NCBI GenBank assembly: GCA_002496385.1
Contig: DAJR01000022.1
Span: 1 to 58,832, forward strand
Reading direction: 5' to 3'
Length of the DNA: 58,832 bases
DNA from: Methanomassiliicoccales archaeon UBA147
GTDB taxonomy: Archaea > Thermoplasmatota > Thermoplasmata > SG8-5
Part shown: positions 1 through 58,832 of the stretch, piece by piece
Layout of the letters: every line of letters starts with the position of its first letter
Numbering within the stretch: the first letter of the stretch is position 1
The notes under the pieces: model-generated
Databases searched by the model: none
What the model saw: only the letters and a program-made list of their open reading frames with translations
Told to the model about the DNA's origin: nothing
Made by a program: the position numbers and the translations under genes

Positions 1-59
1 CTGCCATATGGTAAACATCCAGCCCGGCCGCTATCGCCGTATTCAAAATTCGGCGTAGT

Positions 60-208
60 CGCAAACCATACCTGGTTTGCGTTAGGCCGAGGCTATGCCT
101 CGACCGGTTCGCAACGAATATCGTTGCTCCAAACGCCAGCCCTGGCAATAAACGCCAGCCACTTTCGCTAACCATACTTGGTTAGCGTTAAGACGAGGCT
201 GTGCCTCG
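60..208. repeat. Two copies (60-102, 166-208; 106-bp period) of a double-hairpin unit, with a third hairpin at 111-127
   Basis: CGCAAACCA-tacc-TGGTTTGCG and CGCTAACCA-tact-TGGTTAGCG are perfect stems with a compensatory change. Both are followed at the same offset by CGAGGC-tNt-GCCTCG. GCAACGA-ata-TCGTTGC lies between the copies. Confidence 0.85.
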
Positions 209-228
209 CCTGTTTAGGGGCTGGTAGT

Positions 229-1233
229 TTACACAACGCGCTTCTTCGAGACCTTCTTGGCCGGTTTCGTCTCGATCTTTGAGCCGCAGGCGTAACACAT
301 GACCGCGTCGTTGCTTATCATTGTGCCGCACGATGGGCACGGGATTTCCTCGTCCCCGCCCGCAGCGGCCTCTTCCTCGGCCGGGGCTTCCTCCTCGCCG
401 ATCTGGGTCCCGCAGGCATAACACATGACCGCGTCGTTGCTTATCATTGTGCCGCACGATGGGCAGGGAACCTCGTTCTCGCCGCCGGCAGCGGGTGCCG
501 GCTCTTCGACCTTCTCGGGCTCAGGCTCGGGTGTCGGTTCCGGTGCGGGCTCTTCGACCTTCTCGGCCTTTTTCTTCTCGGCTTTCGGGGCAGGGCTGGT
601 CACGGCGCCTCTCAGTTGTTCCTCCTGGTCAAGGAGCTGCTTCTCCTTCTCCATGAGCTTCTTGCCGTCACTGATGAGCCTCTCCTTGCTGGCGCCAAGC
701 TCCTTCTCTTCCTGGGCCAGGGCTTTCTCCCTAGACAATATCTCTTCTGTTTTGGATTTGAACTGGTCAACGATCGAAGCTAGCTCAGAGGCTGCGCTCT
801 GGGCCTTTTCCTCTGCCTCGATGAACCCCTTCCTCTTCTTGGATATCTCCTCCTCGATCTTCTGGATCTCTTCCTGTCTCTTCAGGATTTCCTTCTCCTG
901 GGATGCGAACTCCTTCTGTCTCCGGGTGATGTCCGCCTCTCTTTCTTTGAGGCCGCTTTCCAGTTGGAGGATGTTCTCCTTCTGGGATTCGAAGCCCGCC
1001 TCCTCCTCCTTGAGTTTGGCCGATTTCTTATCCAGTTCGCTCATTTTGGAGGAAAGTTGGCTTTCCTTGGAACTCAGCTCTTGCTCCTTTGATTCCAGTT
1101 CCTTCTCTTTCGCCTCGAGGGCGCCGGTCTTTTCCTGGATCTCTGCGGTCTTCTGCCTGAGGTCCATCTCTTTCTGCTTGAACTGCTCGGCCTGTTTTTG
1201 CATTACTTCCCAAATTGATGGTTCATCACCCAA
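229..1233 (-). CDS. Coiled-coil protein with two C-terminal zinc ribbons
   Basis: Long E/K/Q heptad-like N-terminus, P/E-rich linker, and two CPSCG..N.A.MCYACG motifs. TTG start. Confidence 0.8.
   Translation of the reverse strand: MGDEPSIWEVMQKQAEQFKQKEMDLRQKTAEIQEKTGALEAKEKELESKEQELSSKESQLSSKMSELDKKSAKLKEEEAGFESQKENILQLESGLKEREADITRRQKEFASQEKEILKRQEEIQKIEEEISKKRKGFIEAEEKAQSAASELASIVDQFKSKTEEILSREKALAQEEKELGASKERLISDGKKLMEKEKQLLDQEEQLRGAVTSPAPKAEKKKAEKVEEPAPEPTPEPEPEKVEEPAPAAGGENEVPCPSCGTMISNDAVMCYACGTQIGEEEAPAEEEAAAGGDEEIPCPSCGTMISNDAVMCYACGSKIETKPAKKVSKKRVV
293..465. repeat. 47-bp identical intragenic duplication (293-339, 419-465) encoding the zinc-ribbon core
   Basis: taacacatgaccgcgtcgttgcttatcattgtgccgcacgatgggca occurs twice, 126 bp apart (in frame). 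Confidence 0.9.
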
Positions 1234-1320
1234 AGGAATTCCTCCTCATGACTCGAATCTTATTGGACGCGGATACTTTTATACATTAAGTAATTTTGGA
1301 TTAAATCGGGAGGTCTGACA

Positions 1321-2031
1321 CTACTCCCCCGTATCGAATATCGGGCCCAGGACGACTATGCCTTCCTTTCCCACCTCGACCGCGTGTTTTTCCATGCTGT
1401 GCTGCGTCGCCCTCATCTTCTCGACCTGGAGGTATCTCACCAGCTTGCCCCGGTTCCTGTCCAGGCCAAGCATTATTATTCCGTCAACAAGGAAACCCTC
1501 GTTCCCGAGAAGTTGGGATTCCGCGTCGGCCGATCTTTCCATGACTATGAATGCGGTGATATTGTTGTCCCTAAGCATCTTGAAGAAGTAGAACATCCGT
1601 TTGCGCATCTTGTTGACATCCTCCATCAGCGAATAGAGCGCGCCGAGGGAATCCAGGCAGAAAACCGAGAACTTGTCTCCGTATTTCTTCTTGAAATAGA
1701 CAATCATTTTCTCTATGAATTTGATGTAATCTGTCTCGTCGCCCTGATCGACGACCTTGTCCACTTCCCTCAGGTCCGTGAAATCGGAGATTTGCATGTG
1801 CGGTGAAAGCTTGATTCCCAGGCTCTTCATGTTCCTCAGATGGCTCTTCGAGGATTCTTCGAGTGTGCAATAAAGCCCGAACTGGTTCACAGACTCGAGA
1901 TACTTGGACATCAGCGTGTAGCAGAAGCTGGTCTTCATTGAGCCCGGAGGTCCGGTGATGAGCACAACGCTCGGCGGTTCTATGTCGGTCTTGAACACTT
2001 TTTCCATACCGGGAATCGAATTTTTGAACAT
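1321..2031 (-). CDS. KaiC-like/RAD55 family RecA-fold ATPase (single domain)
   Basis: Walker A GPPGSMKTS, Walker B-type FCLDSL, LVDGII and RYLQVEKMR motifs typical of archaeal RAD55/KaiC proteins. Confidence 0.85.
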   Translation of the reverse strand: MFKNSIPGMEKVFKTDIEPPSVVLITGPPGSMKTSFCYTLMSKYLESVNQFGLYCTLEESSKSHLRNMKSLGIKLSPHMQISDFTDLREVDKVVDQGDETDYIKFIEKMIVYFKKKYGDKFSVFCLDSLGALYSLMEDVNKMRKRMFYFFKMLRDNNITAFIVMERSADAESQLLGNEGFLVDGIIMLGLDRNRGKLVRYLQVEKMRATQHSMEKHAVEVGKEGIVVLGPIFDTGE

Positions 2032-2239
2032 CGTATGCCCCCTTCAATCATTGTCAGCGGCTTGAAGGCATTTTTAGGATTTATACTTACCCATTCCTCT
2101 TTTTATCCGTGTTCAGTAATTATTAATACCAAAATGAGATTTACCGATGATAAGTTGACAGGGTGATTGTCTGGCAGATGAAACCGGCACGCAGGAAAAA
2201 CGCACCTGCCCAGTTTGCGACGAACTGGTTTCGCAAGAT

Positions 2240-3823
2240 ATGAAGGTTTGCCCCTCGTGCAGCACAGATTTATCGCTTTTCTCCGCGGACGATGCAGGGG
2301 CAACGCCCGAGGACCCCGACGAATTGAAGAAGGCGCTTCTTTCATCCGGGAACGGCCACCTCACCGACCTTCTCGAGGCCGCCGAGAACGAAACTATTCC
2401 CTCCTCCCCGTCGCCGCCTCCCGCCCAGATTGTTTACGAAGAGTCCGTGGAATGCCCGGCGTGCAATAAGCCCATCCCCGCCGATGCCGCAAAATGTCCG
2501 CACTGCGGCGTGGAGTTCGAGGTCGAGGAGGTTTTCGAGTGCCCGATGTGCGGGACTCTGATAGACATCAATGTCAACAAGTGCCCGAGCTGCAATGCCG
2601 AGTTCGAGACCGAGGAAGCTCAGCCAGAACCCCAACCGGCCCCCCAACCCGCCGAGCCTGTCAAGGCAGAGCCCCCGCCGCCCGAACCGAGGAAGGAGCC
2701 ACTGAGCTTCGCCGAGCGCATGAAGGCCATGAAGGACGAGCCTTCAGCGCCGAAGACGACGCCCCCGTCGGAACCAAAGAGGGAAATGACCTTCGCCGAG
2801 CGCATGAAGGCCATGAAGGATGAGAAAACTATCAGCGAAGCCAAGCCGCCCGCCGCAACCCCCGAGCCTGCGCCCGCCCCTGCACCCGATACAGCACGCG
2901 CCCCCGCCCCCGAAACCGCACTCGCCCCCGCACCGAAAGAAACGGCGCCTGCCACCCCCCCGCCCAAGGGGGAGATGAGCCTTTCCGATAGGGTTAGGTC
3001 TCTAAAGGAAGGGACCCCAGCAGCTGCCAAAGCCGAACCCGCTGCCGCGCACGATGACTCGGCCAAGGAAGGCTTCAAGGAACTTCCGAAATACATCGGC
3101 GAGGTGAAGAAACTCCTTGTCATGGCCAACGAGCTGAAGATTGATGCGTCCGCGAGCAAAGCGCTCATAAACAAGGCCGTGGCCGCCGGCAAATCCCGCG
3201 ACCTTGAAAACGCCATCAAGTTCGTGAAGGACGGCAAATCCGGGCTGGAGAGGGACATCCGGTCATCGATATTGTCAAAGCTGAGAACCTTAGAAACCGC
3301 ACTTTCCATCGAAAAGAAATCCGGGAGGGATGTATCGCGGTTCGAGAATTCGGTTGGCGAGATACGGAAATCGATGGACATTGCAGATTTCCAGACCGCC
3401 TGTGACACCTTGAAGAAGGTGGAAGAGGAGATGCTGAGGACTACCACGACGAACATCTCCCAGGTGGAGCTCGAATCCGTTTCCTGTGCACTCGTCGATG
3501 CGGAGTACCTTCAGCTCAATGTCAGCGAGGCCAGATCATTGTACGATCTCGCAATCCAGGCCAAGGATGACCCGGTCAAATCCTCCCAGTATTCGAAACA
3601 GGCCACCGAGGTTCTCAACAGAATTCTGCCGTCTTATATCGCCGGCGAGATGAGAAAGGCCAAAATCACCCTGAGGGAAATCAAGATGATGAATGTGGAC
3701 ATATCGACCCCCGTCAACCTTCTGAAGGAAGCCAATGACCATGTCCTCAACGGAGACTACAGCGCAGCCCTGGGCGCTGTCAAAAAATTCCGGGAGTTCG
3801 TGGACAGGGCGCAGGGCCAATGA
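2240..3823 (+). CDS. Multi-zinc-ribbon protein with Pro/Ala-rich linker and helical C-terminal domain
   Basis: CPSC at the N-terminus, then CPAC..CPHC and CPMC..CPSC double zinc ribbons, three [LM]S/TF.[ED]R[MV]K.[ML]K[DE] repeats, and an alpha-helical C-terminus. Confidence 0.8.
   Translation: MKVCPSCSTDLSLFSADDAGATPEDPDELKKALLSSGNGHLTDLLEAAENETIPSSPSPPPAQIVYEESVECPACNKPIPADAAKCPHCGVEFEVEEVFECPMCGTLIDINVNKCPSCNAEFETEEAQPEPQPAPQPAEPVKAEPPPPEPRKEPLSFAERMKAMKDEPSAPKTTPPSEPKREMTFAERMKAMKDEKTISEAKPPAATPEPAPAPAPDTARAPAPETALAPAPKETAPATPPPKGEMSLSDRVRSLKEGTPAAAKAEPAAAHDDSAKEGFKELPKYIGEVKKLLVMANELKIDASASKALINKAVAAGKSRDLENAIKFVKDGKSGLERDIRSSILSKLRTLETALSIEKKSGRDVSRFENSVGEIRKSMDIADFQTACDTLKKVEEEMLRTTTTNISQVELESVSCALVDAEYLQLNVSEARSLYDLAIQAKDDPVKSSQYSKQATEVLNRILPSYIAGEMRKAKITLREIKMMNVDISTPVNLLKEANDHVLNGDYSAALGAVKKFREFVDRAQGQ
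2707..2820 (+). repeat. 30-bp identical intragenic repeat (2707-2736, 2791-2820) encoding FAERMKAMK
   Basis: cttcgccgagcgcatgaaggccatgaagga occurs twice, 84 bp apart. Confidence 0.9.
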
Positions 3824-3888
3824 ACGCCTGGTAGAGCAATGCGCCGAAATCAGGCATGGTTTTGTCCCGTGAGATATGACGGCCAGTT

Positions 3889-6270
3889 CTATTGCGTACG
3901 CCGGGGGTCGGTTCCCAGGAAGCTGATTATCTCCATCTCCCTTTCCAGGATCTTGAGGCCCTGCTCTCCTATTGTCTCCGGTGTCACCGATGTGATGAAA
4001 ATCGCCTCGCTCTCGGAAACCTCGTCGATGAGCCTTCTAAGGAACCTGAGCACGGAGTCGAAGTTGTTATTGCTGATGAGATAATCCAGGCCGTCGATGA
4101 GCAGTATCGATTTTCCCGGCGTGTTCAGGAAATCCTCGATTTTGTAGATTATCCTTTCGAGCACCGGCATCACCCTCGTCTCGGAATCCCCCTCTTTGTC
4201 GGTGAGCCAGAGAATGGCAGCCTCTCCAACGTCGAACTGCTCCTTCACGCGTTTGGGGTTGATCCTTGTCAGTGCCAGGCCCTTCAGCCCCATGTTGAGG
4301 CTGTCCACGAAGTACTCGAAGCATTTCACCGGCCTTTCCTCTTCGATCAGGTAGCTGTGCGAGAGTTTCAGCCGTTCGTCGCGCTTCTGGAGGGGCACCA
4401 GGTCCGAGGTGATTTTCGCCTCTTCCCCCTGTTCCGCCCCTGCGGGGATCTCATCCTTGAGCGCAAGTCTGGCTGTGTCAAGAGTGATGGGCGCCTTCAT
4501 GAGTTCTGAATATGCTTCCAGGGTCTTCAGGGCACCCTCCAGCATGCGGATGTTCTGGGTGTAGCTCCTTGCGATGAAATTCAGGACATCATCGCCTATG
4601 ACCATCCTCTTTGCCTCGGCCTTCTTCCGGAGTATGGCAACCCTCGTTTCGAGATCGGGCGGCTGGATCTCCGTGGCCAGGCCGCCGTCGAACCTTGAAA
4701 TCAGCCTGTCTTTCATGCCGGCCAGCTCCCTAATCGGCCGGTCCGAGGTCATGACGATTTGCCTTCCATCCTTGTGAAGCGCGTTGAAGATGTGGAACAA
4801 CTCCTCCTGAACCGCCTCCTGCCCTGCAATGAACTGGATATCGTCCAGAAGCAGGAAATCCAGGTCCCGGTATTTTTTCTTGAATTCCTTCTTCCTGTTC
4901 CCCCTTATCGATTCTATGAACTCGTTGATGAATTTCTCCGAGGAAATGTACAAAACCCGCTTTGTCGGGTAATTCGCCATGACATAATTGCCGATGGCAT
5001 GAAGGATGTGCGTCTTTCCGAGCCCGGAGGCACTGCAGATGAAAAGAGGATTGTAATGCGAGGAACCGGGCTTCGCCACCGCCGTCGCCGCTGATTGGCT
5101 GAATCTGTTGGACTCGCCCACCACAAAATTGTCGAATGTGAATTCCGGAATGACATTGGATTCTCCGGCCTGCAAGGTCTTGCTGTCAGCCGGCAAATTG
5201 CCGGCACCGCAGGTGGGGCAGGTGGTTTTTCCGTAAAGGTCCGCCCCGCAGACCGTGCATCTTCCGTCTGGAGCTTTCTCCGTGGGAATGATGTCCCCCT
5301 GGCCTTCCAGCTTTTCCTCGAGTTCCTCCTCCAATCCGTTCAGGCCCAGGGTTAGATCGTCCGTTTCGGGCTTTTGAACCGGTGCCGCTGGCTTCGGTTC
5401 GGCCTTCGGCGCGGGGGGTTTTGCCTCGAGCTGCGAGAGCGCTTCCTCTCTCTGCCTTGCCTTCTCCATCTCTATCTTCAGCTTCAGGCCCTGGATTGCG
5501 GCTTCGATTGCTGTTATCTTCGACGGGTTCTTGAGCATGGCCTTTATTCGTTCCACATCGTTGGCGAATTTACCGCAATCGAGGGCTTCCATTTCCTGCC
5601 TGAGGAATTCTGAGCGCGTAATATTGTTCTCGAATTGCTTGAAAGCAAGTTCCGCTTTTGAAGCGTCCTTGTGAATCTCCTCCTGGAGGAATTTCACCAC
5701 ATATCCCCTTGACTGCCACTCCTCCAGTTTGTTCCTCATCTCTTCCGGGACGCCCTCGAGGGCTGCCGGGTGTTGCTGGTCACCGTTGTCGCTCCAGGCA
5801 AGCGAAAAACGTGTCCTTCTTTTCAAAAGCTTTTTTTCACCCGGTCTGACAACGGCCGAATTTGGATATGCCAGGAGTATAGTCGTGATGTCAACCCTCC
5901 CGTGCACCTCCAGGGCGCAGTCATTGTCGTAACTGTCCCCCCATGCGAGTTTGAGCCCCTCCTCCCCGACCTTTGTCGGTATGAAAAGGTTCGCCGAGCG
6001 CCTTCCGTAAATCGCAGCGATCAGGATTCCGTCCTTAATTACCAGATAGCCTTCCGAAATGTAATTGTCGCGTTCCTTCTTCGTGAGCACATAACCCGTG
6101 AAACCGAATTTTTTCAGTTTCTCGAAACTCAGTTCAAGAGCCTTTTGGCTGCCGTGAATAGTGCTTAATATCCTTCCCTCTGGAATGTTCTCGGGGGCTA
6201 TCTGCAACACCTGCCTAACGCTATCTTCCAGGCCGAATCCGGCACAGGGTGAAGCCAAATATTGAACCAT
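3889..6270 (-). CDS. Fusion protein: DUF2226-like N-domain + coiled coil + zinc ribbon + bacterial DnaA-type AAA+ domain + C-terminal DUF835; true start may be the GTG at 6210
   Basis: DnaA domain III hallmarks: FTFDNFVVGESN, YNPLFI, SGLGKTH, LLLDDIQF, QEELFHIFN, TSDR, RLISRF, PPDLETRVAIL, NIRMLEGAL. The C-terminus (GLALTRINP, ILWLT, ILLIDGLDYLISNNNF..VLRFL..L.DEV) is DUF835-like. DnaA domain IV is absent. Confidence 0.85.
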   Translation of the reverse strand: MVQYLASPCAGFGLEDSVRQVLQIAPENIPEGRILSTIHGSQKALELSFEKLKKFGFTGYVLTKKERDNYISEGYLVIKDGILIAAIYGRRSANLFIPTKVGEEGLKLAWGDSYDNDCALEVHGRVDITTILLAYPNSAVVRPGEKKLLKRRTRFSLAWSDNGDQQHPAALEGVPEEMRNKLEEWQSRGYVVKFLQEEIHKDASKAELAFKQFENNITRSEFLRQEMEALDCGKFANDVERIKAMLKNPSKITAIEAAIQGLKLKIEMEKARQREEALSQLEAKPPAPKAEPKPAAPVQKPETDDLTLGLNGLEEELEEKLEGQGDIIPTEKAPDGRCTVCGADLYGKTTCPTCGAGNLPADSKTLQAGESNVIPEFTFDNFVVGESNRFSQSAATAVAKPGSSHYNPLFICSASGLGKTHILHAIGNYVMANYPTKRVLYISSEKFINEFIESIRGNRKKEFKKKYRDLDFLLLDDIQFIAGQEAVQEELFHIFNALHKDGRQIVMTSDRPIRELAGMKDRLISRFDGGLATEIQPPDLETRVAILRKKAEAKRMVIGDDVLNFIARSYTQNIRMLEGALKTLEAYSELMKAPITLDTARLALKDEIPAGAEQGEEAKITSDLVPLQKRDERLKLSHSYLIEEERPVKCFEYFVDSLNMGLKGLALTRINPKRVKEQFDVGEAAILWLTDKEGDSETRVMPVLERIIYKIEDFLNTPGKSILLIDGLDYLISNNNFDSVLRFLRRLIDEVSESEAIFITSVTPETIGEQGLKILEREMEIISFLGTDPRRTQ

Positions 6271-6357
6271 GTTATATAAGTTTTCAGTAAGAGAACAAAC
6301 TTGAAGAATCTTAATATAAAAGTATAAAATGGGGTTCGTGTATAAGGGTGTGATACC

Positions 6358-6759
6358 ATGCTTACCGAAATCAGCGAACTATTGGGAATGGAAGTCTATA
6401 CCGACAAAGGGATCGCCCTCGGCAATGTCGACGACCTCATAATTGAGACAGACAGCCAGAAGATCGACGGGCTATTCATCGGCAACCCGAACCCGCTGCT
6501 CGTCGAGCATTCCAAGCCCGTCAGCGTCCCCTACAGGTGGATAAACAATGTGGGCGACATCATTATCCTCAAGTATTTCCCGAAATTCGTGCAGACCGGC
6601 CCCTCTCCCGAAAGAATTCCCAAGGTCAGGAAACTGGCTGAAGATGTGAAACATTTCGCCCACTCGACCGAGGAGAAGCTCATGCATGCGGAGCATGTGG
6701 CCGCCGACAAGCTGAAGGCCGGCGGCAAGACCCTGTCCGACGAGATCAAGGAGATCTAG
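6358..6759 (+). CDS. PRC-barrel domain protein
   Basis: SELLGMEVYTDKGIALGNVDDLII...VGDIIIL matches the PRC-barrel pattern. Confidence 0.85.
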   Translation: MLTEISELLGMEVYTDKGIALGNVDDLIIETDSQKIDGLFIGNPNPLLVEHSKPVSVPYRWINNVGDIIILKYFPKFVQTGPSPERIPKVRKLAEDVKHFAHSTEEKLMHAEHVAADKLKAGGKTLSDEIKEI

Positions 6760-7715
6760 ATCTTCCTTATTTTTCCCATCATCGGCTCGTATATCAGGCC
6801 TTTATCTAGCAGGCCTTCCGCCGCGGTGTCGAACGCCTCTTTCTTCAGCCCGGCCTTCTTTGCGGCCTTCTCCAGCAAGTCCCAGTCCATTCCGGTCGCT
6901 TTTGGGTCCGAGCCGGTTATGACTTTCAGCAGCTTCTCCTCATCGGCGGTCAGCTCTTCGTCGCTGTCTTCCTTGGGTTCCGGCTCTATGGCCGGAGGCG
7001 CCGGCGGTGTGTCGATGCTCTCCTCGAACTCGTCATAGTCAGCAGCTTCCGTTTCCTCCTTCTCTTCAGCCTCGGGGAGGTCGGGCGTTCCGCCCTCCTC
7101 CGGTATAAGATACCTGAGCGAGTCGATCAGCATCGTATGGTATTTCTCCAGGGGGATATCGCCGTAATGCTCCATGGCGCGGACTATGCCGTCCGCCAGG
7201 CTCTGGCGGTATCCCAGTTTCTCAAGGGCTTCGGCGGTCGGTTCCTCCATCTTCACGGCCTCCGAGACGGCGTCCAGCCGCTGCCTGAGGCCGATGCATC
7301 CGTCCAGAACCCATGCGTCCCTTGCAGATTTCTCGACCGGCATCACGGTCTCGGGCCGCACTGAGATGTACATGACCCCGCCCTCCGGCGAATACACCCT
7401 CACCTTTCCGATTATGGCGGCGAATCCGGGCACTGTCAACTTGGACATGGCCAGCGCCGCATCGGGCTGGAATTGTCCGGCTGAGATGTAGGTCGTTCCA
7501 GTGGGGTCTATCAGCTTCGCCCTCCAGAGCGGCTCCTCGGGCGAGCCGACGTTCTCAAGGTCGGTGATGACGCCGACGATGTAAACACGGTTCACCCTCG
7601 CGCCAAGCGGCGTTATGACATATGTCGGGGCGCGTTCTTCTTCGCCTGTCATGACCAGCGAGGAGTCGTTCAATTCCCCGGCGAACATCCTCCATGCGAC
7701 TTCCCTGGCGTTCAT
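6756..7715 (-). CDS. RPA32-like OB-fold subunit with C-terminal winged helix
   Basis: REVAWRMFAGEL..PTYVITPLGARVNRVYIVGV..DPTGT family signature, acidic linker, GLIYEP wHTH tail. Overlaps the upstream RPA gene by ATGA. Confidence 0.85.
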   Translation of the reverse strand: MNAREVAWRMFAGELNDSSLVMTGEEERAPTYVITPLGARVNRVYIVGVITDLENVGSPEEPLWRAKLIDPTGTTYISAGQFQPDAALAMSKLTVPGFAAIIGKVRVYSPEGGVMYISVRPETVMPVEKSARDAWVLDGCIGLRQRLDAVSEAVKMEEPTAEALEKLGYRQSLADGIVRAMEHYGDIPLEKYHTMLIDSLRYLIPEEGGTPDLPEAEEKEETEAADYDEFEESIDTPPAPPAIEPEPKEDSDEELTADEEKLLKVITGSDPKATGMDWDLLEKAAKKAGLKKEAFDTAAEGLLDKGLIYEPMMGKIRKI

Positions 7716-9019
7716 GTCAATTCCTCCAACATCTTCCTGGCGGACGCCTGCGGTTCAATTTCAAGGAAATCCGTGCCGCTGGCTATCATCATGAGGCCGA
7801 ACTCGTCCGACGTCACGTTCCCGGTGACGCAGACCGGTTTCGCCACCAGCCTGTTGAACAGCTGGTCCTTGATGATGCCCTGGTCCATGGCCTTGGTCGC
7901 TTCCTTCAGGCACTTGTCCAGGGACTTGCCCAACAGTCTTTCCGTGATGTCCTTGTTCATAATGACGTTGAGGGCCCCGGTGCCGTCATCGACGATGGCC
8001 TTGATGCGCAGGTCGGGCTTCCCCTCCTGCTCGCCGTGCACCCGGCAGATGTTCTTCTGCAGGGCGCGGTTGCACTCGGGACACCTGAAGACCAGGCCGC
8101 TTCCCTCCCTCACATCGAGGATGACGCCGTTAATCGCAGCATCGACCATTCCCCCGACCCTGGAGAGATAGTCCACAGTGATTGCCGCAGGTTTCTCGAG
8201 GTCGACGCTGGACGGCATCTTCTCCTTGGACTTCTCCACCGCCGCCGCATCGAAATTCAGCTGGGGCATCCCCCTCCACTTCCTCAGGTAGCCGCTGTTG
8301 ACCTTGACGATGTCGCCCTCCTTGAACTTGGCGACGCCCCAGCATGTGAACGAAACCTTTCCTGTCTCATCCGCCATAATGCCGGACATCACCTCTTTCT
8401 TCTCGCCGCTGACCGTGACCTCCCTTGTCTCGACGGTGAGCATCCTCCCGACCACCGACAGGTTGCCGGTGGCCTCTCCGAGGTCGATGATCTTGCAGGG
8501 CTTTGCAGGCTTGAAATTGCCGCCGCCCTTGAACTCGGGCAGCTCGGATTTGTCCGCCTTGGCGACCTTTCCCCGGTAGCCAACATTCACCTGCGGCTCC
8601 TCCCTGTACTCGGTGATGTAAGCATGTTCTATCCTGATTACATCGCCCTTGCTGAGGGCAAGCTCTCCCTTCTCCCAGATGGTGAACGGCACTGTGCCGC
8701 TCTCGTCGCCGATTATGCCCGAGATGATGGGCTTCTCCTGCCCCTCCTGCTTGATTGTCTTTTCCGTTACGAAAACCACCCTGCAAAGCAGGTTCACGTT
8801 CTTGTCCAGTGGGGTCAGTTCCTTGATGGATTTCTTGTCCCCCTCGGGGGAATAACTCCCTCCGCCGTGCTTCTTGATGACAAGTTTCGCGGCTTCCTCG
8901 GCCCCGAACCTGAACTCCTCGATGTAGTGTTTCAGGTCCTTCTCTATCTCTTTCCTGTCGGCATTCTCGCCGACAGCCTTCGCAATGTCTTTCACGTATT
9001 TTTCATACTTCTCTGCCAT
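7712..9019 (-). CDS. rpa: Replication protein A large subunit (multiple OB folds + zinc finger)
   Basis: Repeated GDESGTVPFTIW / ADETGKVSFTCW / DDGTGAL OB motifs and a CPECNR..CRVHG zinc finger. Confidence 0.9.
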   Translation of the reverse strand: MAEKYEKYVKDIAKAVGENADRKEIEKDLKHYIEEFRFGAEEAAKLVIKKHGGGSYSPEGDKKSIKELTPLDKNVNLLCRVVFVTEKTIKQEGQEKPIISGIIGDESGTVPFTIWEKGELALSKGDVIRIEHAYITEYREEPQVNVGYRGKVAKADKSELPEFKGGGNFKPAKPCKIIDLGEATGNLSVVGRMLTVETREVTVSGEKKEVMSGIMADETGKVSFTCWGVAKFKEGDIVKVNSGYLRKWRGMPQLNFDAAAVEKSKEKMPSSVDLEKPAAITVDYLSRVGGMVDAAINGVILDVREGSGLVFRCPECNRALQKNICRVHGEQEGKPDLRIKAIVDDGTGALNVIMNKDITERLLGKSLDKCLKEATKAMDQGIIKDQLFNRLVAKPVCVTGNVTSDEFGLMMIASGTDFLEIEPQASARKMLEELT

Positions 9020-9070
9020 GGGTTCACATCCTGTTCATTGGTGAACTGTCACATTCCCGATTGGCGGGGA

Positions 9071-9149
9071 CATATAAAAGGGTTGACCGGGGGTGGGCGA
9101 AAGTATTAGCCCGGTAATCGACATCGTTTCTCAAATGGCGATTACCGGG
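9071..9149 (-). promoter_or_regulatory. TATA-like box for the rpa operon plus an upstream 11-bp inverted repeat
   Basis: Minus-strand TTTTATATG at 9071-9079. CCCGGTAATCG (9110-9120) / CGATTACCGGG (9139-9149) is a perfect inverted repeat. Confidence 0.45.
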
Positions 9150-9342
9150 AACACAATGAATCACTAATGTTTGGAGATTGTCGATTCATGGCGAATGCTG
9201 TTATTACTATCATTTAGTTACCGCATTCACCGATTGTTTGCCAAATGCTGCGAGCCAAATTGCATGGATTCAGCAAACAAATGTTTGCCATGCTATCGTC
9301 GAATACTTTGCTTTCAGTCATCCAATGTCGTATTCAACATTT

Positions 9343-10134
9343 TTATTCAATCAGAATCGATTTCGGCGCTCCCGCCAGTTCCACAAGTGCCTTCGCTTCC
9401 AGGAAATGCAACTCCCCCGGGATGACCACCGAATGCAGCGGCGGCCCGAAATCTTCGCCCATCATGTTGTCCAGCAAGCCGGCTCTAGCCAGGCAGTCCT
9501 CCGAACCGGCCCTCGCCACCACGCAGATCAGCCTGTCGGGGGTGAGAAAATCCCGGCCAAGCTCGTCCTCGACCGAGGCCAGCACCTCGAGCGCTTCGTT
9601 CGCAGTCATGAACCTGTTCCGGTCCTGCTTGATGTCGAGGAGGCATATCGTGTGCATTCCCTGTTTGAAGTTCTCGTGCGCCTTCTCGTAAAAGCTGGTG
9701 GGGCGGTAATTCGGCTCGGGAAACGGAATAGTCACAGTGCGGCCGAACTTGTAGTTCTGCAGACCCAGGGCCGCGGGTATCGCAGTGAAGGCCGATACCC
9801 CGCCTATCACTTCGGTCTCGATGCCCAGCGCGTGCGCCCTCAGCCGCAGGTCCACATGGGTGGTCGCGCTCATCGCGTCCCCCGGAACCAGGAGGCAGGT
9901 CGGGCATTCCGCCGCACTGTCCAGCACGGTATCCTCGGTCTCGATGGCCCCCCTGTCAACGATGCGGATCTTCGCCCTCAGCAGCTCTTCGAGCCTCGGG
10001 ATGCTCCCCTCTTCAAGGACGGAGGTGTAATTCTCCATGAAGATATGCCTGCACGACCTTGCGGCCTCCAGGCCCCTGAGCGTGATGCCCTTTTCGTCGC
10101 CGAGTCCCAAACCTATGAATATTAGCTTTGCCAT
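9343..10134 (-). CDS. dph5: Diphthine synthase
   Basis: LIFIGLGL..ITLRGL, ENYTS, VPGDAMSATTH, GLQNYKFGRTVT, HTICLLDI. Confidence 0.95.
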   Translation of the reverse strand: MAKLIFIGLGLGDEKGITLRGLEAARSCRHIFMENYTSVLEEGSIPRLEELLRAKIRIVDRGAIETEDTVLDSAAECPTCLLVPGDAMSATTHVDLRLRAHALGIETEVIGGVSAFTAIPAALGLQNYKFGRTVTIPFPEPNYRPTSFYEKAHENFKQGMHTICLLDIKQDRNRFMTANEALEVLASVEDELGRDFLTPDRLICVVARAGSEDCLARAGLLDNMMGEDFGPPLHSVVIPGELHFLEAKALVELAGAPKSILIE

Positions 10135-10143
10135 GTCAGCACC

Positions 10144-11145
10144 GTGAAATGTCTCTGTGCGGTTGTTCCCAAGGCTGAAGGGGAGAAGATGCGTAAAAAG
10201 CTTTCAGAGGCCGGGCTGCTCAGGCCGGATGCCCGGATAACGAGCGACGCGAAGCATGTTTTCATACCCGTGATGTCGGAGAAAGGCCTGAAATGCCCGG
10301 TCATAGAGGTGGACACCGAGCCCGTCGAGGTCCCCAGCCATTACTCGGAAATGCTGGATTTGCCACCGGGTCTGATGGAATTGTTGCCCACTTCCTTCGA
10401 CATTGTCGGCGACATATTCCTCATGAAGCTGACAGACGATGTGCTCCCGTATTCAAAGGACATAGCCGAGGCCCTTCTGGAAACCAACAGCCACGCAAAA
10501 GTTGTGGCGCTGGACCGCGGGGTCAAGGGCGAGTTCCGGACCCGGGACCTTAAAATATTGGCCGGAGAGAAGCGCACCATGACCATCCAGAAGGAGTACG
10601 GTCTTAATTTCCGGGTCGACCTGGCAAAGGTCTATTTCTCCCCGAGGCTGGCGACCGAGAGGAAGCGCATCGCCGACCTCGTGAAGGATGACGAGAAGAT
10701 ACTGGACATGTTCTGCGGCGTCGGACCTTTCGCGATCATGCTTGCCAAGACGGGAAAGCCCGGGAGCGTGTATGCGGTCGACAAGAATCCCGATGCCATT
10801 GATTATCTAATCAAAAATATAAAATTAAACCATATTAATGGCGTCTCGCCGATGCTTGGCGATGCAAGGGATATCGTGCCCCAGCTGCCCCGCCCGGACC
10901 GGATAGTCATGAACCTCCCCCACACGTCCATCGATTTCCTGGATGTCGCCCTCGGGGTGATCAACAAGCGGGGCACAATACACCTTTACCTGATATTGGA
11001 GAAGGGCAGCCAGGAAATGATCAAGAAATCCATCGTCCACCTTGCCACAGCGCTCGGTCGGGCCATTTCCTTCAAGAACATCCATGAGGTTCACACTTAT
11101 TCTCCCACCCAGGGACTCTACTGTTTTGACATGCTCATCGGATGA
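10144..11145 (+). CDS. trm5: tRNA (guanine37-N1) methyltransferase, Trm5/Met-10+ family
   Basis: SFDIVGDI, GEFRTR, KEYGL.FRVDLAKVYFSPRLATER, DMFCGVGPF, RIVMNLP. Confidence 0.9.
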   Translation: MKCLCAVVPKAEGEKMRKKLSEAGLLRPDARITSDAKHVFIPVMSEKGLKCPVIEVDTEPVEVPSHYSEMLDLPPGLMELLPTSFDIVGDIFLMKLTDDVLPYSKDIAEALLETNSHAKVVALDRGVKGEFRTRDLKILAGEKRTMTIQKEYGLNFRVDLAKVYFSPRLATERKRIADLVKDDEKILDMFCGVGPFAIMLAKTGKPGSVYAVDKNPDAIDYLIKNIKLNHINGVSPMLGDARDIVPQLPRPDRIVMNLPHTSIDFLDVALGVINKRGTIHLYLILEKGSQEMIKKSIVHLATALGRAISFKNIHEVHTYSPTQGLYCFDMLIG

Positions 11146-11854
11146 GGCCGATCAATTCGTCGAGCGTCTGGATCGAGCTGATGTCCTTTGGTGCTCCCGC
11201 CGGAAGTTTTCTGCCCCTCAGTATCAGCACCGGCTTCATTCCGACGGCCTGGGAGCCAAGGTAGTCCTTGTCATACCTGTCCCCGACGAATATTATTTCG
11301 CTCGGACTCAGCCCGAGGCTCCCTGCCGCATGCAGGAACGGCCTGGCGTCGGGTTTGGATGCGCCGGCCGTATCCCTTCCGACGATGATGTCGAACATCG
11401 ATGCACTGAGGGTCTTCTTCGGGCTCTCGGCCTCTGCCAGCGATTCCAGGATGGCGTCGACCTCCTCCCGGTAGCCGTTCGTCACCAGGCCCAGGCGGAG
11501 CCCCATCACGGAAAGCCTGTTCAGCACGGGCGCTGAATCGTCGTAAGCCTTCAACCCAGCCATCCCGAACCATCGCTCGTTGATGTATTTGCCGAGTCCC
11601 TTCTTCTTGACGCCGAGCTCCTTCATGACCTCGCTGTCCCACTCGGCATACACCCGGTTGTAGTCCCCGGCGCCGGTCGGGCGTATATCTCCGTGGCGCG
11701 CCAGGAAGGTCGCGGTCGCTTTCCTGTGCGCATCCCGTATGTCCTCCAGGCTCTTCTCGATGCCCTTCTCCCTCAGGATGTGCTGGAATATCTCCTCGGT
11801 GTCCAGGCTTGTGATGAGCGTGTCCCCAAGGTCGAAAAGCACGCATCTGATCAA
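11135..11854 (-). CDS. HAD-superfamily hydrolase
   Basis: Motif I FDLGDTL, motif II VTNG, motif III KPD, motif IV VGDRYDKD. Confidence 0.9.
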   Translation of the reverse strand: MIRCVLFDLGDTLITSLDTEEIFQHILREKGIEKSLEDIRDAHRKATATFLARHGDIRPTGAGDYNRVYAEWDSEVMKELGVKKKGLGKYINERWFGMAGLKAYDDSAPVLNRLSVMGLRLGLVTNGYREEVDAILESLAEAESPKKTLSASMFDIIVGRDTAGASKPDARPFLHAAGSLGLSPSEIIFVGDRYDKDYLGSQAVGMKPVLILRGRKLPAGAPKDISSIQTLDELIGLIR

Positions 11855-12327
11855 GAGAGCTTCACCCCTCTCTGCCCCTGGTAATTGCCGGAGCGCTGGG
11901 CATATGCCTTCTCAGACGGCGCGTCCAGCCTCTCGAACACTATCTGCGCGAATCTCTGGCCGATCGGGATAACCACCTCTCTCTCCGAGGAATTGAAGGC
12001 CGAAAGCGTGAGCGTGCCCTCGAAGCCCGCATCCACCTTTCCGAAGCTGGAGATTATGCCCTTCCTTGCCCAACTGGTTCGTATCCACAGCTGCGTGGTT
12101 ATCTGCGGTCCGCATTTCACGTACTCCAGTGTGCTCACCGCGAACCATTTTCCCGGCGGTATGGCCACATCCCCCGATGTCTGGGTCTGTCCGCCCTGCC
12201 CGACCCTGATCTCCGCGATTGTGAGGTCATAGCCGTTCGGAGTGAGGTTCCCCTCGATAAAATTCTCGATTGCCAGTTCCCCGGCTTCCATGGCTTTCAG
12301 GATGCCCCCGTCCGACAGTATGCTCAT
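11851..12327 (-). CDS. dcd: dCTP deaminase/dUTPase family protein
   Basis: MSILSD start, PNGYDL, RTSWARKG, GKVDAGFEGTLTL, GQRFAQIVF, YAQRSGNYQGQRGV. Confidence 0.9.
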   Translation of the reverse strand: MSILSDGGILKAMEAGELAIENFIEGNLTPNGYDLTIAEIRVGQGGQTQTSGDVAIPPGKWFAVSTLEYVKCGPQITTQLWIRTSWARKGIISSFGKVDAGFEGTLTLSAFNSSEREVVIPIGQRFAQIVFERLDAPSEKAYAQRSGNYQGQRGVKLS

Positions 12328-12356
12328 GCCGGCTCGCATCCCTTGTGAATACAAAA

Positions 12357-13352
12357 TCATTTTGGCGCTGCGAGTCTGCCTAGGTCCCCGGCCGAGCCCA
12401 TGAACGGCTCCGCATCCAGGTAATCGAGCCATCTGTCCCTGCACCCGCATCCGAGCCCCTTGAATATAGCTGAGTCTCCCTCAAGAGAGAATGCCTCGAT
12501 TGCTTTGAGGATCGCATCGTCGCACTTCCCGCAGTTGTGCGTGCCACGCTTGGACCCGCCGCCGGACGGTGCGGACATCAGTCTGGCATTTGTCAGCCCG
12601 CTGCCCCTCTCAAGGACCTCTGCAAGGCTCCACAGCCAAGGAGGCCGATACAGGTTCCTCTTCCACAGCCCCTCCACGACAGTCCCGCGCTGGACGTTCA
12701 TCGGGTTCACGGAAATGGATTGGCTCATTTTTCCCGCTCTTTCGATTGATACCAGTGCGTCATCGATTGATCCTCTCTCCGTGAGATAGGGCGGTTTTAG
12801 CAGGAGGTAGGTCCTGATGCTCGCGCCCATGTCGGCGGCAGTGCTGCACGCTCTCTCATAATTACTGAAAAGGAACCCCTTATTGATGCTCCTCGCCCTG
12901 ATGCCGTCATCGGCAGTCTCCAGCCCCACGGCGACCTCAAGTTCATTGACGGCGCCCAGCATATCTTCGAGAACAGGCCGGCTGACGAATTCCGGCCTCG
13001 ATTCGACCAGTACCTTCCCGGCCTTCTCCCCGGCAATCTTGAGGATGGCCGCCCTGGTTTCCGGTTCGATTTCCCCCGGGTCGAGGAAGCTTCCGGAGGT
13101 GTAAATCTTGATATACGGCTGGCCGGCGTGCTTCGCCATGGCCTTCTCGAACTGGGCGACGAGGTCATTCGGGGTCACCGAGCCGAGAGAGTCCCGGTTG
13201 TACCCGCACATCAGGCAGCCGGATTTTCTTGACCAGCAGCACCCCCTGCTTCTCAGGATGATGACCAGGGCATCAACCGCCTTGCCGCCGAGCATATCCT
13301 TCTCGGACCAAACTGACAACGGTTCCCCGGCGTCCGGCCTGCGCCTAGCCAT
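12357..13352 (-). CDS. Archaeosine biosynthesis radical SAM protein (RaSEA family)
   Basis: IILRSRGC.W..SGCLMCGY, KIYTSGSFLD, VESRPEF, TYLLLKPP, RPPWLWS, RGTHNCGKCD. Confidence 0.9.
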   Translation of the reverse strand: MARRRPDAGEPLSVWSEKDMLGGKAVDALVIILRSRGCCWSRKSGCLMCGYNRDSLGSVTPNDLVAQFEKAMAKHAGQPYIKIYTSGSFLDPGEIEPETRAAILKIAGEKAGKVLVESRPEFVSRPVLEDMLGAVNELEVAVGLETADDGIRARSINKGFLFSNYERACSTAADMGASIRTYLLLKPPYLTERGSIDDALVSIERAGKMSQSISVNPMNVQRGTVVEGLWKRNLYRPPWLWSLAEVLERGSGLTNARLMSAPSGGGSKRGTHNCGKCDDAILKAIEAFSLEGDSAIFKGLGCGCRDRWLDYLDAEPFMGSAGDLGRLAAPK

Positions 13353-13521
13353 ATAGGTTCCCCCGGTTGACAACATGGGGCTGAGCACTGAATCCCTTGA
13401 CCATCATGGGACGGCGATTGCGAACAGACTAAAAAGCTATTGTGTATATATTACAGAAATAAACATCAGATATATATGCCTGTACATTTTTCCCGAACCA
13501 CAGTTATTTGGAGATGGAAAT

Positions 13522-14568
13522 ATGAACAAATGCCCGATATGCTCGAATCAGTTGAGTTATGTACAGCAATATCAACAGTGGTACTGCCACACCTGCAAAG
13601 CCTACAAGGTGCCGGCAGCCGCACCCGCCCAACCCGCGGGGCAGCCCCTTTACCAGCAGCAACACCAGTATCAACAGCCCGCTCACCAACAACCGCAACC
13701 TCATTATCAACAGCAAACTCAATACCAGCAGGGACCGGCCCAACCAGCCCATCAACAGCCCGCCCAGGCGCAATACCAGCACCAGCCGCAAGCCCAACCC
13801 CAGCCACAATACCAGCAACCGCAAGCGCAACCCCATTACCAACAGCAGCCAACCGTCCAACCGAACTACCCGCAGGACATGGGCGGGGAGCTTGAATGCC
13901 GCATCGAGCATTCTCCTTCATTCTCGGTTCTCATTTTCAGCCTGAAGCCCGGCCAGAGCGTCCTCACCGAGAAAGGCGCCATGATGTTCATGCACAACAC
14001 GATAGACATAGCCACGCATGGCAGACAGGGCGGCATCATGAAGGGCCTGGTCACTTCCGCGCTGGGAGGCGAATCCTTCTTCGTCAACACATACACCGCA
14101 GCACGCGGACCGGGAGAGTTGGCACTGGTGGGCCCGACCATGGGCGACGTGCGGGCGCTGGACGTCACGACCGCCCCTATGATATTGCAGAGCGGCGCGT
14201 TCCTGGCTTCGCACACCACCGTGGGCCTGGACACAAAGTGGCAGGGCCTCAAGGGTTTCCTGTCCGAGCGGGATTTCGTGATGCTCAGGGCCTCCGGCCA
14301 GGGGAAAGTATGGGTCACATCCTTCGGCGCGATAGTCGAGAAGGACCTCCGGCCGGGCGAAGTATTGTCTGTCGACACGGGTCATCTTGTCGCCTTCCCT
14401 GACACGATGCAGTTCTCCGTCCGCAGGGTGGGCGGTTGGAAGTCAACCATCCTGAGCGGCGAAGGCCTGGTCACAGATCTTGTGGGGCCAGGAAAGGTGC
14501 TGCTCCAGACGAGGACGATAGGCGCCTTCGCGGTGTCGCTGATACCCTATCTGCCCGACAGGAAATAA
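13522..14568 (+). CDS. TIGR00266/AIM24 family protein with N-terminal zinc ribbon and Gln/Pro-rich linker
   Basis: CPIC..YQQWYCHTC, then ~90 aa Q/P/Y low complexity, then EKGAMM, GGESFFVNTY, VDTGHLVAF, SGEGLV..GPGKV.LQTR. Confidence 0.9.
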   Translation: MNKCPICSNQLSYVQQYQQWYCHTCKAYKVPAAAPAQPAGQPLYQQQHQYQQPAHQQPQPHYQQQTQYQQGPAQPAHQQPAQAQYQHQPQAQPQPQYQQPQAQPHYQQQPTVQPNYPQDMGGELECRIEHSPSFSVLIFSLKPGQSVLTEKGAMMFMHNTIDIATHGRQGGIMKGLVTSALGGESFFVNTYTAARGPGELALVGPTMGDVRALDVTTAPMILQSGAFLASHTTVGLDTKWQGLKGFLSERDFVMLRASGQGKVWVTSFGAIVEKDLRPGEVLSVDTGHLVAFPDTMQFSVRRVGGWKSTILSGEGLVTDLVGPGKVLLQTRTIGAFAVSLIPYLPDRK

Positions 14569-14580
14569 TGGGACAATTGA

Positions 14581-14901
14581 CCCGCCCTCACAGGCGGGGC
14601 ATGGTCGGGATGGTTGGGACATATCACCGGGTTGTGTGCCGATGTCAACACCCCCTGGCCCTCACAGGCCAGGCCCCCAAAGGATGATGACGGTAATAGT
14701 GTCATCAACCCGGTTCGAAAAACCGGGTCACGACCCCGGCCTTGTATTCAAATTGTGAAGGGCGACCGAGGCATGAACGGGTTGGCCGGTGCCAATTCTC
14801 AGTTTTTGGCAATCCGGGTGTTGGGGTGAAGTTTATGGTCAGGCCATTTTAAACGATAATGGCCATACCCCCCGTCCTCACATGCGGGGCATGGTCGGGA
14901 T
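14581..14901 (+). mobile_element. Internally deleted copy of a dispersed palindromic element, bounded by two 33-bp end motifs
   Basis: CCCG(C/T)CCTCACA(G/T)GCGGGGCATGGTCGGGATGG at 14581-14613 and ~14869-14901. Blocks gatgtcaacacc.cctggccctca, acaggccaggcc..caaaggatga and cccggtt....aaaccggg.cacgacccc match the reverse complement of 52270-52440. Confidence 0.65.
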
Positions 14902-14970
14902 GGCAGGATAAACCATTAGCAATGTTTAATAATATAATGGTAATCGCGCTACTGTCTGTTATAGTACACT

Positions 14971-15126
14971 CGCAAACAATTCGCCACTGTGGCATAGCCT
15001 GGTACACTGACCGAATCGCTTCGCGACTCGGTCGTGCCTCGATGACTTGGGTCATCTTCGGGCGCCAGCGCTACCATCTGTGGCGAGTCATACGCAAACA
15101 ATTCGCCACTGTGGCATAGCCTGGTA
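14971..15126 (+). repeat. 34-bp perfect direct repeat (14971-15004, 15093-15126) comprising 12 nt of leader plus the first 22 nt of tRNA-Thr
   Basis: cgcaaacaattcgccactgtggcatagcctggta occurs twice around an 88-bp hairpin-rich insert. Confidence 0.92.
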
Positions 15127-15178
15127 GCGCGGCTGATTTGTAATCAGCAGGTCGAGGGTTCAAATCCCTTCAGTGGCT
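15105..15178 (+). tRNA. tRNA-Thr(UGU), intronless, CCA not encoded
   Basis: Acceptor GCCACTG/CAGTGGC, anticodon arm GCTGA-tt TGT aa-TCAGC, T arm GAGGG-TTCAAAT-CCCTT. Confidence 0.95.
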
Positions 15179-15366
15179 CTTTAATTTATTTTAACAAAAC
15201 TGAAGGGATTTGAAGCTAGACCTAGTTTCGTTATTTTCAAACAAAATCAGAGAAACTAGGTCGTAGGTTCGACGAGCTTGCTCGTCGAATTAGAATATCT
15301 AACATTGGAGCGTTTCTTTCATCCTTCGCATTGCATATTATTACAAAACATCAGTGGCTCTTTAAT
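15170..15366 (+). repeat. 16-bp direct repeat of the tRNA 3' end (15170-15185, 15351-15366) enclosing inverted repeats
   Basis: tcagtggctctttaat occurs twice. Inside: antisense of the tRNA T arm (15199-15214), GACCTAGTTTC/GAAACTAGGTC (15219-15229/15252-15262), TTCGACGAGC-tt-GCTCGTCGAA (15268-15289). Confidence 0.85.
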
Positions 15367-15387
15367 ATTTTTCCAGCCACATACCGT

Positions 15388-15407
15388 GCCCTCACAGGCG
15401 GGGCATG
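15388..15407 (+). repeat. Isolated end motif of the dispersed palindromic element
   Basis: gccctcacaggcggggcatg, identical to the motif within 14581-14602 and 50069-50092. Confidence 0.75.
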
Positions 15408-15520
15408 CTGTTTTCGCCGCTGGGGGCTCCAGCGGCATGTGCTTCCTGTCCTGACCGGCCAATCGACATATTTCAGAAATGCTTATATCCCTTCATTATT
15501 TACCTCGTTTGAGGATATCC

Positions 15521-16072
15521 ATGACAAAGAGGGCGGTGCAAAAAGTAATATTGCTAGGGGACGGAGCGGTAGGCAAAACATCGCTTGTGCGCAAATTCGT
15601 GCACAACGAGTTCAGCGAGAATTATATTTTCACTATCGGAGTCAACATCTCCGACAAGGAAATGCTGGTAAAAACCGACAAGGATGACGTTGAAGTGAAG
15701 ATGCTTATCTGGGACATATTGGGCCAGAAGGACTTTCACAGAACACAATCAGAATCTTTCATCGGCACGGTCGGGGCGCTCCTGGTCGCGGACATAACCC
15801 GGAAGGAAACGCTTGACAACCTTGAAAAATACTGGATACCACAGTATGAGAAGGTCGCGGGAAAAGTTCCGATTGTTATCCTGGCCAACAAGTCCGACCT
15901 GAAGGACAAAGCCCAATTCTCAGAGAAGGAATTGAAGGAATTTGTGGAGAAATACAAGAAGGCGACGGGTATCACTCCGTCATACTACATGACCAGTGCG
16001 AAAACCGGCAAGGACGTCGAAATAGCCTTCAACGGTCTTGCAACCCGGATCGCCAAGTACAAGGGAATGTAA
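15521..16072 (+). CDS. Rab-like small GTPase (Ras superfamily)
   Basis: G1 GDGAVGKT, G2 FTIG, G3 WDILGQ, G4 NKSD, G5 SAK. No C-terminal CaaX/CC prenylation motif. Start taken at MTKRAVQK. Confidence 0.92.
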   Translation: MTKRAVQKVILLGDGAVGKTSLVRKFVHNEFSENYIFTIGVNISDKEMLVKTDKDDVEVKMLIWDILGQKDFHRTQSESFIGTVGALLVADITRKETLDNLEKYWIPQYEKVAGKVPIVILANKSDLKDKAQFSEKELKEFVEKYKKATGITPSYYMTSAKTGKDVEIAFNGLATRIAKYKGM

Positions 16073-16083
16073 TTTCCGGTGAA

Positions 16084-16362
16084 GTGGCCTTGGAAGAAGA
16101 AAAGTTGTCCCTCGCCGGGGTGGCAGACACGATAATGCTCGAGTTCTGCAGGTCGGTGGGCGGGCTTGAGAAAGGCAGCCCGTACATCGAGAAAGCCTTC
16201 AGAGAGGCGGGCCTGAACCTTTATGACCCGACTGGCGAGCAGATCGAAAAGGCGATTGCCAATCTTGCCGCAATCGAGACCGAGCTGTTCGGCGAGGCCA
16301 AGGCCCTAGAGAACCGGGAGAACAGGCTTGAGATGCTGAAGAAGGCAAACACAATCACATGA
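16084..16362 (+). CDS. Small helical protein homologous to the C-terminal domain of the neighbouring GTPase
   Basis: GTG start 11 bp after the GTPase stop. Pattern D...EF...VG...KAF......PT....K.I...A aligns by eye with the tail of 16355-17236. Confidence 0.75.
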   Translation: MALEEEKLSLAGVADTIMLEFCRSVGGLEKGSPYIEKAFREAGLNLYDPTGEQIEKAIANLAAIETELFGEAKALENRENRLEMLKKANTIT

Positions 16363-17236
16363 TGGTTTCAAGCCAGGCCAGCCATTTTCTCTGGTAAGCC
16401 TTCGCCTTTTCTTCATCTATGCCATGCTCGGCCGCCATCCTGGCTGTTGATTTGATAATTTTCACCATGCCATCATATGTCGGTTTCTGGTTGGACACAT
16501 TCTCATCCTTGAACGCTTTCTGAAGGAGAGAATTCGAAAGCTCCTGGCCGACCAGCGCCTCGAAGTCGATGAACAGGCGGTCCACGAGAGCCACAATGGT
16601 GTCGATTTCATCAGCCCAGAATATCTCGTCGGCGACGAGTCCGTCCATGTCATCCATCAAATCGTCTTTCTCCCAGTTGTTGGCCAGCATCATCCAGGAC
16701 GCGATCTCGAAAGCCTTCTCGACATTGTCCCCTATCTTGGCGCTTGTGGGGTACCAGCTTATGGCCATCGGGTTCTTTGCCACCGCGCCGTCCGGGTCCA
16801 GCGACAGCAATGCCGAGGCAATGCCCTCCTTCTTTGGCAGAGCCCCCGAATATATGTCCAGCTTGTTGCTCAGGAAGATTATCGGCGGCAGGACTCCTGA
16901 ACTTATCCTTCTCAAAAGCGGGATCCAGTAATCGGCAAGCCCCTTCAATGTTTCAGGCCTGGTCAGGTCGGATACCAGGATGGCGCAGTCCGCCCCGGCG
17001 ATGTGCTTCGCCTGGGTCGAGGAATACCCCTGGGCGCCGATGACGTCCCATATCATGAGTACAATCTCGACGCTCTCCTTTCTGAAATCAATCTTCACCG
17101 TCTTCTTGGAGGTCTTGGTGCCGACCGTGCTGATATAACTGTCGTCGAACTGGTCCTCGACGAATTTCCTGATAAGGCTGGTCTTTCCGACCGCGGAATC
17201 GCCCAGGAGCACGACTTTCTTGACGTAGGACTTCAT
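16355..17236 (-). CDS. Rab-like small GTPase with C-terminal helical domain
   Basis: G1 GDSAVGKT, G2 STVG, G3 WDVIGA, G4 NKLD, G5 SAK, then an acidic linker and an ~80-aa helical domain. Confidence 0.9.
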   Translation of the reverse strand: MKSYVKKVVLLGDSAVGKTSLIRKFVEDQFDDSYISTVGTKTSKKTVKIDFRKESVEIVLMIWDVIGAQGYSSTQAKHIAGADCAILVSDLTRPETLKGLADYWIPLLRRISSGVLPPIIFLSNKLDIYSGALPKKEGIASALLSLDPDGAVAKNPMAISWYPTSAKIGDNVEKAFEIASWMMLANNWEKDDLMDDMDGLVADEIFWADEIDTIVALVDRLFIDFEALVGQELSNSLLQKAFKDENVSNQKPTYDGMVKIIKSTARMAAEHGIDEEKAKAYQRKWLAWLETIM

Positions 17237-17345
17237 CCCGCCCAGGTAAAACTTATATGTATTTCTTACTTTGCAAGGGGCGGGAGGTCAACGAGGGCGG
17301 CGCGGCATTTATCGACCCAATATTTTATATCTTAATTGAATGTTT

Positions 17346-20093
17346 TTAATTTTCCTGGCAACTTATTTTTTTTATGTGATTTTCAACATTTTCCGCAAGT
17401 TCATTAGCCCCGATTTCCTTATAATAATTCTTGGATGTCTCGAAGTAGCCAATCGCACCTTTGATATCGCCCATATCCTGATAAATAAGAGCAAGATCAT
17501 AATATGTGGTTGCAAGGTCAAATGGTATCCATTGTTGTTCTATAATTTTAATACTTTTTTGAGTTACTTCTATAGCTTTATTCCATAATTTCTTATGCCG
17601 ATAGATTATCCCAAGGCTGCGAAGAGCGCCATTGATACCCAATTCGTCATTTAATTTCTCCAAAACAAGAAGGGCTTTACTACAGAATTCTTCAGCTTTC
17701 TCAAGTTCTCCTATATTAGCTAACGCCTCTGCATAATGGAACAATGACCATCCGACCATTAATCTATTACCAATCTTTTCAGAAATTGCTTGACACTTGT
17801 TTATGGCATCTAAAGCCCGTTCCCAATCCTTCAGTCGTAGGTAGGTATCTCCTAAATTATTGTATGCTCTTGTTAATTCAGATAAATTTCCAATTTTCTC
17901 TAATTCGTTAATGCTTTTTATGTAGCATTCGATTGCCTTCTCAAATTTCCCCCAGTTGTGGTAAACATTACCCATATCTATATACGTTATCGCTATAGAA
18001 TAAGAGCCACCGGCTTTCAAGGAGTGATATATGCTCTGATTATAATGTTTCATGGCTTGGTCATTTTCTCCTTTTCTCCAGTGCAGATATCCCAGCCCCC
18101 TCTCAATTTCTCCAATGCTGGTTTGATTGTGTAATCGTTTAGCTATCTCAATAGCATTTTGATAATCTATCTCAGCTCCTTTGCAGTTACCGATAGAACG
18201 TTTTGAATGGCCAATAAAAGTAATGGCGGTCAAGATCAAATTTTCATTTTTTATTTTTTGCCCCATTATTAGTGCTTTCTCATAATATTTAATAGAATTA
18301 TTCCATTCTGAAATCTCATAAAAAAGGTTTCCCAGGCGCATATATACATTTCCTAAATCAGCATCTCTAGTATCTGATTGTTTATTTCCATGCAGGATAG
18401 TTAATGCATAATTGTAGAGTCGTATCGCCTCTTCATTCGCATACCTCTCCTTCGCCGCATCAGCCGCCTTGATGAGATATTCTCCCGCCCTCACATCCTT
18501 GGCCCAATACAAATGGTATGCTAAATCGCTCAATACCGAGTCAATGTCGTCTTTGTGGAGTTCCATGATGGTGTCGGCGACCAGCCTGTGATATTCCAGC
18601 TTCAGCTCGTCAATTATTTCTGAGTAGAGCACTTCCCTGACCTTGGCATGGTCGAACCTGAACCTCTTTTCCATGGAATGTATCAGCTTGTGCGTCTTCT
18701 CGATGTCGCTGAGATTTTTTAACAGCGCCAGCTTGTTCAGGTCCATGGTCTTGCCGACCACTTCGGTCTGGAACTCCTCCCCGACCACGGAGGCGCAATC
18801 CAGTATCTCGCGCTGGTCCTTTTTCAACCGGTCCAGGCGGCGCTTCACGACATCGTACACTTTGCTGGGGATGTCCATTTTCTCCAGGCCGGTTGTGGCT
18901 GTCCAGGTCCCTTCCTCGTCCTGCTTTATCCAGCCTTCCTCGGCTAGCAATTTCACGACTTCCAGCACGAAGAAAGGCGTGCCCTCGGTCTCTCTGAATA
19001 TTCTGTCATAAAGCTCATTCTCGAAATTGACCGTGCCCAGCGTCGTCCTGACCAGCTCCTCTGTCCCGGCCCGGTCCAGCCTGTCGAGATCAATCTTCTC
19101 CAGCAGGTCCTCCCTTGTCATGTTCTGCATCGCGGTCTCAAGCTGATGCGCCTTGCCATCCGATTGCTGGACGATATCTTCCGGCCGGTAATCGCCGACA
19201 ATGAGCACCGGATTGTTCTTGGTGTTCCTGGCAAGGTAATGAAGCAGCCCAAGTGTGCTCGGGTCCGCCCAGTGCAGGTCGTCGAGGAAAAGGAGTATTG
19301 GCTGTTCTTGCGCCAATCTCTGGATACCGAGCAAAACGTTGTCAAGCAAATTTTCTTGTCTGATCTTCGGGTCGTCCACCAGGAACTTACCGTCGTACTT
19401 ACCGCTCTTTATCAGCTTTGAGGTGATGGAATCGATGCCCTCCAGCTTTCCGAGGTCCCCGTCCCAGTCCTTGAGAACATTGCTGAAACTGAACTGAACG
19501 TCGGCAAGAACGCTTCTCATGTCGCTGACCAGGAATTCGCTGAAACTGCCTTTGGTCACAACAGCTAGGTACAGACCTTCCGATTCTTCCACCAGAATCT
19601 TGTATTCCTGGTATCCGATGCTGTTCAGCCCGCCGGTTCTGTCGACATTGTCCACCATCTGCATGGAGTCCTTGACAAAGCTTCCGACGGCTTTCAGCAT
19701 CGAGCCAAATATGTAGGGGTCCAGTCCCAATTCTTCCCTGACTGACTTTGCAATCAAAAGTCCGGCATCGTTCATAAGATATGCGGAAACGACCAATGGC
19801 GGCGGGTCGCCCGATATGAGATGGAACAACCCGGCCTCCCGAAGGGCTGATTTTATGGGCATCAATGGCTCAAGACTCTCTAAAAGGCACCGACCTTGAA
19901 TTACCTGAACGTTTTTGGATTCCGCAGCTTTAATGAGTTCTGAAACCAGCCGGGTCTTGCCGATGCCAGCTTCACCGGCGATGAAGATTGTGGAGCCCTT
20001 GCCGACAAGGGAGTTGTCCAGCGAGTGCTTGAGCTTTGTTAATTCGGTCTCACGGCCGATGAGGGCAGGCTGCTGGATGGCCAGCTCAGGCAT
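17346..20093 (-). CDS. STAND(SWACOS-like) ATPase with longin-like insert and TPR C-terminus, array copy 8 (last)
   Basis: GEAGIGKT, LFLDDLHWAD, EGTPFF, TPR helices. Start MPELAIQQ overlaps the upstream stop. Lacks the conserved W..KC tail. Confidence 0.88.
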   Translation of the reverse strand: MPELAIQQPALIGRETELTKLKHSLDNSLVGKGSTIFIAGEAGIGKTRLVSELIKAAESKNVQVIQGRCLLESLEPLMPIKSALREAGLFHLISGDPPPLVVSAYLMNDAGLLIAKSVREELGLDPYIFGSMLKAVGSFVKDSMQMVDNVDRTGGLNSIGYQEYKILVEESEGLYLAVVTKGSFSEFLVSDMRSVLADVQFSFSNVLKDWDGDLGKLEGIDSITSKLIKSGKYDGKFLVDDPKIRQENLLDNVLLGIQRLAQEQPILLFLDDLHWADPSTLGLLHYLARNTKNNPVLIVGDYRPEDIVQQSDGKAHQLETAMQNMTREDLLEKIDLDRLDRAGTEELVRTTLGTVNFENELYDRIFRETEGTPFFVLEVVKLLAEEGWIKQDEEGTWTATTGLEKMDIPSKVYDVVKRRLDRLKKDQREILDCASVVGEEFQTEVVGKTMDLNKLALLKNLSDIEKTHKLIHSMEKRFRFDHAKVREVLYSEIIDELKLEYHRLVADTIMELHKDDIDSVLSDLAYHLYWAKDVRAGEYLIKAADAAKERYANEEAIRLYNYALTILHGNKQSDTRDADLGNVYMRLGNLFYEISEWNNSIKYYEKALIMGQKIKNENLILTAITFIGHSKRSIGNCKGAEIDYQNAIEIAKRLHNQTSIGEIERGLGYLHWRKGENDQAMKHYNQSIYHSLKAGGSYSIAITYIDMGNVYHNWGKFEKAIECYIKSINELEKIGNLSELTRAYNNLGDTYLRLKDWERALDAINKCQAISEKIGNRLMVGWSLFHYAEALANIGELEKAEEFCSKALLVLEKLNDELGINGALRSLGIIYRHKKLWNKAIEVTQKSIKIIEQQWIPFDLATTYYDLALIYQDMGDIKGAIGYFETSKNYYKEIGANELAENVENHIKKISCQEN

Positions 20094-23000
20094 CGGGGAG
20101 TTCCTCCAGGGCGTCGCGGCACTTGTCAATCCAGAGCTTCCAGTTCAACTCCTGGTAAAGCTTGAGGGATTCTTCAAGATGGTCCCTGGCTTTGGCATGG
20201 TCGCCCTTGGCTTTCCAGAGGAGGCCGTACTCGTAAAATAACTTGCCCCTATCTTGTTTATGCACATAAGAACCAAATGGTGAATCATTTAATAACTTCT
20301 TAACTTTTTCAAAACATTCAATGGCTTGTTCCCATTCTTTTTTTTCCCTGAAAACCATTCCAAATATTTGATTCGATCGAATTGCTTCCCAATTTGTATC
20401 TCTTAATTTACTAGTTTCTAGAACCTTCTCAGCATTTGCAAATGCTTCATGAATATTGCCCATCTCAAGGTATACTTCTGCTAGGCCAATATATATCTCC
20501 AATAATTCCCAGTTATCTCTCTTTTCCAAACTAACATTAAGGCTTTTTTGAAGCAATTTCACAGCTTGGTTAAGTTCACCTTTTTGTTTATGCGCCATTC
20601 CGATACATGTCAATAGGAATGATTTTTCATCAGAATTTTCTTTATGCTTTGATTCTATTTGATTTAGACCTATTTTATAGTACTCGAAGGCTTTATCTAC
20701 CTCACCTAAGTTTATATGAAGATGGCCAATTGAGGATAAACTTGACTCAATTATATCTTCTATTCCAATTTTTAAAGCTATTTGATAGGACTGGGAGTAA
20801 TATGATAATGCTTTTTCTACCTCCCCCTGTAATTCGCATAGCTCGCCGTAAAACCATATAACTTGCCATGTTTGGCTTTTTATGCCCCCCTTCAAGCTAA
20901 TTTGAAGGCTTTCTTCATAACATTTTTGTGCCTGAATTAAGTCATCTCTATTTCTATTTAATATTCCAATACCTAACATAATAAATGAAATTACATTTTT
21001 ATCTCCAATTTTCTTTTTTATCGCTAAACTTTTATTATAATACTGGATTGCTTTATTCCAATTATCAGATTCTCCCCACATCGCATTTCCTCTGTTATGA
21101 AATAATAATCCAATCTCAGCGAGAGTGTCTGAAATTTCAATTTCATCTCCGATTTCTTCCCTTAATTTCAAAGCAGTTTCAAAATGCAATAGCGCTTCTT
21201 TGTATTGCTTATCTAATGGTTCGTCCGAATATGCAAAATACATACCACCAAGATTATTATGTGCACGAGCTATCTCCCTATTATCTTGTATTTTAAGTGC
21301 CATTTGTAATTCCGCATAGTATATCTCGCGTCTTTGATTCCAGCTATCTCGTGAATTGCAATAAATTCCATCTCCCTTAGTACCTAATAATCTCGCAACC
21401 TCAACACAATCTTCTCCATTTAAAAGGGCCAGGCCTTTCTCACACTCATCTTGCATAGCGTCTCTTTTATCTTGGGAACCATATGTTTTTGCTATTTTAC
21501 AATGTAATCCCGCCTTTCTTTCTAAATTAGTTTCGAATTTGATTGCATTTTGATAATTTTCTAATGCTTTGTCCGGCTCGCTGATTAGCTTGTGGATATC
21601 CCCCAATTGCTCATGCGCCCTCTTCCTCATCTCCTTATCGTCCACCACCTCCAGCGCATAATTGTAAAACCTTATCGCCTCCTCATTCGCATACTTCTCC
21701 TTCGCCGCCTCCGCCGCCTTGATGAGGTACTCCCCGGCCTTCTCATCCTTCGCCTTGTAATAATGCATGGCCAGCTCGCTCAGCACCGATTCCGGGTCGT
21801 CCTTGTGCAACTCGGCAATCGAATCCGCGACCAGCCTGTGGTATTCCACCTTCAACTCGTCGATGATCTCATCGTATAGAACAGCCCTGACCTTGGCATG
21901 ATCGAACCTGAATTTTTTCTCCATGGAATGGATTAACTTATGGGTTTTTTCGATGTCGCTGAGATTCTTTAACAGCGCCAGCTTATTCAGGTCCATGGTC
22001 TTGCCGACGATGTCGGTCCGGAACTCCTCGCCCACCACTGACGCGCAATCCAGTATCTCGCGCTGGTCCTTTTTCAACCGGTCCAGGCGGCGCTTCACGA
22101 CATCGTACACTTTGCTGGGGATGTCCATCTTATCGAGGCCGGTCGTTGCTGTCCAGGTGCCGGAATCGTCCTGCTTGATCCAGCCTTCCTCGGCCAGCAG
22201 CTTCACGACCTCCAGCACGAAGAACGGCGTGCCCTCGGTCTCCTTGTATATTTTTTCGTACAGGTCCGGACTGAAACTGCTCTTGCCCAGCGTTGTGTTG
22301 ACCAGCTCCTCAGTCCCGGCCCGGTCCAGCCTGGTCAGCTCTATCTTGCCGAGCAAATCCTCCCTGGTCATGTTCTGCATGACAACATCCAGTTGATGTG
22401 GTTTTCCGTCCGATTGCTGGACTATGTCCTCGGGCCTGTAATCCCCGACTATCAGGACTTTGTCGCTCCTTGTGTTTCTCGCGAGGTAATTCACCAGGCT
22501 CAGGGTGCTCGGGTCGGCCCATTGCAGGTCGTCGAGGAACAGCAGCAGGGGCCTGTCTGCGGACAATCTCTGAACCCCGAGCAGAACGTTATCGAATACG
22601 TTCTCCTGGCGTATCCTTGGGTCGTCCACCAAGAATTTACCGTCGTACTTACCGCTGGTAATCAGCCTGGAGATTATGGGCTTGATGCCGCTGACCTTGC
22701 CCAGGTCCCCGTCCCAACCCTTCAGGATATTGTCGAAATTGGTATGCACGTCTGCTAGGGCGTTCTTCATGTCGCCGACCAGGAATTCGCTCATGCTGCC
22801 TTTGATGACCGCTGCCAGGCTGAGGCCGCCCGATTGCTCGATCAGTATCTTGTATTCCTTGTAACCGAGAATGTTCAGGCCGCCTGGCCTTTCATCTTGC
22901 TCCACAAGGCGCATCGAGTCCCTGACGAAGCTCCCCACCGCGGTCAGCATGGAACCGAAGATGTCCGGGTCCAGGCCAAGCTCTTCTCTTTCCGCCTTGG

Positions 23001-23343
23001 CGATGGGGAGGCCGGCCTCGTTGGTCAGATACGCGGAGACAAGAAGGGGCGGCGGATCCCCGGAGATGAGGTGGAACAAGCCAGACTCCCGAAGCGCGGT
23101 CTTTATGGGCATCAGCGGCTCAAGGCTTTCGAGGAGGCATCTGCATGGGATTATCTGGGCATTCTTCGAAATAGCGGCATTGAAAAGCTCGGAAGCCAGC
23201 CGGGTCTTGCCTATCCCGGCTTCCCCGGCGATGAAGATTGTCGAACCTTTGCCTGCGATGGCATCGTCCAGGTATTGCTTCAGTTTGGTTAATTCAGCGT
23301 CGCGGCCGATGAGGGCAGGCTGGCGCAAAGCTAACTCTTCCAT
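20086..23343 (-). CDS. STAND ATPase-longin-TPR, array copy 7
   Basis: Same motifs. Start taken at MEELALRQ (GTG 23352 is an alternative). Ends WIDKCRDALEELPDA. Confidence 0.88.
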   Translation of the reverse strand: MEELALRQPALIGRDAELTKLKQYLDDAIAGKGSTIFIAGEAGIGKTRLASELFNAAISKNAQIIPCRCLLESLEPLMPIKTALRESGLFHLISGDPPPLLVSAYLTNEAGLPIAKAEREELGLDPDIFGSMLTAVGSFVRDSMRLVEQDERPGGLNILGYKEYKILIEQSGGLSLAAVIKGSMSEFLVGDMKNALADVHTNFDNILKGWDGDLGKVSGIKPIISRLITSGKYDGKFLVDDPRIRQENVFDNVLLGVQRLSADRPLLLFLDDLQWADPSTLSLVNYLARNTRSDKVLIVGDYRPEDIVQQSDGKPHQLDVVMQNMTREDLLGKIELTRLDRAGTEELVNTTLGKSSFSPDLYEKIYKETEGTPFFVLEVVKLLAEEGWIKQDDSGTWTATTGLDKMDIPSKVYDVVKRRLDRLKKDQREILDCASVVGEEFRTDIVGKTMDLNKLALLKNLSDIEKTHKLIHSMEKKFRFDHAKVRAVLYDEIIDELKVEYHRLVADSIAELHKDDPESVLSELAMHYYKAKDEKAGEYLIKAAEAAKEKYANEEAIRFYNYALEVVDDKEMRKRAHEQLGDIHKLISEPDKALENYQNAIKFETNLERKAGLHCKIAKTYGSQDKRDAMQDECEKGLALLNGEDCVEVARLLGTKGDGIYCNSRDSWNQRREIYYAELQMALKIQDNREIARAHNNLGGMYFAYSDEPLDKQYKEALLHFETALKLREEIGDEIEISDTLAEIGLLFHNRGNAMWGESDNWNKAIQYYNKSLAIKKKIGDKNVISFIMLGIGILNRNRDDLIQAQKCYEESLQISLKGGIKSQTWQVIWFYGELCELQGEVEKALSYYSQSYQIALKIGIEDIIESSLSSIGHLHINLGEVDKAFEYYKIGLNQIESKHKENSDEKSFLLTCIGMAHKQKGELNQAVKLLQKSLNVSLEKRDNWELLEIYIGLAEVYLEMGNIHEAFANAEKVLETSKLRDTNWEAIRSNQIFGMVFREKKEWEQAIECFEKVKKLLNDSPFGSYVHKQDRGKLFYEYGLLWKAKGDHAKARDHLEESLKLYQELNWKLWIDKCRDALEELPDA

Positions 23344-23474
23344 GTCAATCACTGGAAGGTGTAAAGAACACGGATGTTAAAAGGGTTTCTGAGGGGAACT
23401 ATGTGGCGGGAAATCAAGGCATCGGGCATCTCTTCCTCATAGTCCCCTGAGCGCTATCACGATGCAGTGAAGAA

Positions 23475-24620
23475 TTAGCCCATTTTTTTCTGGACGAATG
23501 CTTTGAACAAAGGGTGAAACAATCGGTATTTGCCTCTGGACGTTCTCAGGACAATTTCCTTTTCTACAAGCCTGGTTAGGTGCGTGCCCCTCTTCGACAT
23601 TTTTGCGCGAGACTGGATCTCAGAAAATGACAGCGTATCTTCTTTGCTCTTAGCAAAAGCAAACAATATCTTCTTCTCTTCTTCCGATGCCCGGTCCAAC
23701 ATGGGCCCGAAAATGTCGTTTCCCAGAATATCTACAATTACTGGCATGATTGCGCTAAGCTTCTTCGGGGTCAATTTTCCTTTTCCGTTCAGCTCCCGAA
23801 AGGCAGAGAAGCATACTGCTTTCAGGATGTATGGGTGGCCCTCGCTGAGGCGGTGGATTTCGGCCTGGGCTTCCTTTGATATGCTGAAATCGGAAATCTC
23901 CCTGATGGGCAATGTCATCGCTTCCGCGCTTTCCTGTTCCGTGAACTCTTCGAGAGTTATCCGGCGGAAGAACCTGGCAGTCGGAGAATATAGTTTGGCC
24001 GATGTGTCATAAAAAATCTTCTTCCCGCTGAGAATGGCCATAATTTTGCATCCGCTTCTCGGAAGCGCCTGGAAAACATTCCTGATAGTCTCGACCACCT
24101 TGAAGAGTTCCTGCTTATCCAGAAACTCCAGGTTATCGATCATTATGATGACTATCCGGTCCTTATCGGCTATGGCTTCCCACAATGATTGCAAGGTTGA
24201 TTCGAAACGTATCGGTGTGTACCCGGCATTTCCCTCGTTCTGTTCAGCGATCCGGTCCAGCCGGGGAGATTTCATCTCTCGGATGCCTCCAGCAGGCAAA
24301 CCGAGTTTGGGATATTCGCGTAATATCTGGTGGAGAAACTTCTGTACAATGGCATGAAGGACTGCATCGGATGTTTGGCCGCTTTGCACATCAATGATGA
24401 AGGAGATTGCACCGAATTCTTTTGAAGCGATTTCCTGGGCCTTCAGGAGGAGCGCGGTCTTCCCGATTCCCCACTCACCGACCACTGCGATATTCAGAGA
24501 CTTTGCATGTGAAGTGTACTTGAATGCTTCCACCATACTCTGGAGAACCTGTTTTCTTCCCGCAAAATTAGGGGGTTCGACGGGATATGCCGGCATATAT
24601 GGATTGATGGTATCGAGCAT
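23475..24620 (-). CDS. Stand-alone AAA/STAND-like ATPase with C-terminal winged helix (unrelated to array copies)
   Basis: NPY..P..FAGR, GEWGIGKT, IMIDNLE, SEGHPY, C-terminal GKYRLFHPLF wHTH-type end. Confidence 0.8.
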   Translation of the reverse strand: MLDTINPYMPAYPVEPPNFAGRKQVLQSMVEAFKYTSHAKSLNIAVVGEWGIGKTALLLKAQEIASKEFGAISFIIDVQSGQTSDAVLHAIVQKFLHQILREYPKLGLPAGGIREMKSPRLDRIAEQNEGNAGYTPIRFESTLQSLWEAIADKDRIVIIMIDNLEFLDKQELFKVVETIRNVFQALPRSGCKIMAILSGKKIFYDTSAKLYSPTARFFRRITLEEFTEQESAEAMTLPIREISDFSISKEAQAEIHRLSEGHPYILKAVCFSAFRELNGKGKLTPKKLSAIMPVIVDILGNDIFGPMLDRASEEEKKILFAFAKSKEDTLSFSEIQSRAKMSKRGTHLTRLVEKEIVLRTSRGKYRLFHPLFKAFVQKKMG

Positions 24621-24760
24621 TGCATAACCTCAAACTTTTTGCCTCGTATAGTCATGGAAAATGCACTCTGATTTATATATGTATGTACACTATGTACACT
24701 TTGTTATTTTCCTTTGTGTACACTTCGTTCGATTTGTTATCTTTTACTGCAATGGGTAAT

Positions 24761-24898
24761 TCAGTGTTCGCCCGCCTCCCCCGCGATAAAGACGGTGGAG
24801 CCCTTGCCCACCACGGCATTGTCCAGCGACTGCTTCAGCTTGGATAATTCGGCGTCGCGGCCGATGAGGGCGGGCTGGCGGATGGGGAGGTCAGTCAT
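24761..24898 (-). pseudogene. Truncated ninth array copy (45 codons), broken within Walker A
   Basis: MTDLPIRQPALIGRDAELSKLKQSLDNAVVGKGSTVFIAGEAGEH*. The ATG overlaps the stop of copy 6, and homology ends abruptly at ~24770. Confidence 0.9.
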
Positions 24899-27800
24899 TC
24901 CAGGGCCTCCAGGGCGGTGCGGCACTTGTCGGCCCAGAGCTTCATGCTGGTTTTTTCAAATACCTCCCCAGCCTTTCTAATATGCTCTTTGCCCTCTGCA
25001 CGGGCCTCCTTAGCCAAACACATAAGGCCCCAATAATAGTTTGTTTCAGCGATTTCTATAGAAGAATTTTCCTTTTCATATTGAAGGACGGCAGCTGTGA
25101 ATTTCTTTTCCGCATTTGCGTAATCCCCCTTTTCCGAGAATAGAATACCGCAGACCTCCAAGCTTCTTCCTTGGTAGTTCATATAGTTTGATTTCGTGGA
25201 GATCTCTTCTGATTTGGCACACAATATTTCGGCATCGTCAAGTTTATTCAGCCTAATCGAAATTTCTGCCATGGATATTAAAGCATTTATCTGTCCACCT
25301 ATGTACCCTTCTTTTTCACTCAAAGCTTTGGCCCTTTCATACCATTTAGCCGCAGTCTGATACTCCTCCATCTCAAGATATATTGCACCAATGTTATTGC
25401 ACGAATATGCAATGACACTGCCTACATTCATTTTCTCACGCAATTCTAGGCTCCTGTGAGCGAATTGTAATGCTTCGTCGAAATTTCCCAATTTATTGTT
25501 TATCTCTCCAAGATTGTTGTAGTTGATTGCCATAGCCTCCAAATCGCCTGTTTTTTCTGACAGGTTCTTGGCTTTCTCCAAATGCTCAAGCGCCCCTATG
25601 GAATCTCCAGCATACCAACAAATGCAACTAATGTTGGTGTGCGCGGTTGCAATTCCGTCTAGATCCCCGATTCTCTCCATAATTTCTAAGCTTCTCTGAA
25701 AATAATCCTGAGCTTGCTCTGACATACCTTTGTCCATGTGAACAAGACCTATGCAATTAAATACCGTGGCTAAGCCCCGAATATTCCCGACCTTTTTCAT
25801 TATTTCAAGGGATTTTTCATAACAGGAAAGGGCATCATCAAATTTAAACAGCCTCAGAAAAACATTGCCCAATAGAAGCATAGCCTTTCCAAATTCTTCC
25901 TCCATATCCGCCCTGTTTTTTAAGATATCAGTGCCCTTAACAATGTGCGTTAATGCTTCATCATGCTGAAATTGTCTCCAGTACAAATTTCCCTTGGCAA
26001 TGTGCAGCTTTGCATTCTCCACGGAATCTGTCTCCCCGATTAGCTTTTCGGCCATATCCAAACATTCTGCGCTCTTTAAATAATCTGGCTTATTGAGGTA
26101 AATGCCTCCCAGCTTTATTAGAATTTCAGTCTTTGTATCAACATCTTGTGTTGAATTCAGAATAATTTCATGTTGGTTGATAGCTTGGTCGCATTTCCCG
26201 GTCAGTTCATAAATATCTCCCATACTATTCCTGATTCGTGGATGCATTTGTGCTCCAACAATGCTCAGGGCATTGGTATACAGCCTTATAGCCTCCTCAT
26301 TGGCATACCTCTCCTTTGCCATTTCCGCGGCCTTGACCAGATACTCCCCAGCCCTCTCATCCTTTGCATGAAATAGATGGGCGGCCAGCTCGCTTAAAAC
26401 AGAGGCGATGTCATTCTTATGCAGTTCCAGAATTGTGTCCGCAATCAGCCTGTGATATTCCCGCCTTAGTTCTTCGCCCATGTCATTGTATAACACTTCC
26501 CTGACTTTGGCATGGTCGAATCTGTATCTGTCCTTTAAATAATGAAGCAGTTTGTGGTTTTTCTCTATCTCGCTTAGATTCTCTAGCAGCTGGAACCTAT
26601 CACGGCCCATGGCCTTGCCTATCACCTCAGAATGAAACTCCTCGCCCACAACACTGGCGCAGTCGAGTATCTTCCTCTGCTCCTTCATCAATCTATCCAG
26701 CCGCCTCTTCACGACATCATACACCTTGCTTGGGAGGTCCAGTTTATCCAACTCCTTGACCAGCGTCCATGCGCCCGAATTGTCAGGCTCGATGGCACTC
26801 TCCTCGGCCAGCAATTTCAGTATCTCCAGGACGAAGAATGGCGTGCCGTCCGTCTCTTTGTGAATCCTGTCGTAGAAGGGCGGGCCAAACCTGGCATTGC
26901 CAAGGGAGCTGTCAATTATGGCTTTGGTCGCATCCCTGCCCAGGCGCTTCAGCTCCACTTTGTCCAGCAAGTCCTCCCTGCCCATGTTCTGCATCGCCGT
27001 CTCCAGCTGGTGCGTCTGGCCGTCATAGGCCTGGACTATGTCCTCAGGGCGGTAGATCCCGAGCATCAACACGCGGTTCTTCCTAGTGTTCCGTGAAATG
27101 TAATGTAGCAAATTGAGAGTGGTTGGGTCGGCCCATTGTAGGTCGTCCAGGAACAACAGCAGCGGCTTCTCCGTTGAAGCCCTCTGAAACCCGAGCAGCA
27201 CATTGTCAAACAGGTTCTCCTGCCGTATTTTCGGGTCGTCCACCAGGAACCTGCCATCAAACTTGCCGCTGGTGATTAGGCGGGACAATATAGGTTCTAT
27301 CCCACCAACCCTTTCCAAGTCACCGTCCCATTCCTTCAGCGCAGAGCTATGTTTACATAGAATTTCTGATAGAATGCATCTCATATCGCTGACCAAAAAT
27401 TCGCTGAAACTGCCCTTGGTGACAATCGCCAGATGCAACTCTCCTGATTCTTCTATCAGTATCTTGTAATCCTTGAACCCAAGACTGTTCAGCCCGCCAG
27501 TTTGCTCAACATTGTCCATCTTTTGCATGGAATCTTTGACAAAATTGCCTACTGCGGTCAACATTGAACCGAATATGTATGGGTCCAACCCGAGCTCCTC
27601 GCGCTCATATTTGGCGATTAATAAGCCAGAATTGTTCAACAAATACGCCGACACGACCAGCGGCGGCGGGTCTCCCGAAATAAGATGGAACAATCCCGCC
27701 TCCCGCAGCGCGGTCTTCACCGGCATCAGCGGCTCTAAAGATTCCGCGAGGCACCAGCCCCGAATTACCCGGGCACCCTTCTTCTCGGCCTCATAAATTA

Positions 27801-27957
27801 ACTCAGATACGAGCCGGGTCTTCCCGATGCCCGCCTCCCCCGCGATGAAGACGGTCGAGCCTTTTCCGGCGATGGCGCTGTCCAGGGACTGCTTCAGTTT
27901 GGTTAATTCAGCGTCGCGGCCGATGAGGGCGGGCTGGTGGATGGCCTGTTCTTTCAT
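24895..27957 (-). CDS. STAND ATPase-longin-TPR, array copy 6
   Basis: GEAGIGKT, LFLDDLQWAD, DGTPFF, TPR repeats (NNLGEIN, NNIGAIY). Ends WADKCRTALEALE. Confidence 0.88.
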   Translation of the reverse strand: MKEQAIHQPALIGRDAELTKLKQSLDSAIAGKGSTVFIAGEAGIGKTRLVSELIYEAEKKGARVIRGWCLAESLEPLMPVKTALREAGLFHLISGDPPPLVVSAYLLNNSGLLIAKYEREELGLDPYIFGSMLTAVGNFVKDSMQKMDNVEQTGGLNSLGFKDYKILIEESGELHLAIVTKGSFSEFLVSDMRCILSEILCKHSSALKEWDGDLERVGGIEPILSRLITSGKFDGRFLVDDPKIRQENLFDNVLLGFQRASTEKPLLLFLDDLQWADPTTLNLLHYISRNTRKNRVLMLGIYRPEDIVQAYDGQTHQLETAMQNMGREDLLDKVELKRLGRDATKAIIDSSLGNARFGPPFYDRIHKETDGTPFFVLEILKLLAEESAIEPDNSGAWTLVKELDKLDLPSKVYDVVKRRLDRLMKEQRKILDCASVVGEEFHSEVIGKAMGRDRFQLLENLSEIEKNHKLLHYLKDRYRFDHAKVREVLYNDMGEELRREYHRLIADTILELHKNDIASVLSELAAHLFHAKDERAGEYLVKAAEMAKERYANEEAIRLYTNALSIVGAQMHPRIRNSMGDIYELTGKCDQAINQHEIILNSTQDVDTKTEILIKLGGIYLNKPDYLKSAECLDMAEKLIGETDSVENAKLHIAKGNLYWRQFQHDEALTHIVKGTDILKNRADMEEEFGKAMLLLGNVFLRLFKFDDALSCYEKSLEIMKKVGNIRGLATVFNCIGLVHMDKGMSEQAQDYFQRSLEIMERIGDLDGIATAHTNISCICWYAGDSIGALEHLEKAKNLSEKTGDLEAMAINYNNLGEINNKLGNFDEALQFAHRSLELREKMNVGSVIAYSCNNIGAIYLEMEEYQTAAKWYERAKALSEKEGYIGGQINALISMAEISIRLNKLDDAEILCAKSEEISTKSNYMNYQGRSLEVCGILFSEKGDYANAEKKFTAAVLQYEKENSSIEIAETNYYWGLMCLAKEARAEGKEHIRKAGEVFEKTSMKLWADKCRTALEALE

Positions 27958-30560
27958 TGACGGAGTTCCTCCAAGTCCTTCCTACATTTATCCGCCCACA
28001 CTCTCATACCCATCCACTCGAACTTTGATTGTGCTTTTTCCAGGTACTTCTCAGCTATTTTCATATCTCCCATCGCTTTGCATAGAAGGCCATATTCATA
28101 GGTTATTCTGGTTTGTTGGAATTGGCCAGCATCTTTAAAAAACTCGCTAGCTTTGTCCAGTTTCTCTTTAGCTTTTTCCCACTCCTTCATGCCGCGATGG
28201 ACAACACCTAATGTGCGCTGGCTATTTCCCTTTTCATGATTCTCTCCCTTTTCTTCAGCTAGGTCAACTGCTTTTTTTGCATTGATGAACGCATTTGCAT
28301 GATTTCCGAGGGCAGATTGCACTTCGGCTAATCCGCAGATATTATCGATGAACATATCATTGAGGTCTGGAACCTGATTGGCAATCTCTTCACTGAGTTT
28401 TAAGGCTTTTTCATATGATTTCAAAGCTTCATCTAATCTGTTTTGGAAATAATAGACCATCCCTATCTCCATCAGTCCATAGGCACTACTCATCCAGTTG
28501 TCTTCATTCTGTGATTTCTCATATGCTTTTTTGCATAAAATTAGCCAATCGTTAAGTACCTCATCACTAGATTTATTGATTTCATCCTCTTCAATTTTTT
28601 CAAGCGTGTCTTTAGATAATACATAGCTATAGCCAGCATATTCATTATTTTTGTTAAACACAGAATTGGTTACAATTTCATTGAAATTTGGAGTAACACC
28701 TACAATTTCCACAATTGGACCGAAGTCAGGATATACAATAACTCTGAAATATCTCTTAATATCTTTTCTCGCAAGCCCTGCATTCTCTATTTCATGGACA
28801 AATTTTGATATACTGTAATCTTTCGGCAGGTAATATACGCCGACCTTCTTCTCCAATACTTCTTTCAGATAATCCTCTCTCTTGACGACTTTTTTAATCT
28901 CGTCCACCCTTTTCGACCATCTCAGGTCTCCAGACCTCATGATATAGGGTCCCGCCCTCTCGTCCCCTGCCTCATAGAAGTGGTACGCCAGCTCGCTGAC
29001 GACCGCGTCCAGGTCGTCCTTGTGTATCTCGCAGAGCGTGTCTGCGATAATCTTGTGGTATTCCCGTCTGAGCTCCTCGCCGATGCCGTTGTACAGCACC
29101 TCCCTGACCTTGGCATGGTCGAACCTGTACTTGTCCTTCAGGTAATGGATGAGGTTGTGCGTTTTCTCTATCTTGCTGAGATTCTTCAGAAGCGTCATCT
29201 TCTTGACATCGATGGTTTTTTCCAGGATGTCGGTGGAAAATTCCTCGCCAATAACGGAGGCGCATTCCAGCAGCTCCTTCTGTTCCTCCATCAGCCTGTC
29301 CAGCCTTCTCCTCACCACGTCATAGACCTTGCTAGGCAGGTCCAGGTTCTTTATTTCGGTTTGAAGCTTCCAGATTCCCTCTTTGTCCTGCTTTATCGCC
29401 CCGTCCTCTGCGAGCAATTTGATGACTTCCAGCACGAAGAACGGATTCCCCTCTGTCTCCTGGTATATCCTTTCCAGAAGATTGCCGTCGAACGAAGTTT
29501 TTCCCAGGCAGGAATCGATTATTTCCTTGGTTTTATCAGAGTCCAGCCGCCTGAGGTCGATTATTGTCAGCAAATCCTCCCGGTTCATCTTTTGCATGGC
29601 GTCTGTGAGATGGTGCGGCTTTCCGTCCTCAGACTGGACAATCTCTTCAGACCTGTATGTTCCGATTATCATGACCCTGTCATCCTTCGTGTTTCGGGCT
29701 ATGTAATGGCACAAATTCAAGGTGCTGGGATCTGCCCATTGCAGGTCATCAAGGAACAGCAGGACGGGCTTGTCCGCGGAAAGCCTCTGGGCACCAAGCA
29801 GGATATTGTCAATTGTGTGTTCCTGACGTTGCTGCGCATCATCAATGACAAATCTGCCGCTGTACTTGCTTCCCTGGAACAGCCTTGAAACTATGCCCAC
29901 AGTGTCTTTGACCTTGGCCACGTCCCCGTCCCAGTCAGAGAGTAATGCGCCGTAACTCTTCTGGACTTCGGACAATATCTCTCTCATATCCTTGACCAGC
30001 AACTCGCTCAGCGAGCCCTTTGTCACGCAGGCCAGGTGCAGACCGCCCGATTCCTCGATTAATATCTTGTAATCCTGGAAGCCAAGGATGTTGAGCCCGC
30101 CAGTCCTGTCAACGTTGTCAACCTTTCGCATTGAGTCCTTGACAAAATTTCCGACGCCCGTCAGCATCGCCGAGAAAGTATAGGGTTCAAGGCCCAGTTC
30201 TTCTCTTTCGGATTTTGATATCAGAAGCCCCGCGTCGTTCATCAGGTATGCCGACACGACCAGCGGCGGCGGGTCCCCGGAGATGAGATGGAACAGCCCG
30301 GCCTCTCTAAGAGCCGATTTAACAGGCATCAGCGGTTCCAAAGATTCCGCGAGGCACCAGCCGCGGATTATCTGCGCGCCTTTCTTCTCGGCCTCGGCAA
30401 TCAATTCCGAAACCAGTCGGGTCTTCCCGATGCCCGCCTCGCCGGCGATGAAGACGGTCGAGCCCTTGCCGGCGGTGGCATTGGCCAGCGACTGCTTCAG
30501 CCTGGCAAGCTCGGCGTCCCGGCCGATGAGGGCGGGCTGCTGGATGGCGAGCTCGGTCAT
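27954..30560 (-). CDS. STAND ATPase-longin-TPR, array copy 5, with a non-TPR domain replacing the first TPRs
   Basis: Start MTELAIQQ at ATGA overlap. An ~120-aa alpha/beta segment (VGVYYLP..YFRVIVYPDFGPIVEIVGV..YAGYSYVL) precedes a short TPR tail. Confidence 0.85.
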   Translation of the reverse strand: MTELAIQQPALIGRDAELARLKQSLANATAGKGSTVFIAGEAGIGKTRLVSELIAEAEKKGAQIIRGWCLAESLEPLMPVKSALREAGLFHLISGDPPPLVVSAYLMNDAGLLISKSEREELGLEPYTFSAMLTGVGNFVKDSMRKVDNVDRTGGLNILGFQDYKILIEESGGLHLACVTKGSLSELLVKDMREILSEVQKSYGALLSDWDGDVAKVKDTVGIVSRLFQGSKYSGRFVIDDAQQRQEHTIDNILLGAQRLSADKPVLLFLDDLQWADPSTLNLCHYIARNTKDDRVMIIGTYRSEEIVQSEDGKPHHLTDAMQKMNREDLLTIIDLRRLDSDKTKEIIDSCLGKTSFDGNLLERIYQETEGNPFFVLEVIKLLAEDGAIKQDKEGIWKLQTEIKNLDLPSKVYDVVRRRLDRLMEEQKELLECASVIGEEFSTDILEKTIDVKKMTLLKNLSKIEKTHNLIHYLKDKYRFDHAKVREVLYNGIGEELRREYHKIIADTLCEIHKDDLDAVVSELAYHFYEAGDERAGPYIMRSGDLRWSKRVDEIKKVVKREDYLKEVLEKKVGVYYLPKDYSISKFVHEIENAGLARKDIKRYFRVIVYPDFGPIVEIVGVTPNFNEIVTNSVFNKNNEYAGYSYVLSKDTLEKIEEDEINKSSDEVLNDWLILCKKAYEKSQNEDNWMSSAYGLMEIGMVYYFQNRLDEALKSYEKALKLSEEIANQVPDLNDMFIDNICGLAEVQSALGNHANAFINAKKAVDLAEEKGENHEKGNSQRTLGVVHRGMKEWEKAKEKLDKASEFFKDAGQFQQTRITYEYGLLCKAMGDMKIAEKYLEKAQSKFEWMGMRVWADKCRKDLEELRQ

Positions 30561-33500
30561 TCTAGGGCCTCCAGGTCTTTCTGGCACCTCTCTATCCAGA
30601 ACTTCATGTGCATGCGTTCGAACTCAGCGAGGGCTTTCTGCGTGTATTCCTTCGATTTAGCCGGTTCGCCCTTGGATTTCCAGAGCTGGCCGAATTCGTA
30701 TAGCGTGATGGCGTATTCCTTTCGATCAACATTCTCAAGGATTTTCTCGGCATTCTGGAATTCAGATATCGCTTCGTCGAATTTCATTTGGCTGCATCGG
30801 ACCATACCCAATGCCCTGTGGCTCATACCTTCCTCGACCCTAGCGCCTATCTGCCTTGATAAATCCAGAGCTTCTTTTGCATTCTTTTCGGCTTGTCCAA
30901 GTTCACCAATTAAAATGCTTGCTTCAGCGATTTTTGTTTTTGAGTATGAGATTCCTGCTTTATTTCCAGCCTTGTTAAAAATTTCTAAGCTCTGGTTGAA
31001 GAACTCCAGAGCCTTATATCCATTTTCTTTCAGAAGAAATACGCAACCTAAGCGGTTTAACCCATAGGCAATAGAAATTTGAACTTTAGTAAAATTTCGC
31101 CTCTCCTGAAGTTCTTGTTCGAAATAGGTGCAGGCATCATCAAAATTTCCATTTCGCATATGAATTTCACCAATATGGTAATAACCATTGGCTATTCCAT
31201 AATGATTTTCATCTTTTAGGGCTTTTTCAATATGATTATTCAAATGCTCTGTTGCCTCTTTGGATTCATTCCTCATTTCCGCAATTTTACCAAGTGCATA
31301 ATCAATGTAGAATGGATCCATCTTTGTTCCGCGACTCTGCCATATTTCTATCATTTTTTCATGACAGTCTATTGCTTCGTCATAATTTCCTAAATCCTCT
31401 GCAATCCACGCCATTGTGTCATAACAATTCAGAACACCATCTAAATATCCAATATCATTGGAAAAGCAAAGTGCTTTGACAAGGTATTCATGTGCTTCAT
31501 CAAGAGCACCGGTTCGAAATAATACCCACCCCAACCTCCAATAATCTATCGCAGTTTTCTCTTTGTTGTCCAGTCGTATGTCGATTTCCAATTTTTTCTT
31601 TATTAAATCTATTGCGGCATTATAATTACATGAAAGATGGTAGCTTGCCGATAAGGATATGTAAGCCTGTGCAAGTTCTCTGTCATCTCCCAGTCTCTTT
31701 AATGATTCAATTATTTGATTGAATTGCTTTATTGCAGTTTCTTCGTCAATGAGTCCAACATACCTCTTTCTCATTGTTTCTCTCCGCAATAGTTTATTTT
31801 TTAATACTTCATCTGTGCAATTGACAAAGTATTTTTTGCCTTTATCTACATTTTCAAGTGCTAAGTCAGTTTTTCCTAATTCTGTGCACACATCCACAAT
31901 ACCAATGTGGGCCTGAATAATTTCACATGGTTTTGATGTATTTTCAAGTGCCATGCTGAACAACCTCATGGATTCTTCTAGGGCATACTCCTTGAATGCA
32001 TTTTCTCCAGTGAGAATGAGGAACTTCGCTGCCCTCTCGTCCCTTCCCTCGTAATAGTGATGCGCAAGCTCGCCTGCGACCTCATCACTATTGTCCTTAT
32101 GCAGCTCTGCGATGGTGTCTCCCACAACCCGATGGTACTCTCGCTTCAGCTCCTCGCTGATGCCGTTGTAGAGGACCTCGCGTATCTTTGCATGGTCGAA
32201 TTTATATTTATCCTTCAAGTAGTGGATGAGGCTGTGTGTTTTCTCTATCTTGCTCAGGTTCTCCAGCAACTGGAGTTTGTCCTGCCGGACGATTTTTCCG
32301 ACCACCTCGGACTGAAACTCATCACCTATAACGCTGGCACATTCCAGGACTTTTCTCTGTTCTTCCATCAGCTTGCCCAGGCGCCTCTTTACGACGTCAT
32401 AGATCTTAGATGGAATGTCGAGCTTTTTGATGCTGCCCACGGCTCTCCATACCCCATCGGTACCGCAGGACAGTGTTTTTTCTTCAGCCAGGAGTTTTAC
32501 AACTTCCAGCACGAAGAATGGGTTTCCCTCTGTGTCTTTGTATATCTTGGATAGGAGCTCCTTCTCTATCTTAGCGGAGCCCAGGGCGGAACCGACCATG
32601 TCCCTTGTGTGGTCCTGGTCTAGGCGAGCCAATTCTACTTTACCGATTAGGTCTTCCCTGCTCATCTTCTGCATCGTGTCAACGAGCTGGTGCGTTTTTC
32701 CATCCCAAGATTGGACCACTTCTTCAGGGCGGTAATTTCCAAGAATTAGAACGCGCTTGTCCCTTGTGTTCTTCGAGAGGAAATGAATCAGGTTGAGCGT
32801 GGTCGGATCTGACCACTGAAGGTCGTCCAGGGACAGTACGATTGGCTTCTGCGCCGATATCCGCTGGAAGCCCATCAATACATTGTCGAACAGGCTCTCC
32901 TGGCGCATCTTTGGGTCATCGATTAGGTGCTTTCCGCTGTACTTTCCGCTCATCACGAGTCTTGATACCGGCGCGTCGATACCGGCCAGTTTCTCCATGT
33001 CCCCATTCCACCCTGCCAGGACGTGTCCGAAATTCATCTGGATATTGGAAAGCGCGTTCTTCATGTCCCCGGCTAACATCTCGCTGAGGGTGCCTTTGGT
33101 AACAGCTGCCAGGAACAGCCCGTCATGCTCCTCGATGATTATCTTGTACTCCTTGTAGCCGAGGCTGTTGAGCCCGCCAGTCCTGTCGACATTGTCGATC
33201 TTCTGCATGGAATCCTTGACAAAGCTTCCCACAGCTTTCAGCATGGAGCCGAAGATGTACGGGTCCAGGCCCAGTTCCTCGCGCTCGGCCTTGGCTATGA
33301 GAAGCCCCGCGTCGTTCATCAGGTACGCCGACACTATCAGCGGCGGTGGGTCCCCCGAGATGAGGTGGAACAGCCCGGCCTCTCGGAGAGCCGATTTAAC
33401 CGGCATCAGCGGCTCCAGGCTCTCGGCAAGGCACCAGCCGCGGATTATCTGGGCGCCTTTCTTCTCGGCCTCATTAATTAGCTCAGATACGAGTCGGGTC

Positions 33501-33633
33501 TTCCCGATGCCGGCCTCACCGGCGATGAATGTAACCGAGCCTTTTCCAGCTGCTGCGTTCTCCAGGCTCTTTTTCAGTTTGTCCAGTTCCCCATCTCTGC
33601 CGATGAGGTCAGGCTGTTTCAACGATGATTCTG

Positions 33634-33637
<4 letters not shown>
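30557..33637 (-). CDS. STAND ATPase-longin-TPR, array copy 4
   Basis: Start MTESSLKQ at ATGA overlap. Walker B SLDDLQWSD, EGNPFF. TPR region related to copy 3. Confidence 0.88.
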
Positions 33638-36716
<3,079 letters not shown>

Positions 36717-36720
<4 letters not shown>

Positions 36721-39700
36721 TGCTCCAACTCCTCCAATGCCTTGCGGCACTTGTCCGCCCAGAGCTTCATGCCCATGCGTTCGAACTCGGTGAGCGCTTT
36801 GAAGAGGTGTTCTTTCGCTTGAGTGGGAGCACCCTCAAATTTGGATAGAAGCGCGTATTCGTAGAATACCCTCGATAAACGAACTTTGTCCCCCACCTCT
36901 TCGAGGATTGCCCTAGCTTTTGTAAATTCATCCGATGCGATATCCCATTTTTTCATCTCTCGATAGATCATACCCAGCACACGGTGGCTTAAGCCCTCCT
37001 CTGGTTTGGCACCAATCTCGGCAGCAACCTCTGCAGATTCTTTTGCATGTTCGAGGGCTGCCTGGGCATCGCCCTTCCCGAGTTTTACCTCTGCCAAGCC
37101 GCATAGATTGTGAATATAGAGTCGTTTTTCTCCGATTTCCAGGGAAATTTCTAAGCTATGCTCGTATAACTCCAGAGCCTTTCCCAACTCGCCCTTATAG
37201 AGGTACACTTCCCCTATATTGTTAAGCGATAGTGCAACGCCCTGCCTGCTCTCGATTTTCTCTCTTATTTTCAGGCTGTGTTCGTAGAACTCGAGCGCCC
37301 TATCTAGTTCACCACTCTCAAAGTGAACGGATCCAATGTTGTTCAGCAACATCGCAAAGCCCCACCTGTCCCCTATTTTCTCTCTTATTTTCAGGCTGCG
37401 TCCGTAGAACTCGAGCGCCCTCTCTGGCTCACCCTTCTCAGAGTGAGCGGATCCAATGTTGTTCAGAGTCCCCGCAATGCCCTGTTTGTCCCCTATTTTC
37501 TCAAAGATATCGTAGCCGCGTCTGTAAAACTCAAGCGCTCTATCTAGTTCCCCCCTCTCATAATGAACGGATCCGATGTTGTTCAGTGCCGCCGCGATGC
37601 CGTACTGGTCTTCTATCTCATCCATTACTGATAAGCTTTTTTCATAATATTGCAGGGCATGAACTAACACCCCCTTGCTTGAGTGGAAGATGCCGACTGC
37701 TCTGAGTGCGTTACCGATATCCTTTTTGTCTGCACCAACTTTTTCTGATGTCATTACAGCTTCTAAGAAACAGTGCAGAGCGTTATCATAATTTCCTTTT
37801 TTCCAATAGGTGTTCCCTTCACAGCCCATCACCCTTCCGTACTCAATTGTTCCCGCTTCAGCTAAACTCTTCGCCTCTGAGAGCACTTCGATGGCATTGT
37901 CATATTCTCCCTTCTTTTCGTGCGAATCTCCAGCTTTCCTTAACATCCTGACCTTTGTCTCTTTGTTCGCTGTTGATTTGCTCGCTCTCAGGAAGTTTTC
38001 AATGGCATTGTCATACTTGCCCATGCGTACCTGTATATCCCCCAACTTCTCAAGGACATTAACCTTCTCCTCGTCAACGAAAAACTCAAGGGCGTTTCTG
38101 TAAAACCGCAACGCTTCCTCGTTGGCGGACTTCTCTCCCGCACTGTCCCCGGCTTTTAGCAGAAATTTTCCTGCTTTCACATCCCTAGCTTCGAAATAAT
38201 GGTAGGCCAATTCGTTCACGATCTGGTTTGGATTGTCCTTGTGAATCTCAGCGATTGTGTCGGCTATCAACCTGTGGTATTCTCGTCTCAACTCTTCCCC
38301 TACGCTATTATACAGAACCTCTCTTATTTTAGAATGGTCAAATTTGTATTTGTCTTTGAAATAATGGAGCAGCTTATGGGTTTTTTCTATTTCGCTGAGA
38401 TTTTCCAATAACTGAAGTTTATTCTGGCCCATGACCTTGCCCACAACTTCGGAGTGGAACTCTTCACCAACTACGCTGGAGCATTCAAGCACCTTTCTAT
38501 GCTCCTTCATCAGTCGGTCCAAACGCCTTTTTATTACATCATAGACCTTGCTCGGAAGGTCTAGCTTATCCAAATCCTTCATCAGTGTCCAGGCACCGGC
38601 ATTGTCTCGGGTGATGACACTCTCTTCAGCCAGTAGCTTAATGACCTCCAGCACGAAGAACGGCGTGCCCTCGGTTTCTTTGTGAATTTTCTCGAAAAAG
38701 GCGGGTTCGAAGCGAGATATGGCCAGGACATTGTTTACCAGTGATTCAGTGTCTGTTTTGTCCAGACGTTTCAGGTCAAGTAAAATAAATAAATCTTCCC
38801 GGTTCATTTTCTGCATTGCCGTTTCGAGTTGATGCGCTTTTCCGTCAAATCCCAGCATGATGTCCTCTGGCCTGTATGTTCCAAGAATCAATAGCTTGTC
38901 TTTTCTGGTGTTGCGTGATAGATAATGCAGTAGGTTTAGAGTGGTGGGGTCAGCCCATTGCAGGTCGTCGATGAACAAAATTAGAGGTTTCTCTTTCGAG
39001 GCTCTTTGCAAGCCCATGAGTACATTGTCGAATAGATTCTCCTGCTTCAGTTTGGGGTCGTCCACTAGGAATTTACCGTTGTATTTACCGCAAATCATCC
39101 ATATAGAGACCGCCGTTTCGATATCCTTGACCTTGGATATTTCTCCATTCCAGGCATTAAGAACTTCGCTGAATTTTGTCAGAAATTCTTTTAGAAGACT
39201 TTTCATATCATTGACCAACATCTCGCTGAGTGCACCCTTGGTTACGCAGGCCAGATACAAGCCATTCAATTCCTCAATTAATATCTTGTATTCTTTGTAG
39301 CCGAGGCTGTTGAGGCCACCTGTCCTCTCGACATTATCCATCATTCTCATTGAGTCCTGGACAAAGCTTCCCACAGCTTTCAGCATCGAAGAGAATATGT
39401 AAGGGTCCAGGCCCAGTTCTTCTCTTTCAGCCTTTGCTATCAACAACCCAGCGTCGTTCATGAGGTATGCAGACAGCAGCAGCGGCGGCGGGTCGCCCGA
39501 AATAAGGTGGAACAATCCCGCTTCTCTAAGAGCCAATTTAACCGGCATCAACGGCTCCAGGCTCTCGGCAAGGCACCAGCCGCGAATTATCTGCGCGCCT
39601 TTCTTTTCGGCATCATTAATTAACTCAGATACAAGCCGGGTCTTTCCAATCCCTGCCTCTCCCGCTATGAATATGGTGGAGCCCTTGCCGGCGATGGCAG

Positions 39701-39779
39701 CGTCCAGGGCTTTGTCAAGCCTGGCCAGTTCAGCGTCGCGGCCGATGAGGTCAGGCTGCTGGATGGCCAGCTCTTTCAT
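36717..39779 (-). CDS. STAND ATPase-longin-TPR, array copy 2
   Basis: GEAGIGKT, LFIDDLQWAD, EGTPFF, and regular 40-aa TPR repeats (LNNIGS...ALEFY..SL.I.EKIGD). Confidence 0.9.
37201..37620 (-). repeat. 120-bp in-frame tandem repeats (about 3.5 units) encoding 40-aa TPR units
   Basis: tctcttattttcaggctg at 37261 and 37381. gtagaactcgagcgccct and ggatcc(a/g)atgttgttcag recur at 120-bp spacing. Confidence 0.85.
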
Positions 39780-42700
39780 TTCTCCAGTTCCCCCAAGCCC
39801 TTCTTACATTTCTCGATCCAGAATTCATTGTTCAACTGACCGAAGCATTGGAGGGCTTTCTCCCGGTACTCTTTCAGCTTGTCCGGGTCGCCCATGTCTT
39901 TCCAGAGGAGGGCTAATTCATAATAGAGATTACCCAAAGTGTAATTTATTCCGCCCGCAACTCGCTTTGAATGATTATCCAAGGCGATTTGCGCGGATTC
40001 GAACGATTTGATGGCAGAATCCCAATCCTTCATGGCATGATATATTTTTCCCAATACTATGTTGATTCTTCCTTTGAAATATATATCCTTATGAGACAGC
40101 TGCTCGCCGACCTCGATTGCCTTAAGGGCTTCGTCAAGGGCCTCTCCATATGTCTTTTCATCGAGATATAACTCAGCAAATGCCATATGTGAGCTGAGTT
40201 TGAGCCATATCAAATCAGATTTCTCTGCAATTTCACGGGTTTGCATATAGCAATCAAGAGCCGATGAAAAATTCTTTTTATGCCTGTAAATATGTCCCAT
40301 ACATTCAATGACGTTATAATGGGTGTTGGAAGTTGGATCTTTGGTGGTTATAAGTAAGCATTCTTTGAATATCTCTAAGGCTTCGTCATGTCTTCCATAC
40401 CTAGCTAGAATCGCCCCCCGTTCCTCCAATGTGCCTGCAAGGCGCAACTCATCAAGATAATCTTTTGCGATTCTTATACTTTCATCTATGCACTCCAATG
40501 CTTTTATAACTTCTCCTTTTTTCTCCAATATATTGGACAAACCAAGTAGTGTTTGGGCCTCCAATAGGTGATTGCCAATGCTTCTAGCGATATCTATGCC
40601 TTCAAGGAAATATTTCAAGGATTCGTCAAGATTTTTCTCATGCCAGGCTAAACACCACATTGACTTAGTAAGGCCTGTTTTGTCACCAATCTTTCTTTTT
40701 ATTTCAAGGTTTCTGCTTAAGCATTTTTTTGATTCTGCTATGTGCTGCTCCTCGTCTGCCGAATATATCTCTCCGTAATTCCTGTGTGAAACCGCTAGAA
40801 GAAGCAGCGTTTCAGATATTTCATAAAGGTTGCCTACTTTTTCCCTCAATTCCAGGGATTTGCTTAACATCTCGATTTCTTTTTCTAAACCCTCTTTGTC
40901 GAACTTTTCTTCATATGTGACTCCGATGTTGTAATACGCCCTAGCCATCTCTGCCAGATCATTTGCTTCTTCGGCGATCCGCAGGGCGTCTTGTGCATCC
41001 TCCCGGCATTTGTCCGTCTTGTTCGTCAGCATCTCAGCCCAGGCCTTGACATTGAGCAGTCTAGCTTGCTGGATGCATCTATCCTCTCCCAGGGTGGCTA
41101 TTGCCTTGTCGCACTCTACAACTGACTCGGCAAATCTGCCAAACTTGTTGTACATGTCGGCGACCTTCCTGTGCAGGTCGGCTTTCTTTCTGCCGTCCGT
41201 CTCTTTTTCAATCAAGGAGTAGTAGCATTTGAGTGCATTATCTAGGTCGCTGGTGAGCGAGTAGATGTCCCCCAGCCTCTCATTGACAATTTTTATTTTC
41301 TCATCATCCTCAAGAACCGTCAGGGCTTTGTTGTAATACCTGATGGCCTCGTCATTCGCATATGCTCCCATTGCGGCATCGGCGGATTTGATTAAATATT
41401 CCGCTGCCTTCGCGTCTTTCGCCTCATAATAATGGTGGGCAAGCGCATTCAGGGCTTCATCCGGATTGTCCCTGTGCAGCTCGGCAATAGTGTCCGCCAC
41501 AAGCTTATGGTACTCCTGCTTCAGTTCGTCCATTATCCCGTTGTACAGCACCTCTCTGATCTTTGCATGGTCGAACTTGTATTTTTTCTGATAAGAGTGA
41601 ATCAGCCGGTGCGTTTTTTCAACATCGCTCAGATTCTCAAGGAGCTGGATTTTATTGAGGCCAACGACCTTGCCCACGACGTCCGACTGAAATTCCTCCC
41701 CGACGACCGATGCGCAGTCCAGGATCTTCTTCTGCTCCTTCATCAGGCGGTCCAGCCGCCGCTTGATAACATCGTAGACCTTTGACGGAATGTCCATCTT
41801 CTCCAGGCCCGCGGTGGCGTTCCAGACTCCCTTCTTGTCCTGTTTGATCCAGCCCTCCTCGGCCAGCAATTTAACGACTTCCAGCACGAAGAACGGCGTG
41901 CCCTCGGTCTCCCTGAATATTCTGTCATAAAGCTCGTTCTCGAAATTGACCGTGCCCAGCGTCGTCCTGACCAGGTCCTCGGTTCCTTTCCTGTCCAGCC
42001 TGTCGAGCTCTATCTTCTCCAGCAGGTCCTCCCTTGTCATGTTCTGCATCGCGGTCTCAAGCTGATGCGCCTTGCCATCCGATTGCTGGACTATGTCCTC
42101 CGGCCTGTAATCGCCGACAATGAGCACCGGATTGTTCTTGGTGTTCCTGGCAAGGTAATGAAGCAGTCCCAGTGTGCTGGGGTCCGCCCAGTGCAGGTCG
42201 TCGAGGAACAGCAACAATGACCTATCTGCGGACAATCTCTGGATTCCCATCAGCACATTGTCGAACACGTTCTCCTGGCGTATCCTGGGGTCGTCCACCA
42301 GGAACTTGCCGTCGTACTTGCCGCTGCTAATCAATCTGGAGATTATGGGCTTGATGCCGCTGACCTTGTCCAGGTCCCCGTCCCATTCCTTCAGCATGTG
42401 GCCGTGGCTCATCTGGACCTCTGCGAGTATGTTTTTCATGTCCCCGACCAGGAATTCACTGAGGCTTCCTTTTGTCACGGCGGCCAGGAATATACCCGCG
42501 GATTCTTCGACGATGATTTTGTACTCCTGGTATCCGAGTATGTTGATGCCGCCGGTTCTGTCAACATTGTCAATTTTATGCATGGAATCCTTGACGAAGT
42601 TGCCGACGCCCTTGAGCATCCCGGCAAAGATGTCCGGGTCCAGGCCGAGCTGCTCCCTCTCCGCCTTGGCCAACAGGAGACCGGCGTCATTGGTCATGTA

Positions 42701-43012
42701 TGCCGAGACCACCAGCGGCGGCGGGTCGCCCGAGATGAGATGGAACAATCCTGCTTCTCTGAGAGCCGATTTAACCGGCATGAGCGGCTCCAGGCTCTCC
42801 AGGAGGCATCTGCCGGTTATTATCTGGGCGTTCTTGGTCTCGACCTCTTTCATCAGTTCCGAAACCAGCCGGGTTTTCCCGATGCCCGCCTCCCCTGCGA
42901 TGAAGACGGTCGAGCCCCTACCGGCGGTCGCATTCTCAAATGCCTGTTTCAGCTTATTCAGATCTTCATTGCGCCCGATAAGTTCCGGCTGATGAAGCGC
43001 CAACCCTCCCAT
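39776..43012 (-). CDS. STAND ATPase-longin-TPR, array copy 1 (head)
   Basis: GEAGIGKT, LFLDDLHWAD, EGTPFF, TPRs. Ends WIEKCKKGLGELEK. Confidence 0.9.
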   Translation of the reverse strand: MGGLALHQPELIGRNEDLNKLKQAFENATAGRGSTVFIAGEAGIGKTRLVSELMKEVETKNAQIITGRCLLESLEPLMPVKSALREAGLFHLISGDPPPLVVSAYMTNDAGLLLAKAEREQLGLDPDIFAGMLKGVGNFVKDSMHKIDNVDRTGGINILGYQEYKIIVEESAGIFLAAVTKGSLSEFLVGDMKNILAEVQMSHGHMLKEWDGDLDKVSGIKPIISRLISSGKYDGKFLVDDPRIRQENVFDNVLMGIQRLSADRSLLLFLDDLHWADPSTLGLLHYLARNTKNNPVLIVGDYRPEDIVQQSDGKAHQLETAMQNMTREDLLEKIELDRLDRKGTEDLVRTTLGTVNFENELYDRIFRETEGTPFFVLEVVKLLAEEGWIKQDKKGVWNATAGLEKMDIPSKVYDVIKRRLDRLMKEQKKILDCASVVGEEFQSDVVGKVVGLNKIQLLENLSDVEKTHRLIHSYQKKYKFDHAKIREVLYNGIMDELKQEYHKLVADTIAELHRDNPDEALNALAHHYYEAKDAKAAEYLIKSADAAMGAYANDEAIRYYNKALTVLEDDEKIKIVNERLGDIYSLTSDLDNALKCYYSLIEKETDGRKKADLHRKVADMYNKFGRFAESVVECDKAIATLGEDRCIQQARLLNVKAWAEMLTNKTDKCREDAQDALRIAEEANDLAEMARAYYNIGVTYEEKFDKEGLEKEIEMLSKSLELREKVGNLYEISETLLLLAVSHRNYGEIYSADEEQHIAESKKCLSRNLEIKRKIGDKTGLTKSMWCLAWHEKNLDESLKYFLEGIDIARSIGNHLLEAQTLLGLSNILEKKGEVIKALECIDESIRIAKDYLDELRLAGTLEERGAILARYGRHDEALEIFKECLLITTKDPTSNTHYNVIECMGHIYRHKKNFSSALDCYMQTREIAEKSDLIWLKLSSHMAFAELYLDEKTYGEALDEALKAIEVGEQLSHKDIYFKGRINIVLGKIYHAMKDWDSAIKSFESAQIALDNHSKRVAGGINYTLGNLYYELALLWKDMGDPDKLKEYREKALQCFGQLNNEFWIEKCKKGLGELEK

Positions 43013-43031
43013 GTTCGGGGGAATGCTGTGG

Positions 43032-43089
43032 GTATAAAAAAAGGTGTCGGGTGCACACTTTCACCCACCCCCGCGCCACCCTTTTATAC
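43032..43089. promoter_or_regulatory. Back-to-back TATA-like boxes for the array head (minus) and the nuclease-like gene (plus)
   Basis: GTATAAAA at 43032-43039 and TTTTATAC at 43082-43089, each ~20-22 nt from an ATG, consistent with leaderless archaeal transcripts. Confidence 0.5.
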
Positions 43090-43110
43090 TGTGCCTGCCA
43101 CAGGGCATTC

Positions 43111-43653
43111 ATGGACTCCGCCCCCCGCTTCTTCTACGCCAGCATCACGGTGAACGAGCATCTCATCCTGGATTTGCTCAAGGACCACGGGGACTGCGTC
43201 CTGCATGACACGGAATCGCCGCTGGCAAAGCGGTTCAGGCGGGACTGGGACGGCCGGTGCAAGTACGGGGACATCCTGGCGCTCTTCAAGAAGAACGGCA
43301 TCGAGTATCTGGTGGGCATCGAGGTGAAGGACTGGAAGGCCAAAGTAACACCGAAAATGTGCTACCAGTACCTCAAGACCTACAGGAAGGGGTGCCAGTA
43401 TTTCTACATCGCTGCACGGCATTTCTCGCCGCGCACCTTCGACATAAGCGAGATAGGCTTCATCGACCTGGACAGGATGGCGGTTATTAAAAAACCGGAA
43501 TATCTTCATCCCTGGAAGAAAGACCGGGAGGGGGTCATCAGGAAGATGAGCAAGGCCCCGCAGCCCAGGAGGTATTTTGTCATGCACCCGGACCAGACCA
43601 CCATGGCGGATTTCCTTGAGCCCGCTTCGGAACAGGCGGCTGGCGAATCATGA
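43111..43653 (+). CDS. Putative PD-(D/E)XK (restriction-fold) nuclease-like protein
   Basis: GDILALF..LVGIEVKDW (D...ExK), followed by QYL..Y...C.YFYIA and EIGFIDL typical of small archaeal nuclease-fold proteins. Start uncertain. Confidence 0.6.
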   Translation: MDSAPRFFYASITVNEHLILDLLKDHGDCVLHDTESPLAKRFRRDWDGRCKYGDILALFKKNGIEYLVGIEVKDWKAKVTPKMCYQYLKTYRKGCQYFYIAARHFSPRTFDISEIGFIDLDRMAVIKKPEYLHPWKKDREGVIRKMSKAPQPRRYFVMHPDQTTMADFLEPASEQAAGES

Positions 43654-44832
43654 TTCAATTCTCGGCCCGCGCACCAGCGTTTCCTTCGCTAAAAGGGCCA
43701 CCAGCATCCCGATGACTGAAACCGCAGCCGCCAGGAAGAATATGTTGTCCACCATCTCCCTTGCCAGCAGATAGCCGGCAAGTATCGAGCCTGCGGCGCC
43801 TCCCAGGTTGATGGCGGAATTGACCAGGCCGATGCCCCTTCCCCTCTCTGCGGGTTTTGTGAGGTCCGAGACCATGGTTATGGCGCTCACGGTGAAGAAC
43901 GACCAGACCGGCACCGCCCAGAGTATCGCGACGAAGACCGGCTCGACAGTCATGCCCATTAGCCCCCACACCAGCACGTAAGCCGCGCCCGAGCCGACCA
44001 GCACCCATTTCCGTCCGTGCCTGTCGCATGCCCTTCCCGCAATCCCGGATGCGAATATGCCTGCGACAGCGGATAGCGCCGTGAAGACGCCTGCAACCAT
44101 TGTGGCGTCCCAGTGAATGTCCAGACCCTTCAGGTATATCGGAAAAACCGAGAAAACGATGTAGCCTGCCAGCGGCAGGATGAGGGCGACACACGCGACA
44201 ACCGCGATTTCCCTCTTCCTTCCGAAGGACAGCACCCCGCCGAAGTCCATGGCCAGCGGTTTCTTCCGACGCTCTTTCATGGGCAAAAGGGAAAGTGCGC
44301 CCGCGATTGTGATTATTCCTGCCACAGAGAACATGAGCGTGACCGCGTCCGAGCCGACCAGCATGTCGCTCGATGGGAGCAGGAACCCTGCGGCGAGCGC
44401 GCCGACTGCCTGGCCTATGCCCCCGATAAGGGCGAGGTTGCCGACCGATGTGCCCTTCCTCCTGGGAAAGCATTCGGTGGCCACAGCGTTCAACAGAACG
44501 AACGATGTGGTGAAGGCGACCTGCACCAGCCTGAGCAGTATCAGCTCGCTGGTCCCTGCAAACGGCATGGCGAAGAACAGGCCTCCGCCCACCGTTCCCG
44601 AGACGGCCATCACCAGCCGCCTGCTGCCGATGCGGTCCGATATTGTCCCCCAGGCAAAGCTCATTGGCACTGCAGCCAGGAATGGAAGCGCCGTTATCAG
44701 CCCGACAAGGAAGAAGTCCTCGCTGATGCCGTACATGTACAGCGCCATTATCGGGTAAAGCATGCCGTTTATCACAGTGACAAGGCCTGCGGCCAGCAGG
44801 ACGTGCCGATAGGTTCTCACGGCGTCGGGCAA
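43648..44832 (-). CDS. Major facilitator superfamily transporter
   Basis: About 12 hydrophobic segments, MFS motif A GTISDRIGSRR and GRACDRHGRK, ERGRGIG. Confidence 0.92.
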   Translation of the reverse strand: MPDAVRTYRHVLLAAGLVTVINGMLYPIMALYMYGISEDFFLVGLITALPFLAAVPMSFAWGTISDRIGSRRLVMAVSGTVGGGLFFAMPFAGTSELILLRLVQVAFTTSFVLLNAVATECFPRRKGTSVGNLALIGGIGQAVGALAAGFLLPSSDMLVGSDAVTLMFSVAGIITIAGALSLLPMKERRKKPLAMDFGGVLSFGRKREIAVVACVALILPLAGYIVFSVFPIYLKGLDIHWDATMVAGVFTALSAVAGIFASGIAGRACDRHGRKWVLVGSGAAYVLVWGLMGMTVEPVFVAILWAVPVWSFFTVSAITMVSDLTKPAERGRGIGLVNSAINLGGAAGSILAGYLLAREMVDNIFFLAAAVSVIGMLVALLAKETLVRGPRIES

Positions 44833-44916
44833 CCGCTGCCGGGATTAATATCTAACGCCGCACTTTCGGCCACCCCCCCGAAGCATTCTTAAAGGCATAC
44901 CATCTAGCGAAGCGCA

Positions 44917-46923
44917 ATGCCCATGTTCTGCCCGAAATGCAAGGGCCTTCTGAAGATTCCCAGGAGCGGCCGCCTGGATGAGAAGTACTGTCCCAGCTGC
45001 GCGGCCGAAACCGAATTGTCACCGGATGAGACAATCCCGGAGCCCGTGACCCAATGGCCTGAGAAGGGCCACCCAACCATGCCTTTCTTCCCGTTCCCCG
45101 AAGTGAGGAAGGGCCAGGACAAGTTCATCCGCGACGTGGCCAAGTCAATAGCTGACAGGAAGCATCTGATGGCTTACGCCCCCACCGGCATCGGGAAGAC
45201 AGTGGCGGCGCTCGCGCCCGCAGTCGAAGCGGCTATGGAGATGGGCAAGACCGTCTGCTTCCTCACGTCCAAACAGTCCCAGCACCACATCGCAATCGAG
45301 ACGCTGAAGCAGATGAAGGTGGTTTCGGGCAGGCAGATACGCGTCGTCGACCTGATATCGAAACAGGCCATGTGCCCCGACGACATATCGGAAGAGTTTC
45401 CTGCCGCGTTCAGGATGCTGTGTTATACCAGCGTGATTACGAAATCCTGCAGGTATTTCACGAACAGCGACGATAATATTGTCAAGTTCATCCATTCCAA
45501 CATACTGCATGTCGAGGACCTGAAGACCCTGGCCACGCGCCGGAAGGTCTGCCCCCACAGGATTGCGATGGAAGCCGCGGCCGAGGCCGACGTCATCGTG
45601 TGCGACTACAACCACATCTTCGACCCGGGTGTGCGCCCGAATACCGAAGAGGCCTTTGGCAGACCAATCAGCGATTTCATAATAATCGTGGACGAGGCAC
45701 ACAATCTCCCTGACCGCATCCGGGGATATTACTCTATGAGTCTCACCGCCAACCTGGTGGAGGCTGCGCACTCCGAGGTGCGGGATAAGCATCTGGCCGA
45801 GATACTGAAAGGCCTGAAGAAGGACCTGGTGAAATTGCTGGAGAGCGTGGACGATGGAAATGAATCGCTTACCGACGCAGCCCATCTCCTGGAGGCCCTG
45901 GACAAGAGGCTGGGCCGGTCCCTGGTTGACAGGATGGACCTCGGCACCCTGATAGAACAGTTGCGCGACATCGGCGTGAAGAGGATGGCCGACGGCAAGC
46001 AGAGCGCCGCTTTCGAGATAGCGGAGTTCCTGGACGGGTACCGGCAGGACCTCAGGGGCCTGGTGAGGATAATCAGCCGCAAGGACGGCATGATGCTGAA
46101 CTACAGATTACTGGACCCCTCGACCGTTTCGGGGCCCCTGTTCGCCAGCTTCCATTCAAGCATCGTAATGAGCGGCACTCTGCACCCCACAGCCATGTTC
46201 GCTGACATCCTCGGAATCCCGGAGAGATCCCGAATGTTGGGCACGTATCGCTCCCCCTTCCCGGAGGAGAACAGGCCCGTGTTCGTCGTTGACGACGTCA
46301 CCACACTCTTCGGCCAGCGGAACGACGCCATGTACCGCACCATAGCGGATCGCATCAGCCAGGCATGCGACGAGATTCCGGGCAATGTGGCAGTTTTCTT
46401 CCAGTCCTACGGGATGCTGAAGAACATCACCCAGTTCATCCGGACCGCCAAGGAGCCGATATCAGAATCCCGCGAATCCACAAAGGCCGAGAAACGCGAG
46501 CTCGTCACGACCCTTGCAAAACTGAAAGCGGGCAAAGGCGGCATGATGCTGGCAGTCATGGGCGGCTCGATGTCCGAAGGGATTGACTACCGGGACAACC
46601 TCCTGGACTCGGTGATCGTCGTGGGCGTTCCCTTCGCGCCTCCCTCGCTGGAGCAGGACCAGCTCATCAGGTACTTCGAGACGAAGTTCGGCCGGGACTA
46701 CGGCCGGGACTACGGTTATACATATCCCGCAATGAACCGTGTGCTCCAGTCCATCGGCCGGTGCATACGCTCGGAAACCGACCGGGCGGCGGTGATACTC
46801 CTAGACAAGCGGTTCATGTACCCCCAGTACAGGAGATGCTTCCCACGGGACGTCAAGCTGGACAGCGCGGACGATCTGACCGCCAGGCTCCGAAAGTTCT
46901 ATTCTGCAAATGAAAAAATATAG
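44917..46923 (+). CDS. xpd: XPD/Rad3-family SF2 DNA helicase with Fe-S cluster and N-terminal zinc ribbon
   Basis: Q motif, APTGIGKT, Fe-S cysteines (C..LC..C..CPH), VDEAHNL, MSGTL, SEGIDY, QSIGRCIR. N-terminal CPKC..CPSC. Confidence 0.9.
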   Translation: MPMFCPKCKGLLKIPRSGRLDEKYCPSCAAETELSPDETIPEPVTQWPEKGHPTMPFFPFPEVRKGQDKFIRDVAKSIADRKHLMAYAPTGIGKTVAALAPAVEAAMEMGKTVCFLTSKQSQHHIAIETLKQMKVVSGRQIRVVDLISKQAMCPDDISEEFPAAFRMLCYTSVITKSCRYFTNSDDNIVKFIHSNILHVEDLKTLATRRKVCPHRIAMEAAAEADVIVCDYNHIFDPGVRPNTEEAFGRPISDFIIIVDEAHNLPDRIRGYYSMSLTANLVEAAHSEVRDKHLAEILKGLKKDLVKLLESVDDGNESLTDAAHLLEALDKRLGRSLVDRMDLGTLIEQLRDIGVKRMADGKQSAAFEIAEFLDGYRQDLRGLVRIISRKDGMMLNYRLLDPSTVSGPLFASFHSSIVMSGTLHPTAMFADILGIPERSRMLGTYRSPFPEENRPVFVVDDVTTLFGQRNDAMYRTIADRISQACDEIPGNVAVFFQSYGMLKNITQFIRTAKEPISESRESTKAEKRELVTTLAKLKAGKGGMMLAVMGGSMSEGIDYRDNLLDSVIVVGVPFAPPSLEQDQLIRYFETKFGRDYGRDYGYTYPAMNRVLQSIGRCIRSETDRAAVILLDKRFMYPQYRRCFPRDVKLDSADDLTARLRKFYSANEKI

Positions 46924-47111
46924 GCAGGGGTCGGAACGAAATCCATTGGAGAGAGAATCCCTGCCCAAGTGGGGAAGAGTTGATATGAATTGCCCTCGCG
47001 TCTCCTTCACTTCAAGATAGTATTGTTATTTTATTATTTATAATTATTGTTATTCCCTATTTATAACTTGCTGTATTTTCTTTTTATCAATAAGAATGAA
47101 TTAAAATATTC

Positions 47112-47750
47112 TCACCTGTCGATTCGGCTCGCGGCGGATGACATCTCCTCCACGAACATTCTCACGCTGGCCCGCACGTCCGGAGTGCCGACGGTCGCCG
47201 ATATCGCGCACACTGAATCCGCACCCGCAAGAACCACTTCCCTGACGTTCCGAAGGTTTATCCCCCCGATGGCCACGATAGGCAGCCTTGTGGCCCTCCG
47301 GAATTCCGCGACCCCCTCCAGCCCGAGCGGGCGGCCTATGTCGCTCTTGGTCGCAGTGTGGAACACCGGGCTTGCCGCGATGTAATCCGCGCCGCCGGTT
47401 TCGGCCCGCCTCACCTCCTCGACGCTGCCGCAGGATATTCCGATGACCCCTGGGAATTCCTTCCTGGCTTTCGTAAGCGGCATGTCTTTGGGCCCCAGGT
47501 GCAACCCGTCGGCACGGGTGGCCAGTGCCAGGTCAAGTTTGTCGTTGATGATGAATGCGGTCCCCGAATCATGGCACAGCGCCCGGATTTCTTTCGCCTC
47601 GGCCGCCATTTCATCGAAAGACTTGGCTTTCTCGCGGTACTGGATGACGCTTGCCCCCCCCGCAACGGCATCGGCTGAGTCCTTCAGCGCGCCCTGCTTC
47701 GTGAGCCCGGAATCGGTTATGAAGTAGAATCCGCGCACCTCAGAGGGCAT
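47112..47750 (-). CDS. thiE: Thiamine-phosphate synthase
   Basis: YFITD, QYREK, FIINDKLDLA, DGLHLG, TKSD, PIVAIGGI. Confidence 0.93.
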   Translation of the reverse strand: MPSEVRGFYFITDSGLTKQGALKDSADAVAGGASVIQYREKAKSFDEMAAEAKEIRALCHDSGTAFIINDKLDLALATRADGLHLGPKDMPLTKARKEFPGVIGISCGSVEEVRRAETGGADYIAASPVFHTATKSDIGRPLGLEGVAEFRRATRLPIVAIGGINLRNVREVVLAGADSVCAISATVGTPDVRASVRMFVEEMSSAASRIDR

Positions 47751-48543
47751 CGACGCGCGCTCCCTTCACAACATCCTTCCGGGAAACCGCCATTATTGAA
47801 TCGAACATGTTCTGCTTCATGCCTCCTGGCCCTTTTGCGGTCTTGGCCGCCATCTCACCGGCGATGCCGTATACGGCCATCGCGCAGGCCGATGCGAGGG
47901 CATGGTCCTCATTCACAGCCGCGAACGCGCCTATGACGGATGCCGCCATGCAGCCGGTCCCGACGACCTCGCCCATCCGCGGATGCCCGTTCTTTACCTT
48001 GAAAACTCTTTTTCCGTCCGTGACGATGTCCTCAGCCCCTGTCACCACGACCGTGCATTTCTCCGATGCGGCCAGCGACTTCGCGTGGGAGACGATGTCC
48101 CCCTCGGCCGAGATGGATTCCACCCCCCTGACCTCGGCATGGGCTCCGGCCAGTGTCGCAACCTCCCCGGCATTACCCTTGATGACTGAGATTTTAACTT
48201 CTGCGATTATCTTCCTGGCGCTGTCCATTCTCAAACGTGTGGCCCCGACCCCGACGATGTCGAGAATCACCGGTGTGCCTTTCAGGTTGGCCTGCTTCCC
48301 GGCCTTGACCATGGCATTGACAAGGACCGGCGTGAGCGTCCCGATATTGAGTACCAACGCGCCGGATATCGTCACCATCTCCTCCACCTCCTCTTCGGCG
48401 TGCGCCATGACCGGGAGCGCGCCCAGGGACCGGGTGATGCTGGCGCAATCCGATATTGTCACCCAGTTTGTGATATGGTGCACGAGCGGTTTTTTCTCCC
48501 TGAGGGATTCCAGCATGTCTGCGGCCTGTTCTGCGATGTTCAT
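47740..48543 (-). CDS. thiM: Hydroxyethylthiazole kinase
   Basis: PLVHHITNWV, GALPVMAH, LVLNIGT, KGNAGE, GTGCMA. Start taken at MNIAEQ. Confidence 0.95.
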   Translation of the reverse strand: MNIAEQAADMLESLREKKPLVHHITNWVTISDCASITRSLGALPVMAHAEEEVEEMVTISGALVLNIGTLTPVLVNAMVKAGKQANLKGTPVILDIVGVGATRLRMDSARKIIAEVKISVIKGNAGEVATLAGAHAEVRGVESISAEGDIVSHAKSLAASEKCTVVVTGAEDIVTDGKRVFKVKNGHPRMGEVVGTGCMAASVIGAFAAVNEDHALASACAMAVYGIAGEMAAKTAKGPGGMKQNMFDSIMAVSRKDVVKGARVDAL

Positions 48544-48604
48544 GGAAATCGGGTGGCTATAATTTTGCATTGATATTAAAGATTGCCGCAGAATCCTTTT
48601 CAGC

Positions 48605-49762
48605 TCAGGCCAATCCGGCCCTGAGCCTCTCGACCGCTTCCTGGATATGCTCGATCTTTGTGGCGTAAGAGAGCCGGATGTAACCTTCTCCGCCGGGCCC
48701 GAATCCTGTCCCCGGGAGAAGTGCGATGCCCAGTTTGTTGATGGAGAAATCCGCGAACTCCCTGCTGTTCATACCGGTCTTCGTTATGTTCGGGAAGGCG
48801 TAGAACGCTCCCTGGGGCATCACGCAGCTGAGCTTGGGGATGCTGTTGAGCCCCTTCACAAGGACATCCCTCCTCTCCCTGAAGGTCTTCATCATCGTGT
48901 CCACGAACTGCGGCCCCCTGAGGGCGGCTATCCCGCCGTGCTGGATGAACTCCGGTGTGCAGGAAACAGTGGCTTCCAGGACCATGCTCATCTTCTTTAT
49001 CAGGTCCTTCGGGCCGACAGCGTAACCCAGGCGCCAGCCTGTCATGGCATAGGATTTGGAGAACCCGTCCAGAAGTATTGTCCGCTCCTTGCACTCGTCC
49101 CGGATGGCCGCGCTGTGGTGCGGCCTGTCATAGGTCATCTTGCTGTAAATCTCGTCCGCCAGGAGGTAGATGTCCCGCTCCTCGGCGATCTCCCCCACAC
49201 GCTCGATCTCGGCCTTCGTCATGACGCCGCCCGTGGGGTTGGACGGCGAATTCATTATTATCAGCCTGGTATTTTCATCTATGACGCGGTCCAGGTCCTC
49301 GGGGTCCATGCGGAACTCGTTCTCCTCCTTCAGCCTCACGAAGTTGCCCTTTACGCCGCTGCACTGCAGCACTGCGAAATAGGTGAGGAAACTCGGGTCC
49401 TGGAGGGCGATGTTGTGCTTTCTGTCCGCCACGCATGTCACAAGATAATAGATGATGGGATTACCGCCCGGCGTGACCAGCACCTGGTCCGTGTCCGGCC
49501 TGAAGCCCCTTGTCTTCTCGACCTCATCGCATATAGCTTCCCTGAGTTCGATTATGCCGTTGGAGTTGACATACCGGGTCTTTCCGTCCTCCAGGGCCTT
49601 GGTCGCGGCCTCGCGGATGTGCGGTGGCGTGTCGAAGTTGGGCTCCCCTATCTCGAAATGAAGTATCTTCTTCCCCTGCCTCTCCAATGCCTTGGCCCGG
49701 GCCAGGTACTCGAACGCGGCATTGGGCGTGAGCCTGTTGGCCGCATCTGTGAATGATCTCAT
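48605..49762 (-). CDS. PLP-dependent class I/II (aspartate-type) aminotransferase
   Basis: IGEPNFDTP, NSPSNPTG, ADEIY, FSKSYAMTGWRLGY, PQGAFY, EGYIRLSYA. Confidence 0.93.
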   Translation of the reverse strand: MRSFTDAANRLTPNAAFEYLARAKALERQGKKILHFEIGEPNFDTPPHIREAATKALEDGKTRYVNSNGIIELREAICDEVEKTRGFRPDTDQVLVTPGGNPIIYYLVTCVADRKHNIALQDPSFLTYFAVLQCSGVKGNFVRLKEENEFRMDPEDLDRVIDENTRLIIMNSPSNPTGGVMTKAEIERVGEIAEERDIYLLADEIYSKMTYDRPHHSAAIRDECKERTILLDGFSKSYAMTGWRLGYAVGPKDLIKKMSMVLEATVSCTPEFIQHGGIAALRGPQFVDTMMKTFRERRDVLVKGLNSIPKLSCVMPQGAFYAFPNITKTGMNSREFADFSINKLGIALLPGTGFGPGGEGYIRLSYATKIEHIQEAVERLRAGLA

Positions 49763-49899
49763 ATTGACCGGACATGATTCATCCATCTGTCATATAGATT
49801 TTGCATTCTGAATCCTTAAGACTTTGTGAAATCGGTGAAATGGGATTTGAAAAATCGTATCTTTGCAAGAGTTAACAGATTGAGAGGCCTTGGAGATGT

Positions 49900-50092
49900 G
49901 GGTGTGGCCTCACCCCTCGGGCCTCGTCGCCTAATGGCACACCATTAGGCTTGCTCGCATTGATGTTTGAAAATGCATCTGAGCTACAATGCTCGTACAG
50001 CCAGGGTTCAAAGGGAGAAATGCACTCTATGCATCACCTTCATCGAAGTCGAAAACTTCGATACCCTACCCCGCCCTCACAGGCGGGGCATG
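49900..50092 (+). mobile_element. Dispersed palindromic element, forward copy (left flank of tcmP cassette); left edge approximate
   Basis: Hairpin GCCTAATGG-caca-CCATTAGGC (49929-49950), 36-bp quasi-palindrome (49957-49992), end motif CCCCGCCCTCACAGGCGGGGCATG (50069-50092). Confidence 0.7.
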
Positions 50093-50141
50093 AATGGCTG
50101 GGGGGTTGCCGGAGGGTTATCTGGCAAGCTTGGGTTTTAAA

Positions 50142-51083
50142 TCAAAACAGCGATGTTTGCTGAGAATATCCAGCCAGATCATTCCATATCTTTTTGATTG
50201 ATTCTCCTTGGAAGCTCTCAACCTTTTCCTTCAAGCCATTCACAATTGAGAGGTAGGAATCTTTACGCGCTATGTGAAGCAGATGATAATAATACTGGTC
50301 GGTTCTATCTTTACCGATTCTGATAGGCGTAACGTACAGACCCATCTTCCTGATTTCATTCATGTAAACGTCTAATATCTCATCACAATCCGAACATGAC
50401 GTAACATTGTCGCAGGCAGGTCCGAAGAATTCTTTTCTCTTGTTCGGAGGGATTCTTTCAGCAAGTCTTGTCTGGTAGTTGAGAAATGCATCAAACCGTT
50501 TCAATTTAAATATGGATAATAATGAGTTCCATTGTAGTTGAAAACCGCTTTGATCCAGGTATGCAAATACGTATTTATCGCTATGATTGTAACAACATGA
50601 TTGGATTAATTCATTTGCATCCACACAAGTTCGATTTATTTTGAATCCTAAATCTCCATAAATTTGAAAAAAGTCGTCCAGATTATCGATAGACTTTGAA
50701 GAAATATCTCCGAACTCATATAATGAAAATGGATAGTCTGTCATCATAGTTGATATTATCGGGGAACCAACCGTCCACGCTTTCCTCTCGCTTCCGGGCA
50801 AATCTTTCAGAGGCGCGATTCCAGAGCCAGAGAAGGGGTCCAAATAAACGCGCTCTTTGATATTATTACTATCAAGTATTATTCCGAAAGGTGTCAAGCA
50901 ATATGCGAGAGATATGTTCTTTAAAATCGTCCAAGGTCCCACCTGGTAATCATTTTCGGTCAGAGAACTAAGGTATTCAGCAATCAAATATTTGGCCGGG
51001 CCATCTTCTATTTCTTTTGCCTTTTTTCTTAAATGACCTGCATGTTCATAGGCCCATTCCATGGGTGTTTTTCTGGGTGCCAA
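50142..51083 (-). CDS. tcmP: Three-Cys-motif partner protein (TcmP family, SAM-MTase-like fold)
   Basis: GPWT.LK...LAY, YLDPFSGSG, DAN, FAYLDQ.GFQL.W, YHLLH. AT-rich relative to flanks. Confidence 0.75.
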   Translation of the reverse strand: MAPRKTPMEWAYEHAGHLRKKAKEIEDGPAKYLIAEYLSSLTENDYQVGPWTILKNISLAYCLTPFGIILDSNNIKERVYLDPFSGSGIAPLKDLPGSERKAWTVGSPIISTMMTDYPFSLYEFGDISSKSIDNLDDFFQIYGDLGFKINRTCVDANELIQSCCYNHSDKYVFAYLDQSGFQLQWNSLLSIFKLKRFDAFLNYQTRLAERIPPNKRKEFFGPACDNVTSCSDCDEILDVYMNEIRKMGLYVTPIRIGKDRTDQYYYHLLHIARKDSYLSIVNGLKEKVESFQGESIKKIWNDLAGYSQQTSLF

Positions 51084-51093
51084 TTTTAATCTC

Positions 51094-52167
51094 CTATAGC
51101 GTGCAATTACACTTCACTCTCTTCCACCGCATCCCGACTTCCCGCCACATCCCCACTGTCTCCTTGCACATGGCCACATCGCACTTCGAGTCATGCTCGC
51201 GTATCTTGTCGATGAGCATTGTGTACATCTCCAGGCGGATATCATCGGGCGCTTTCAGACCCCAGTTGGAGCGGTCGCTGAGATATTCGATCCAGGATTT
51301 GTCCTTGCAGAAATTGATGGTGCTCTGCAATCCCCTAAGAGAACCGAAGGTTATGCGCTCCGGTTCGAGACTCTGGTAGATGAGGTCAACCAGATTCGAA
51401 TAGTTCTTTCTCCAGTACCTTGTGGGGACCATGGGGTCTATCCTGAGACGGACCTTGTAGCCAGCGTCCTGGAGCTGGCTGGCTGCCTTGATTCTCTGCA
51501 ACGGGGATGGGGCTTTCCTCTCCCATTTCTTTGCTATGGGGAGGGCGTTGACGCTGAAGCTGGTGATTATGCTGTCCTGAGATTCGGATTTTAGAATTCC
51601 GGCGATGTTGGCGGACTTGGAAACCAGCAGAAGTTTGTGGCGGTCCTGAGCCTTGAAAAGTGGGATTATATCCTTGGAGATGCTGAATTCCTTTCCCTCA
51701 TAGACCAGGGAATCCGACAGTTCTCCGGAATTGAGCACGGATGGCGTTCTCTCGGCCCTGAGATATTCCTCGATGTGGGCCAGCACCTTGGCTTTGTTCT
51801 TCAGGTACGGAGCCTTCCCCATGGGTCGGAATCGTAATGTACCGTTGAGGTAGCACCAGGCACAGTCAAAGTTGCACCCATTCGCCCATTTGAGTTCCAT
51901 GAAGTGTGGGCATACCACATCCGTATCCAGCTTTGGCGTAGGTGTTTTATCGAAAAGCGTGATGATTGAACCATCCGCGACCTGGGTTATCATGCGTTTT
52001 TTAGTCCCGGTAATCGTGTTCAGTTCTTTGAAAAGACTGCTAATGTGGCCTCCGGTGTTAATTCGCAAACAGGTTATGTCTGGCCGCAGCTGAAACTCCC
52101 TCTGTGCCTCTGAAATACTGAAGGATGCTGCCATATTTTCTCCGAAATTCCCGTTCTTGGATTGCAT
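51094..52167 (-). CDS. Spore photoproduct lyase-like radical SAM protein
   Basis: CPHF..W.NGCNFDCAWCYL (CxxxCxxC), NSGELSDSL, SFSVN, WE...PSP..RI.AA, RLRIDP. Start uncertain. Confidence 0.8.
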   Translation of the reverse strand: MQSKNGNFGENMAASFSISEAQREFQLRPDITCLRINTGGHISSLFKELNTITGTKKRMITQVADGSIITLFDKTPTPKLDTDVVCPHFMELKWANGCNFDCAWCYLNGTLRFRPMGKAPYLKNKAKVLAHIEEYLRAERTPSVLNSGELSDSLVYEGKEFSISKDIIPLFKAQDRHKLLLVSKSANIAGILKSESQDSIITSFSVNALPIAKKWERKAPSPLQRIKAASQLQDAGYKVRLRIDPMVPTRYWRKNYSNLVDLIYQSLEPERITFGSLRGLQSTINFCKDKSWIEYLSDRSNWGLKAPDDIRLEMYTMLIDKIREHDSKCDVAMCKETVGMWREVGMRWKRVKCNCTL

Positions 52168-52250
52168 CGAACCTATTTAGTTGTTGGTACCATATAAGAA
52201 GGAACATGGGGTCTCCGAAACTACTTCACACCTGCACCTGGCCCTCCCCC

Positions 52251-52455
52251 CATGCCCCGCGTGTAAGCGCGGGGTCGTGGCCCGGTTTGCGGAACCGGGC
52301 TGGTGAGGCGATTCTCTTTCTTTCATCCTTTGAGGCCTGGCCTGTACGAGCATTGTAGCTCAGAAGCATTTGTTTACATCAATACGAGCAAGCCGAGTGG
52401 CGCACCATTCGGCGATGAGGGCCAGGAGGTGTTGACATCGACATCCATCCCGGCC
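52251..52455 (-). mobile_element. Dispersed palindromic element, inverted copy (right flank of tcmP cassette); right edge approximate
   Basis: 52341-52420 is a close reverse complement of 49921-50000. End motif reads CCCCGCGCTTACACGCGGGGCATG on the minus strand (52251-52274). Confidence 0.7.
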
Positions 52456-52575
52456 CCAAAGCTCCGGCACCGGTCAACCAGATGCCCGTGCTTCCACAAA
52501 AGCTAGAGAGAATAGTCAGCCATGCAAGAGCTTGGAAAATGGACCCCGGCCTTTACGCCGAATTTAAATTCGGCT

Positions 52576-52750
52576 AACTCGCATTGATGTTCGCAGATTG
52601 CCAGGAAGCTACAATGCTCGTACAGCCGAGGTTTCCCTGTTTGGCAACTGTCCGAAAATGCATTCTATAAGCGCACTCGGTGTCAAAATGGTTCCAAACC
52701 CCGCCCTCATAAGCATTGTAGCTCATTGACATTTGTCAACATCAATGCGA
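52576..52750. repeat. Forward copy of the element truncated in its end hairpin and fused to an inverted core fragment
   Basis: Core at 52581-52617, then aatgcattctat, then CCCCGCCCTCA (52699-52709), directly followed by an inverted core at 52713-52748. Confidence 0.7.
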
Positions 52751-52997
52751 ATGAGACTAATTGCTCATTATCATAAATGAACCGCAATTAGTTGCACAGG
52801 CAGGGCATGCTGGTTGGATATAGACGTGCGGGTTTGCATGCCGATGGCAGGTTTGGGCACCCAGCCAACCATCCCTATATTCAGTTCCGGCCAACCGCCC
52901 AAAACACTCCCGCACCCTCCTCGTTCCAAACCCCAGCAGGCTTCGGATACCGACAAAAAGTATATTAGCCAAGAAGGCCTATATTTCGCTCGATAGC

Positions 52998-53552
52998 ATG
53001 AAAGGCAAGCTCCCGGTAAGCGAGATCATGACCGCTGAGATACCGCAGATGGAACCGTTCGAGTCGATCCAGGATGCCGCCGCCGAGATGGTGGAGCACG
53101 GCACAGGCTGCGTCATCATCACCGAGGAAGGCAACCCCGTGGGAATTGTCACGGAGCGCGACATCGTCCGCAAGGTGGTGAGCGCGCGCAAGAACCCGGC
53201 CCGGGTCCAGCTCAGGGACATCATGAGCTCCCCTGTTGTTTGGATACCCCGGAACACCGACATACTGGAAGCCGCCAGGCAGATGGCCAAGCTGAAACTC
53301 AGGAAACTGGCCGTGATGCATGACGGCCGATTGCTCGGTGTCGTCTCCGCCCAGGATATTCTGGGAATCGCGCCGCACCTGATCGAGGTCACCAGGGAAC
53401 TGGCAAACCTCTCCGGCGAACAGGACGACATGCTGGCCGCTTCGGTGGAACAGGCTTCGGGATACTGCGAGAGCTGCAAGGCCTACTCGGACATGCTCGA
53501 ATATTATGATGGCGAGCTGATATGCCCCGGATGCAAGGAACGCCTGGAATAA
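52998..53552 (+). CDS. Tandem CBS-domain protein with C-terminal zinc ribbon
   Basis: VSEIM, VGIVTERDIV, DIMSSPV, LLGVVS, then CESC...CPGC. Confidence 0.9.
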   Translation: MKGKLPVSEIMTAEIPQMEPFESIQDAAAEMVEHGTGCVIITEEGNPVGIVTERDIVRKVVSARKNPARVQLRDIMSSPVVWIPRNTDILEAARQMAKLKLRKLAVMHDGRLLGVVSAQDILGIAPHLIEVTRELANLSGEQDDMLAASVEQASGYCESCKAYSDMLEYYDGELICPGCKERLE

Positions 53553-53593
53553 GCATGGTTACCTTTTTATAAACACCCGGTTTTCCATCACCC

Positions 53594-54241
53594 ATGAAGC
53601 AAGAGAGCCGGCTGATACTGGCACTGGACATAACCGACCGCCTGAGAGCATTGGACATCGTGGCCAAGGTGCAAAAACACGTTGACGCTGTCAAAGTGAA
53701 CTACCCCTTCGCCCTGGGGTGCGGCATGGGCGCGGTGAAGGAGCTGGCTGCCAAGGTTGATGTAATTTGCGATTTCAAGGTCGCAGACATTCCGAACACC
53801 AACAGGCTCATCACCGAGCAGGTAAAGATTGCCGGTGCCCGCGGAATCATCTGCCAGGCATTTCCCGGAAGGGACTCGCTCGATGCTTGCGTCAAGGCCG
53901 CAGAGGGCATGGATGTCTTCGTTGTCACAGAGATGAGCCATCCAGGCGCGGACATGTTCATGGTTCCAGTTGCCGAGAAGATGGCCAAGCTGGCTGTTGA
54001 AGTCGGCGCGGCCGGGATAATCGCGCCCGCCACAAGACCGGAGAAGGTCAAGGTTCTGAGAAAGATTGTCGGAGATATGAAGATACTTTCACCTGGCGTG
54101 GGCGCCCAGGGCGGTTCTGCGACCGACACGATCAAGGCCGGGGCGGATTATGTCATAGTCGGCAGGGCGATTTACGAGGCAGCAGACCCGGAAGCCGCCG
54201 CGAGGAAGCTCGCTGCGGAGATTCGAGAGGCAATCCCATGA
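53594..54241 (+). CDS. pyrF: Orotidine 5'-phosphate decarboxylase
   Basis: [46 protein letters not shown]. Confidence 0.96.
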
Positions 54242-54870
54242 CCACGCCCATCCCCGCCTCCATGACAGCCGAGTGCCCGGATTGCGGCGAAGACACTCTC
54301 CACAAGACCCTGAAAGGCCGCTTTGCGGGAAAAAAGAGGCTGGAGATGGTCCTGAAATGCTCCAAGTGCGGCAGGGTCAGGACCGAGGTTCTTGAAGCGG
54401 AGCGCCAGGCCAAGATCAAGATAATCATCAGCCGGGACGATGTCTCCGAGCGCACAGTCACCGAGCTTCCCCTCGACTGGAGACTGGCCGTCGGGGACGA
54501 GTTCATGCACGGCGACGAGCGCCTTCAGGTCACGAACATCGAGGTCGGCGGGGCGAAGAAGAAGGCTGCGATGACCGGCGATATCCAGACGCTCTGGGCC
54601 AAGAATTTCGACCAAGTAAGGGTCAAGATATCCACCAACAGGCAGGGTCACACGACCTCCACCGAGGTTCTGACTGACCCGGAAGAGGAATTCACTGTCG
54701 AGACAGAGATCGAGATAGACGGCACGCCTGTCATAATCCATTCCATCAAACTCAAGGATAAAAGGATCCGCAGGGGCTCAGCTACCGCTAGGGACATCGT
54801 GCGGATTTATTGCACGGATTCCAGACCCATGCGCCGGCCCAGATACCGGGAAAGGGTCAATCGTTCTTGA
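54238..54870 (+). CDS. HVO_0476-like archaeal zinc-finger protein
   Basis: CPDCGE.T.H..LK...[37 protein letters not shown]. Confidence 0.8.
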
Positions 54871-55912
54871 TAAGGGCCACCACGGCGACTCCCACTATGC
54901 CTATGGCGGCCAGCAATGTAACCAGCCCGTCGACGCCTAGTTCAGCTTCAGGGCCGGATATGGATATCACGCTGTCAGCGTTCTGCGGAATGTAAACAAC
55001 CACATCGTAGCCCTCCGCTGTCTTGGAGGCAAAGTATGAAGGCTCCTCGCCACCGCCCCAGAGGGTCTCTGTCATGCCCGCGCCCATGGCGACCTTCTTG
55101 CCGTCCAGCGTGACCCGGAGGTCGTCCGCGGAGTCATAATCCAGGTATGAGTTCGCCACATGGACGACCACTGATTTCTGGCTCGAAGTCCCCATGACCT
55201 GGACATCGACGATTTCCTCGGATGCTGCCACGGTGTATATGTCCGTGCCGTCATAGGCCACCACGTCCTCGCCGACCGTCCAGCCTGGCTTCAGAAGGTA
55301 CATCTCTGCGGAAACCAACCCCTCGGCCACGGCGCTTCCGATTGCCTGTTCCTGCAGGGTGTCGGCCCTGAATATCACGGTCGAACCCGGCGGCATCATG
55401 AAAACGACATCCTGGCCAGATATTGTGACGGTGGCGCCGCCCGACATGACGAACACGCCGCCCGCATCCTCGCTGCCCACGATAACGGCGCTGCCCTTCT
55501 TTATCGCTCCAGTGCCGATAGCCAGTTCGAATTTCATGTAATTCGTGGCTTCGGCATTGTATTCGATGACCGTGCTCGGTATCTCGTGAATGTTCAAATC
55601 CCCGTACTGGTCAGCATGGGTCTTCTTCACATCGCCAGTGAACTCGATTCCGGATTCGAAATCCTGCAGGCCGACTCTGCTGAACAGGTCCGAAGTATCG
55701 AGTCCCCTGACCAGGGAATAATTTGCAAGCGGATACACGAAATCGGCTGACGGCGGGTTGACCGCCAGCTCGTAGGATGAGTATTCATTTGATATCGGGA
55801 CATACTGGCCTGTACCCGACAATACTAGCAGGGAGACGGTGACAGCAACCAGAATAATCATGGCGACTAAGCCGCTTGTCAGCTCGACCCTGGTTTTTCT
55901 CATAAATCTCAT
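54857..55912 (-). CDS. Hypothetical exported protein with N-terminal signal/TM helix and C-terminal membrane anchor
   Basis: Basic N-terminus plus hydrophobic stretch, beta-rich acidic body, C-terminal hydrophobic helix followed by KND. Confidence 0.7.
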   Translation of the reverse strand: MRFMRKTRVELTSGLVAMIILVAVTVSLLVLSGTGQYVPISNEYSSYELAVNPPSADFVYPLANYSLVRGLDTSDLFSRVGLQDFESGIEFTGDVKKTHADQYGDLNIHEIPSTVIEYNAEATNYMKFELAIGTGAIKKGSAVIVGSEDAGGVFVMSGGATVTISGQDVVFMMPPGSTVIFRADTLQEQAIGSAVAEGLVSAEMYLLKPGWTVGEDVVAYDGTDIYTVAASEEIVDVQVMGTSSQKSVVVHVANSYLDYDSADDLRVTLDGKKVAMGAGMTETLWGGGEEPSYFASKTAEGYDVVVYIPQNADSVISISGPEAELGVDGLVTLLAAIGIVGVAVVALIKND

Positions 55913-56068
55913 CTGGGAAGAATGGAGGAGGCTACCTCCCCCATTTCTGAGGGAGGTTCTATTATGTGGGCAGAATAATAGATATTAGCCTCTGAAACAT
56001 AATAGAGACGATGTAGTTTATATACGGTTTGGTACAAGCATCGAACGGAACCGCTGTTGCCCCGGGGC

Positions 56069-56731
56069 TCAGACGACTACCTCGCCGCCAAGCATCACGG
56101 AGACCAGCACGCAGAGGATGGCTGTCACCATGCCCACGGCCAGCATTTTCAGGCCATGCCAAAGCATGTTCTCCTCGGTCACCTTCGCCAGATACATGCC
56201 CAGCAGCGAGAGGATTATGAGGGTGAGCGCGACCGAAGCGATGAACGCGGTTCCCATGTCAAGGAATCCCATGGTAACGAGGAAGAAGGGGGAGACCACG
56301 ATAAGGGCGGCAATCGCCGGACTGACTGCATCCACCAGGGCTGTGGCGCGAGTCGCAAAAAGCGCGGCTTCCTTTTGCAGGGACTCGTCCTTCATGGGCT
56401 TGCACATGGCCTTCTCGATGTCCTTCAGTTCCTTGGTCCGCTCCGCGCTCTCTGCCATGTATGCCCCGCTGAACCCTGAGATTCCCATGGCGAAGGAACC
56501 CGAAATGCCCGCGGCAATGATGACCGAAGGGTTCTCCATGTGAGCCATGCTTGCCCCGATGACTACCCCCAGCATTGTGAGCGCCCCGTCAAAGGCATTC
56601 ATTACAAAATATCGCCTGGCGATGGGCCCAAGCTCGGAAATCTCGACATAATTCCTCCAGCGCTCAAGGCGACCGGTTCTTCGTCTATGGCTTGGGTCTT
56701 CGTCTTCCATCGGCTGTTCCTGAGGTTCCAA
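56069..56731 (-). CDS. VIT1/CCC1-like membrane protein (archaeal type)
   Basis: RRYFVMNAFDGALTMLG, MGISGFSGAYMAESAE, several TM segments. Confidence 0.8.
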   Translation of the reverse strand: MEPQEQPMEDEDPSHRRRTGRLERWRNYVEISELGPIARRYFVMNAFDGALTMLGVVIGASMAHMENPSVIIAAGISGSFAMGISGFSGAYMAESAERTKELKDIEKAMCKPMKDESLQKEAALFATRATALVDAVSPAIAALIVVSPFFLVTMGFLDMGTAFIASVALTLIILSLLGMYLAKVTEENMLWHGLKMLAVGMVTAILCVLVSVMLGGEVVV

Positions 56732-56883
56732 TGACGTTCAGCTTTTAATATTTTCGGTTTTCCTCCCATTGAAGAGCGCACTTCTCTTCTCAAAATGCAG
56801 AACTAATATTAAATATGAGGAGACATATCCGTGCCTACCTCGACTGGCAATTTAATTGGCCAGCATCTCAAGGGGGACATCAA

Positions 56884-57342
56884 ATGGCACGAATGCACGC
56901 GCGCAAAAAAGGAAAATCATCGTCAAGGCGACCGTTCTTGACCGAGAACCCGAAATGGGTCCCTCTCGGCAAAACCGAGATAGAGGAGCTCATCGTCAAA
57001 ATCGCGGCCGACGGAAACACCAGTGCTATGATAGGTCTCATACTCAGGGACCAGCACGGCATACCGAACGTGAAGCTGGCAACCGGAAAGAGCGTCACAC
57101 AGATTCTCAAGGAGAAGGGGATAATGTCCAAGCTCCCCGAGGATATGGGCGCCCTTCTGAAAAAGGTCATCAGCCTGAATTCATATCTCAAACACAATCC
57201 GCGCGACCTCCACAACACGCGCAACCTGCACCTTCTGGAAGCCAAGATCAGGCGTCTGGAACGGTATTACAAGAACAAAGGCGTGATTCCCGATACCTGG
57301 AAATACTCGCTTGACCGCGCAGAGCTTGAACTGAGCAGGTAA
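56884..57342 (+). CDS. rps15: 30S ribosomal protein S15 (archaeal S15P/S13e)
   Basis: MARMHARKKGKSSS.RP, IGLILRDQHGIP.VK, LPED, EAKIRRL.RYYK. Confidence 0.97.
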   Translation: MARMHARKKGKSSSRRPFLTENPKWVPLGKTEIEELIVKIAADGNTSAMIGLILRDQHGIPNVKLATGKSVTQILKEKGIMSKLPEDMGALLKKVISLNSYLKHNPRDLHNTRNLHLLEAKIRRLERYYKNKGVIPDTWKYSLDRAELELSR

Positions 57343-57344
57343 GC

Positions 57345-58712
57345 ATGCCGAAGGGCGAGTTGCCTGACCTCACATTCAGCGCCTCGCTTTCCCGGCGCCT
57401 CGAAGATGCCGCAGCCATCATGCGGTCGCACAGAGGCTTTGTAAGGATATTCTCCCATTACGACCCGGACGGCATCGGCTCGGCTGCCGTCGCATGCCAG
57501 ATGGTGAAGAACCTCGGCCTGGGTTTCCAGGCGACCCTGTCCCACAAACTGGACGATGCCATGCTTGATGAGATACGGTCTTCCACGCCGCCGGAGCATC
57601 TCTTACTTTTCACTGACATGGGCAGCTCCAAGGTGAGCCTGCTGGATGAATTCCCCAACAGCGTGATTGTGATAGACCACCATCAGCCCGAGAAGGAAGG
57701 CCAGAGGATAATACACCTGAACCCCCACCTCTTCGGGATAGACGGGGCCAGGGAAGCGTCCGCATCGACATTCTCTATTGGCCTCGCAGTCACGCTGGAC
57801 AAAGCGAACTGGAAGATGGTCGGACCGGCCCTGGCAGGCGCAGTGGGCGACCGGCAGAACCTTGGCGGCTTCAGGGGCTACAACGAGGATCTGGTCATTG
57901 CGGCTGCCGGCAGGGAGCTCGTGAAGCTGGAGACCGGGCCCAACCTCAAGGGCAGGACGATATACGATTCAATGCTGGAACATCCCGAACCCTACTTCCG
58001 GGGCATCACAGGCCGGAAAAGGGAGACCAGCCGCCTTGTGAAATGGCTGGGATTGGAAAAGGAGACCCAGCTCAACCAACTCGACGAAGAGAAAAAACGC
58101 TTCCTAACCTCCATTTGCGCGATGAGGCTGCTCAGGCAGGGAGCGACCCCGGAGGCAACAGGGGACTTGGTGATGACCAGGTACTGGATTCACGACTGGG
58201 AGATGTACGCCGACCAGCTCAGCTCGCTATTCAACAGTTGCTCGAGGCAGGGCGAACAGGGTCTCGGGCTCGCCCTTGCGCTGGGGGACAAGGCAGCTTT
58301 GGAGAAGGCCATGGAGCATGAGAGGGTGCACAGGGAGTTCATCCTCCAGAACCTCAGGGAATTGGAGGTCGAGCCGCCGAAGGCGATGAAGAACATTCAA
58401 TACTTCAAGACTGCCGAGGTGAATTACGCAGGCGTGCTGGCAGGGCTCGGGGCCCTGTATTTCTTTGACAATTCGAAGCCTACTTTCGGGGCTGCCGAGA
58501 AGGATGGTGCGCTCCACCTTTCGGCGAGGGCTCCCAGAAGCCTGGTGAAGGCAGGCCTGAACCTCGGCCTGGCTTGCAAATCCGCAGCCGAGAAGGTCAG
58601 CGGCGCCGGCGGAGGCCATGACATCGCGGCAGGGGCCACCTTCCCTGTTGATGCCGAGAAGAAGTTCCTTAAGGAGTTGGACAGGATAGTCGGGGAGCAG
58701 CTCGGGAATTGA
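57345..58712 (+). CDS. DHH-family phosphoesterase (RecJ/GAN-like) with DHHA1 domain
   Basis: SHYDPDG, FTDMGS, IDHH, HLNPH, GAVGD, GGGHDIAAGA. Follows S15 as in the common archaeal gene order. Confidence 0.92.
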   Translation: MPKGELPDLTFSASLSRRLEDAAAIMRSHRGFVRIFSHYDPDGIGSAAVACQMVKNLGLGFQATLSHKLDDAMLDEIRSSTPPEHLLLFTDMGSSKVSLLDEFPNSVIVIDHHQPEKEGQRIIHLNPHLFGIDGAREASASTFSIGLAVTLDKANWKMVGPALAGAVGDRQNLGGFRGYNEDLVIAAAGRELVKLETGPNLKGRTIYDSMLEHPEPYFRGITGRKRETSRLVKWLGLEKETQLNQLDEEKKRFLTSICAMRLLRQGATPEATGDLVMTRYWIHDWEMYADQLSSLFNSCSRQGEQGLGLALALGDKAALEKAMEHERVHREFILQNLRELEVEPPKAMKNIQYFKTAEVNYAGVLAGLGALYFFDNSKPTFGAAEKDGALHLSARAPRSLVKAGLNLGLACKSAAEKVSGAGGGHDIAAGATFPVDAEKKFLKELDRIVGEQLGN

Positions 58713-58754
58713 ACTCTAATGTGACATCCGTTGCATCAAGTGAATATATTGTAG

Positions 58755-58832
58755 AGGGGCTAGGGGCTTTGCATAGAAAATGGGATAAAGGGTCTTTGTT
58801 TACAAAATGGTATAAAGGGGCTAGGGGCTTTG
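58755..58832. repeat. Imperfect short tandem repeats running off the window edge
   Basis: aggggctaggggctttg at 58755-58771 and 58816-58832. aaaatgg.ataaaggg occurs twice between them. Confidence 0.6.

Follow-up and report, generated by a model that had tools for sequence, protein, structure and literature searches.

The gene at positions 3889 to 6270 of the minus strand encodes a protein of 793 amino acids in which a complete AAA+ core of the type found in bacterial DnaA is fused to a C-terminal DUF835 domain. The evidence presented here suggests that this fusion is probably a cytoplasmic ATP-dependent assembly switch that acts in signaling and not a replication initiator. The gene lies on a contig of Methanomassiliicoccales archaeon UBA147, of which positions 1 to 58,832 were analyzed (“the window”). 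DnaA is the textbook replication initiator of bacteria and its AAA+ core is regarded as a DNA-melting filament. The fusion, on the other hand, is conserved on the chromosomes of a large archaeal group whose initiators are Orc1/Cdc6, and the DNA-reading parts of DnaA are gone from it. In the literature we found no paper describing this fusion, none joining DUF835 and DnaA, none on DUF2226, and nothing relevant on DnaA in Thermoplasmatota or on PF00308 in archaea.

The features of the locus are listed below by position in the window.

229..1233 (-), coiled-coil protein P0123 with a double zinc ribbon at its end; start codon uncertain
1321..2031 (-), KaiC-like ATPase P0124, 236 aa; Walker A GPPGSMKT
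2240..3823 (+), partner gene P0122, 527 aa; three zinc ribbons, a P/A-rich linker and a C-terminal helical TPR-like domain
3889..6270 (-), fusion gene P0001, 793 aa; N-domain, helical module, linker, zinc ribbon, DnaA domain III and DUF835, in that order
3916..4374 (-), DUF835 of the fusion, predicted to be an inactivated KaiC/ArlH/RecA-like domain, aa 633-785; EERPVK in the place of the P-loop
4435..5160 (-), DnaA domain III (AAA+ core and lid), aa 371-612; Walker A SASGLGKT, Walker B D476/D477, sensor I SDR, box VII R522/R526, sensor II R575
5200..5265 (-), zinc ribbon CxxC...CPxC, aa 336-357; CTVCG...CPTCG at aa 337-354
5266..5454 (-), linker, aa 273-335; variable, low-complexity and P/A/E-rich in the alignment
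5455..5748 (-), helical module of about 95 aa, aa 175-272; signature WxSxGYxV...FxxFE...LK(N/D)PxKIxAIEA
5836..6210 (-), N-terminal alpha/beta domain, aa 21-145; weakly DUF2226-like, without a solved structural relative
6358..6759 (+), PRC-barrel protein, divergent to the fusion

The reading frame of the fusion is intact, and a TATA-like TTATATAA stands immediately 5' of its ATG at 6270. Its homologues start at the position matching V21, and the GTG at 6210 that encodes this residue may be the real start.

The fusion contains a complete DnaA domain III

Pfam Bac_DnaA (PF00308) matched aa 376-533 of the fusion with E 3.2e-64, and the NCBIfam model for DnaA (TIGR00362) gave 348.9 bits against its own cut-off of 343.9. 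The scores with related models were far lower (Hda, 108.7 bits; IstB, 47; DnaC, 22). We take domain III of DnaA to be represented by the B. subtilis (8btg and 8bv3), T. maritima (2z4r) and A. aeolicus (1l8q and 2hcb) structures. The fusion aligned with the B. subtilis protein (8btg) without gaps (E 1.3e-80), and its core is 48-56% identical to domain III of bacterial DnaAs, a similarity that is nearly that found among bacterial DnaAs themselves. The original prediction had described a DnaA-specific segment of about 210 aa that would not group with Orc1/Cdc6. The assignment to DnaA is borne out by the profile scores and the alignment; the length, however, should be about 242 aa, because the gapless alignment spans aa 371-612. 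All of the motifs quoted in the prediction are found in the protein: CSASGLGKT at about aa 411-419, with Ser at position 1 of Walker A; the SRF of box VII (LISRF, with arginines R522 and R526); and NIRMLEG, which carries the sensor II Arg, R575.

To what extent these residues are kept was tabulated for 73 family members, each from a different species. G416, G418 and T420 of Walker A, the Walker B DD pair and the sensor II Arg are present in every one of them, and K419 in 72. The positions equivalent to the filament interface of B. subtilis DnaA, with residue roles as described in PMC6669920, are mostly retained as well (R202 in 73/73, F218 in 68/73 and L269 in 71/73). Two features of the core count against a role as a switch: position 1 of Walker A is Ser in 45 of the 73 members, and the arginine finger, which is kept in 67, has been lost from the other six.

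The fusion differs from bacterial DnaA in its equipment for DNA. The conserved ssDNA-binding residues of domain III are I190 and K222 in B. subtilis DnaA, both of them essential for this activity, and V211, K243 and R245 in the E. coli protein (PMC6669920). At these positions the window protein has I452, but also Q484 and A486, and the equivalents of I190 and K222 vary without conservation among the 73 members, which argues against the earlier suggestion that ssDNA binding by domain III might be retained. There was no Pfam match in the window protein to domain I (DnaA_N, PF11638) or to domain IV, whose helix-turn-helix binds DnaA boxes (Bac_DnaA_C, PF08299), and a domain IV HMM that matched 129 canonical DnaAs matched 0 archaeal proteins. 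DUF835 stands in the place of domain IV, as had been predicted.

As an initiator-clade AAA+ module without a DnaA-box reader, the fusion is comparable to Hda, DnaC/DnaI and IstB, although it is much less similar to them than to DnaA. The partners of these proteins (clamp, helicase and transposase, respectively) are absent at the fusion locus. Nor is the fusion next to dnaN/oriC; its neighbors are zinc-ribbon, KaiC-like and PRC-barrel genes. It is the sole PF00308 gene of the host genome, which contains two Orc1/Cdc6 genes (438 and 245 bits) on other contigs, in agreement with the expectation that this archaeon replicates with Orc1/Cdc6. PF00308 matches (“rings”) in archaeal control genomes were weak AAA+ cross-matches that disappeared at E < 1e-20.

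Domains flanking the core

Pfam DUF835 (PF05763) matched aa 650-779 of the fusion with 90.8 bits (gathering score 33.1, E 8e-26), and the AF2 model of this domain has a pLDDT of 91.7. When the model was compared with the PDB using Foldseek, the best match was the KaiC-like archaellum protein ArlH/FlaH (4yds, E 2e-5), followed by PH0250, KaiC CI, RecA and Rho. The loop behind strand 1 reads EERPVK, and the GxxGxGK[ST] P-loop is missing. The model therefore indicates a KaiC/ArlH/RecA-like fold without a functional P-loop. DUF835 has been classed as an inactivated KaiC, or iKaiC, and is used by archaeal response regulators for their output (PMC5847659). With a Pfam DUF835 member at its C-terminus and KaiC-like genes nearby, the fusion resembles these output proteins (REC-DUF835 and related), but it has a DnaA-type AAA+ core as its input module where they have a receiver, PAS or membrane sensor domain. 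There are no archaellum genes within the window.

The N-domain was modeled with pLDDT > 90. A Foldseek search of the PDB with the N-domain and helical module returned nothing below E 0.17. The sole recurrent match of the N-domain was to DUF2226 (PF09987), which was seen in nine of 17 family members (best E 2.8e-5, with the N-domain alone) and spans profile positions 9-113 only. The best score, 17.4 bits with a longer construct, is under the Pfam cut-off of 22, and the window protein itself gave 11.5 bits (E 0.21). The “DUF2226-like domain” of the original prediction thus persists as a weak but recurrent resemblance, below the score required for membership. There is at most a hint of kinship to PATAN/DUF4388 (PF14332): no Pfam match was found in the N-domain, and hhalign with a shallow profile of four sequences aligned the expected motif TG..v...G.vyf..G but fell short of significance (Prob 1%, E 0.055).

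The region described earlier as a coiled coil is in fact a folded helical module of about 95 aa, followed by the low-complexity linker. Our HMM for the module gave 121 bits in the window protein, which has one copy; some fusions have two, and long archaeal forms have 5-8, mostly 7-8. The predicted CxxC..CxxC ribbon is present, and a custom HMM found it in about half of the family.

Inheritance and gene neighborhood

The fusion is carried in single copy by 45 of 61 relatives, and it is vertically inherited across the genus, the family, the order and much of the class. A number of complete genomes within this class lack the family, which is therefore not essential for replication there. We confirmed 270 loci and used the best 80 species-level loci for the neighborhood counts; these 80 are all from Thermoplasmatota MAGs. 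None of the loci that were seen comes from a cultured isolate.

In 76 of the 80 species the fusion meets an orthologue of the partner gene tail-to-tail. Because of this convergent orientation the two are not one transcript, which is a point against the proposed switch. The partner at locus L035 bears a true TPR, which supports the TPR-like assignment of the C-terminal domain. A jackhmmer search from that domain drifted into a TPR-DnaA-core protein and was taken only as a sign of TPR-likeness. We considered the FAERMKAMKDE repeat of the partner’s linker as a conserved docking peptide and rejected it, as it occurs in only 10 of 76 orthologues, all from close relatives.

In 41/80 species an orthologue of the KaiC-like gene is found 1.4-2 kb downstream of the fusion, and a P0123-type gene comes after it in 35/80. 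That the KaiC-like gene is near the fusion in only about half of the species counts against the proposed switch. The PRC-barrel gene adjoins the fusion only in close relatives and its membership in the system is therefore doubtful.

A chimeric contig can be dismissed, since a 633-kb contig of a relative has the genes in the same order (dCTP deaminase, HAD, Trm5, methylase, RPA-like, PRC, fusion, partner and KaiC).

Relationship to other DnaA-like proteins

DnaA-type cores without domain IV occur in several other architectures. At loci L031 and L041 the fusion is split into two genes, one for the DnaA core and, behind it, one for DUF835. Elsewhere the core is joined to a C-terminal double zinc ribbon, to the type IV filament ATPase T2SSE, with T2SSF adjoining, or to TPRs, and operon neighbors of these related cores encode RadB-like/KaiC-like ATPases and Ras-like GTPases. 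Gemmatimonadota have tandem DnaA-like proteins (e.g. RMH68997.1), uncharacterized to date, that sit within Che/MglA/Roadblock/PATAN operons. The archaeal helical module is homologous to the region between the two cores of these tandem proteins (hhalign Prob 97.7, E 1.7e-12). Like the fusion, the tandem proteins have no domain IV, carry the module before a core and have a signaling-type gene context; unlike it, they have two cores per chain, and DUF835, the zinc ribbon and the N-domain are all missing from them. Where the fusion has KaiC-like and zinc-ribbon partners, the tandem proteins are accompanied by Che, Roadblock and PATAN/TPR proteins and a small GTPase.

In a mixture-model tree, for which the sample of canonical DnaAs was skewed to the best matches, canonical DnaA was separated from all archaeal cores by a branch that had 88/92 support and was recovered in 94% of bootstrap trees. 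E. coli Hda was nested within canonical DnaA and DnaC lay far outside. The domain-IV-less cores, both archaeal and Gemmatimonadota tandem, were all outside the canonical clade. A quick LG+G4 tree had suggested that the L036/L039 fusions arose separately, from within canonical DnaA, but this was gone under the mixture model.

Because the archaeal cores are outside the canonical clade and have in common with the Gemmatimonadota tandems an otherwise private helical module, their nearest kin would be non-initiator DnaA-like proteins. By sequence, the window protein belongs to a proposed domain-IV-less “helical module + DnaA core” family; from the shared module, the Gemmatimonadota context and the tree placement, this would be a family of non-initiator DnaA-like switches. 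The core is of the DnaA type and not of the Orc1/Cdc6, Hda, DnaC or IstB type, and yet the phylogeny that had been called for placed it outside the canonical clade. On the same grounds the description of the fusion as a horizontally acquired initiator ATPase needs to be revised, and a freshly borrowed initiator is the less likely origin.

It could be speculated that the unit of helical module and DnaA core is an ancient, unrecognized class of AAA+ signaling switch, a sister of the initiator and not a recent copy of it. In archaea and bacteria alike, a filament or spiral of the DnaA type, gated by ATP, would then be the scaffold between sensing and a polar or surface machine. In Thermoplasmatota the unit would be tied to ATPases of the KaiC/RadB type, dead or live, to type IV filament ATPases and to zinc-ribbon/TPR partners; in Gemmatimonadota it would be tied to Che and MglA/Roadblock/PATAN polarity modules. 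We regard this broader proposal, in both its parts, as tentative and rather less likely true than not.

A signaling switch and its alternatives

Several lines of evidence point to the assembly switch. The AAA+ core is a full one of the DnaA type, in which the residues for nucleotide binding, the arginine finger, the sensors and the protomer interface are intact. The absence of domains I and IV and the lack of conservation of the essential ssDNA contacts argue that it is not an initiator. A zinc-ribbon/TPR-like partner is inherited together with the fusion, as are, in many cases, a KaiC-like ATPase and the coiled-coil protein with zinc ribbons, which is consistent with signaling. The KaiC/ArlH-like C-terminus and the wider family, with its members in Che/MglA/Roadblock/PATAN operons, fit this reading as well. 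The oligomer switch tied to KaiC-type proteins that was originally proposed is thus the best reading of the data. From residue conservation and gene neighborhood we would expect ATP binding to drive DnaA-like head-to-tail oligomerization, and the dead KaiC domain to dock the oligomer on an ATPase ring of the KaiC/ArlH type. Reception of an input or binding of the partner protein may fall to the N-domain, the helical module and the zinc ribbon, and hydrolysis of ATP would reset the assembly. The output, the weakest step of this scheme, would probably be control over a cell-surface, motility or polarity machine.

One alternative is that the fusion acts on chromosomal DNA, in replication control or another transaction, as a DnaA-type filament that contacts DNA in trans through zinc-ribbon, HhH or SAP partners with the KaiC-like ATPase as its controller. 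The core does have the whole initiator-type fold, at 50-56% identity to initiator DnaAs and without gaps. An HhH motif is found in the L035 partner and a SAP domain in the split DUF835 protein of L041. A gene for an RPA-like OB fold is 1.4 kb from the fusion in the window and is also close to it at L002, and gyrB and gyrA are within 5 kb at L006; zinc ribbons, moreover, can bind nucleic acids. The motifs in the relatives’ partner proteins and the RPA-like gene lend this reading some probability. However, the RPA and gyrase neighbors are not conserved across the family, the Orc1/Cdc6 genes are not beside the fusion, and the kin of the helical module are in chemotaxis/polarity and type IV filament operons. 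Given also the lost DNA-binding parts and the complete genomes that lack the family, a DNA-related role is unlikely.

Another possibility is that the protein belongs to an anti-virus or conflict system, as a STAND/AAA+-type NTPase sensor with an effector partner. There were weak Pfam side-matches to NACHT, AAA_22 and ATPase_2, and eight AAA_16+TPR STAND-like genes are arrayed in the same window, but that array is 11 kb off and differs in G+C content. Vertical inheritance in single copy, with housekeeping genes in fixed synteny around the gene, is not the pattern of a defence island, and no nuclease, protease or other effector domain was found, so that this explanation is highly improbable. Nor is the gene a mis-binned or mis-assembled bacterial fragment or a decaying pseudogene, as the automatic DnaA initiator name given by JGI to an identical protein might lead one to suspect. 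The intact frame, the 32-79% full-length identity to orthologues, the occurrence of the same fusion among archaeal genes on contigs of up to 956 kb and the 270 confirmed loci have already refuted this explanation, to which we attach practically no weight.

If the assembly switch is real, the initiator AAA+ clade would have more uses than are known at present, and the poorly understood archaeal KaiC/iKaiC network would gain a concrete new input module. The kinship with tandem proteins of chemotaxis/polarity operons further suggests a whole family of ATP switches outside replication that are derived from DnaA or are its sisters. Automatic annotation by JGI has labeled the identical protein as a “chromosomal replication initiator protein DnaA”; this label could misguide the prediction of origins in archaeal MAGs and would need to be corrected.

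The core is a DnaA-type AAA+ domain

The gene at 3889-6270 (-) is one open frame of 793 aa, with the following domains in order:

N-domain, aa ~21-145: confident alpha/beta fold (AlphaFold pLDDT >90)
Helical module of ~95 aa, aa ~175-272: one copy
Variable linker, then zinc ribbon, C-terminal to the helical module
Bac_DnaA, aa 376-533: Pfam, E 3.2e-64
DUF835, aa 650-779: Pfam, E 8e-26

No DnaA_N and no Bac_DnaA_C (domain IV) were found in the same Pfam scan, in agreement with the original prediction that DUF835 follows a DnaA AAA+ domain in place of domain IV. The motifs it quoted (CSASGLGKT, SRF, NIRMLEG and the CxxC...CPxC ribbon) are all present. The protein scored 348.9 bits against TIGR00362, the NCBIfam DnaA equivalog (trusted cut-off 343.9), compared to 108.7 for Hda, 47 for IstB and 22 for DnaC. 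Among solved structures the top match was B. subtilis DnaA (8btg, E 1.3e-80), in a gapless alignment over aa 371-612, followed by T. maritima and A. aeolicus DnaA, with Hda far behind. The core is thus a genuine DnaA-type AAA+ domain, as had been predicted. It is encoded by the sole PF00308 gene of the host genome (1.99 Mb, 66 contigs, 86% complete), which also carries two Orc1/Cdc6 genes.

Homologues begin 20 residues downstream of the annotated ATG at 6270, and the true start may be a GTG at 6210, giving a product of 773 aa. A TATA-like sequence, TTATATAA, lies immediately upstream of the annotated ATG (window 6190-6290).

Filament-interface residues are kept while ssDNA contacts vary

We counted residues over fusion members from 73 species, using the positions essential for the filament interface or ssDNA binding in B. 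subtilis (Bsu) DnaA (PMC6669920).

Table. Residues of the DnaA core in fusions from 73 species
Walker A position 1: Ser 45, Gly 24, Ala 4
Walker A G416, G418, T420: 100%
Walker A K419: 72/73
Walker B DD: 100%
Sensor II Arg: 100%
Arg finger (Bsu R264): 67/73
Filament interface, Bsu R202: R 73/73; K464 in the window protein itself
Filament interface, Bsu F218: 68/73
Filament interface, Bsu L269: 71/73
Filament interface, Bsu R321: R or K 64/73
ssDNA binding, Bsu I190: variable (E, I, R, N, A and others); I452 in the window protein
ssDNA binding, Bsu K222: variable (M, N, R, Q, S, K and others); Q484 in the window protein

Judged by these residues, the core is very probably catalytically competent and able to form DnaA-like protomer contacts. 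The fusion family has no DNA-box reader and its ssDNA residues are not conserved; the contrast between a filament interface that is kept and ssDNA contacts that are lost is, as far as we have seen, new here.

The flanking domains

The model of DUF835 (pLDDT 91.7) matched ArlH/FlaH best (4yds, E 2e-5), followed by PH0250, KaiC CI, RecA and Rho, and EERPVK occupies its P-loop position. In the literature DUF835 is listed, as an inactivated KaiC, among the output domains that archaeal response regulators use (PMC5847659), and the modeled C-terminus of the window protein is likewise a dead KaiC/ArlH-like domain. The host genome encodes nine other DUF835 proteins, one with a 2929-aa open frame.

The N-domain had no relative below E 0.17 in a PDB structure search. 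It had been called DUF2226-like; this is its only recurring Pfam match, sub-threshold and confined to roughly the first 110 positions of the profile. Comparison with PATAN/DUF4388, to which a likeness had been suspected, gave no significant match. The predicted “coiled coil” is in fact the helical module, which occurs twice in some fusions and in tandem arrays of 5 to 8 copies (mostly 7-8) in relatives of 1181-1423 aa. Our own HMM detected the zinc ribbon in about half of the family. Elsewhere in the host genome are a further N-domain protein (contig C38, 56865-59393 (+), 842-aa frame) and a further helical-module protein (contig C16, 2740-3969 (-), 409-aa frame), both without a Pfam match.

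The fusion belongs to a wider family without domain IV

A word-based search returned ~50 clusters that share this architecture (680-790 aa). Those with an organism name all come from Thermoplasmata, Thermoplasmatota or Euryarchaeota MAGs and are annotated as “DnaA/Hda family protein” or “DUF835 domain-containing protein”. Scanning one genome per species confirmed 270 fusion loci, and each of the best 80 comes from a MAG (uncultured Thermoplasmata, Methanomassiliicoccales-labelled or Thermoplasmatota). Of 61 relatives, 45 carry an orthologue of this single-copy gene: 7/8 within the genus, 9/9 among the rest of the order, and members of many families in the class. Several small complete genomes lack it. 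The complete architecture is kept across homologues at 32 to 79% identity. Our literature search found no paper describing a DnaA core-DUF835 fusion.

Of 301 Thermoplasmatota genomes sampled, 42 encode PF00308 at E < 1e-20, and the copy number in a single genome reaches nine. None of 20 such proteins inspected had domain IV. Their architectures were:

N-domain, helical modules, core, DUF835
N-domain, some seven to eight helical modules, core, mostly ending in a double zinc ribbon
Core-T2SSE ATPase fusion, beside T2SSF
TPR and core
Core preceded by an unknown N-terminal region, in short proteins

At one locus (L032, G021:C1:317500-324500) an 813-aa DnaA core-T2SSE (PilB/ArlI-type) ATPase is flanked by DUF7289 and T2SSF platform proteins, an arrangement that marks a type IV filament operon whose motor ATPase bears a DnaA-like head.

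In an exhaustive representative search, canonical DnaAs matched the core at 48-54% identity and the highest scorers were ~640-aa two-core proteins, several from Gemmatimonadota. Two such core-helical-core genes are preceded by CheA, CheC, TPR, PATAN, TPR+Roadblock, two further Roadblock-like genes and a small GTPase, and followed by PATAN+TPR, CheR, CheD, CheB, CheW and CheW. Their inter-core region and the archaeal helical module are homologous: hhalign aligned them at Prob 97.7 and E 1.7e-12 over 82 columns after removal of the four closest sequences, and a reciprocal HMM from this region recovered the archaeal repeats. Like the window protein, these proteins have a helical module and a core without domain IV; unlike it, they have two cores in ~640 aa. 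The helical module ties the fusion to the Gemmatimonadota tandem family, a connection new here as far as we have seen.

A careful tree of 68 cores under LG+C20 has a branch (88/92, recovered in 94% of bootstrap trees) that separates the canonical DnaAs with domain IV, among them E. coli DnaA and, nested within them, Hda, from every domain-IV-less core of archaea and Gemmatimonadota. The latter have no resolved order among themselves, and the window protein belongs to a well-supported clade of ten fusions (99/94). This suggests a placement outside canonical DnaA, to our reading also new, in a tree whose root, set on DnaC, is unreliable and whose canonical sample is skewed toward best matches; an earlier quick tree nested two fusions inside canonical DnaA.

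Gene neighborhood and proposed role

Neighbors were counted in the best 80 species-level loci of the 270. The corresponding genes in the window are:

2240-3823 (+): partner of zinc-ribbon/TPR-like type
1321-2031 (-): KaiC-like ATPase
229-1233: coiled-coil double-zinc-ribbon protein

The orthologous partner lies tail-to-tail with the fusion in 76 of 80 species, a statistic new here as far as we have seen, at a gap of -16 to +478 nt (mostly <35 nt), often with overlapping stop codons. It consists of two or three zinc ribbons followed by a linker and a helical domain of TPR-like type, and is tightly co-inherited with the fusion. In some lineages a double zinc ribbon is fused to the core and in others zinc-ribbon proteins are encoded next to it, which speaks for a functional connection.

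KaiC/RadB-like ATPases are also frequent neighbors. In 41/80 species the KaiC-like gene lies on the same strand as the fusion, 1.4-2 kb downstream of it, and in 35/80 the coiled-coil gene is found behind it. At two loci in other lineages a ~230-aa Rad51/RadB/KaiC-like ATPase follows the fusion in the same operon (L036, 1576-2268 (-); L039, 1347-2030 (-)), and at a third a Ras-family GTPase protein does (L033, 1112-2353 (-)). At L031 and L041 the fusion is split into a DnaA-core gene and then a separate DUF835 gene. In the Walker A motif of the window's KaiC-like ATPase, GPPGSMKT, Met unusually replaces the normally invariant Gly before Lys; the catalytic LEE is retained.

Kin of the window protein occur in chemotaxis/polarity and type IV filament contexts. 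We propose that the fusion would act as an ATP-gated oligomeric scaffold or switch, taking input via the N-domain, helical module and zinc ribbon and coupling it to KaiC/ArlH-type ATPases; its output would likely be control of a surface, motility or polarity machine.

One alternative is a DNA-related role. The split DUF835 protein at L041 (1361-2179 (-)) has a SAP domain, and the convergent partner at L035 (3426-5453 (-)) combines an HhH motif with true TPR repeats and five double zinc ribbons. Such motifs of DNA-binding type leave room for a chromosome-related function, as does the RPA-like neighbor in the window. We consider such a role less likely. A defence system is unlikely, and so is an artefact; a chimeric contig is ruled out by synteny with a relative's contig of 633 kb.

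Other genes near the fusion

The RPA-like protein (435 aa, two or three OB folds) and then an unknown 319-aa protein are encoded at 6756-9019 (-); this pair also adjoins the fusion at L002 but does not do so in more distant relatives. Giant surface proteins (1900-2600 aa) with CARDB lie downstream of the KaiC/coiled-coil zinc-ribbon pair at L002 (14267-18301; also with Pilin_N and Big_5) and L004 (13823-18076).

Eight tandem paralogues of ~900-1090 aa occupy 17346-43012 (-), at a G+C of 0.40-0.54, below the flanks at about 0.56. The two that were scanned are STAND-like, with an AAA_16 NTPase at the N-terminus and TPR repeats at the C-terminus, and similar genes occur on contigs C6 and C21. Inside the array, 23475-24620 (-) encodes a 381-aa protein with AAA_16/KAP-type NTPase matches and a C-terminal AbiEi_4 (antitoxin-like HTH) match.

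Follow-up and report, generated by a model that had tools for sequence, protein, structure and literature searches.

The tRNA-Thr(UGU) gene of an archaeon of the Thermoplasmata is preceded, in the stretch of DNA analysed here (58,832 nucleotides, hereafter the window), by a copy of its own 5' end, a cassette of two hairpins, two short antisense pieces of the same tRNA and a second leader. The reading that we prefer, which is held tentatively and at slightly less than even confidence, is that this arrangement is the product of duplication and fold-back around a mobile intron-like cassette, and that its transcript would form a leader pairing with itself, which RNase P would then take off.

The host genome and the tRNA-Thr(UGU) locus

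The window belongs to assembly G000 (2.0 Mb in 66 contigs, 54% G+C, 86% completeness), in which the RNase P RNA (141.6 bits) and the SSU rRNA are both of archaeal type. The host is an archaeon of the Thermoplasmata, order SG8-5 ('Proteinoplasmatales'), and the relatives of the AIM24-family gene that neighbours tRNA-Thr(UGU) in the window were found in Thermoplasmata MAGs, 'Ca. Proteinoplasmatales archaeon SG8-5' among them. Only 21 tRNA genes were detected by ARAGORN, because many tRNA genes of this genome are interrupted.

Next to the tRNA, the window carries two Ras/Roc-family small GTPase genes and a gene for a 927-aa AAA-ATPase/TPR (STAND-like) protein (15479-16072 on the forward strand, 16355-17236 and 17346-20129 on the reverse strand), a gene content that is unusual for Thermoplasmata. 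A hairpin repeat with the core CCCGCCCTCACAGGCGGGGCATGG is present in four copies within 0.8 kb around the tRNA (14581-14613, 14655-14687, 14871-14903 and 15385-15417); relatives (L051, L066 and L170) carry it in their orthologous intergenic regions too, and it would seem to be a REP-like family of intergenic repeats.

The tRNA-Thr(UGU) gene was identified by ARAGORN at 15105..15179 of the forward strand (Rfam tRNA score of 62.4 bits) and is intact and intron-less, with the CCA not encoded. Positions 14971-15004 and 15093-15126 form a direct repeat with 34/34 identity and a period of 122 nt. The second copy comprises 12 nt of leader and positions 1-22 of the real tRNA, and the first a 12-nt leader and a copy of these same positions (E1up, 14983-15004). 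An earlier note on this DNA had described a perfect 34-bp duplication reaching into the D loop, and this was fully borne out, 22 nt of the tRNA being included. A weaker extension of the repeat is found upstream with the same spacing (14946-14959 vs. 15068-15081, with 12 matches out of 14). As the same architecture is shared by two further genomes (G006 and G008) and by the metagenome contig behind locus L170, its presence in three independent assemblies argues against an assembly artefact.

The two repeat copies are separated by 88 bp, just 5' of tRNA-Thr(UGU). The earlier note had taken these for a single insert; the length between the repeats was correct, but the segment is a composite of several parts. 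The first of them, on the forward strand as are all the others, is a two-hairpin cassette of 57 nt (15005..15061) that consists of CACTG, hairpin 1, the linker GTGCCTC (15034-15040), hairpin 2 and the 3'-terminal TTCGG (15057-15061). Hairpin 1 (15009-15033; an 11-bp stem with one A.C mismatch and a TTC loop) and hairpin 2 (15041-15056) are both where the note had placed them, and the hairpin-1 sequence occurs once in the window vs. none expected from shuffles. After the cassette the tRNA fragment resumes with GCGC (15062..15065), which equals linear tRNA positions 23-26, and longer resumptions are found in the Lys and Ser units of relatives. Antisense block A, GCGCTACCA (15068..15076), complements linear tRNA positions 18-26 (TGGTAGCGC), a stretch that is contiguous in the real tRNA only. 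Antisense block B, GTGGCGA (15080..15086), complements positions -2 to 5 of both heads, as had likewise been noticed from its match to TCGCCAC at 14981-14987 and 15103-15109. A second leader with the motif CATACGCAAACAAT (15087..15104) completes the arrangement.

A promoter-like A/T box, GTTTAATAATATAATGG, lies at 14922..14940 of the forward strand and resembles the AAAGTTTAWATA-type boxes present 30-45 nt 5' of other tRNA genes in the same genome. Unlike most tRNA genes of the genome, the real tRNA-Thr(UGU) has no promoter-like box within 75 nt. The box and its flanking GGTAATCGCGCTACTG are kept at the orthologous empty, short and long loci described below, and the promoter-like block TTTTAATA..ATAATGG.A.TCGCGCTACTG is common to the three types of allele. 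Judged by sequence, the box at 14922..14940 is probably the sole promoter for leader and tRNA. Since the only recognisable promoter is 5' of the first head, we infer a single transcript that would start near 14955 and read through the unit into the tRNA, its primary form carrying a structured leader of ~150 nt.

The cassette belongs to a tRNA-associated repeat family

A covariance model (R1) was built with hairpin 1 and its flanks from 14 copies, in which 5 out of 10 pairs of the hairpin covary and 96% of the cells are paired. The window cassette was matched by R1 with 68.4 bits at 15003-15044. Nine copies were detected in the host genome, and the cassette was present in 14 of 41 relatives, all of them in families f1-f4 of order SG8-5, and in none of 19 genomes from other families of the class. 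The search beside other tRNAs and in related genomes that had been proposed thus revealed a cassette core that is both repeated and tRNA-associated: all the inspected copies but three are in or beside tRNA genes, the exceptions being two orthologous stand-alone copies and one on G018:C1 with no tRNA found nearby.

The copies fall into four arrangements. In the first, the cassette is a T-loop intron in reverse orientation, bounded by CGAAG...CTTCG, in the genes for tRNA-Gly(GCC), Gly(CCC), Ser(UGA), Ser(GGA) and others. In the second, or short form, a small hairpin and the cassette directly abut a tRNA-Thr gene, as at tRNA-Thr(GGU) on contig C48 of the window genome, where hairpin 1 shows compensatory changes. 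The third, or long form, is that of the window, with a leader, a tRNA head reaching to the D loop, the cassette, antisense pieces, a leader and the complete tRNA, in that order; it was found at Thr, Asn, Met, Lys and Ser genes, at times in tandem arrays of two to three units. The fourth is the stand-alone arrangement, with the cassette just 3' of a promoter-like A/T box and no abutting tRNA. Both stand-alone copies (G005:C11:3150-3330 and G002:C4:138090-138190) lie ~10 nt 3' of an A/T box, AAAAGAAAAATATT; 360 nt 3' of the one in G002 lies a tRNA-Pro(UGG) gene that has its own duplicated leader and head and an antisense block. At a further locus (L086, G003:C164:100-950), the 3' two-thirds of tRNA-Ser(UGA) follow the cassette in full, with only ~6 nt of head upstream; this may be the 3' piece of a split tRNA or a broken gene.

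The strand on which the cassette acts as RNA was assessed from counts of G.U vs. A.C pairs and from sense vs. antisense folding energies in ~30-44 copies, and the signal was ambiguous. The sole consistent strand signal came from column 13/25 of hairpin 1, where 20 of the 30 copies have A.C and 6 have A-U, pairs that would read as G.U and A-U on the opposite strand.

Units and end duplications at other tRNA genes

Units of the type head, cassette, antisense, leader were found at Lys, Met, Asn and Ser genes, some of them in tandem (two to three), and the order head, hairpin, antisense, leader, tRNA was also found at Lys, Met (two units), Asp and Glu. As regards transposons and MITEs, which have element-specific terminal inverted repeats and a short target duplication of fixed length, a unit does have inverted ends (head and antisense block B), but these copy whichever tRNA follows, be it Thr, Lys or Met, and across units the duplicated length ranges from 22 to ~37 nt. 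Antisense blocks lie ~15-25 nt 5' of the Lys, Met, Asp and Glu tRNAs; the Asn unit and the Met unit on C31 are without them. The motif CATACGCAAACAAT, with its CATACGCAAAC-type leader, occurs in the host genome only before unit-bearing tRNAs, namely Thr(UGU), Lys and Met (two loci), and in relatives also before Thr, Asn and Lys units. Independent local duplications would hardly explain a leader motif common to different tRNA genes, a point that speaks against the preferred reading.

More generally, 11 of the 21 detected tRNAs have a direct repeat of at least 10 nt of their own sequence within 400 nt, nearly all of it from the 5' or the 3' end, compared to a control rate of 4% for mismatched tRNA/flank pairs. 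Among these 21, seven tRNA genes have an antisense copy of their own 3' end, which in six of them starts ~20-25 nt downstream. The 3' end of tRNA-Thr(UGU) itself is treated like its 5' end (window 15159-15372): the T-arm and acceptor (15159-15174) have a perfect antisense copy at 15199-15214, and the 3' end and trailer are repeated at 15351-15372 (91%). The ~180-nt piece between the 3'-side copies recurs with ~90% identity at the start of contig C48 (G000:C48:185-420), preceded there by a mini-helix, GCCACTGAAG-CG-CTTCAGTGGC, made of acceptor and T-stem bases only.

Two tRNA-Met(CAU) genes illustrate the tandem organisation. The one at the end of contig C31 (G000:C31:95970-96348) has a canonical anticodon-loop intron and is preceded by at least two tandem leader-head-cassette units; the assembly breaks with NN at this array, which may be longer, and at least three such tandem units were found in G005:C20. 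The second gene (G000:C14:31080-31475) is preceded by two units in which the hairpin set is a different one, with antisense-acceptor block and ATACGCAAACAAT leader unchanged; the unit heads differ from the real tRNA at two positions.

For the Thr locus, the preferred reading would start from a partial duplication of the tRNA-Thr(UGU) 5' region, giving a direct head, short inverted copies of the 5' third and the whole tRNA in direct orientation, with the upstream head followed by one lineage-specific cassette whose reverse orientation serves as a BHB intron in the T loops of other tRNAs. Such a product would most likely have originated by replication template switching or by recombination around the cassette. 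Rearrangements of direct-inverted-direct type produced by serial replication template switching are familiar from human genomics as DUP-TRP/INV-DUP; they are rare, one-off events at a scale of kilobases to megabases. The window resembles them in its succession of head, inverted head pieces and head and in having its first junction at the self-complementary GCGC, but differs in that the arrangement recurs at many tRNA genes, at a scale of tens of bases and with a common cassette and leader motif.

Empty, short and long alleles

The order AIM24 to tRNA-Thr(UGU) is kept across the order SG8-5, and the comparison of empty and filled sites that had been proposed for this insert yielded four plain tRNA-Thr(UGU) alleles at the syntenic locus (G003, G004, G008 and CAYHBA010000005). 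At the same locus the short form is present in G007, and the long form in the window, in G006 and in metagenome contig Ga0307379_10352229 (L170). A further long form was found in G008, which is of a different genus from the window, at tRNA-Thr(CGU) on a separate contig. When metagenomes were scanned for the leader-plus-head pattern, the matches were mostly due to chance, and the cassette was present in 1 of the 80 metagenome loci listed (L170).

Within a genome, the two heads are identical in three long-form Thr lineages (22/22) and match at 21/22 positions in G006; between lineages, they vary (CCTGGTA, CTCGGTA, CCTGGCA). In L170, the two leader copies differ at 6/20 positions vs. 0/22 in the heads. 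Block A is exactly complementary to the tRNA of its own genome over 8-11 nt in 4/4 long-form lineages, its position varying among them (18-26, 17-25, 15-25 and 23-30), and block B is complementary over 7-9 nt in the four lineages, reading CACAGTGG(C) against positions 1/2-9 in L170, G008 and G006. The matching changes of decoy head, real head and antisense blocks suggest that base pairing between the leader and the tRNA body is under constraint, for which we know of no described precedent in archaeal pre-tRNAs. As block A extends in 4/4 lineages across the 22/23 junction, which is uninterrupted in the real tRNA alone, the pairing that is conserved would seem to be that with the real tRNA and not with the decoy. 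Alternatively, gene conversion could account for the matching changes, or the structure could have been created anew more than once. According to the preferred reading, the module would be dispensable for tRNA-Thr function. With the antisense blocks in place, neither they nor the decoy head could drift away from the tRNA sequence, and this need to stay matched would account for the persistence of the module.

These alleles also bear on a suggestion of the earlier note, which saw in the locus a scar left by an element that integrates at the 5' half of the tRNA gene, or a miniature version of such an element. In 'Ca. Caldiarchaeum subterraneum', a 5' fragment of tRNA-Thr, an integrative element of ~1.9 kb with a recombinase gene aboard and a complete tRNA-Thr follow one another, a case interpreted as a route to tRNA gene disruption (PMC3293823). 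On this model, an integrase-borne element carrying a tRNA leader and 5' part would have inserted at the window locus, and later deletions would have left the 88-bp core between attL and attR. The 5' tRNA-Thr fragment is indeed directly repeated upstream, filled and unfilled forms exist, and the repeats flanking the insert together with the empty alleles fit the published pattern (PMC3293823), as they fit att sites of the pNOB8 or SSV type, in which a direct repeat includes part of a tRNA and relatives have an empty site. The tRNA restriction of the repeat core, the end duplications on the 5' or 3' side of many tRNA genes and the downstream leader motif common to units at different tRNAs, as if borne by an element, point in the same direction. 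In contrast, no integrase gene or fragment was found in the 88-bp insert or beside any unit, and only two tyrosine recombinases (PF00589) were detected in this 86%-complete genome, on contigs C18 and C44, where no tRNA was detected. Moreover, the insert is gene-less and has inverted head copies, unlike that of Caldiarchaeum, the same small cassette with covarying hairpins is present at every 5' unit, and a circle of ~122 bp is implausible as integrating DNA. As the arrangement is kept across genera, with heads and antisense blocks changing in a matching way, it is not a decaying scar. We therefore consider a remnant of site-specific integration improbable.

Predicted folding of the leader and the tRNA

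When the upstream unit was folded alone, the same four-helix shape was predicted in the four lineages (z = -6.2, -5.5, -4.6 and -3.3), its helices being an acceptor-like stem, a stem of D loop and antisense block, and hairpins 1 and 2. The closing stems contain sense-strand G.U pairs and no A.C pairs. Over 9-11 bp, the closing stem of G008, G006 and the Lys units is a copy of the cognate acceptor stem; that of the window is shifted to positions -2..5. In the preferred reading, the upstream head would pair with the antisense blocks during synthesis and close this module, which would keep the blocks off the 5' end of the real tRNA. This would leave the tRNA free to adopt its cloverleaf, with RNase P cleavage following at 15104/15105. 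The alternative raised by the earlier note, of a leader RNA folding as a pseudo-tRNA or sequestering the acceptor stem, is upheld in part, by the four-helix fold predicted in four lineages and by antisense blocks that track the changes of the tRNA.

The predictions for the full transcript are different. In the minimum free energy (MFE) structure of 4/4 lineages, the upstream head is paired to the 3' strand of the acceptor and the antisense blocks lock the real head; this state lies 6.7-11.7 kcal/mol below the combination of closed unit and cloverleaf. The real 5' end would thus be hidden, in agreement with the acceptor-stem sequestration that had been proposed, and the thermodynamics, which in these models favours the locked conformation in all four lineages, argues against the preferred reading. 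A leader with two states has to be considered in this regard, in which the antisense blocks would lock the 5' third of the real tRNA (1-9 and ~15-28) in a hairpin, the upstream head would compete for the antisense blocks or for the 3' strand of the acceptor, and the balance, and with it the amount of mature tRNA-Thr(UGU) made, would be set by some factor or condition that may act via the cassette hairpins. Such regulation would be favoured by the locked MFE structure, by the exact complementarity of block A over the 22/23 junction that only the real tRNA has, by the presence of G.U and absence of A.C in the closing stems, and by the similar antisense blocks before Lys, Met, Asp and Glu tRNAs. 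However, relatives of the same genus have a plain gene at the syntenic site, and the Asn and Met(C31) units have no antisense blocks, so that we regard a regulatory leader as unlikely.

The stable and conserved fold of the unit, and a closing stem that copies the cognate acceptor over 9-11 bp in G008, G006 and the Lys units, would also be expected if the upstream unit were a gene of its own, encoding a tRNA-like small RNA of ~105-120 nt with a cognate acceptor stem that would be released by RNase P and tRNase Z and might interact with a tRNA-binding protein, either as its partner or as a decoy. The position of the stand-alone cassettes of G005:C11 and G002:C4 just 3' of a promoter-like A/T box is consistent with this. 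But the unit has neither a T arm nor an anticodon arm, its closing stem is shifted in the window, it is missing in relatives of the same genus and it has no Rfam match, all of which makes such a small RNA quite improbable.

Tests for splicing

A strict scanner for bulge-helix-bulge (BHB) motifs was used, and it detected both positive controls, namely the canonical intron of Met and the T-loop intron of Gly. In tRNA-Gly(GCC) on contig C5, the reverse-orientation cassette has a proper BHB with a central helix TTCA/TGGA and an inner helix CGAAG/CTTCG, and excision of the 119-nt intron restores a T loop of 7 nt. A relaxed version of the BHB was recognised by eye in tRNA-Ser(UGA) on C8. When the window, G008, G006 and the Asn, Met and Lys units were scanned under the strict rules, no intron of period length was detected, with the single exception of a weak all-wobble UGUG/UGUG palindrome in the Thr genes only.

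A motif resembling a BHB (UGGC-AUA-GCCU-GGU paired with AUC-UUC-GGGC-GCCA) is present in the window between the D-arm portion of a head and the 3' end of the cassette, and it can be formed with either head. Its excision would remove 14996-15058 and leave a non-tRNA junction, and the motif is absent from G008 and G006 among the lineages scanned. A two-step joining of the upstream head to the tRNA body at position 13/14 via this motif was set aside because G008 and G006 lose it. The window cassette was also rejected as a BHB intron, as it follows position 22 of the upstream fragment only and the complete gene at 15105-15179 is uninterrupted.

A giant D-arm intron, in which the upstream head would serve as the 5' exon proper and splicing would remove the whole stretch from the cassette to the end of the second head, is consistent with the pairing of the upstream head to the 3' acceptor strand in the MFE structure, with the adjacency of the promoter to this head only, and with a BHB-like motif that either head can form in the window. 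It is, nevertheless, very doubtful: strict BHB motifs with excision of one period were not found apart from the weak palindrome, the BHB-like motif is lost in G008 and G006 and would not by itself restore a tRNA, and the downstream gene is already complete. The splicing endonuclease also speaks against it, as it is encoded by a single gene for a 363-aa protein with two PF01974 domains of catalytic type (G000:C10:2900-3990), and endonucleases of the two-domain type are usually strict. This two-domain protein is the sole splicing endonuclease, yet T-loop introns exist in the genome.

Comparison with known families and systems

A search of 13500-16500 against Rfam 15 gave only the tRNA and chance matches of microRNA type at E values up to 10, and the cassette of the window and three other copies had no Rfam match on either strand. 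Box C/D, k-turn and H/ACA guide RNAs were rejected, since the candidate boxes (CUGA-like and GAUGA-like strings) are not conserved among 14 aligned copies; the two antisense blocks are neighbours on a single strand and do not flank a hairpin, unlike those of an H/ACA pocket. No literature on the tRNA genes of order SG8-5 was found.

Transposed BHB introns common to tRNA genes in Thermoproteales were reportedly described by Fujishima and colleagues in 2010. The T-loop copies at Gly(GCC), Gly(CCC), Ser(UGA) and Ser(GGA) are like those mobile introns in that one conserved intervening sequence, bounded by a BHB, occupies non-canonical positions in several tRNA genes. The host is in this case one of the Thermoplasmata, and the window copy differs further in its opposite orientation, in its location in a non-functional, partial upstream copy of the gene, in the lack of a restoring BHB and in the presence of antisense blocks and a second leader.

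Split and permuted tRNA genes of archaea consist of tRNA pieces with flanks complementary to other parts of the precursor (PMC3218864), and pieces with complementary flanking sequence are likewise found in the window. Unlike in those genes, a complete gene follows, the blocks pair with the tRNA body rather than with the leader of a partner, and there is no BHB at a junction. A split or permuted tRNA was thus rejected, the contiguous gene being present and a junction BHB not being found by the strict scan.

Discussion

The results above fit duplication and fold-back around a mobile intron-like cassette best, but none of the readings considered fully explains the leader motif together with antisense blocks that track the tRNA. 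There is also a rather small chance that the locus represents a tRNA-gene module that has not been described, that is, a mobile, cassette-bearing unit that, when it reaches a tRNA gene, would write direct and inverted copies of the 5' end of its host tRNA around itself, with a leader that would choose between two heads or gate the real one. If this were true, it would provide a concrete mechanism for the movement of intervening sequences between archaeal tRNA genes, and also a new form of control of tRNA maturation. A 2026 preprint on Asgard tRNA genes treats the arrival and spread of archaeal tRNA introns as a question that is still open.

A single element is found in this order in several states, as a spliceable T-loop intron, as the structured leader of a tRNA-Thr and as the core of tandem head duplications. 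The existence of empty, short and long alleles at one syntenic locus makes the gain, loss and movement of an intervening sequence directly testable. Finally, as standard finders detect 21 tRNA genes in a genome of 86% completeness, annotation of this lineage needs models that are aware of introns and duplications.

Follow-up and report, generated by a model that had tools for sequence, protein, structure and literature searches.

The window analysed here, a 58,832-nucleotide stretch of DNA from Methanomassiliicoccales archaeon UBA147, contains a long minus-strand array of STAND-TPR paralogues, with two genes for Ras-like small GTPases at its 3' end. Direct reading of the open reading frames gave eight intact paralogues of 868-1085 amino acids and a 45-amino acid stub, which bears out the eight paralogues claimed in an earlier annotation made from the letters alone (the sequence-only reading). 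The features of the locus, in window coordinates, are:

15105-15179, plus strand: tRNA-Thr(TGT), the proximal edge of a genomic island
15479-16072, plus strand: short GTPase of the Ras family (183-197 aa) with intact G1-G5; convergent with the gene for the 293-aa GTPase
16084-16362, plus strand: 92-aa ORF, a homologue of the C-terminal extension seen in the long GTPases
16355-17236, minus strand: Ras/Roc-family GTPase, 293 aa (G1 GDSAVGKT, G3 DVIG, G4 NKLD), with a ~110-aa C-terminal extension
17346-20093, minus strand: copy 8 (c8), 915 aa, starting at the ATG of the 8-bp ATGCCTGA overlap; insert 19389-19811
20086-23343, minus strand: copy 7 (c7), 1085 aa; insert 22639-23061
23475-24620, minus strand: unrelated 381-aa AAA_16/ATPase_2/KAP P-loop ATPase with a C-terminal wHTH
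24621-24760, minus strand: AT-rich spacer, 140 bp, with three GTGTACA motifs and a TATA-like CATATATAAA, read by eye
24761-24898, minus strand: stub, a 45-aa N-terminal remnant of a ninth copy, ATGA-coupled to copy 6
24895-27957, minus strand: copy 6 (c6), 1020 aa; insert 27253-27675
27954-30560, minus strand: copy 5 (c5), 868 aa; insert 29856-30278
30557-33637, minus strand: copy 4 (c4), 1026 aa; insert 32933-33355
33634-36720, minus strand: copy 3 (c3), 1028 aa, starting at the ATG of the ATGA overlap; insert 36016-36438
36717-39779, minus strand: copy 2 (c2), 1020 aa; insert 39075-39497; ATGA overlap with copy 1
39776-43012, minus strand: copy 1 (c1), 1078 aa, AAA_16 NOD with insert, then TPRs; insert 42308-42730
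43033-43042, minus strand: TATA-like TTTTTTTATA, 21-30 nt 5' of the copy-1 ATG, read by eye

The sequence-only reading had described the array as chained by overlapping genes. All six ATGA stop/start overlaps that it reported (39776-39779, 36717-36720, 33634-33637, 30557-30560, 27954-27957 and 24895-24898) were read directly, as was the 8-bp overlap of copies 7 and 8, with the letters ATGCCTGA. Copies 1-6 and the stub, which stops inside Walker A (GEAGEH, then the stop codon), are linked in this way; however, the chain does not continue to copy 7, which is separated from the stub by the spacer, the 381-aa ATPase gene and a 131-bp gap. The ATPase gene is present in single copy in the genome, and the spacer constitutes its 5' region. 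Because this gene, with its own AT-rich upstream region, breaks the array, there are probably at least two transcription units, and TTTTTTTATA is a candidate archaeal promoter for the c1-c6 unit. The motif GGAG(G) is found 4-16 nt 5' of the start at every junction; the overlaps and these SD-like motifs make stoichiometric co-expression of the copies plausible. The 293-aa GTPase gene lies 109 bp downstream of copy 8 and has its own TATA-like ACATATAAG, so co-transcription of the two is not implied.

In agreement with the motifs noted in the sequence-only reading, LIGR (residue 11), GEAGIGKT (40), [LS][LI]DDL[QH]W[AS]D (268) and G[NT]PFF (371) occupy identical positions in 8/8 copies; in every case a stretch of 220 residues separates Walker A from Walker B, and only 10 residues precede LIGR. 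AAA_16 matched all eight copies at 76-88 bits (cut-off 32.6) from profile position 1-2, the match being split in two by an insert. Matches to TPR_12, TPR_1 and TPR_2 were found in all copies, TPR_MalT exceeded its cut-off in c2, c6, c7 and c8, and no Pfam domain besides AAA_16 and the TPRs was found in any of the eight. An AF2 model of copy 3 residues 1-540 (pLDDT 80) had MalT (8bob_C) and the STAND-TPR protein 6mfv_A as top Foldseek matches, with RuvBL1/2 also among the top matches. The best NCBIfam match, TIGR03903 (TOMM kinase/cyclase fusion), covered the NOD from Walker B to the winged helix at 174-200 bits, far under the family cut-off of 705 bits. The proteins show these parts of a MalT/SWACOS-type STAND: an AAA_16 NBD with Walker A/B, the succession of NBD, helical domain and winged helix with GxP, and a C-terminal TPR sensor.

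As a general rule, a STAND carries one or more effector domains at a terminus (PMC6468293). Searches with Pfam, PADLOC and NCBIfam, together with the motif positions, revealed no terminal effector domain in the eight copies and nothing after the TPRs. Thus, the absence of an N-terminal effector domain, proposed previously, was confirmed by profile searches, and it applies to both ends. An upstream ORF that could supply an effector was also looked for and none was found; the divergent 180-200-aa gene 5' of copy 1 is a core gene, kept at 89% identity in same-genus genomes that do not have the array. The proteins consist of a MalT/SWACOS-type NOD (AAA_16) followed by a divergent TPR sensor, without a terminal effector. 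They share the NBD, helical domain, winged helix, GxP, arm and TPR of MalT/PH0952-type STANDs (8bob, 6mfv; PMC6468293, PMC10427625), but possess neither the C-terminal LuxR HTH effector of MalT nor the N-terminal ArsR-like effector of PH0952; conversely, these two have no counterpart of the ~130-aa in-NBD domain described below. Similarly, they resemble SWACOS STANDs fused to adenylate cyclase or Ser/Thr kinase (TIGR03903), the best NOD profile match, yet differ from these fusions in having the insert and no cyclase or kinase domain.

The insert, of ~130 aa, lies between Walker A and Walker B, after strand beta2 of the nucleotide-binding domain. Bacterial and Bathyarchaeia homologues align over ~410-430 aa, as compared with 530, and the ~130-aa domain is therefore an insert. 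Its conservation, judged by invariant columns, equals that of the ATPase core. In both models of copy 3, DSSP gave the topology alpha-beta-beta-alpha-beta-beta-beta-alpha, and a model of the insert only (pLDDT 81, pTM 0.73) was compared with the PDB using Foldseek. All 50 of the matches listed were longin/Roadblock proteins (E 1.4e-5 to 7e-4, TM up to 0.69 per target), including TRAPP 2j3t_C (1.4e-5), LAMTOR 6b9x_B, Mon1-Ccz1 5ldd, dynein LC7, Streptomyces Robl 3kye and Asgard Roadblock2 9jq8. The Pfam Robl_LC7 profile (PF03259) had no match in the window copies. No other Pfam family, however, matched as many as two members of the domain alignment. The Robl_LC7 matches were always below threshold: in 3/23 members of the alignment, in a free-standing homologue (17.8 bits, E 0.0028) and in the insert that a STAND paralogue of contig C28 carries (16.8 bits). 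The domain is mobile, being found alone and in other architectures in the same genome, and in 5812 representative clusters. Judged by these models, the insert adopts a longin/Roadblock fold.

Small GTPases are known to use the longin/Roadblock fold as a platform (PMC3747258), and the sole recurrent non-self neighbours of the insert-bearing STAND family are genes for Ras-like GTPases. Folds of this type also have roles that do not involve GTPases. The genome encodes 13 Ras-like small GTPases, two of them at the 3' end of the array. When adjacency was defined as a GTPase gene within ~300 bp, insert-bearing STAND genes were found beside a Ras-like GTPase at 9/48 loci (3/7 and 5/40 in two sets, plus the window), leaving most loci (39/48) without an adjacent GTPase gene. 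In the 40-locus set, the 5 cases observed compare with ~0.5 expected, approximately ten times chance. The association extends beyond STANDs: a 1532-aa protein with two copies of the insert domain is encoded directly beside a Ras-like GTPase gene in 8/8 genomes, down to 36% identity, and a membrane protein with the domain at its end adjoins another GTPase gene. Copy numbers of STAND and GTPase genes across 31 genomes correlate with a rho of 0.68, a value uncorrected for phylogeny and thus confounded. The nearest relatives of the 293-aa GTPase elsewhere (~41-43% identity) adjoin other genes, such as a P-type ATPase in genome G004. The genome also encodes two canonical Robl_LC7 proteins, neither beside the window GTPases, and no small free Roadblock protein of the MglA/MglB or conservon type was found next to these GTPases. 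Genomic linkage of a longin/Roadblock module to Ras-like GTPases is a feature of MglB-MglA, conservon CvnB-CvnD, Ragulator-Rag, Mon1-Ccz1 and TRAPP (PMC4316618, PMC3747258); proteins of these systems are what the insert matches structurally. There, however, the module stands alone as a small protein or belongs to a complex that is not an ATPase, whereas here it resides inside a STAND P-loop domain. The earlier idea that output must come from the internal insert or from a partner in trans is thus supported, and is sharpened by the fold and by the recurrent GTPase neighbours. The further suggestions of hetero-oligomers and of a likeness to sensor/helper NLR pairs gained no support and are speculative.

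We slightly favour the interpretation that these proteins are TPR-sensor STAND switches whose output passes through the insert to small GTPases. Under this mechanism, the TPRs of each copy would sense a different ligand, and binding would release autoinhibition, so that the protein, like other STANDs, could exchange ADP/ATP and oligomerise. Oligomerisation would in turn gather the surface-exposed inserts into dimer-like platforms, which could then bind and regulate Ras-like small GTPases; if so, the array is a receptor bank feeding a small-GTPase switch. The anatomy of genes and proteins, the fold of the insert, the lack of effectors, the spread of the family, the linkage of the domain family to Ras-like GTPase genes and the island are established by the analysis, whereas we infer the diversity of ligands, the oligomerisation, the docking of GTPases by the insert, the direction in which it would act (as GAP, GEF or scaffold) and what the array does for the cell. 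We hold more tentatively, as a possibility somewhat short of even, the wider proposal that Thermoplasmatota have a two-switch pathway in which Ras-like GTPases are direct targets of NLR-like STAND receptors via an in-ATPase platform, with the array as a diversifying and possibly antiviral receptor bank. Ligand-driven STAND oligomerisation would then be the counterpart of Ragulator, TRAPP or Mon1-Ccz1, which serve Rag/Rab GTPases in eukaryotes.

STAND/NLR proteins are usually described as sensor, switch and terminal effector. The present family breaks that rule, since its apparent output module is a GTPase-docking fold within the ATPase. We did not find a STAND with an in-ATPase longin/Roadblock domain described in the literature searched, an absence that does not prove novelty; the architecture points to a previously undescribed connection between molecular switches of two kinds. 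If the insert engages Ras-like GTPases, two major molecular-switch classes would be connected in archaea, partners would be supplied for many orphan archaeal small GTPases, and longin/Roadblock platforms controlled by nucleotides would have a precedent in prokaryotes.

The array arose by lineage-specific tandem expansion within a family of STAND NTPases that is spread across Thermoplasmatota. A word-indexed search returned more than 2300 family members, all annotated merely as 'tetratricopeptide repeat protein'; most genomes of the order encode 1-17 copies, and the source genome has ~20 genes of the family in 2.0 Mb. Within the array, the N-terminal 560 aa are 62-78% identical between copies, as against 19-47% for the TPR parts. 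Copy 5 has a unique ~160-aa non-TPR segment (28449-28937) in place of its first TPRs, and copy 8 has no conserved W.DKCR..LEEL tail. Identity between copies is mosaic, reaching 98% at the nucleotide level over the first 90 nt of copies 4 and 3 and 96-97% over ~180 nt of copies 8 and 1; the copies still exchange sequence by gene conversion. The array and the two GTPase genes form a ~27.9-kb island (about 15180-43050) at a tRNA-Thr hotspot, and two same-genus genomes do not have this block between tRNA-Thr and the next core gene. NLR-cluster-style evolution, in which genes duplicate in tandem, gene conversion keeps their core uniform and the sensors diverge, thus also takes place in an archaeal genome of 2 Mb.

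These same properties would suit an anti-virus receptor cluster operating in the manner of Avs or plant NLRs, in which divergent TPRs recognise viral proteins, the NOD is homogenised and a toxic effector acts in trans. This explanation concerns biological role and could be compatible with GTPase output. The conserved NOD with highly divergent sensors, the gene conversion between copies, the position in a strain-variable island at a tRNA hotspot and the expansion of the family are as it would predict, and phage sensing by STANDs is established (10.64898/2026.01.04.697583). Like Avs, moreover, the array combines the tripartite logic of NTPase and repeat sensor with diversified sensors and a variable island. 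However, it has none of the N-terminal effectors of Avs (nuclease, protease, TIR, sirtuin), PADLOC defence models gave only generic TPR models and sub-significant matches, the window flanks contain no known defence genes, and the recurrent neighbours at 47 loci include no nuclease, protease, TIR or the like. The presence of 1-17 copies in most genomes of the order fits cellular signalling equally well. With plant NLR clusters, the array shares tandem paralogues, a conserved NOD, fast-diverging repeat sensors and inter-copy exchange; the likeness is one of analogy only, since the array is archaeal, operon-like with stop/start overlaps, and without CC/TIR effectors. Thus, a defence role is possible but unsupported, and we consider the antiviral explanation unlikely.

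Less probable still is that the insert is an internal regulatory or ligand-binding element, such as an autoinhibitory lid or dimerisation handle, in ATP-dependent TPR scaffolds whose GTPase neighbours are coincidental. Only 9/48 loci have an adjacent GTPase gene, and some adjacency is expected by chance because the genome has 13 GTPase and ~20 STAND genes. RuvBL1/2 likewise carry a domain between Walker A and B, which regulates the ATPase and binds clients. This foreign globular domain (domain II) occupies an equivalent position in the ATPase fold, although RuvBL1/RuvBL2 belong to another AAA+ clade, have an OB-fold insert, form hexameric rings and function in chromatin remodelling. Against such a reading, the structural matches listed are GTPase-platform proteins without exception, the homologous domain outside STANDs is invariably paired with a Ras-like GTPase gene in the genomes compared, and immediate STAND-GTPase adjacency exceeds chance by the factor given above.

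Finally, although the source is a short-read MAG and the copies have stretches of 86-98% identity in common, it is extremely improbable that the array is an artefact in which fewer real genes were duplicated or joined as chimeras, given that no exact repeat shared by copies is longer than 102 bp, protein divergence is 22-38% for the conserved half and exceeds 50% for the TPR half, all eight reading frames are intact, and order and sequence are identical in three other public assemblies, made by different pipelines, over the parts covered. Mis-assembly is thus unlikely, judging from these comparisons. The array was 100% identical in contigs ENA ERZ27315072 (186.6 kb), JGI 3300001580 (46.7 kb) and ERZ27315071 (4.6 kb); the last covers copy 2 and its junctions only, and the two long contigs, compared over window positions 10086-49779 and 12223-49779, respectively, span the whole array and its flanks.

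The array comprises eight long ORFs and one short ORF, all on the minus strand, between positions 17346 and 43012 of the window. With the ATGs within the overlaps taken as start codons, these encode eight intact STAND-TPR paralogues (c1 to c8) and the truncated beginning of a ninth copy (the stub).

Genes of the array region, in order of transcription
39776-43012, minus strand: c1, 1078 aa
36717-39779, minus strand: c2, 1020 aa
33634-36720, minus strand: c3, 1028 aa
30557-33637, minus strand: c4, 1026 aa
27954-30560, minus strand: c5, 868 aa
24895-27957, minus strand: c6, 1020 aa
24761-24898, minus strand: stub, first 45 residues of a ninth copy, ending inside Walker A (GEAGEH*)
23475-24620, minus strand: P-loop ATPase with a C-terminal winged helix, 381 aa, unrelated to the STANDs
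20086-23343, minus strand: c7, 1085 aa
17346-20093, minus strand: c8, 915 aa

The sequence-only reading had proposed a translationally coupled array. All six ATGA stop/start overlaps, and the overlap of c7 with c8 (ATGCCTGA), were found where that reading had placed them, and the description holds for c1-c6-stub and for c7-c8, but not for continuity between the two. Past the stub come an AT-rich stretch of 140 bp that contains three GTGTACA motifs, then the ATPase gene and a further 131-bp gap before c7; thus, the array order is c1-c6-stub, a break, and c7-c8. The ATPase, which is single copy in the genome, has an Orc1/Cdc6-like AAA_16/ATPase_2 domain and a wHTH, and positions 23475-24760 look as if DNA had been inserted or replaced within the array. 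At every junction of the array, GGAG or GGAGG lies 4-16 nt 5' of the start, encoded within codons of the conserved C-terminal ...ALEELE tail. These Shine-Dalgarno-like motifs and the stop/start overlaps fit coupled translation of c1-c6 and of c7-c8. As the last gene of the array, c8 is also the sole copy whose C terminus (17346-17420) lacks the conserved W.DKCR..LEEL tail, the codons of which, at the other junctions, supply both the GGAGG and the overlapping start. Another departure is a ca. 160-aa non-TPR segment in c5 (residues ~542-704; 28449-28937), located where the other copies begin their TPRs; it matches no Pfam family, and neither the rest of the genome nor the loci retrieved contain a homologue.

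The array is unlikely to be an assembly artefact. Copies share 62-78% identity over their N-terminal 560 residues but only 19-47% over the TPR halves, and no exact repeat between them exceeds 102 bp. Moreover, two public assemblies, ENA ERZ27315072 (186.6 kb) and JGI 3300001580 (46.7 kb), each match at 100% identity over about 37-40 kb and share the order, gene sizes, stub, ATPase and both GTPase genes, while the 4.6-kb contig ERZ27315071 covers c2 with its junctions and agrees there too; these probably derive from the same or related samples, and are therefore a check on the assembly rather than on the biology.

GEAGIGKT, the Walker B motif DDL[QH]W[AS]D and G[NT]PFF, reported as intact in all copies, are indeed so, and occur at identical residues (40, 268 and 371, respectively) in all eight proteins, as does LIGR (residue 11); thus, the Walker A-Walker B spacing is 220 residues throughout. 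Pfam searches of c1-c8 returned AAA_16 (76-88 bits; the match is split in two in all copies but one) and TPR families, but nothing further. PADLOC found no defence model for the array proteins, and the best NCBIfam match, far under its cut-off, was the nucleotide-binding, helical and winged-helix region (NOD) of a TOMM kinase/cyclase fusion. An AlphaFold2 model of c3 residues 1-540 (39 sequences in the alignment, pLDDT 80) has the order beta1, P-loop, alpha1, beta2, an excursion, alpha2, beta3 (Walker B), followed by helical and winged-helix domains. The best PDB matches to the modelled NOD were MalT (8bob_C), RuvBL1/2 and the Pyrococcus STAND-TPR protein PH0952 (6mfv_A), by which the array family is placed among the MalT/SWACOS-type STANDs, a model-based assignment that spans both clades without telling them apart.

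Thus far the proteins are members of the STAND class, yet they depart from its usual rule of a terminal effector. As the sequence-only reading had maintained, there is no N-terminal effector: profile searches of c1-c8 detected no domain ahead of the NOD. They also detected none past the TPRs, and no upstream exon or ORF supplies an effector. The divergent ORF at 43111-43653 (plus strand, 180 aa) was considered for this role but discarded: it matches no family, has no second copy in the genome and is a core gene that, in same-genus genomes without the array, adjoins MFS/XPD with 89% identity. By eye, a D...(I)EVK-like stretch in this core protein recalls PD-(D/E)xK nucleases; no family match supports the resemblance, the best being CdiI_4 (E 0.008, below cut-off). 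When the ORFs of 47 loci were clustered, no effector emerged as a conserved neighbour. By the criteria tested, an N-terminal effector and a match to a curated defence model, the array proteins are not Avs.

The excursion between Walker A and Walker B is a ca. 130-aa insert with a longin/Roadblock fold. Searches with residues ~95-235 against Pfam (E up to 10), by phmmer and by profile against PDB sequences returned nothing meaningful, so its identity comes from fold comparison alone. Because the whole 540-aa model retrieved only ATPase matches in the fold search, the insert was modelled separately (alignment A2; pLDDT 81, pTM 0.73), which gave the topology alpha-beta-beta-alpha-beta-beta-beta-alpha. 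Among the Foldseek matches listed against the PDB, 50 of 50 were longin or Roadblock proteins, including TRAPP Bet5/Trs23, LAMTOR/MP1-p14, Mon1-Ccz1, dynein LC7, a Streptomyces Roadblock protein, an Asgard Roadblock and AP sigma subunits. The array inserts have this fold, but do not reach the Pfam Robl_LC7 threshold; the same model weakly matches a free-standing insert homologue (E 0.0028) and the insert of another STAND paralogue, and no other Pfam family is matched by two or more sequences in the domain alignment.

The insert is present in both Thermoplasmatota subfamilies, the close (at least 50% identity) and the distant (about 30%), whereas homologues in bacteria and Bathyarchaeia align over only about 410-430 residues, versus 530, and thus lack it. 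Homologous stretches occur outside STANDs in the same genome: in a 174-aa zinc-ribbon protein, in a membrane protein that also bears zinc ribbons, in a 1033-aa surface protein (cytoplasmic tail), in a DUF835-X-TPR protein and, as two copies, in a 1532-aa coiled-coil protein. A domain profile search retrieved 5812 representative clusters, including STANDs (positions ~70-240) and many other architectures. No STAND with a longin/Roadblock insert was described in the literature searched. In architecture, the nearest analogy is RuvBL1/2, whose inserted domain likewise falls between the two Walker motifs.

Small GTPases are known to use longin and Roadblock domains as platforms (PMC3747258, PMC4316618), and genes for insert-bearing proteins are linked to those for Ras-like GTPases. 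A 293-aa Ras/Roc-family GTPase gene lies 109 bp 3' of c8 on the same strand, convergent with a short Ras-family GTPase gene and a 92-aa ORF. The genome (2.0 Mb, 86% complete) encodes about 20 STANDs of the array family and 13 Ras-like GTPases, but only two canonical Roadblock proteins. Across the 47 loci, the Ras-like GTPase is the only recurrent non-self neighbour; the other ORF clusters that recur are the STANDs and antisense shadow ORFs. A GTPase gene occurs within about 300 bp of an insert-bearing STAND in three of seven species-level loci, and in 5 of 40 regions of 20 kb taken one per genome, where chance, at roughly ten GTPase genes per 2 Mb, would give about 0.5; the window is a further such locus. 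Neighbours were judged in 20-kb regions because 1.5-kb flanks are too short for downstream genes. The layouts vary (upstream co-directional, downstream co-directional or convergent), and in a set of 31 genomes STAND copy number correlates with that of the GTPases (rho 0.68, uncorrected for phylogeny).

The linkage extends beyond STANDs. The gene for the 1532-aa protein (with its GTPase partner at C58:7369-12885 in genome G000) directly adjoins a Ras-like GTPase gene in all eight genomes with available context (G000, G002, G003, G005, G008, G010, G012 and G020), at identities down to 36%, and a second protein ending in an insert-type domain abuts another GTPase gene. The 1532-aa protein/GTPase pair of G008 has a STAND family gene as its divergent neighbour.

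The long (~280-290 aa) Ras-like GTPases have a C-terminal extension to which the 92-aa ORF (16084-16362, plus strand) is homologous (tblastn E 3e-9 and 5e-9 against contigs C58 and C37; pairwise E 5e-4 against the 293-aa GTPase), and, judged from these alignments, the ORF and the short GTPase look like a split version of the fused long form. Long and short GTPase genes adjoin four times in the genome: in the window, on C51 and twice on C37.

We propose that the divergent TPRs of each copy would bind its ligand, upon which the NOD would open, swap ADP for ATP and multimerise, as is established for STANDs (PMC6468293). Multimerisation could then bring together the inserts, whose position after beta2 we take to be the edge of the nucleotide-binding domain, and the resulting Roadblock-type dimers might provide a platform for a Ras-like GTPase. 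Of this scheme, the fold, placement and conservation of the insert and its genomic linkage to GTPases are shown, whereas the steps themselves are inferred. The nearest functional analogies for the proposed insert/GTPase link are MglB-MglA, the conservon and Ragulator-Rag.

The c1 ATG is preceded, 21-30 nt upstream, by a TATA-like box, which fits a transcript that is leaderless or has a short leader, and AT-rich, TATA-like regions also lie upstream of the ATPase gene and of the GTPase gene. Since the host is an archaeon, these elements were picked out by eye and not by a sigma-70 scan, and they count as inference. From these separate regions and the break in the array, at least two or three transcription units would be expected.

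Nucleotide identity among the copies is mosaic: c1 and c8, the two outermost copies, share 96-97% identity across about 180 nt, c7 and c8 share 89-91% across the next ~180 nt, and c3 and c4 share 98% across their first 90 nt. This pattern is a signature of gene conversion, which would have acted between copies.

The array lies in an island next to tRNA-Thr. In two genomes of the same genus (G002 and G007) the gene order is AIM24, tRNA-Thr, the 180-aa core gene, MFS and XPD, with only about 350 bp between tRNA-Thr and the core gene; in the window this gap is filled by ~27.9 kb (about 15180-43050) that comprises the array together with the ATPase gene, the 92-aa ORF and the two GTPase genes. At the same site, G004 has genes for a Ras-like GTPase and for two P-type cation ATPases, besides unknown genes. 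Since its contents differ among these genomes, the tRNA-Thr site is a variable hotspot. A classical integrated element was rejected, as the far edge of the island carries no att-like repeat of the 3' end of tRNA-Thr. The 5' region of tRNA-Thr is perfectly duplicated over 34 bp (14971-15004 and 15093-15126), with the copy ~120 bp upstream of the tRNA gene.

Comparison of copy number with relatives yielded no other array of eight among the matches listed from about 180 genomes, whose contigs are fragmented. Tandems of two or three family members occur in G035, G098, G148 and G075, and on contig C6 of the UBA147 genome. One recurrent tandem (G019:C17, G003:C144, G008:C79 and G002:C12) pairs a close (55-62% identity) with a distant (31-34%) member about 3 kb apart, which might be a fixed two-receptor unit.

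Follow-up and report, generated by a model that had tools for sequence, protein, structure and literature searches.

The eight STAND-type AAA_16-TPR genes described here, from an uncultured Thermoplasmata archaeon, are best explained as an NLR-like array that evolves by birth and death and has long kept a compositional mosaic; within the array, sensor halves have sometimes been exchanged between subfamilies. We give this reading a probability of roughly 55%. The genes (c1-c8) are minus-strand paralogues in the window, that is, the whole 58,832-nucleotide stretch analyzed (positions 1-58,832 of contig DAJR01000022.1, assembly GCA_002496385.1, Methanomassiliicoccales archaeon UBA147, a 66-contig MAG). 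In seven of the eight copies, GC3 drops from the genome norm (0.68-0.76) to 0.25-0.45 in the TPR half and returns to about 0.7 at the tail. This switch from GC-rich to AT-rich DNA, reported for most copies in an initial annotation of the same DNA, was confirmed at fitted positions near those first read off.

Switch points were placed by a two-change-point likelihood fit on GC3; in what follows, GC3 is given outside/inside the AT-rich segment, and the position from the initial annotation follows the fitted one in brackets. All features in this paragraph lie on the minus strand. c1 (39776-43012, 1078 aa) encodes an AAA_16 NTPase with an inserted domain, followed by TPRs; its AT-rich segment spans about 39913-40972 (0.73/0.41; switch at 40972 [40950]) and its GC-rich tail 39776-39912. 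c2 (36717-39779, 1020 aa) had been described as less extreme and is the sole copy with no real switch in the fit (dLL 4.7); its TPR half is of the canonical type, the best match for every database relative. c3 (33634-36750) is a 1038-aa ORF whose true start is probably an ATG overlapping the c2 stop, and its AT-rich segment (33714-35103, 0.72/0.36; switch at 35103 [35100]) is followed by a GC-rich tail of 26 codons. In c4 (30557-33667), the sister of c3 in both halves, the segment covers 30856-31951 (0.68/0.29; switch at 31951 [31980]) and the GC-rich C-terminal part 99 codons. c5 (27954-30587, 877 aa) has a syntenic orthologue in locus L034; its TPR region is shortened, with an added non-TPR stretch that is included in the AT-rich segment (28025-28823, 0.71/0.34; switch at 28823 [28900]). 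c6 (24895-27957, 1020 aa) has a weaker shift (about 24951-26586, 0.71/0.45; weak switch at 26586 [26260]) and a GC-rich tail of 18 codons. The first 47 codons of a lost copy remain at 24755-24898, beginning where an ATGA overlaps the c6 stop codon and breaking off within the Walker A motif (GEAGEH, then a stop codon). An unrelated gene, x (23475-24620, 381 aa, AAA_16/ATPase_2 plus winged helix), splits the array between c6 and c7. c7 (20086-23352, 1088 aa) is the sharpest mosaic of the array, with an AT-rich segment at 20250-21570 (0.76/0.25; 21570 [21580]) whose switches occur within about 20 nt. In c8 (17346-20129), the AT-rich block (about 17322-18443, 0.70/0.32; switch at 18443 [18420]) carries its own C-terminus and stop codon.

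The contrast is exceptional in this genome. The N-halves match the ORF GC3 median of 0.70, the cassettes fall in the lowest 0.5-2% of 300-codon GC3 windows, and when 224 long ORFs are ranked by their internal GC3 range, seven of the top 18 are array copies. The two halves of a gene differ in GC3 itself, as the initial annotation had supposed, with the shift in third positions. Amino-acid composition was rejected as its cause because ten paralogues outside the array have no GC3 drop, their TPR GC3 lying within 0.05 of that of their own N-halves. In c7, c4 and c8, cassette GC3 is 0.25-0.32, and the host's ORF-free DNA has a GC content of 0.44. The array ORFs remain open, with strong TPR Pfam matches, despite this stop-prone AT-rich sequence. 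There are also family members that are AT-rich over the whole gene, namely C20 and C21 in the same genome and P0002 in another MAG. Some details of the original description needed adjustment. The switch had been placed just after an AHHYYEA motif, which is so in some copies, with a full range of 0 to about 140 codons after the motif, and the return to a GC-rich end is real but 18-99 codons long instead of 15-40.

All eight copies contain GEAGIGKT (Walker A) and LLFLDDLQWAD (Walker B). PF13191 (AAA_16) is matched at 78-88 bits against a cut-off of 32.6, with the match split in two by the insert, and TPR_12 at E 1.9e-29 to 1.7e-58, alongside TPR_MalT. With a P-loop model and a C-terminal TPR region, the proteins classify by sequence as STAND NTPases of the AAA_16/MalT-like kind. 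Their best NCBIfam match is the ATPase-TPR part of a TOMM kinase/cyclase fusion, and AfsR. They share the above-cut-off AAA_16 and the TPR_MalT/TPR_12 matches with MalT/AfsR/LuxR-type and cyclase-fused AAA_16-TPR ATPases, but differ from them in having no DNA-binding or cyclase output domain, in an insert of roughly 170 residues that separates Walker A from Walker B, and in occurring here in ten to twenty copies per 2-Mb genome. No effector domain (nuclease, protease, TIR and similar) was found; the NTPase begins at about residue 10 and Pfam reports only AAA_16 and TPR. No defence-system NTPase model matched, PADLOC giving generic TPR models and a 17-bit mad8 match only, and the proteins would not be assigned to the antiviral STAND (Avs/bacterial NLR-related) group.

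The AT-rich state of the TPR half appears to have outlasted gene duplication, in c3/c4 and in c1/c7, as well as speciation, in c5 with its orthologue and in c7 with P0002. In the N-half and TPR trees alike, c3/c4 and c1/c7 are sisters, all with AT-rich cassettes, and their branches in the TPR tree exceed those of canonical c2 or of the N-halves 3-7-fold in length. Outside the converted tract, c3 and c4 are separated by a dS of 1.57, and in this comparison both cassettes have a GC3 of 0.35-0.36. Between c5 and its orthologue in L034, a species-level relative, the N-half is 78% identical in amino acids (dS about 2.0, GC3 0.72/0.64) and the cassette 50% (GC3 0.35/0.34); in L034, the orthologue is truncated, and the copy after it is a different one. 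P0002, to which the c7 cassette is most closely related (43%), has a GC3 of 0.24-0.42 with a tail at 0.55, among neighbours at 0.68-0.70. Comparable GC mosaics were absent from the orthologues in four relatives' loci (L013, L014, L021, L020/L019). Since both members of each sister pair are AT-rich and the c5 orthologue keeps the contrast at such a distance, the AT-rich state looks old and maintained rather than recently imported, judging from near-saturated dS and one syntenic orthologue contig.

The initial annotation proposed that the recombining unit consists of the tail of one gene plus the ATPase of the next, with the conserved blocks serving as homology arms. A unit of this extent is indeed alignable as DNA, beginning 50-100 codons before the end of one gene and taking in about 550 codons of the next, and the N-halves contain conversion tracts (c1-c8, 394 nt at 91%; c7-c8, 260 nt at 89%; c3-c4, 317 and 245 nt at 91-92%). 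However, the N-halves are 65-77% identical in nucleotides between copies, with dS from 1 to saturated and dN/dS of 0.1-0.2, and arms this divergent are ill suited to continuing homologous exchange. The positions of the GC switches vary between copies, and those of c1 and c7 fall inside cassette-type-specific sequence, not in shared blocks. Nor is the tail an arm peculiar to the array. Its motif, M.KLWADKCR.ALEEL, is the family-wide C-terminus, which occurs in the single-copy paralogues C39, C28, C45, C4 and C30 and also in tandem copies (the C6 array); it is identical in a second array despite N-halves with just 29% identity. Array tails also carry the start signals of the next gene, a GGAGG ribosome-binding site and an ATGA overlap, which are present at every array junction. 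The tail and the next N-terminus look like one block because the cap codons also encode these signals, adding constraint at the nucleotide level.

One copy, c8, bears the physical scar of a sensor-half replacement: its AT-rich block brings a stop codon of its own, and beyond this lies a fossil remnant of the former tail. Its N-half groups with c7/c1 and its TPR half with the C24 subfamily. Separate phylogenies of the two halves, recommended at the outset, thus conflict strongly for c8, but leave c3/c4 and c1/c7 as sisters in both trees. The C24-type crown clade includes the c8 cassette (97/99 support), whose branch length is 1.09 where the median is about 0.15. The fossil (WVDKCRAALVDLPPLAK, then a stop; 17266-17319, minus strand) is non-coding, GC-rich and out of frame, lies 27 nt past the c8 stop, and is identical to the c7 tail at 29 of 45 nt (genome-wide E 4.8e-4). 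The c8 ORF lacks the tail, as had been noted, although this relic persists beyond its stop; the accompanying statement that only c8 is not followed by a paralogue does not hold, since c6 also has no intact paralogue next to it. c8 lacks the tail because its C24-type TPR half ends differently, and not because it is last. A similar chimera sits mid-array in a related organism, and the TPR half of P0127, a similar chimera, groups with local C24-type relatives, which suggests recurrent capture.

We propose that these signal-transduction STAND NTPases form an old tandem array, specific to their lineage, that evolves by birth and death. The NTPase half and the short C-terminal cap helix experience strong purifying selection at host-typical codon composition and are patched now and then by gene conversion between copies, while the TPR segment diverges several-fold faster at a much more AT-rich composition. 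The presumed cause is AT-biased mutation that goes unopposed by whatever keeps the genome otherwise GC-rich, be it codon selection or GC-biased repair during recombination; rapid, sweep-prone divergence and a lack of recombination partners may have weakened this force in the cassettes. On top of this, whole sensor halves are sometimes swapped between subfamilies, as c8 proves. Some observations fit this proposal less well. Several switches are abrupt, that of c7 above all, and look more like recombination breakpoints than like the outcome of a gradual regional effect; C20, C21 and P0002 could represent an AT-rich source pool; and converted tracts do not exceed the remaining N-half in GC. GC-biased conversion between paralogues found no support as the source of the GC-rich N-halves, given equal GC3 in converted and unconverted parts of c3/c4 and N-halves that simply match the genome median. 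Relaxation to non-coding composition is not a full explanation, because the cassettes of c7, c4 and c8 lie below ORF-free DNA.

The rival model, built on the initial annotation, has foreign or accessory AT-rich cassettes repeatedly swapped in through the flanking conserved blocks, in the manner of Rhs/CdiA tips. This model, or its variant in which whole AT-rich homologues were acquired and their ends later overwritten by conversion from GC-rich residents, is doubtful as a general account, though it keeps real weight. It accommodates the stop, the fossil and the discordant halves of c8, the local grouping of the P0127 TPR half, the abrupt switches, cassettes more AT-rich than host non-coding DNA and the existence of whole-gene AT-rich homologues, as well as the mixed affinities of P0002, whose N-part is closest to c5/c2/c6 and whose cassette is closest to c7. 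What it lacks is a donor. Region-restricted searches of 5.8e9 proteins with the c7, c8 and c4 cassettes returned no close one, the best matches (43-54% identical) all belonging to the same Thermoplasmata family, and the c3/c4 cassettes had no match at E <= 1e-25. No close relative of the cassettes was found in a viral contig scan or a species-genome scan, nor of the c5 cassette among 22 genomes of the order, and no orphan cassettes were found. The AT-rich cassettes shared across a dS of 1.5-2 would require parallel imports into sisters or an absence of amelioration. The state of the flanks, switch positions up to 130 codons apart and the family-wide tail also count against it.

The parallel with toxin C-terminal exchange holds in part. 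[quoted passage not shown] The array resembles them in the switch within an ORF from conserved GC-rich to variable AT-rich sequence and, at c8, in a C-terminal block that came in with a stop codon of its own and left the old end behind, the one displaced C-terminal remnant observed. In contrast, no toxin or immunity genes were found, the variable part being TPR and the next gene a paralogue or a GTPase. The variable part is internal in seven copies and followed by a conserved cap, and the GC-rich part is host-typical, whereas the core is atypical in E. coli Rhs. The array also differs in having no close donors or orphan cassette arrays.

It is conceivable, if rather unlikely, that the array is an archaeal repertoire of NLR-like receptors and that its sensor segments form a separate AT-rich pool exchanged among related Thermoplasmata, with halves captured and replaced at the NTPase end and the cap, as the scar in c8 shows. 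If so, this would be cassette exchange for ligand sensors, not toxins, and AT-richness would be a stable hallmark of the pool.

Selection on composition itself is improbable, whether through rare AT-ending codons that slow or lower translation of the sensor half or through TPR DNA kept too unlike GC-rich copies for gene conversion to wipe out specificities. The contrast has long been kept in orthologues and paralogues, GC3 lies below non-coding DNA and the ORFs stay open, all of which speak for it, yet GC-rich TPR halves serve ten paralogues, the tandem C6 array among them, and c2 has no shift in the same operon.

A chimera of low-GC and high-GC reads joined at the conserved blocks would suit a fragmented MAG, and TPR proteins are rich in K/N/E/Y, but artefacts of either kind can be practically dismissed: three independent assemblies of the same strain agree on gene order (ENA and JGI assemblies carry the same array, with c7 DNA 100% identical), every one of the 16 junctions keeps the reading frame and leaves the ORFs intact, and the shift is greatest at third positions and missing from the GC-rich TPR paralogues. 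A diversity-generating retroelement was ruled out, there being no template/variable repeat pairs; at an identity of at least 85%, the only matches within the array were the internal TPR units of c2 and the N-terminal remnant. Deaminase or RIP-like hypermutation was likewise rejected: c8 and C24/P0127 share 27-35% identity at 4-fold sites, which are saturated, transitions show no clear excess, and dinucleotide indices give no RIP-like pattern.

The closest analogy is with the NLR/STAND clusters of plants and fungi. Both consist of paralogues in tandem whose NTPase is conserved and whose repeat sensor (TPR here) diverges fast, and both show mosaic conversion tracts, truncated and orphan remnants and domain reassortment between subfamilies. 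Unlike those clusters, the array is archaeal, forms a translationally coupled operon with ATGA overlaps, lacks an effector domain, uses an AAA_16/MalT-like NTPase with an inserted domain, adjoins Ras-like GTPases, and holds a long-lived AT-rich composition in its sensor half. The locus would illustrate how archaeal sensor ATPases diversify, with a conserved engine, fast-evolving sensor halves and the occasional replacement of a whole half. A low GC content is routinely taken to mark recent horizontal transfer, a reading that would mislead for most copies here. As a clean natural case of a sharp composition contrast long kept within genes, the array could help to test whether selection, biased repair or recombination holds prokaryotic genomes GC-rich. 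The family is also tied to Ras-like GTPases, which matter to the question of how eukaryote-type signalling arose: a Ras/Roc-family small GTPase (16355-17236, minus strand) lies directly downstream of the array, and a second small GTPase (15479-16072, plus strand) is encoded nearby.

The eight tandem ATPase-TPR genes of the window (c1 to c8) most likely form an array that is old, evolves by birth and death and has long kept a compositional mosaic. They lie at 17346-43012 on the minus strand of contig C19, which is the window, are 877-1088 codons long, and belong to a metagenome-assembled genome of 2.0 Mb, 66 contigs and 54% GC. Every copy matches Pfam AAA_16 at 78-88 bits (cut-off 32.6), split by about 170 extra residues between Walker A (GEAGIGKT) and Walker B (LLFLDDLQWAD), with TPR_12/TPR_MalT repeats C-terminal to it. 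Between c6 and c7 the array is broken by an unrelated ATPase gene (x, 381 aa), and a Ras/Roc GTPase gene directly follows c8. The family is very large, with about 20 copies in the UBA147 genome and 10-20 apiece in relatives of the same order. The nearest NCBIfam models to the ATPase-TPR part are cyclase-, AfsR- and LuxR-type signalling ATPases. As PADLOC gave no defence NTPase model fitting the array proteins and no effector domain was found in them, the array does not fall within the known defence STAND families.

In 50-codon bins, GC3 is 0.65-0.85 across the first ~550 codons (the N-half), 0.24-0.45 in the TPR half (the cassette), and up again at the extreme end (the tail). Switch points were located by a two-change-point fit on GC3. 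Fit and bins confirm the switch from GC-rich to AT-rich and back described in the initial annotation for all copies but c2, which has no real switch. GC3 values inside and outside the AT-rich segment are 0.25/0.76 in c7, 0.29/0.68 in c4, 0.32/0.70 in c8, 0.34/0.71 in c5, 0.36/0.72 in c3, 0.41/0.73 in c1 and, weakly, 0.45/0.71 in c6. The switch coordinates first read by eye were matched within ~30-80 nt for six copies and were 330 nt off for c6. Third positions do differ between the halves, an even GC3 was not obtained, and the compositional observation stands. The N-halves agree with the genome's median ORF GC3 of 0.70; the cassettes rank among the lowest 0.5-2% of 300-codon windows genome-wide, and, when 224 long ORFs are ranked by their internal GC3 range, array copies fill seven of the first 18 places.

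An assembly chimera is ruled out because the ENA and JGI assemblies share the gene order and c7 DNA is 100% identical across the 3 kb aligned. TPR amino-acid composition is likewise ruled out as the cause of the drop, since TPR GC3 differs by no more than 0.05 from that of the N-half in each of ten paralogues outside the array. Equally strong within-gene mosaics (ranges 0.43-0.54) also occur in several ORFs of this genome that are very large and seem to encode secreted or surface-type proteins (contig C21, 1974-6834, 9253-15430 and 65803-71920; C26, 24490-31894; C48, 17599-19720; C38, 49833-52206), so GC3 mosaicism is not limited to this ATPase family. The genome's largest AT-rich island, a seven-ORF run at ~47.8-64.8 kb of C44 (GC3 0.24-0.37), is probably a foreign element, integrated or of another kind.

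The cassettes had been proposed to be foreign, but a region-restricted search of 5.8 billion proteins returned no close donor. The top match of the c7 cassette, at 43%, is P0002, a partial protein from another Thermoplasmata MAG, followed by matches of 32% or less; the c8 cassette matches ~15 proteins of a single Thermoplasmata subfamily at 48-54%; and at E <= 1e-25 the c4 cassette finds only itself and c3. No close cassette relatives turned up in viral contigs, in species genomes or in 21 other genomes of the order either. Every family member retrieved matches best the GC-normal TPR half of c2, which is therefore the canonical form of a domain of which the other copies carry divergent versions. 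The N-half tree groups (c1,(c7,c8)), (c5,(c3,c4)) and (c2,c6) with short tips (0.10-0.31). The TPR tree keeps the sisters c1+c7 and c3+c4 on long branches (c1 1.43, c7 0.88, c5 1.71, c6 1.43, c3/c4 stem 1.09, against 0.44 for c2), which indicates that most copies are whole-gene duplicates with much faster divergence of the sensor half. For c8 the two trees disagree strongly.

The AT-rich state of the cassettes is old. Part of the array is found in synteny on L034, a Logan contig from a related organism, where a c3/c4-like tail is followed by a c5 orthologue, the c8-like chimera P0127 and a further copy. The N-halves of c5 and its orthologue share 78% protein identity (dS ~2.0, 4-fold sites 44% identical), a distance comparable to that of the XPD helicase beside the array (67-78% identity between species of the genus). 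In both, GC3 drops from 0.64-0.72 in the N-half to 0.34-0.35 in the cassette. In a rough decay calculation, 4-fold identity of 44% against ~30% at saturation implies that less than half of any starting compositional deviation survives in each lineage. A cassette relaxing to 0.72 would therefore be expected at ~0.44 or higher, even from an extreme start, as against the 0.35 found in both lineages. Likewise, c3 and c4 differ by dS 1.57 outside a converted tract, and both cassettes have GC3 of 0.35-0.36. The collinear cassette type of c1, c7 and P0002 is AT-rich in all three. Its switch falls at alignment column ~300-330 in c1, ~210 in c7 and before the visible part of P0002, so that in c1 and c7 it lies inside type-specific sequence and not, as had been supposed, at the shared blocks. 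A non-TPR domain of c5 is common to UBA147 and the L034 organism, AT-rich in both, and without a counterpart in 21 further genomes of the order. The c5 orthologue (L034, 586-2601; 671 aa) stops after this stretch, without TPR or tail, overlapping the start of the next gene.

Alignable DNA between copies spans the last 50-100 codons of one gene and ~550 codons of the next, the bounds proposed for a recombining unit, but at an identity of only 64-77%. N-half dS runs from 1 to saturated (dN/dS 0.1-0.2), so the copies are old. Mosaic tracts at 89-92% identity (c1-c8, 394 nt; c3-c4, 317 and 245 nt; c7-c8, 260 nt; c2-c3 tail, 90 nt), with exact matches of 80-102 nt at longest, indicate that gene conversion has acted, though not very recently. 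The tail is not array-specific, as had been thought, but a family-wide C-terminal element: M.KLWADKCR.ALEEL recurs unchanged in a three-gene array on C6, where the N-halves share only ~29% identity with that of c1, and is recognisable in single-copy paralogues on C39, C28, C45, C4 and C30. At every junction of both arrays the upstream stop overlaps the downstream start (ATGA; ATGCCTGA at c7/c8), and the LEEL codons of the tail encode GGAGG ~10 nt upstream of the next start. Shine-Dalgarno pairing and stop/start overlap have an established role in translational coupling. From this role we infer that the tail end is dual-coding in tandem copies, which helps explain its nucleotide conservation and GC-richness there.

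Cassette swapping has left a scar in one copy, c8. Its N-half is 77-78% identical to those of c1 and c7, and its TPR half has 51% full-length identity to that of a paralogue on C24 with a GC-rich TPR and an N-half only 28% identical to c8's. In the tree, the c8 cassette falls inside the crown of the C24-type clade (support 97/99); its terminal branch measures 1.09, where the median is ~0.15. Copy 8 had been said to lack the tail; its ORF does lack it and has a C24-type ending (…KEIGANELAENVENHIKKIS…), but GC-rich composition resumes abruptly 27 nt past the stop codon, where an out-of-frame stretch reads WVDKCRAALVDLPPLAK and a stop (29/45 nt as in the c7 tail; genome-wide E 4.8e-4). An AT-rich block of ~1.1 kb with its own stop thus replaced the original TPR and stranded the old tail. 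Capture of a C24-type sensor may be recurrent: the TPR of P0127 is 70% identical to the C24 type and groups with local C24-type relatives, with GC3 of 0.55, a mid-array position and no tail fossil. The proposal that homology arms let foreign cassettes in is supported in part: it is favoured by the c8 replacement, the conversion and the alignable unit, and opposed by the lack of a donor and the age of the AT-rich state.

Birth and death shows at other places as well. After c6 lies an N-terminal remnant of 47 codons that is cut off within Walker A. On C34, an orphan 27-codon tail (45809-45892, plus strand; …IKLWAGKYRKALEGL and a stop) and an N-terminal fragment stopping just past Walker A (48607-48768, minus strand) suggest that a further copy or array has decayed. 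Some 85 nt before the c7 start, window positions 23400-23430 read EEMPDAL, which resembles the c7-type tail end (EELPDA and a stop); this may be another tail fossil, much weaker than the first, from a copy displaced by x. The AT-rich stretch separating x from the N-terminal remnant (24625-24750) holds the palindrome-bearing motif GTGTACA three times in ~50 nt; it may serve in regulation or be related to insertion.

An equilibrium set by mutation or weak selection would account for AT-richness that goes with fast divergence and has long persisted. It is opposed by, or at least leaves unexplained, the abrupt c7 switches, cassette GC3 below the 0.44 GC of ORF-free DNA, and whole-gene AT-rich homologues, a possible source pool. 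Unlike the mosaic copies, family members at C20 16814-19490 and C21 51934-57202 are AT-rich over their full length, N-half included (GC3 ~0.42), and may be more recent acquisitions. Searches for a deaminase-like signature, for repeat pairs expected of a retroelement mechanism and for GC excess in converted tracts found none of these.

Rhs proteins combine a GC-rich core with a variable AT-rich extension (PMC7259588); Rhs-type tip replacement is resembled in c8 only. The array differs from toxin systems in having no toxin or immunity gene and is therefore not a member of them. It shares with NLR-type receptor clusters a conserved engine and a hypervariable repeat sensor, together with gene conversion, leftover gene pieces and reassortment of domains. 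In the TPR half of c2 (37284-37586; aa 722-878), consecutive 40-residue units have 73-87% DNA identity and look like recently expanded or homogenised repeats, similar to those of fungal NLR repeat domains.

Follow-up and report, generated by a model that had tools for sequence, protein, structure and literature searches.

What kind of unit is a pair of genes that lies between inverted copies of a repeat, how did it come to its present site, and on what would its products act? These questions are raised by a locus in Methanomassiliicoccales archaeon UBA147, on a stretch of 58,832 nucleotides (GCA_002496385.1 DAJR01000022.1:1-58832) that is called the window here. An earlier note on this DNA described a gene for a TcmP protein, with a SAM-methyltransferase fold, next to a gene for a radical SAM enzyme resembling spore photoproduct lyase (SPL). 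It regarded the two as packaged between inverted copies of one element and as a plausible DNA-modification, repair or anti-viral module.

The outline of that description agrees with the open reading frames and repeats at the locus (Table 1). The two genes are co-oriented, with the radical SAM (rSAM) gene upstream and tcmP 10 bp downstream, and the AT-richness of tcmP noticed earlier appears as an internal step in GC content from 51% to 39%, with flanks at ~58%. The repeat copies ending in GGGGCATG face each other with their CATG ends inward; the distance is 49 bp to the stop of tcmP and 83 bp to the start of the rSAM gene, where ~50 and ~85 bp had been estimated. The cassette, whose neighbours are two housekeeping genes, for an aminotransferase and a CBS-domain protein, contains only these two open reading frames and has a promoter region of its own; the promoter and leader upstream of the rSAM gene were kept in all contexts examined by direct reading (L004, L027, L053, L054, L069, L070, L077). 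No transposase, invertase or recombinase gene was seen within or beside the cassette when the open reading frames of the locus were read, and no nuclease, methyltransferase (including N6-methyltransferase) or specificity (S-subunit) gene adjoins it.

Table 1 Features of the cassette and its flanks, in window coordinates.
Feature	Position	Strand	Description
Left border of inserted block	49800-49806		TTTGCAT, direct repeat at 52833-52839
Inserted block	49807-52839		3,033 bp, cassette plus repeats
Left flanking repeat element, E_L	49835-50117	+	Outer module, ~75-bp middle module, type-A hairpin (ATCGAAG/CTTCGAT), 7-bp hairpin + CATG, G-rich tail GGTTGCCG; two-hairpin fold -16 kcal/mol, z -5.97
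90-nt inverted repeat	49911-50000 vs 52342-52431		81% complementary
Left motif	50069-50092	+	CCCCGCCCTCACAGGCGGGGCATG; 7-bp hairpin + CATG of E_L
tcmP	50142-51083	minus	313-aa ORF, TcmP family, predicted RlmJ-like class I SAM-methyltransferase fold, 39.2% GC
rSAM gene	51094-52167	minus	357-aa ORF, SPL family, 51.3% GC
Cassette promoter region	52168-52225	minus	TATA-like CTTATATGG (~52191-52199) and AGTTTCGG..AACTAAATAGG leader
Right flanking repeat element, E_R	52226-52431	minus, inverted	G-rich tail, CATG + 7-bp hairpin, type-B hairpin (GCCCGGTT/AACCGGGC), middle module; outer limit uncertain, perhaps ~52486; two-hairpin fold -19.8 kcal/mol, z -3.05
Right motif	52251-52274	minus	Copy of left motif with mismatches at 3/24 positions; compensatory C-G to G-C change in 7-bp hairpin
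Third element copy, E3	52487-52839	+	Terminal hairpin (52699-52709 + 52797-52809) split by 87-bp insert (52710-52796); ends ..GTGCGGGTTTGCAT at right block border

The product of the upstream gene falls within the SPL superfamily (PF20903; RadicalSAM.org megacluster 5-3) by its Pfam score (62.9 bits, cut-off 27), by its CxxxCxxC cluster motif CNFDCAWC (C98-x3-C102-x2-C105) and by an SPL-like fold. In searches with the predicted model (pLDDT 84.3) SPL chains took ranks 1-6 in Foldseek, and SPL 4fhc/4fhf were the best PDB match by sequence as well as by fold, so that the assignment to SPL-like radical SAM proteins stands, spore photoproduct lyase being the nearest solved structure. The protein remained below the cut-offs of the SPL equivalog models (TIGR04070, 80.1 bits vs 400; TIGR03886, 41 vs 437). 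The hydrogen-atom donor of SPL is a cysteine, Cys140 in G. thermodenitrificans and Cys141 in B. subtilis; this position is taken by the family-invariant Glu149 when the profile is aligned to 4fhg (C140S mutant). Further family-invariant residues are C86, H88, C334, C353 and C355, and these four extra cysteines and the histidine suggest an auxiliary metal site. Nor is the enzyme simply DUF5131, a possibility that the earlier note had allowed for: the Pfam search gave no PF07505 match at E<=0.1, and hhalign of the rSAM profile against DUF5131 reached 53% probability over 108 columns only, the enzyme being no more than a remote relative of DUF5131. A mainly viral family was also considered and rejected, as PHROGs gave a single weak match for the rSAM protein (E 1.5e-6) and none for TcmP, and IMG/VR gave one good relative (45%).

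The downstream product passes NCBIfam TIGR04474 with 60 bits (cut-off 53, E 3.3e-16, model positions 14-261 of 263), and in a six-frame genome search with this model it scored 57.2 bits. It represents a very divergent branch compared with the TcmP partner of Methanobacterium formicicum, which reaches 222 bits, and has no GMT-like wHTH domain at its C-terminus. Its AlphaFold model (pLDDT 87.6) returned RlmJ chains as top PDB matches (E 3e-8 to 1e-6, TM ~0.5), in line with the fold that had been proposed for it. TcmP motif I is D-P-F-S-G-S-G; DQSG is found in the TcmP of the window and DP.G in most partners, a difference with which this particular protein may be catalytically inert. Four PADLOC PDC-M41A models were matched by TcmP (best E 1.8e-10); the full component set of PDC-M41 was not found, the rSAM protein having no match to any PADLOC model at E<=0.1. 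The PDC systems of PADLOC are untested candidates, obtained from genes that lie within established defence systems (bioRxiv 10.1101/2024.01.29.577857). A search of the literature found no functional study of TcmP or DUF5131, and TcmP pairs are catalogued, in NCBIfam and among the PADLOC candidates, without any member of established substrate, product or phenotype.

How unusual is the combination? In 19 of 28 loci, which span Methanobacteriales, Methanocellales, Thermoplasmata, Asgard archaea and bacteria, an SPL-like rSAM gene either adjoins tcmP or is fused to it, and two loci (L040, L042) encode TcmP and rSAM in a single polypeptide. The canonical partner of TcmP, which from the family description we take to be DUF5131 (PF07505), is present next to TcmP in G016, G019 and G035 (50-328 bits), and in three related genomes the genes of DUF5131-TcmP pairs follow the same order; at the window locus the SPL PF20903 protein stands in its place. 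The earlier label of a non-canonical partner is therefore not upheld, given the recurrence of the pairing and the gene order shared with DUF5131-TcmP in related genomes. DUF5131 and SPL are sister subgroups, 5-2 and 5-3, of one radical SAM megacluster (PMC9477430).

Restriction-modification genes accompany at least five of the rSAM/TcmP loci. They form the arrangement HsdM-HsdS-rSAM (L043), an N6_Mtase gene followed by the TcmP-rSAM fusion (L042), a helicase gene, the fusion and an MmeI-like methyltransferase gene (L040), an Eco57I/TaqI_C methyltransferase gene adjoining the pair (L030), and ResIII and RE_endonuc genes adjoining the rSAM gene (L039). Because relatives lie within restriction-modification operons or are fused, the DNA-directed or defence role put forward earlier is plausible. 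At the present locus, where the cassette adjoins no such gene, a defence role is plausible by way of these relatives.

The two partners differ strongly in how they diverge. Between the window and L004, a contig carrying the same cassette, dN/dS of the rSAM gene was 0.055 at a dS of 0.45, whereas dN of tcmP was six times higher than that of the rSAM gene and dS was saturated. Among rSAM proteins 76-95% identical to each other, identity of the partner TcmP drops to 25-48%, and L053 and L071 combine 90% identity in rSAM with 29% in TcmP. Thus, the rSAM protein is strongly conserved and TcmP is hypervariable or swapped.

The pair is sporadic within the genus. No rSAM match better than E 3e-5 was obtained in seven same-genus genomes, and among 40 relatives searched the rSAM gene was present in only two, of which one is truncated where the contig stops, and tcmP in four. 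The aminotransferase and CBS genes are adjacent, 90-415 bp apart, in six of the seven same-genus genomes, namely those with a readable site. In contig L004 the cassette is found downstream of a 1265-aa gene (amino-acid identity 95% for rSAM, 78% for TcmP); the homologue of that gene in the present genome (C30) has no cassette. A metagenome scan with TcmP added one further contig with the cassette, L077. The comparison with relatives that the earlier note had called for thus gives empty sites in six genomes and a second location in L004 instead of a pair fixed at this locus, and the pair behaves as an accessory, horizontally moving unit. What sister genomes lack at this intergenic site is the inserted block of Table 1: these genomes read ..CTTTTGCATG.. 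and continue directly with the window sequence from 52840 on, and the left border falls in the aminotransferase gene's conserved promoter region. The 7-bp direct repeat TTTGCAT bounds the whole block, including the third element, and may not be a clean target duplication, its right copy belonging to a repeat module.

Copies of the same element family lie inverted at both ends of the cassette. Besides the hairpin-CATG motif the flanks share a 90-nt inverted repeat, and a G-rich ..GGTGCCG module carries the elements ~25 nt beyond GGGGCATG in the inward direction. The split junction in the third element has a 99%-identical copy elsewhere in the genome (C24:13653-13769). An Rfam scan of 49700-53100 at E<=1 gave no match, so that the repeats belong to no described RNA family, and no description of such repeats in Methanomassiliicoccales was found in the literature. 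The motif occurs 25 times at <=2 mismatches in this 2.0-Mb genome and zero times for the reversed control, and is therefore not a chance match. The family is lineage-specific, with 12-55 copies per genome in the genus; mosaic copies occur at more than 20 loci, and a two-hairpin architecture is common to the elements.

No rule links motif orientation to genes, the CATG end pointing to a 3' end in 19 cases and to a 5' end in 16. Neighbouring motif pairs, by a tally of listed positions, are direct in ~18 cases, inward in 6 and outward in 4. Inward-facing pairs are thus not enriched, and since direct and outward pairs are as common or commoner, the inward arrangement is not special in itself. One inward pair also brackets a conserved housekeeping riboflavin operon, its position there being conserved across genomes, and for this reason an inward pair was rejected as proof of cargo. 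Moreover, such flanks are absent around the cassette in L077, L053, L069 and on the readable side of L027. The palindrome TTTCCAGCATGCTGGAAA was considered as a different border of the cassette for L027, L053 and L069, in each of which it is found once only. These results do not sustain the description of a pair packaged between inverted copies, the flanks being ordinary members of an abundant resident family. We read them as lineage-specific, modular, hairpin-ended intergenic repeats of REP/MITE-like type, which crowd variable regions of these genomes.

The overall explanation that we favour, with moderate confidence, is that of an accessory two-gene cassette with its own archaeal promoter, encoding a putative DNA-acting pair, flanked by resident repeats and delivered by a repeat-mediated route. 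Recombination at these repeats and at sites containing GCATG, or between them, would most likely have brought the cassette in and could move it; neither transposition encoded by the cassette nor programmed switching by inversion is as likely.

A different route would be open if the two inverted ~250-bp elements bounded a mobile unit, as non-autonomous transposon ends or cassette-capture sites mobilized in trans. Inverted copies of one family on both sides would fit this proposal, as would the junction from motif to cassette (CATG then GGGGG..GGTGC), which is identical in the window and L004: at these different loci the cargo lies between inward-facing motif copies, and the 24-nt hairpin-CATG abuts the cassette 5' end at the same position. 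Similar arrangements surround restriction or defence cargo, namely two nearly identical inverted element copies around an MmeI-like fragment and a GNAT gene (G006) and mirrored double motifs around an island with BglII, GHKL and Hjc-like genes (G012). TTTGCAT at the block borders, and compensatory changes in the 7-bp stem that point to a recognized structure, could be added. Nevertheless, we consider an element-bounded unit unlikely. The flanks in L004 and the window are not orthologous, as hairpin types are swapped, module content and adjoining hairpin modules differ, and the downstream copy in L004 is only ~55 nt long. The excess of direct over inward pairs, the inward pair at the riboflavin operon, close cassette relatives without such flanks in other lineages, and the right TTTGCAT copy being repeat module all weigh against it. 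No transposase is associated with the elements either: Y1_Tnp gave one or two matches, at a single locus, in seven of eight genomes of the genus, and the single Y1 transposase of this genome has a different, three-hairpin repeat family on its flanks, with the nearest motif copy 1.2 kb away, beyond tRNA and toxin-antitoxin genes. A REP/RAYT system was rejected on the same ground.

Much less probable still is a phase switch, in which a site-specific recombinase would flip the pair at two inverted 7-6-7 hairpin sites (CCCCGCC-CTCACA-GGCGGGG). The 7-bp inverted arms with a 6-bp asymmetric spacer do resemble a recombinase core, the sites are inverted, and the orientation of the cargo relative to type-A and type-B flanks is opposite in L004 and the window. 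However, such an A/B swap has a 50% chance expectation, with both types multi-copy and the loci different; the right-hand site has mismatches at 3 of its 24 positions, no recombinase gene is nearby, and the promoter lies inside the segment and would flip along, so that nothing obvious would be switched.

For the cassette delivered by repeat recombination, as we prefer to see it, the most likely function is that of a two-subunit DNA-modifying or defence module. The rSAM protein and TcmP would together make up one enzyme, and the nucleic acid on which it acts is most likely DNA. The conserved rSAM subunit would cleave SAM at a 4Fe-4S cluster and perform radical chemistry on a base, in the manner of spore photoproduct lyase, its nearest structural relative, while the fast-evolving and often exchanged RlmJ-like TcmP would bind SAM and select or present the target. 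The net effect would be a DNA modification with a restriction-modification-like, self/non-self or anti-restriction role. For both substrate and chemistry we infer from context and fold only.

The fold of TcmP could bring RNA to mind, since its best structural matches, RlmJ, Trm1, RlmCD and METTL5, are all RNA methyltransferases, its weak sequence matches are RsmD and KsgA, and the cassette stands alone without DNA-targeting genes. TcmP and rSAM would then modify rRNA or tRNA (cf. RlmN/Cfr), e.g. to confer resistance against an antibiotic or toxin that targets the ribosome. We regard this as improbable: the nearest relative of the rSAM protein by sequence and fold acts on DNA, relatives are found within or beside HsdM/HsdS, MmeI/Eco57I-type and ResIII restriction genes, and the extreme variability of TcmP suits changing DNA targets better than an invariant rRNA site. 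A genuine SPL-type DNA repair enzyme with an accessory protein is scarcely credible despite SPL being the best Pfam, PDB-sequence and fold match, in view of the scores far below the equivalog cut-offs, Glu149 at the donor position, four invariant cysteines absent from SPL, a non-sporulating anaerobic archaeon as host, and a patchy, mobile distribution with an obligatory TcmP partner.

Returning to a DNA-modifying or defence module, a bolder version would join two ideas, a programmable radical SAM modification of DNA, in which a swappable, fast-evolving TcmP aims a near-invariant rSAM at differing DNA sequences, and the shuffling of defence cargo by recombination at hairpin-CATG repeats; that both should hold together is doubtful. 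The first, if true, would amount to a radical-chemistry counterpart of restriction-modification, and the second to a system for cassette capture in archaea, comparable to integron attC sites or REPINs. Should the product be a new DNA modification, radical SAM chemistry would join the epigenetic and defence repertoire. The locus itself offers a minimal, promoter-equipped two-gene version, with a clean empty-site comparison by which the pair is shown to move as a unit. The split between a conserved rSAM and an exchangeable TcmP provides a testable model, in which TcmP would pick the target and rSAM would do the chemistry, and close relatives supply natural allele sets for comparing the two. Finally, the hairpin-ended repeat family would be an undescribed feature of Methanomassiliicoccales-type genomes that marks variable, defence-rich regions.

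The flanking repeats are short, abundant, strictly intergenic and lineage-specific, as are REP/BIME, REPIN, MITEs and IS200/IS605 ends. With this group they also share conserved terminal hairpins with compensatory stem changes, a modular, nested organization and a single-copy Y1 transposase per genome. They differ from it in that the hairpin-CATG motif does not flank the Y1 transposase gene, in that the elements are asymmetric, with unlike outer and hairpin-CATG ends, and are thus not MITEs with terminal inverted repeats, and in that no clear target duplication was found for them. As to the proteins, SplB of Geobacillus thermodenitrificans (PDB 4fhc/4fhf) has in common with the rSAM protein a partial TIM-barrel radical SAM fold (TM ~0.57-0.60; Foldseek E 7e-11, better by five orders of magnitude than for other radical SAM enzymes) and CxxxCxxC with a tyrosine following the third cysteine, at an identity of only 18-19%. 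The rSAM protein differs from SplB by Glu in place of Cys140, four extra invariant cysteines plus histidine, an obligatory TcmP partner and hosts that are non-sporulating anaerobes.

Pairs of TcmP with three-Cys-motif proteins (DUF5131, PF07505, phage Gp37/Gp68), which PADLOC lists as the untested candidates PDC-M41 and PDC-M30, likewise contain a TcmP that passes TIGR04474. They resemble the present pair in having a Cys-motif enzyme upstream and TcmP downstream at tight spacing, a patchy, mobile distribution and restriction-modification neighbours, and are unlike it in the upstream enzyme, which here is a 357-aa SPL-family protein and not a ~235-aa DUF5131 protein. From Type I and IIG restriction-modification systems the cassette differs by the absence of a nuclease, an N6-methyltransferase and an S subunit, and the present pair would use a putative radical-based chemistry with TcmP in a presumed specificity role. 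In these systems a conserved catalytic part is likewise combined with a partner that is hypervariable and can be swapped (HsdS, TaqI_C/MmeI-type target recognition domains), and relatives of rSAM and TcmP are physically embedded in Type I/IIG restriction-modification operons.

[quoted passage not shown] The earlier note had described two co-oriented genes 10 bp apart, with an AT-rich tcmP, bracketed by inward-facing elements about 50 and 85 bp from the ORFs. This observation was confirmed by the measurements in the table and by a GC content of 39% in tcmP, 51% in rSAM and about 58% in the flanks; the interpretation placed on it is supported in part.

Coordinates of the cassette, its motif copies and the neighbouring genes
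Feature	Position	Strand	Remarks
Aminotransferase gene	48605-49786		flanking neighbour of the inserted block
24-nt motif, CCCCGCCCTCACAGGCGGGGCATG	50069-50092	+	CATG end inward, 49 bp from ORF
tcmP ORF	50142-51083	minus	313 aa; NCBIfam TIGR04474 TcmP, 60 bits against a cut-off of 53
rSAM ORF	51094-52167	minus	357 aa; Pfam SPL PF20903, 62.9 bits against a cut-off of 27; CNFDCAWC present
3-mismatch copy of the 24-nt motif	52251-52274	minus	CATG end inward, 83 bp from ORF
CBS-domain gene	52998-53552		flanking neighbour of the inserted block

The cassette is inserted DNA that has changed location. In six genomes of the same genus the aminotransferase and CBS-domain genes adjoin, cassette-free, across a spacer of 90-150 bp (415 bp in one), so the pair is not fixed at this locus in relatives, and alignment with the empty site delimits an inserted block of 3,033 bp (49807-52839) with the 7-bp direct repeat TTTGCAT at both borders. 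In the genus's other seven genomes, no match to rSAM was better than E 3e-5; among 40 relatives searched, rSAM was present in only two (truncated at a contig end in one) and TcmP in four. In the related genome G004 the spacer between the same two genes (L021; G004:C136, 5311-5726) is filled with about 400 bp of AT-rich short tandem repeats of the TTCACT/CTACAAT type, so that the intergenic site is variable in another way there. The same cassette was recovered on the Logan contig L004 (rSAM 95% and TcmP 78% identical to those of the window), downstream of a gene encoding 1265 aa; the homologue of that gene in the window's genome (contig C30) is followed by unrelated sequence with no cassette. 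Further contexts, each unlike the rest, were found at the loci L054 (rSAM identity 80%), L053 (76%), L069 (76%), L071 (78%), L077 and L027, and constant in every context are a short promoter-like leader, ..AATACTTTC..TTATATA..CTAAATAGG..ATG, the rSAM gene and a tcmP gene.

The six top Foldseek matches of the rSAM model (pLDDT 84.3) were SPL entries (E 7e-11, TM 0.57-0.60), ahead of the next radical SAM enzyme by five orders of magnitude, and SPL was the only match in a profile search of PDB sequences (E 4e-15). Identity with SPL itself was rejected, the protein scoring 80 bits against a TIGR04070 cut-off of 400. An invariant Glu149 aligns with the H-donor Cys140 of SPL, and outside the CxxxCxxC motif C86, H88, C334, C353 and C355 are invariant in 25 family members; these four cysteines and the histidine suggest a putative auxiliary Fe-S or zinc site without counterpart in SPL. 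For TcmP (pLDDT 87.6), the proposed SAM-methyltransferase fold was borne out by a best structural match to the rRNA m6A methyltransferase RlmJ (E 3e-8) and by a motif I reading DPFSGSG; the protein carries DQSG where most partners have DP.G.

The two genes have evolved unequally. Between the window and L004, rSAM shows a dN/dS of 0.055 at a dS of 0.45, and the dN of TcmP is six times that of rSAM with dS saturated. Among rSAMs that are 76-95% identical, TcmP identity falls to 25-48%, as between L053 and L071 (rSAM 90%, TcmP 29%) and between L069 and L071 (rSAM 89%, TcmP 25%). This difference and the GC step within the cassette indicate that tcmP has been replaced repeatedly beside a conserved rSAM. 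The rSAM protein may then represent the conserved catalytic subunit, and TcmP an exchangeable subunit that would select the target.

Restriction-modification genes adjoin several rSAM relatives: HsdM and HsdS at L043, an N6 methyltransferase at L042, a helicase and an MmeI-like methyltransferase at L040, an Eco57I/TaqI_C enzyme at L030 and a ResIII restriction enzyme at L039. In the related genome G035 an Eco57I/TaqI_C gene is followed by a pair formed by tcmP and its usual partner, DUF5131. TcmP also matches the PADLOC candidate PDC-M41A, whose function is putative; the PDC candidates were drawn from genes lying inside established defence systems (bioRxiv 10.1101/2024.01.29.577857). Most likely, rSAM and TcmP form a two-subunit enzyme that modifies DNA or serves defence.

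The inserted block's non-coding sequence is a patchwork of modules also seen at more than 20 further places in the genome. Alignment of the flanks of three cassettes resolved one family of 200-270-bp elements, which comprise, from the outside in, an outer end (CACAAAAGGATGA..GCCATCTGTGCAAGAGC), an optional middle module of about 75 bp, a variable hairpin with an 8-9-bp stem, a 7-bp hairpin with CATG and often a G-rich ..GGTGCCG tail. All inner ends adopt the same two-hairpin fold (z -2.8 to -6.0) despite differing first-hairpin sequence; of 43 distinct variants of the 7-bp stem, 9 were compensatory, 6 G-U and 26 broken, broken pairs being commoner than compensatory ones. In a third copy beside the cassette (E3, 52487-52840), an 87-bp insert (52710-52796) lies exactly in the loop of the terminal 7-bp hairpin, between CCCCGCCCTCA and CAGGCAGGGCATG, and contains the element's own middle module in reverse complement; the split junction has a 99%-identical copy at C24:13653-13769. 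Elsewhere in the window, the 3' end of tRNA-Thr (15105-15179; CAGTGGCTCTTTAAT) is duplicated downstream at about 15354, where it serves as the 5' arm of the variable hairpin belonging to a motif copy at 15384-15407, which suggests that the elements insert at, or copy, flanking sequence; two further motif copies lie nearby, at 14580 and 14870.

With up to two mismatches allowed, every genome of the genus carries 12-55 copies of the motif. It is also present elsewhere in the family and in a single genus from a second family of the order, and none of the 19 genomes drawn from the class's other orders has it; a reversed-motif control gave 0 copies. All copies are intergenic, save for overlaps with probably spurious ORF calls, and no orientation rule was found for them. 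We conclude that the flanks are resident REP/MITE-like repeats marking a variable, recombination-prone site. The earlier note had the pair packaged between inverted copies of an element: the inverted, inward-facing copies are real (a 90-nt inverted repeat common to both flanks, 81%), and it is the special packaging that found no support, since the same resident family surrounds other genes and is missing around the cassette in other lineages.

That the repeats directly move cargo is improbable, at perhaps one chance in four or five. Inward pairs do enclose restriction- or defence-type genes elsewhere. In the related genome G006 (L022; G006:C154, 5318-8300), two inverted copies with identical hairpins, one without the middle module, bracket a 2.5-kb segment with a degraded MmeI/HsdR_N-like gene and a GNAT acetyltransferase; this segment and an extra mnmA-like gene are located between aminotransferase and thiM genes. 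In G012 (L059; G012:C134, 1313-6620), mirrored double motifs (two plus-strand copies 87 bp apart, then two minus-strand copies) enclose a 5.1-kb island encoding a BglII endonuclease, a GHKL ATPase and two Holliday-junction-resolvase-like (Hjc-like) endonucleases, just outside which lie an HNH endonuclease and an N4/N6 DNA methylase. However, an inward pair equally encloses a housekeeping riboflavin operon in G007, an operon that occupies the same place in the window's genome with different repeat copies. Nor are the element flanks intrinsic to the cassette: cassettes examined in other lineages lack them, and the flanks of the window and L004 match only at the rSAM-side junction with the 24-nt motif, with hairpin types swapped and element bodies differing. 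A Y1 transposase, considered as a possible mobiliser of the repeats, occupies a single locus in 7 of the genus's 8 genomes and is surrounded by a different repeat family. A programmed inversion switch at the cassette is very improbable.

A second family, of three-hairpin repeats about 200 bp long, numbers at least 25 copies in the genome (window 9107-9308; G000 C42:1737-1995). One of these immediately follows the genome's sole Y1 (IS200-like) transposase gene, and another lies upstream of rSAM in L054. In three other contexts a palindrome, (T)TTYCAGCATGCTG(RAAA), occurs close to the cassette: in L027 (3869) and L053 (4613), about 35 nt upstream of the G-rich tract, and in L069 (2237), about 110 nt after tcmP; it has GCATG in common with the end of the window's motif.

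The earlier note regarded the partner as non-canonical, and the pairing turned out to recur. A scan of one genome per species identified rSAM relatives at 26 loci, in Methanobacteriales, Methanocellales, Thermoplasmata, Halobacteriota, Asgard archaea, Nitrospirota, Thermodesulfobacteriota, Dehalococcoidia and others. With M. formicicum and L004 added, and TcmP-like neighbours detected by an iterated HMM built from the neighbours, a TcmP-like gene directly adjoined or was fused to rSAM in 19 of 28 loci. In M. formicicum the neighbouring gene encodes a canonical TcmP (222 bits) that has a GMT-like wHTH domain, and TcmP and rSAM are joined in a single polypeptide of 719 aa in L040 and of 703 aa in L042. 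At L053 (4675-9299), in a close relative, the pair is extended to GIY-YIG, rSAM, TcmP, a 413-aa methyltransferase (a weak Methyltransf_31 match that falls just short of the Pfam cut-off) and DUF1848; this may be an enlarged form of the system. The two genes constitute a real, mobile, uncharacterised module. To what is known of it, this locus contributes a clean comparison with empty sites, evidence that tcmP has been replaced within a tight rSAM clade, and an account of the repeat family.

Three other Thermoplasmata genomes instead have a genuine DUF5131 protein (50-328 bits) ahead of TcmP, with the gene order unchanged. Within one radical SAM megacluster, DUF5131 and the SPL group form sister subgroups (PMC9477430), and their profiles align only weakly (hhalign probability 53%, E 1.3e-4, 108 columns); this and the PF20903 match set rSAM apart from DUF5131. 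Given the recurrent pairing, the fusions, the shared gene order and the weak profile match, the window's partner is an SPL-type version of the TcmP/three-Cys two-gene logic, neither DUF5131 nor a one-off.
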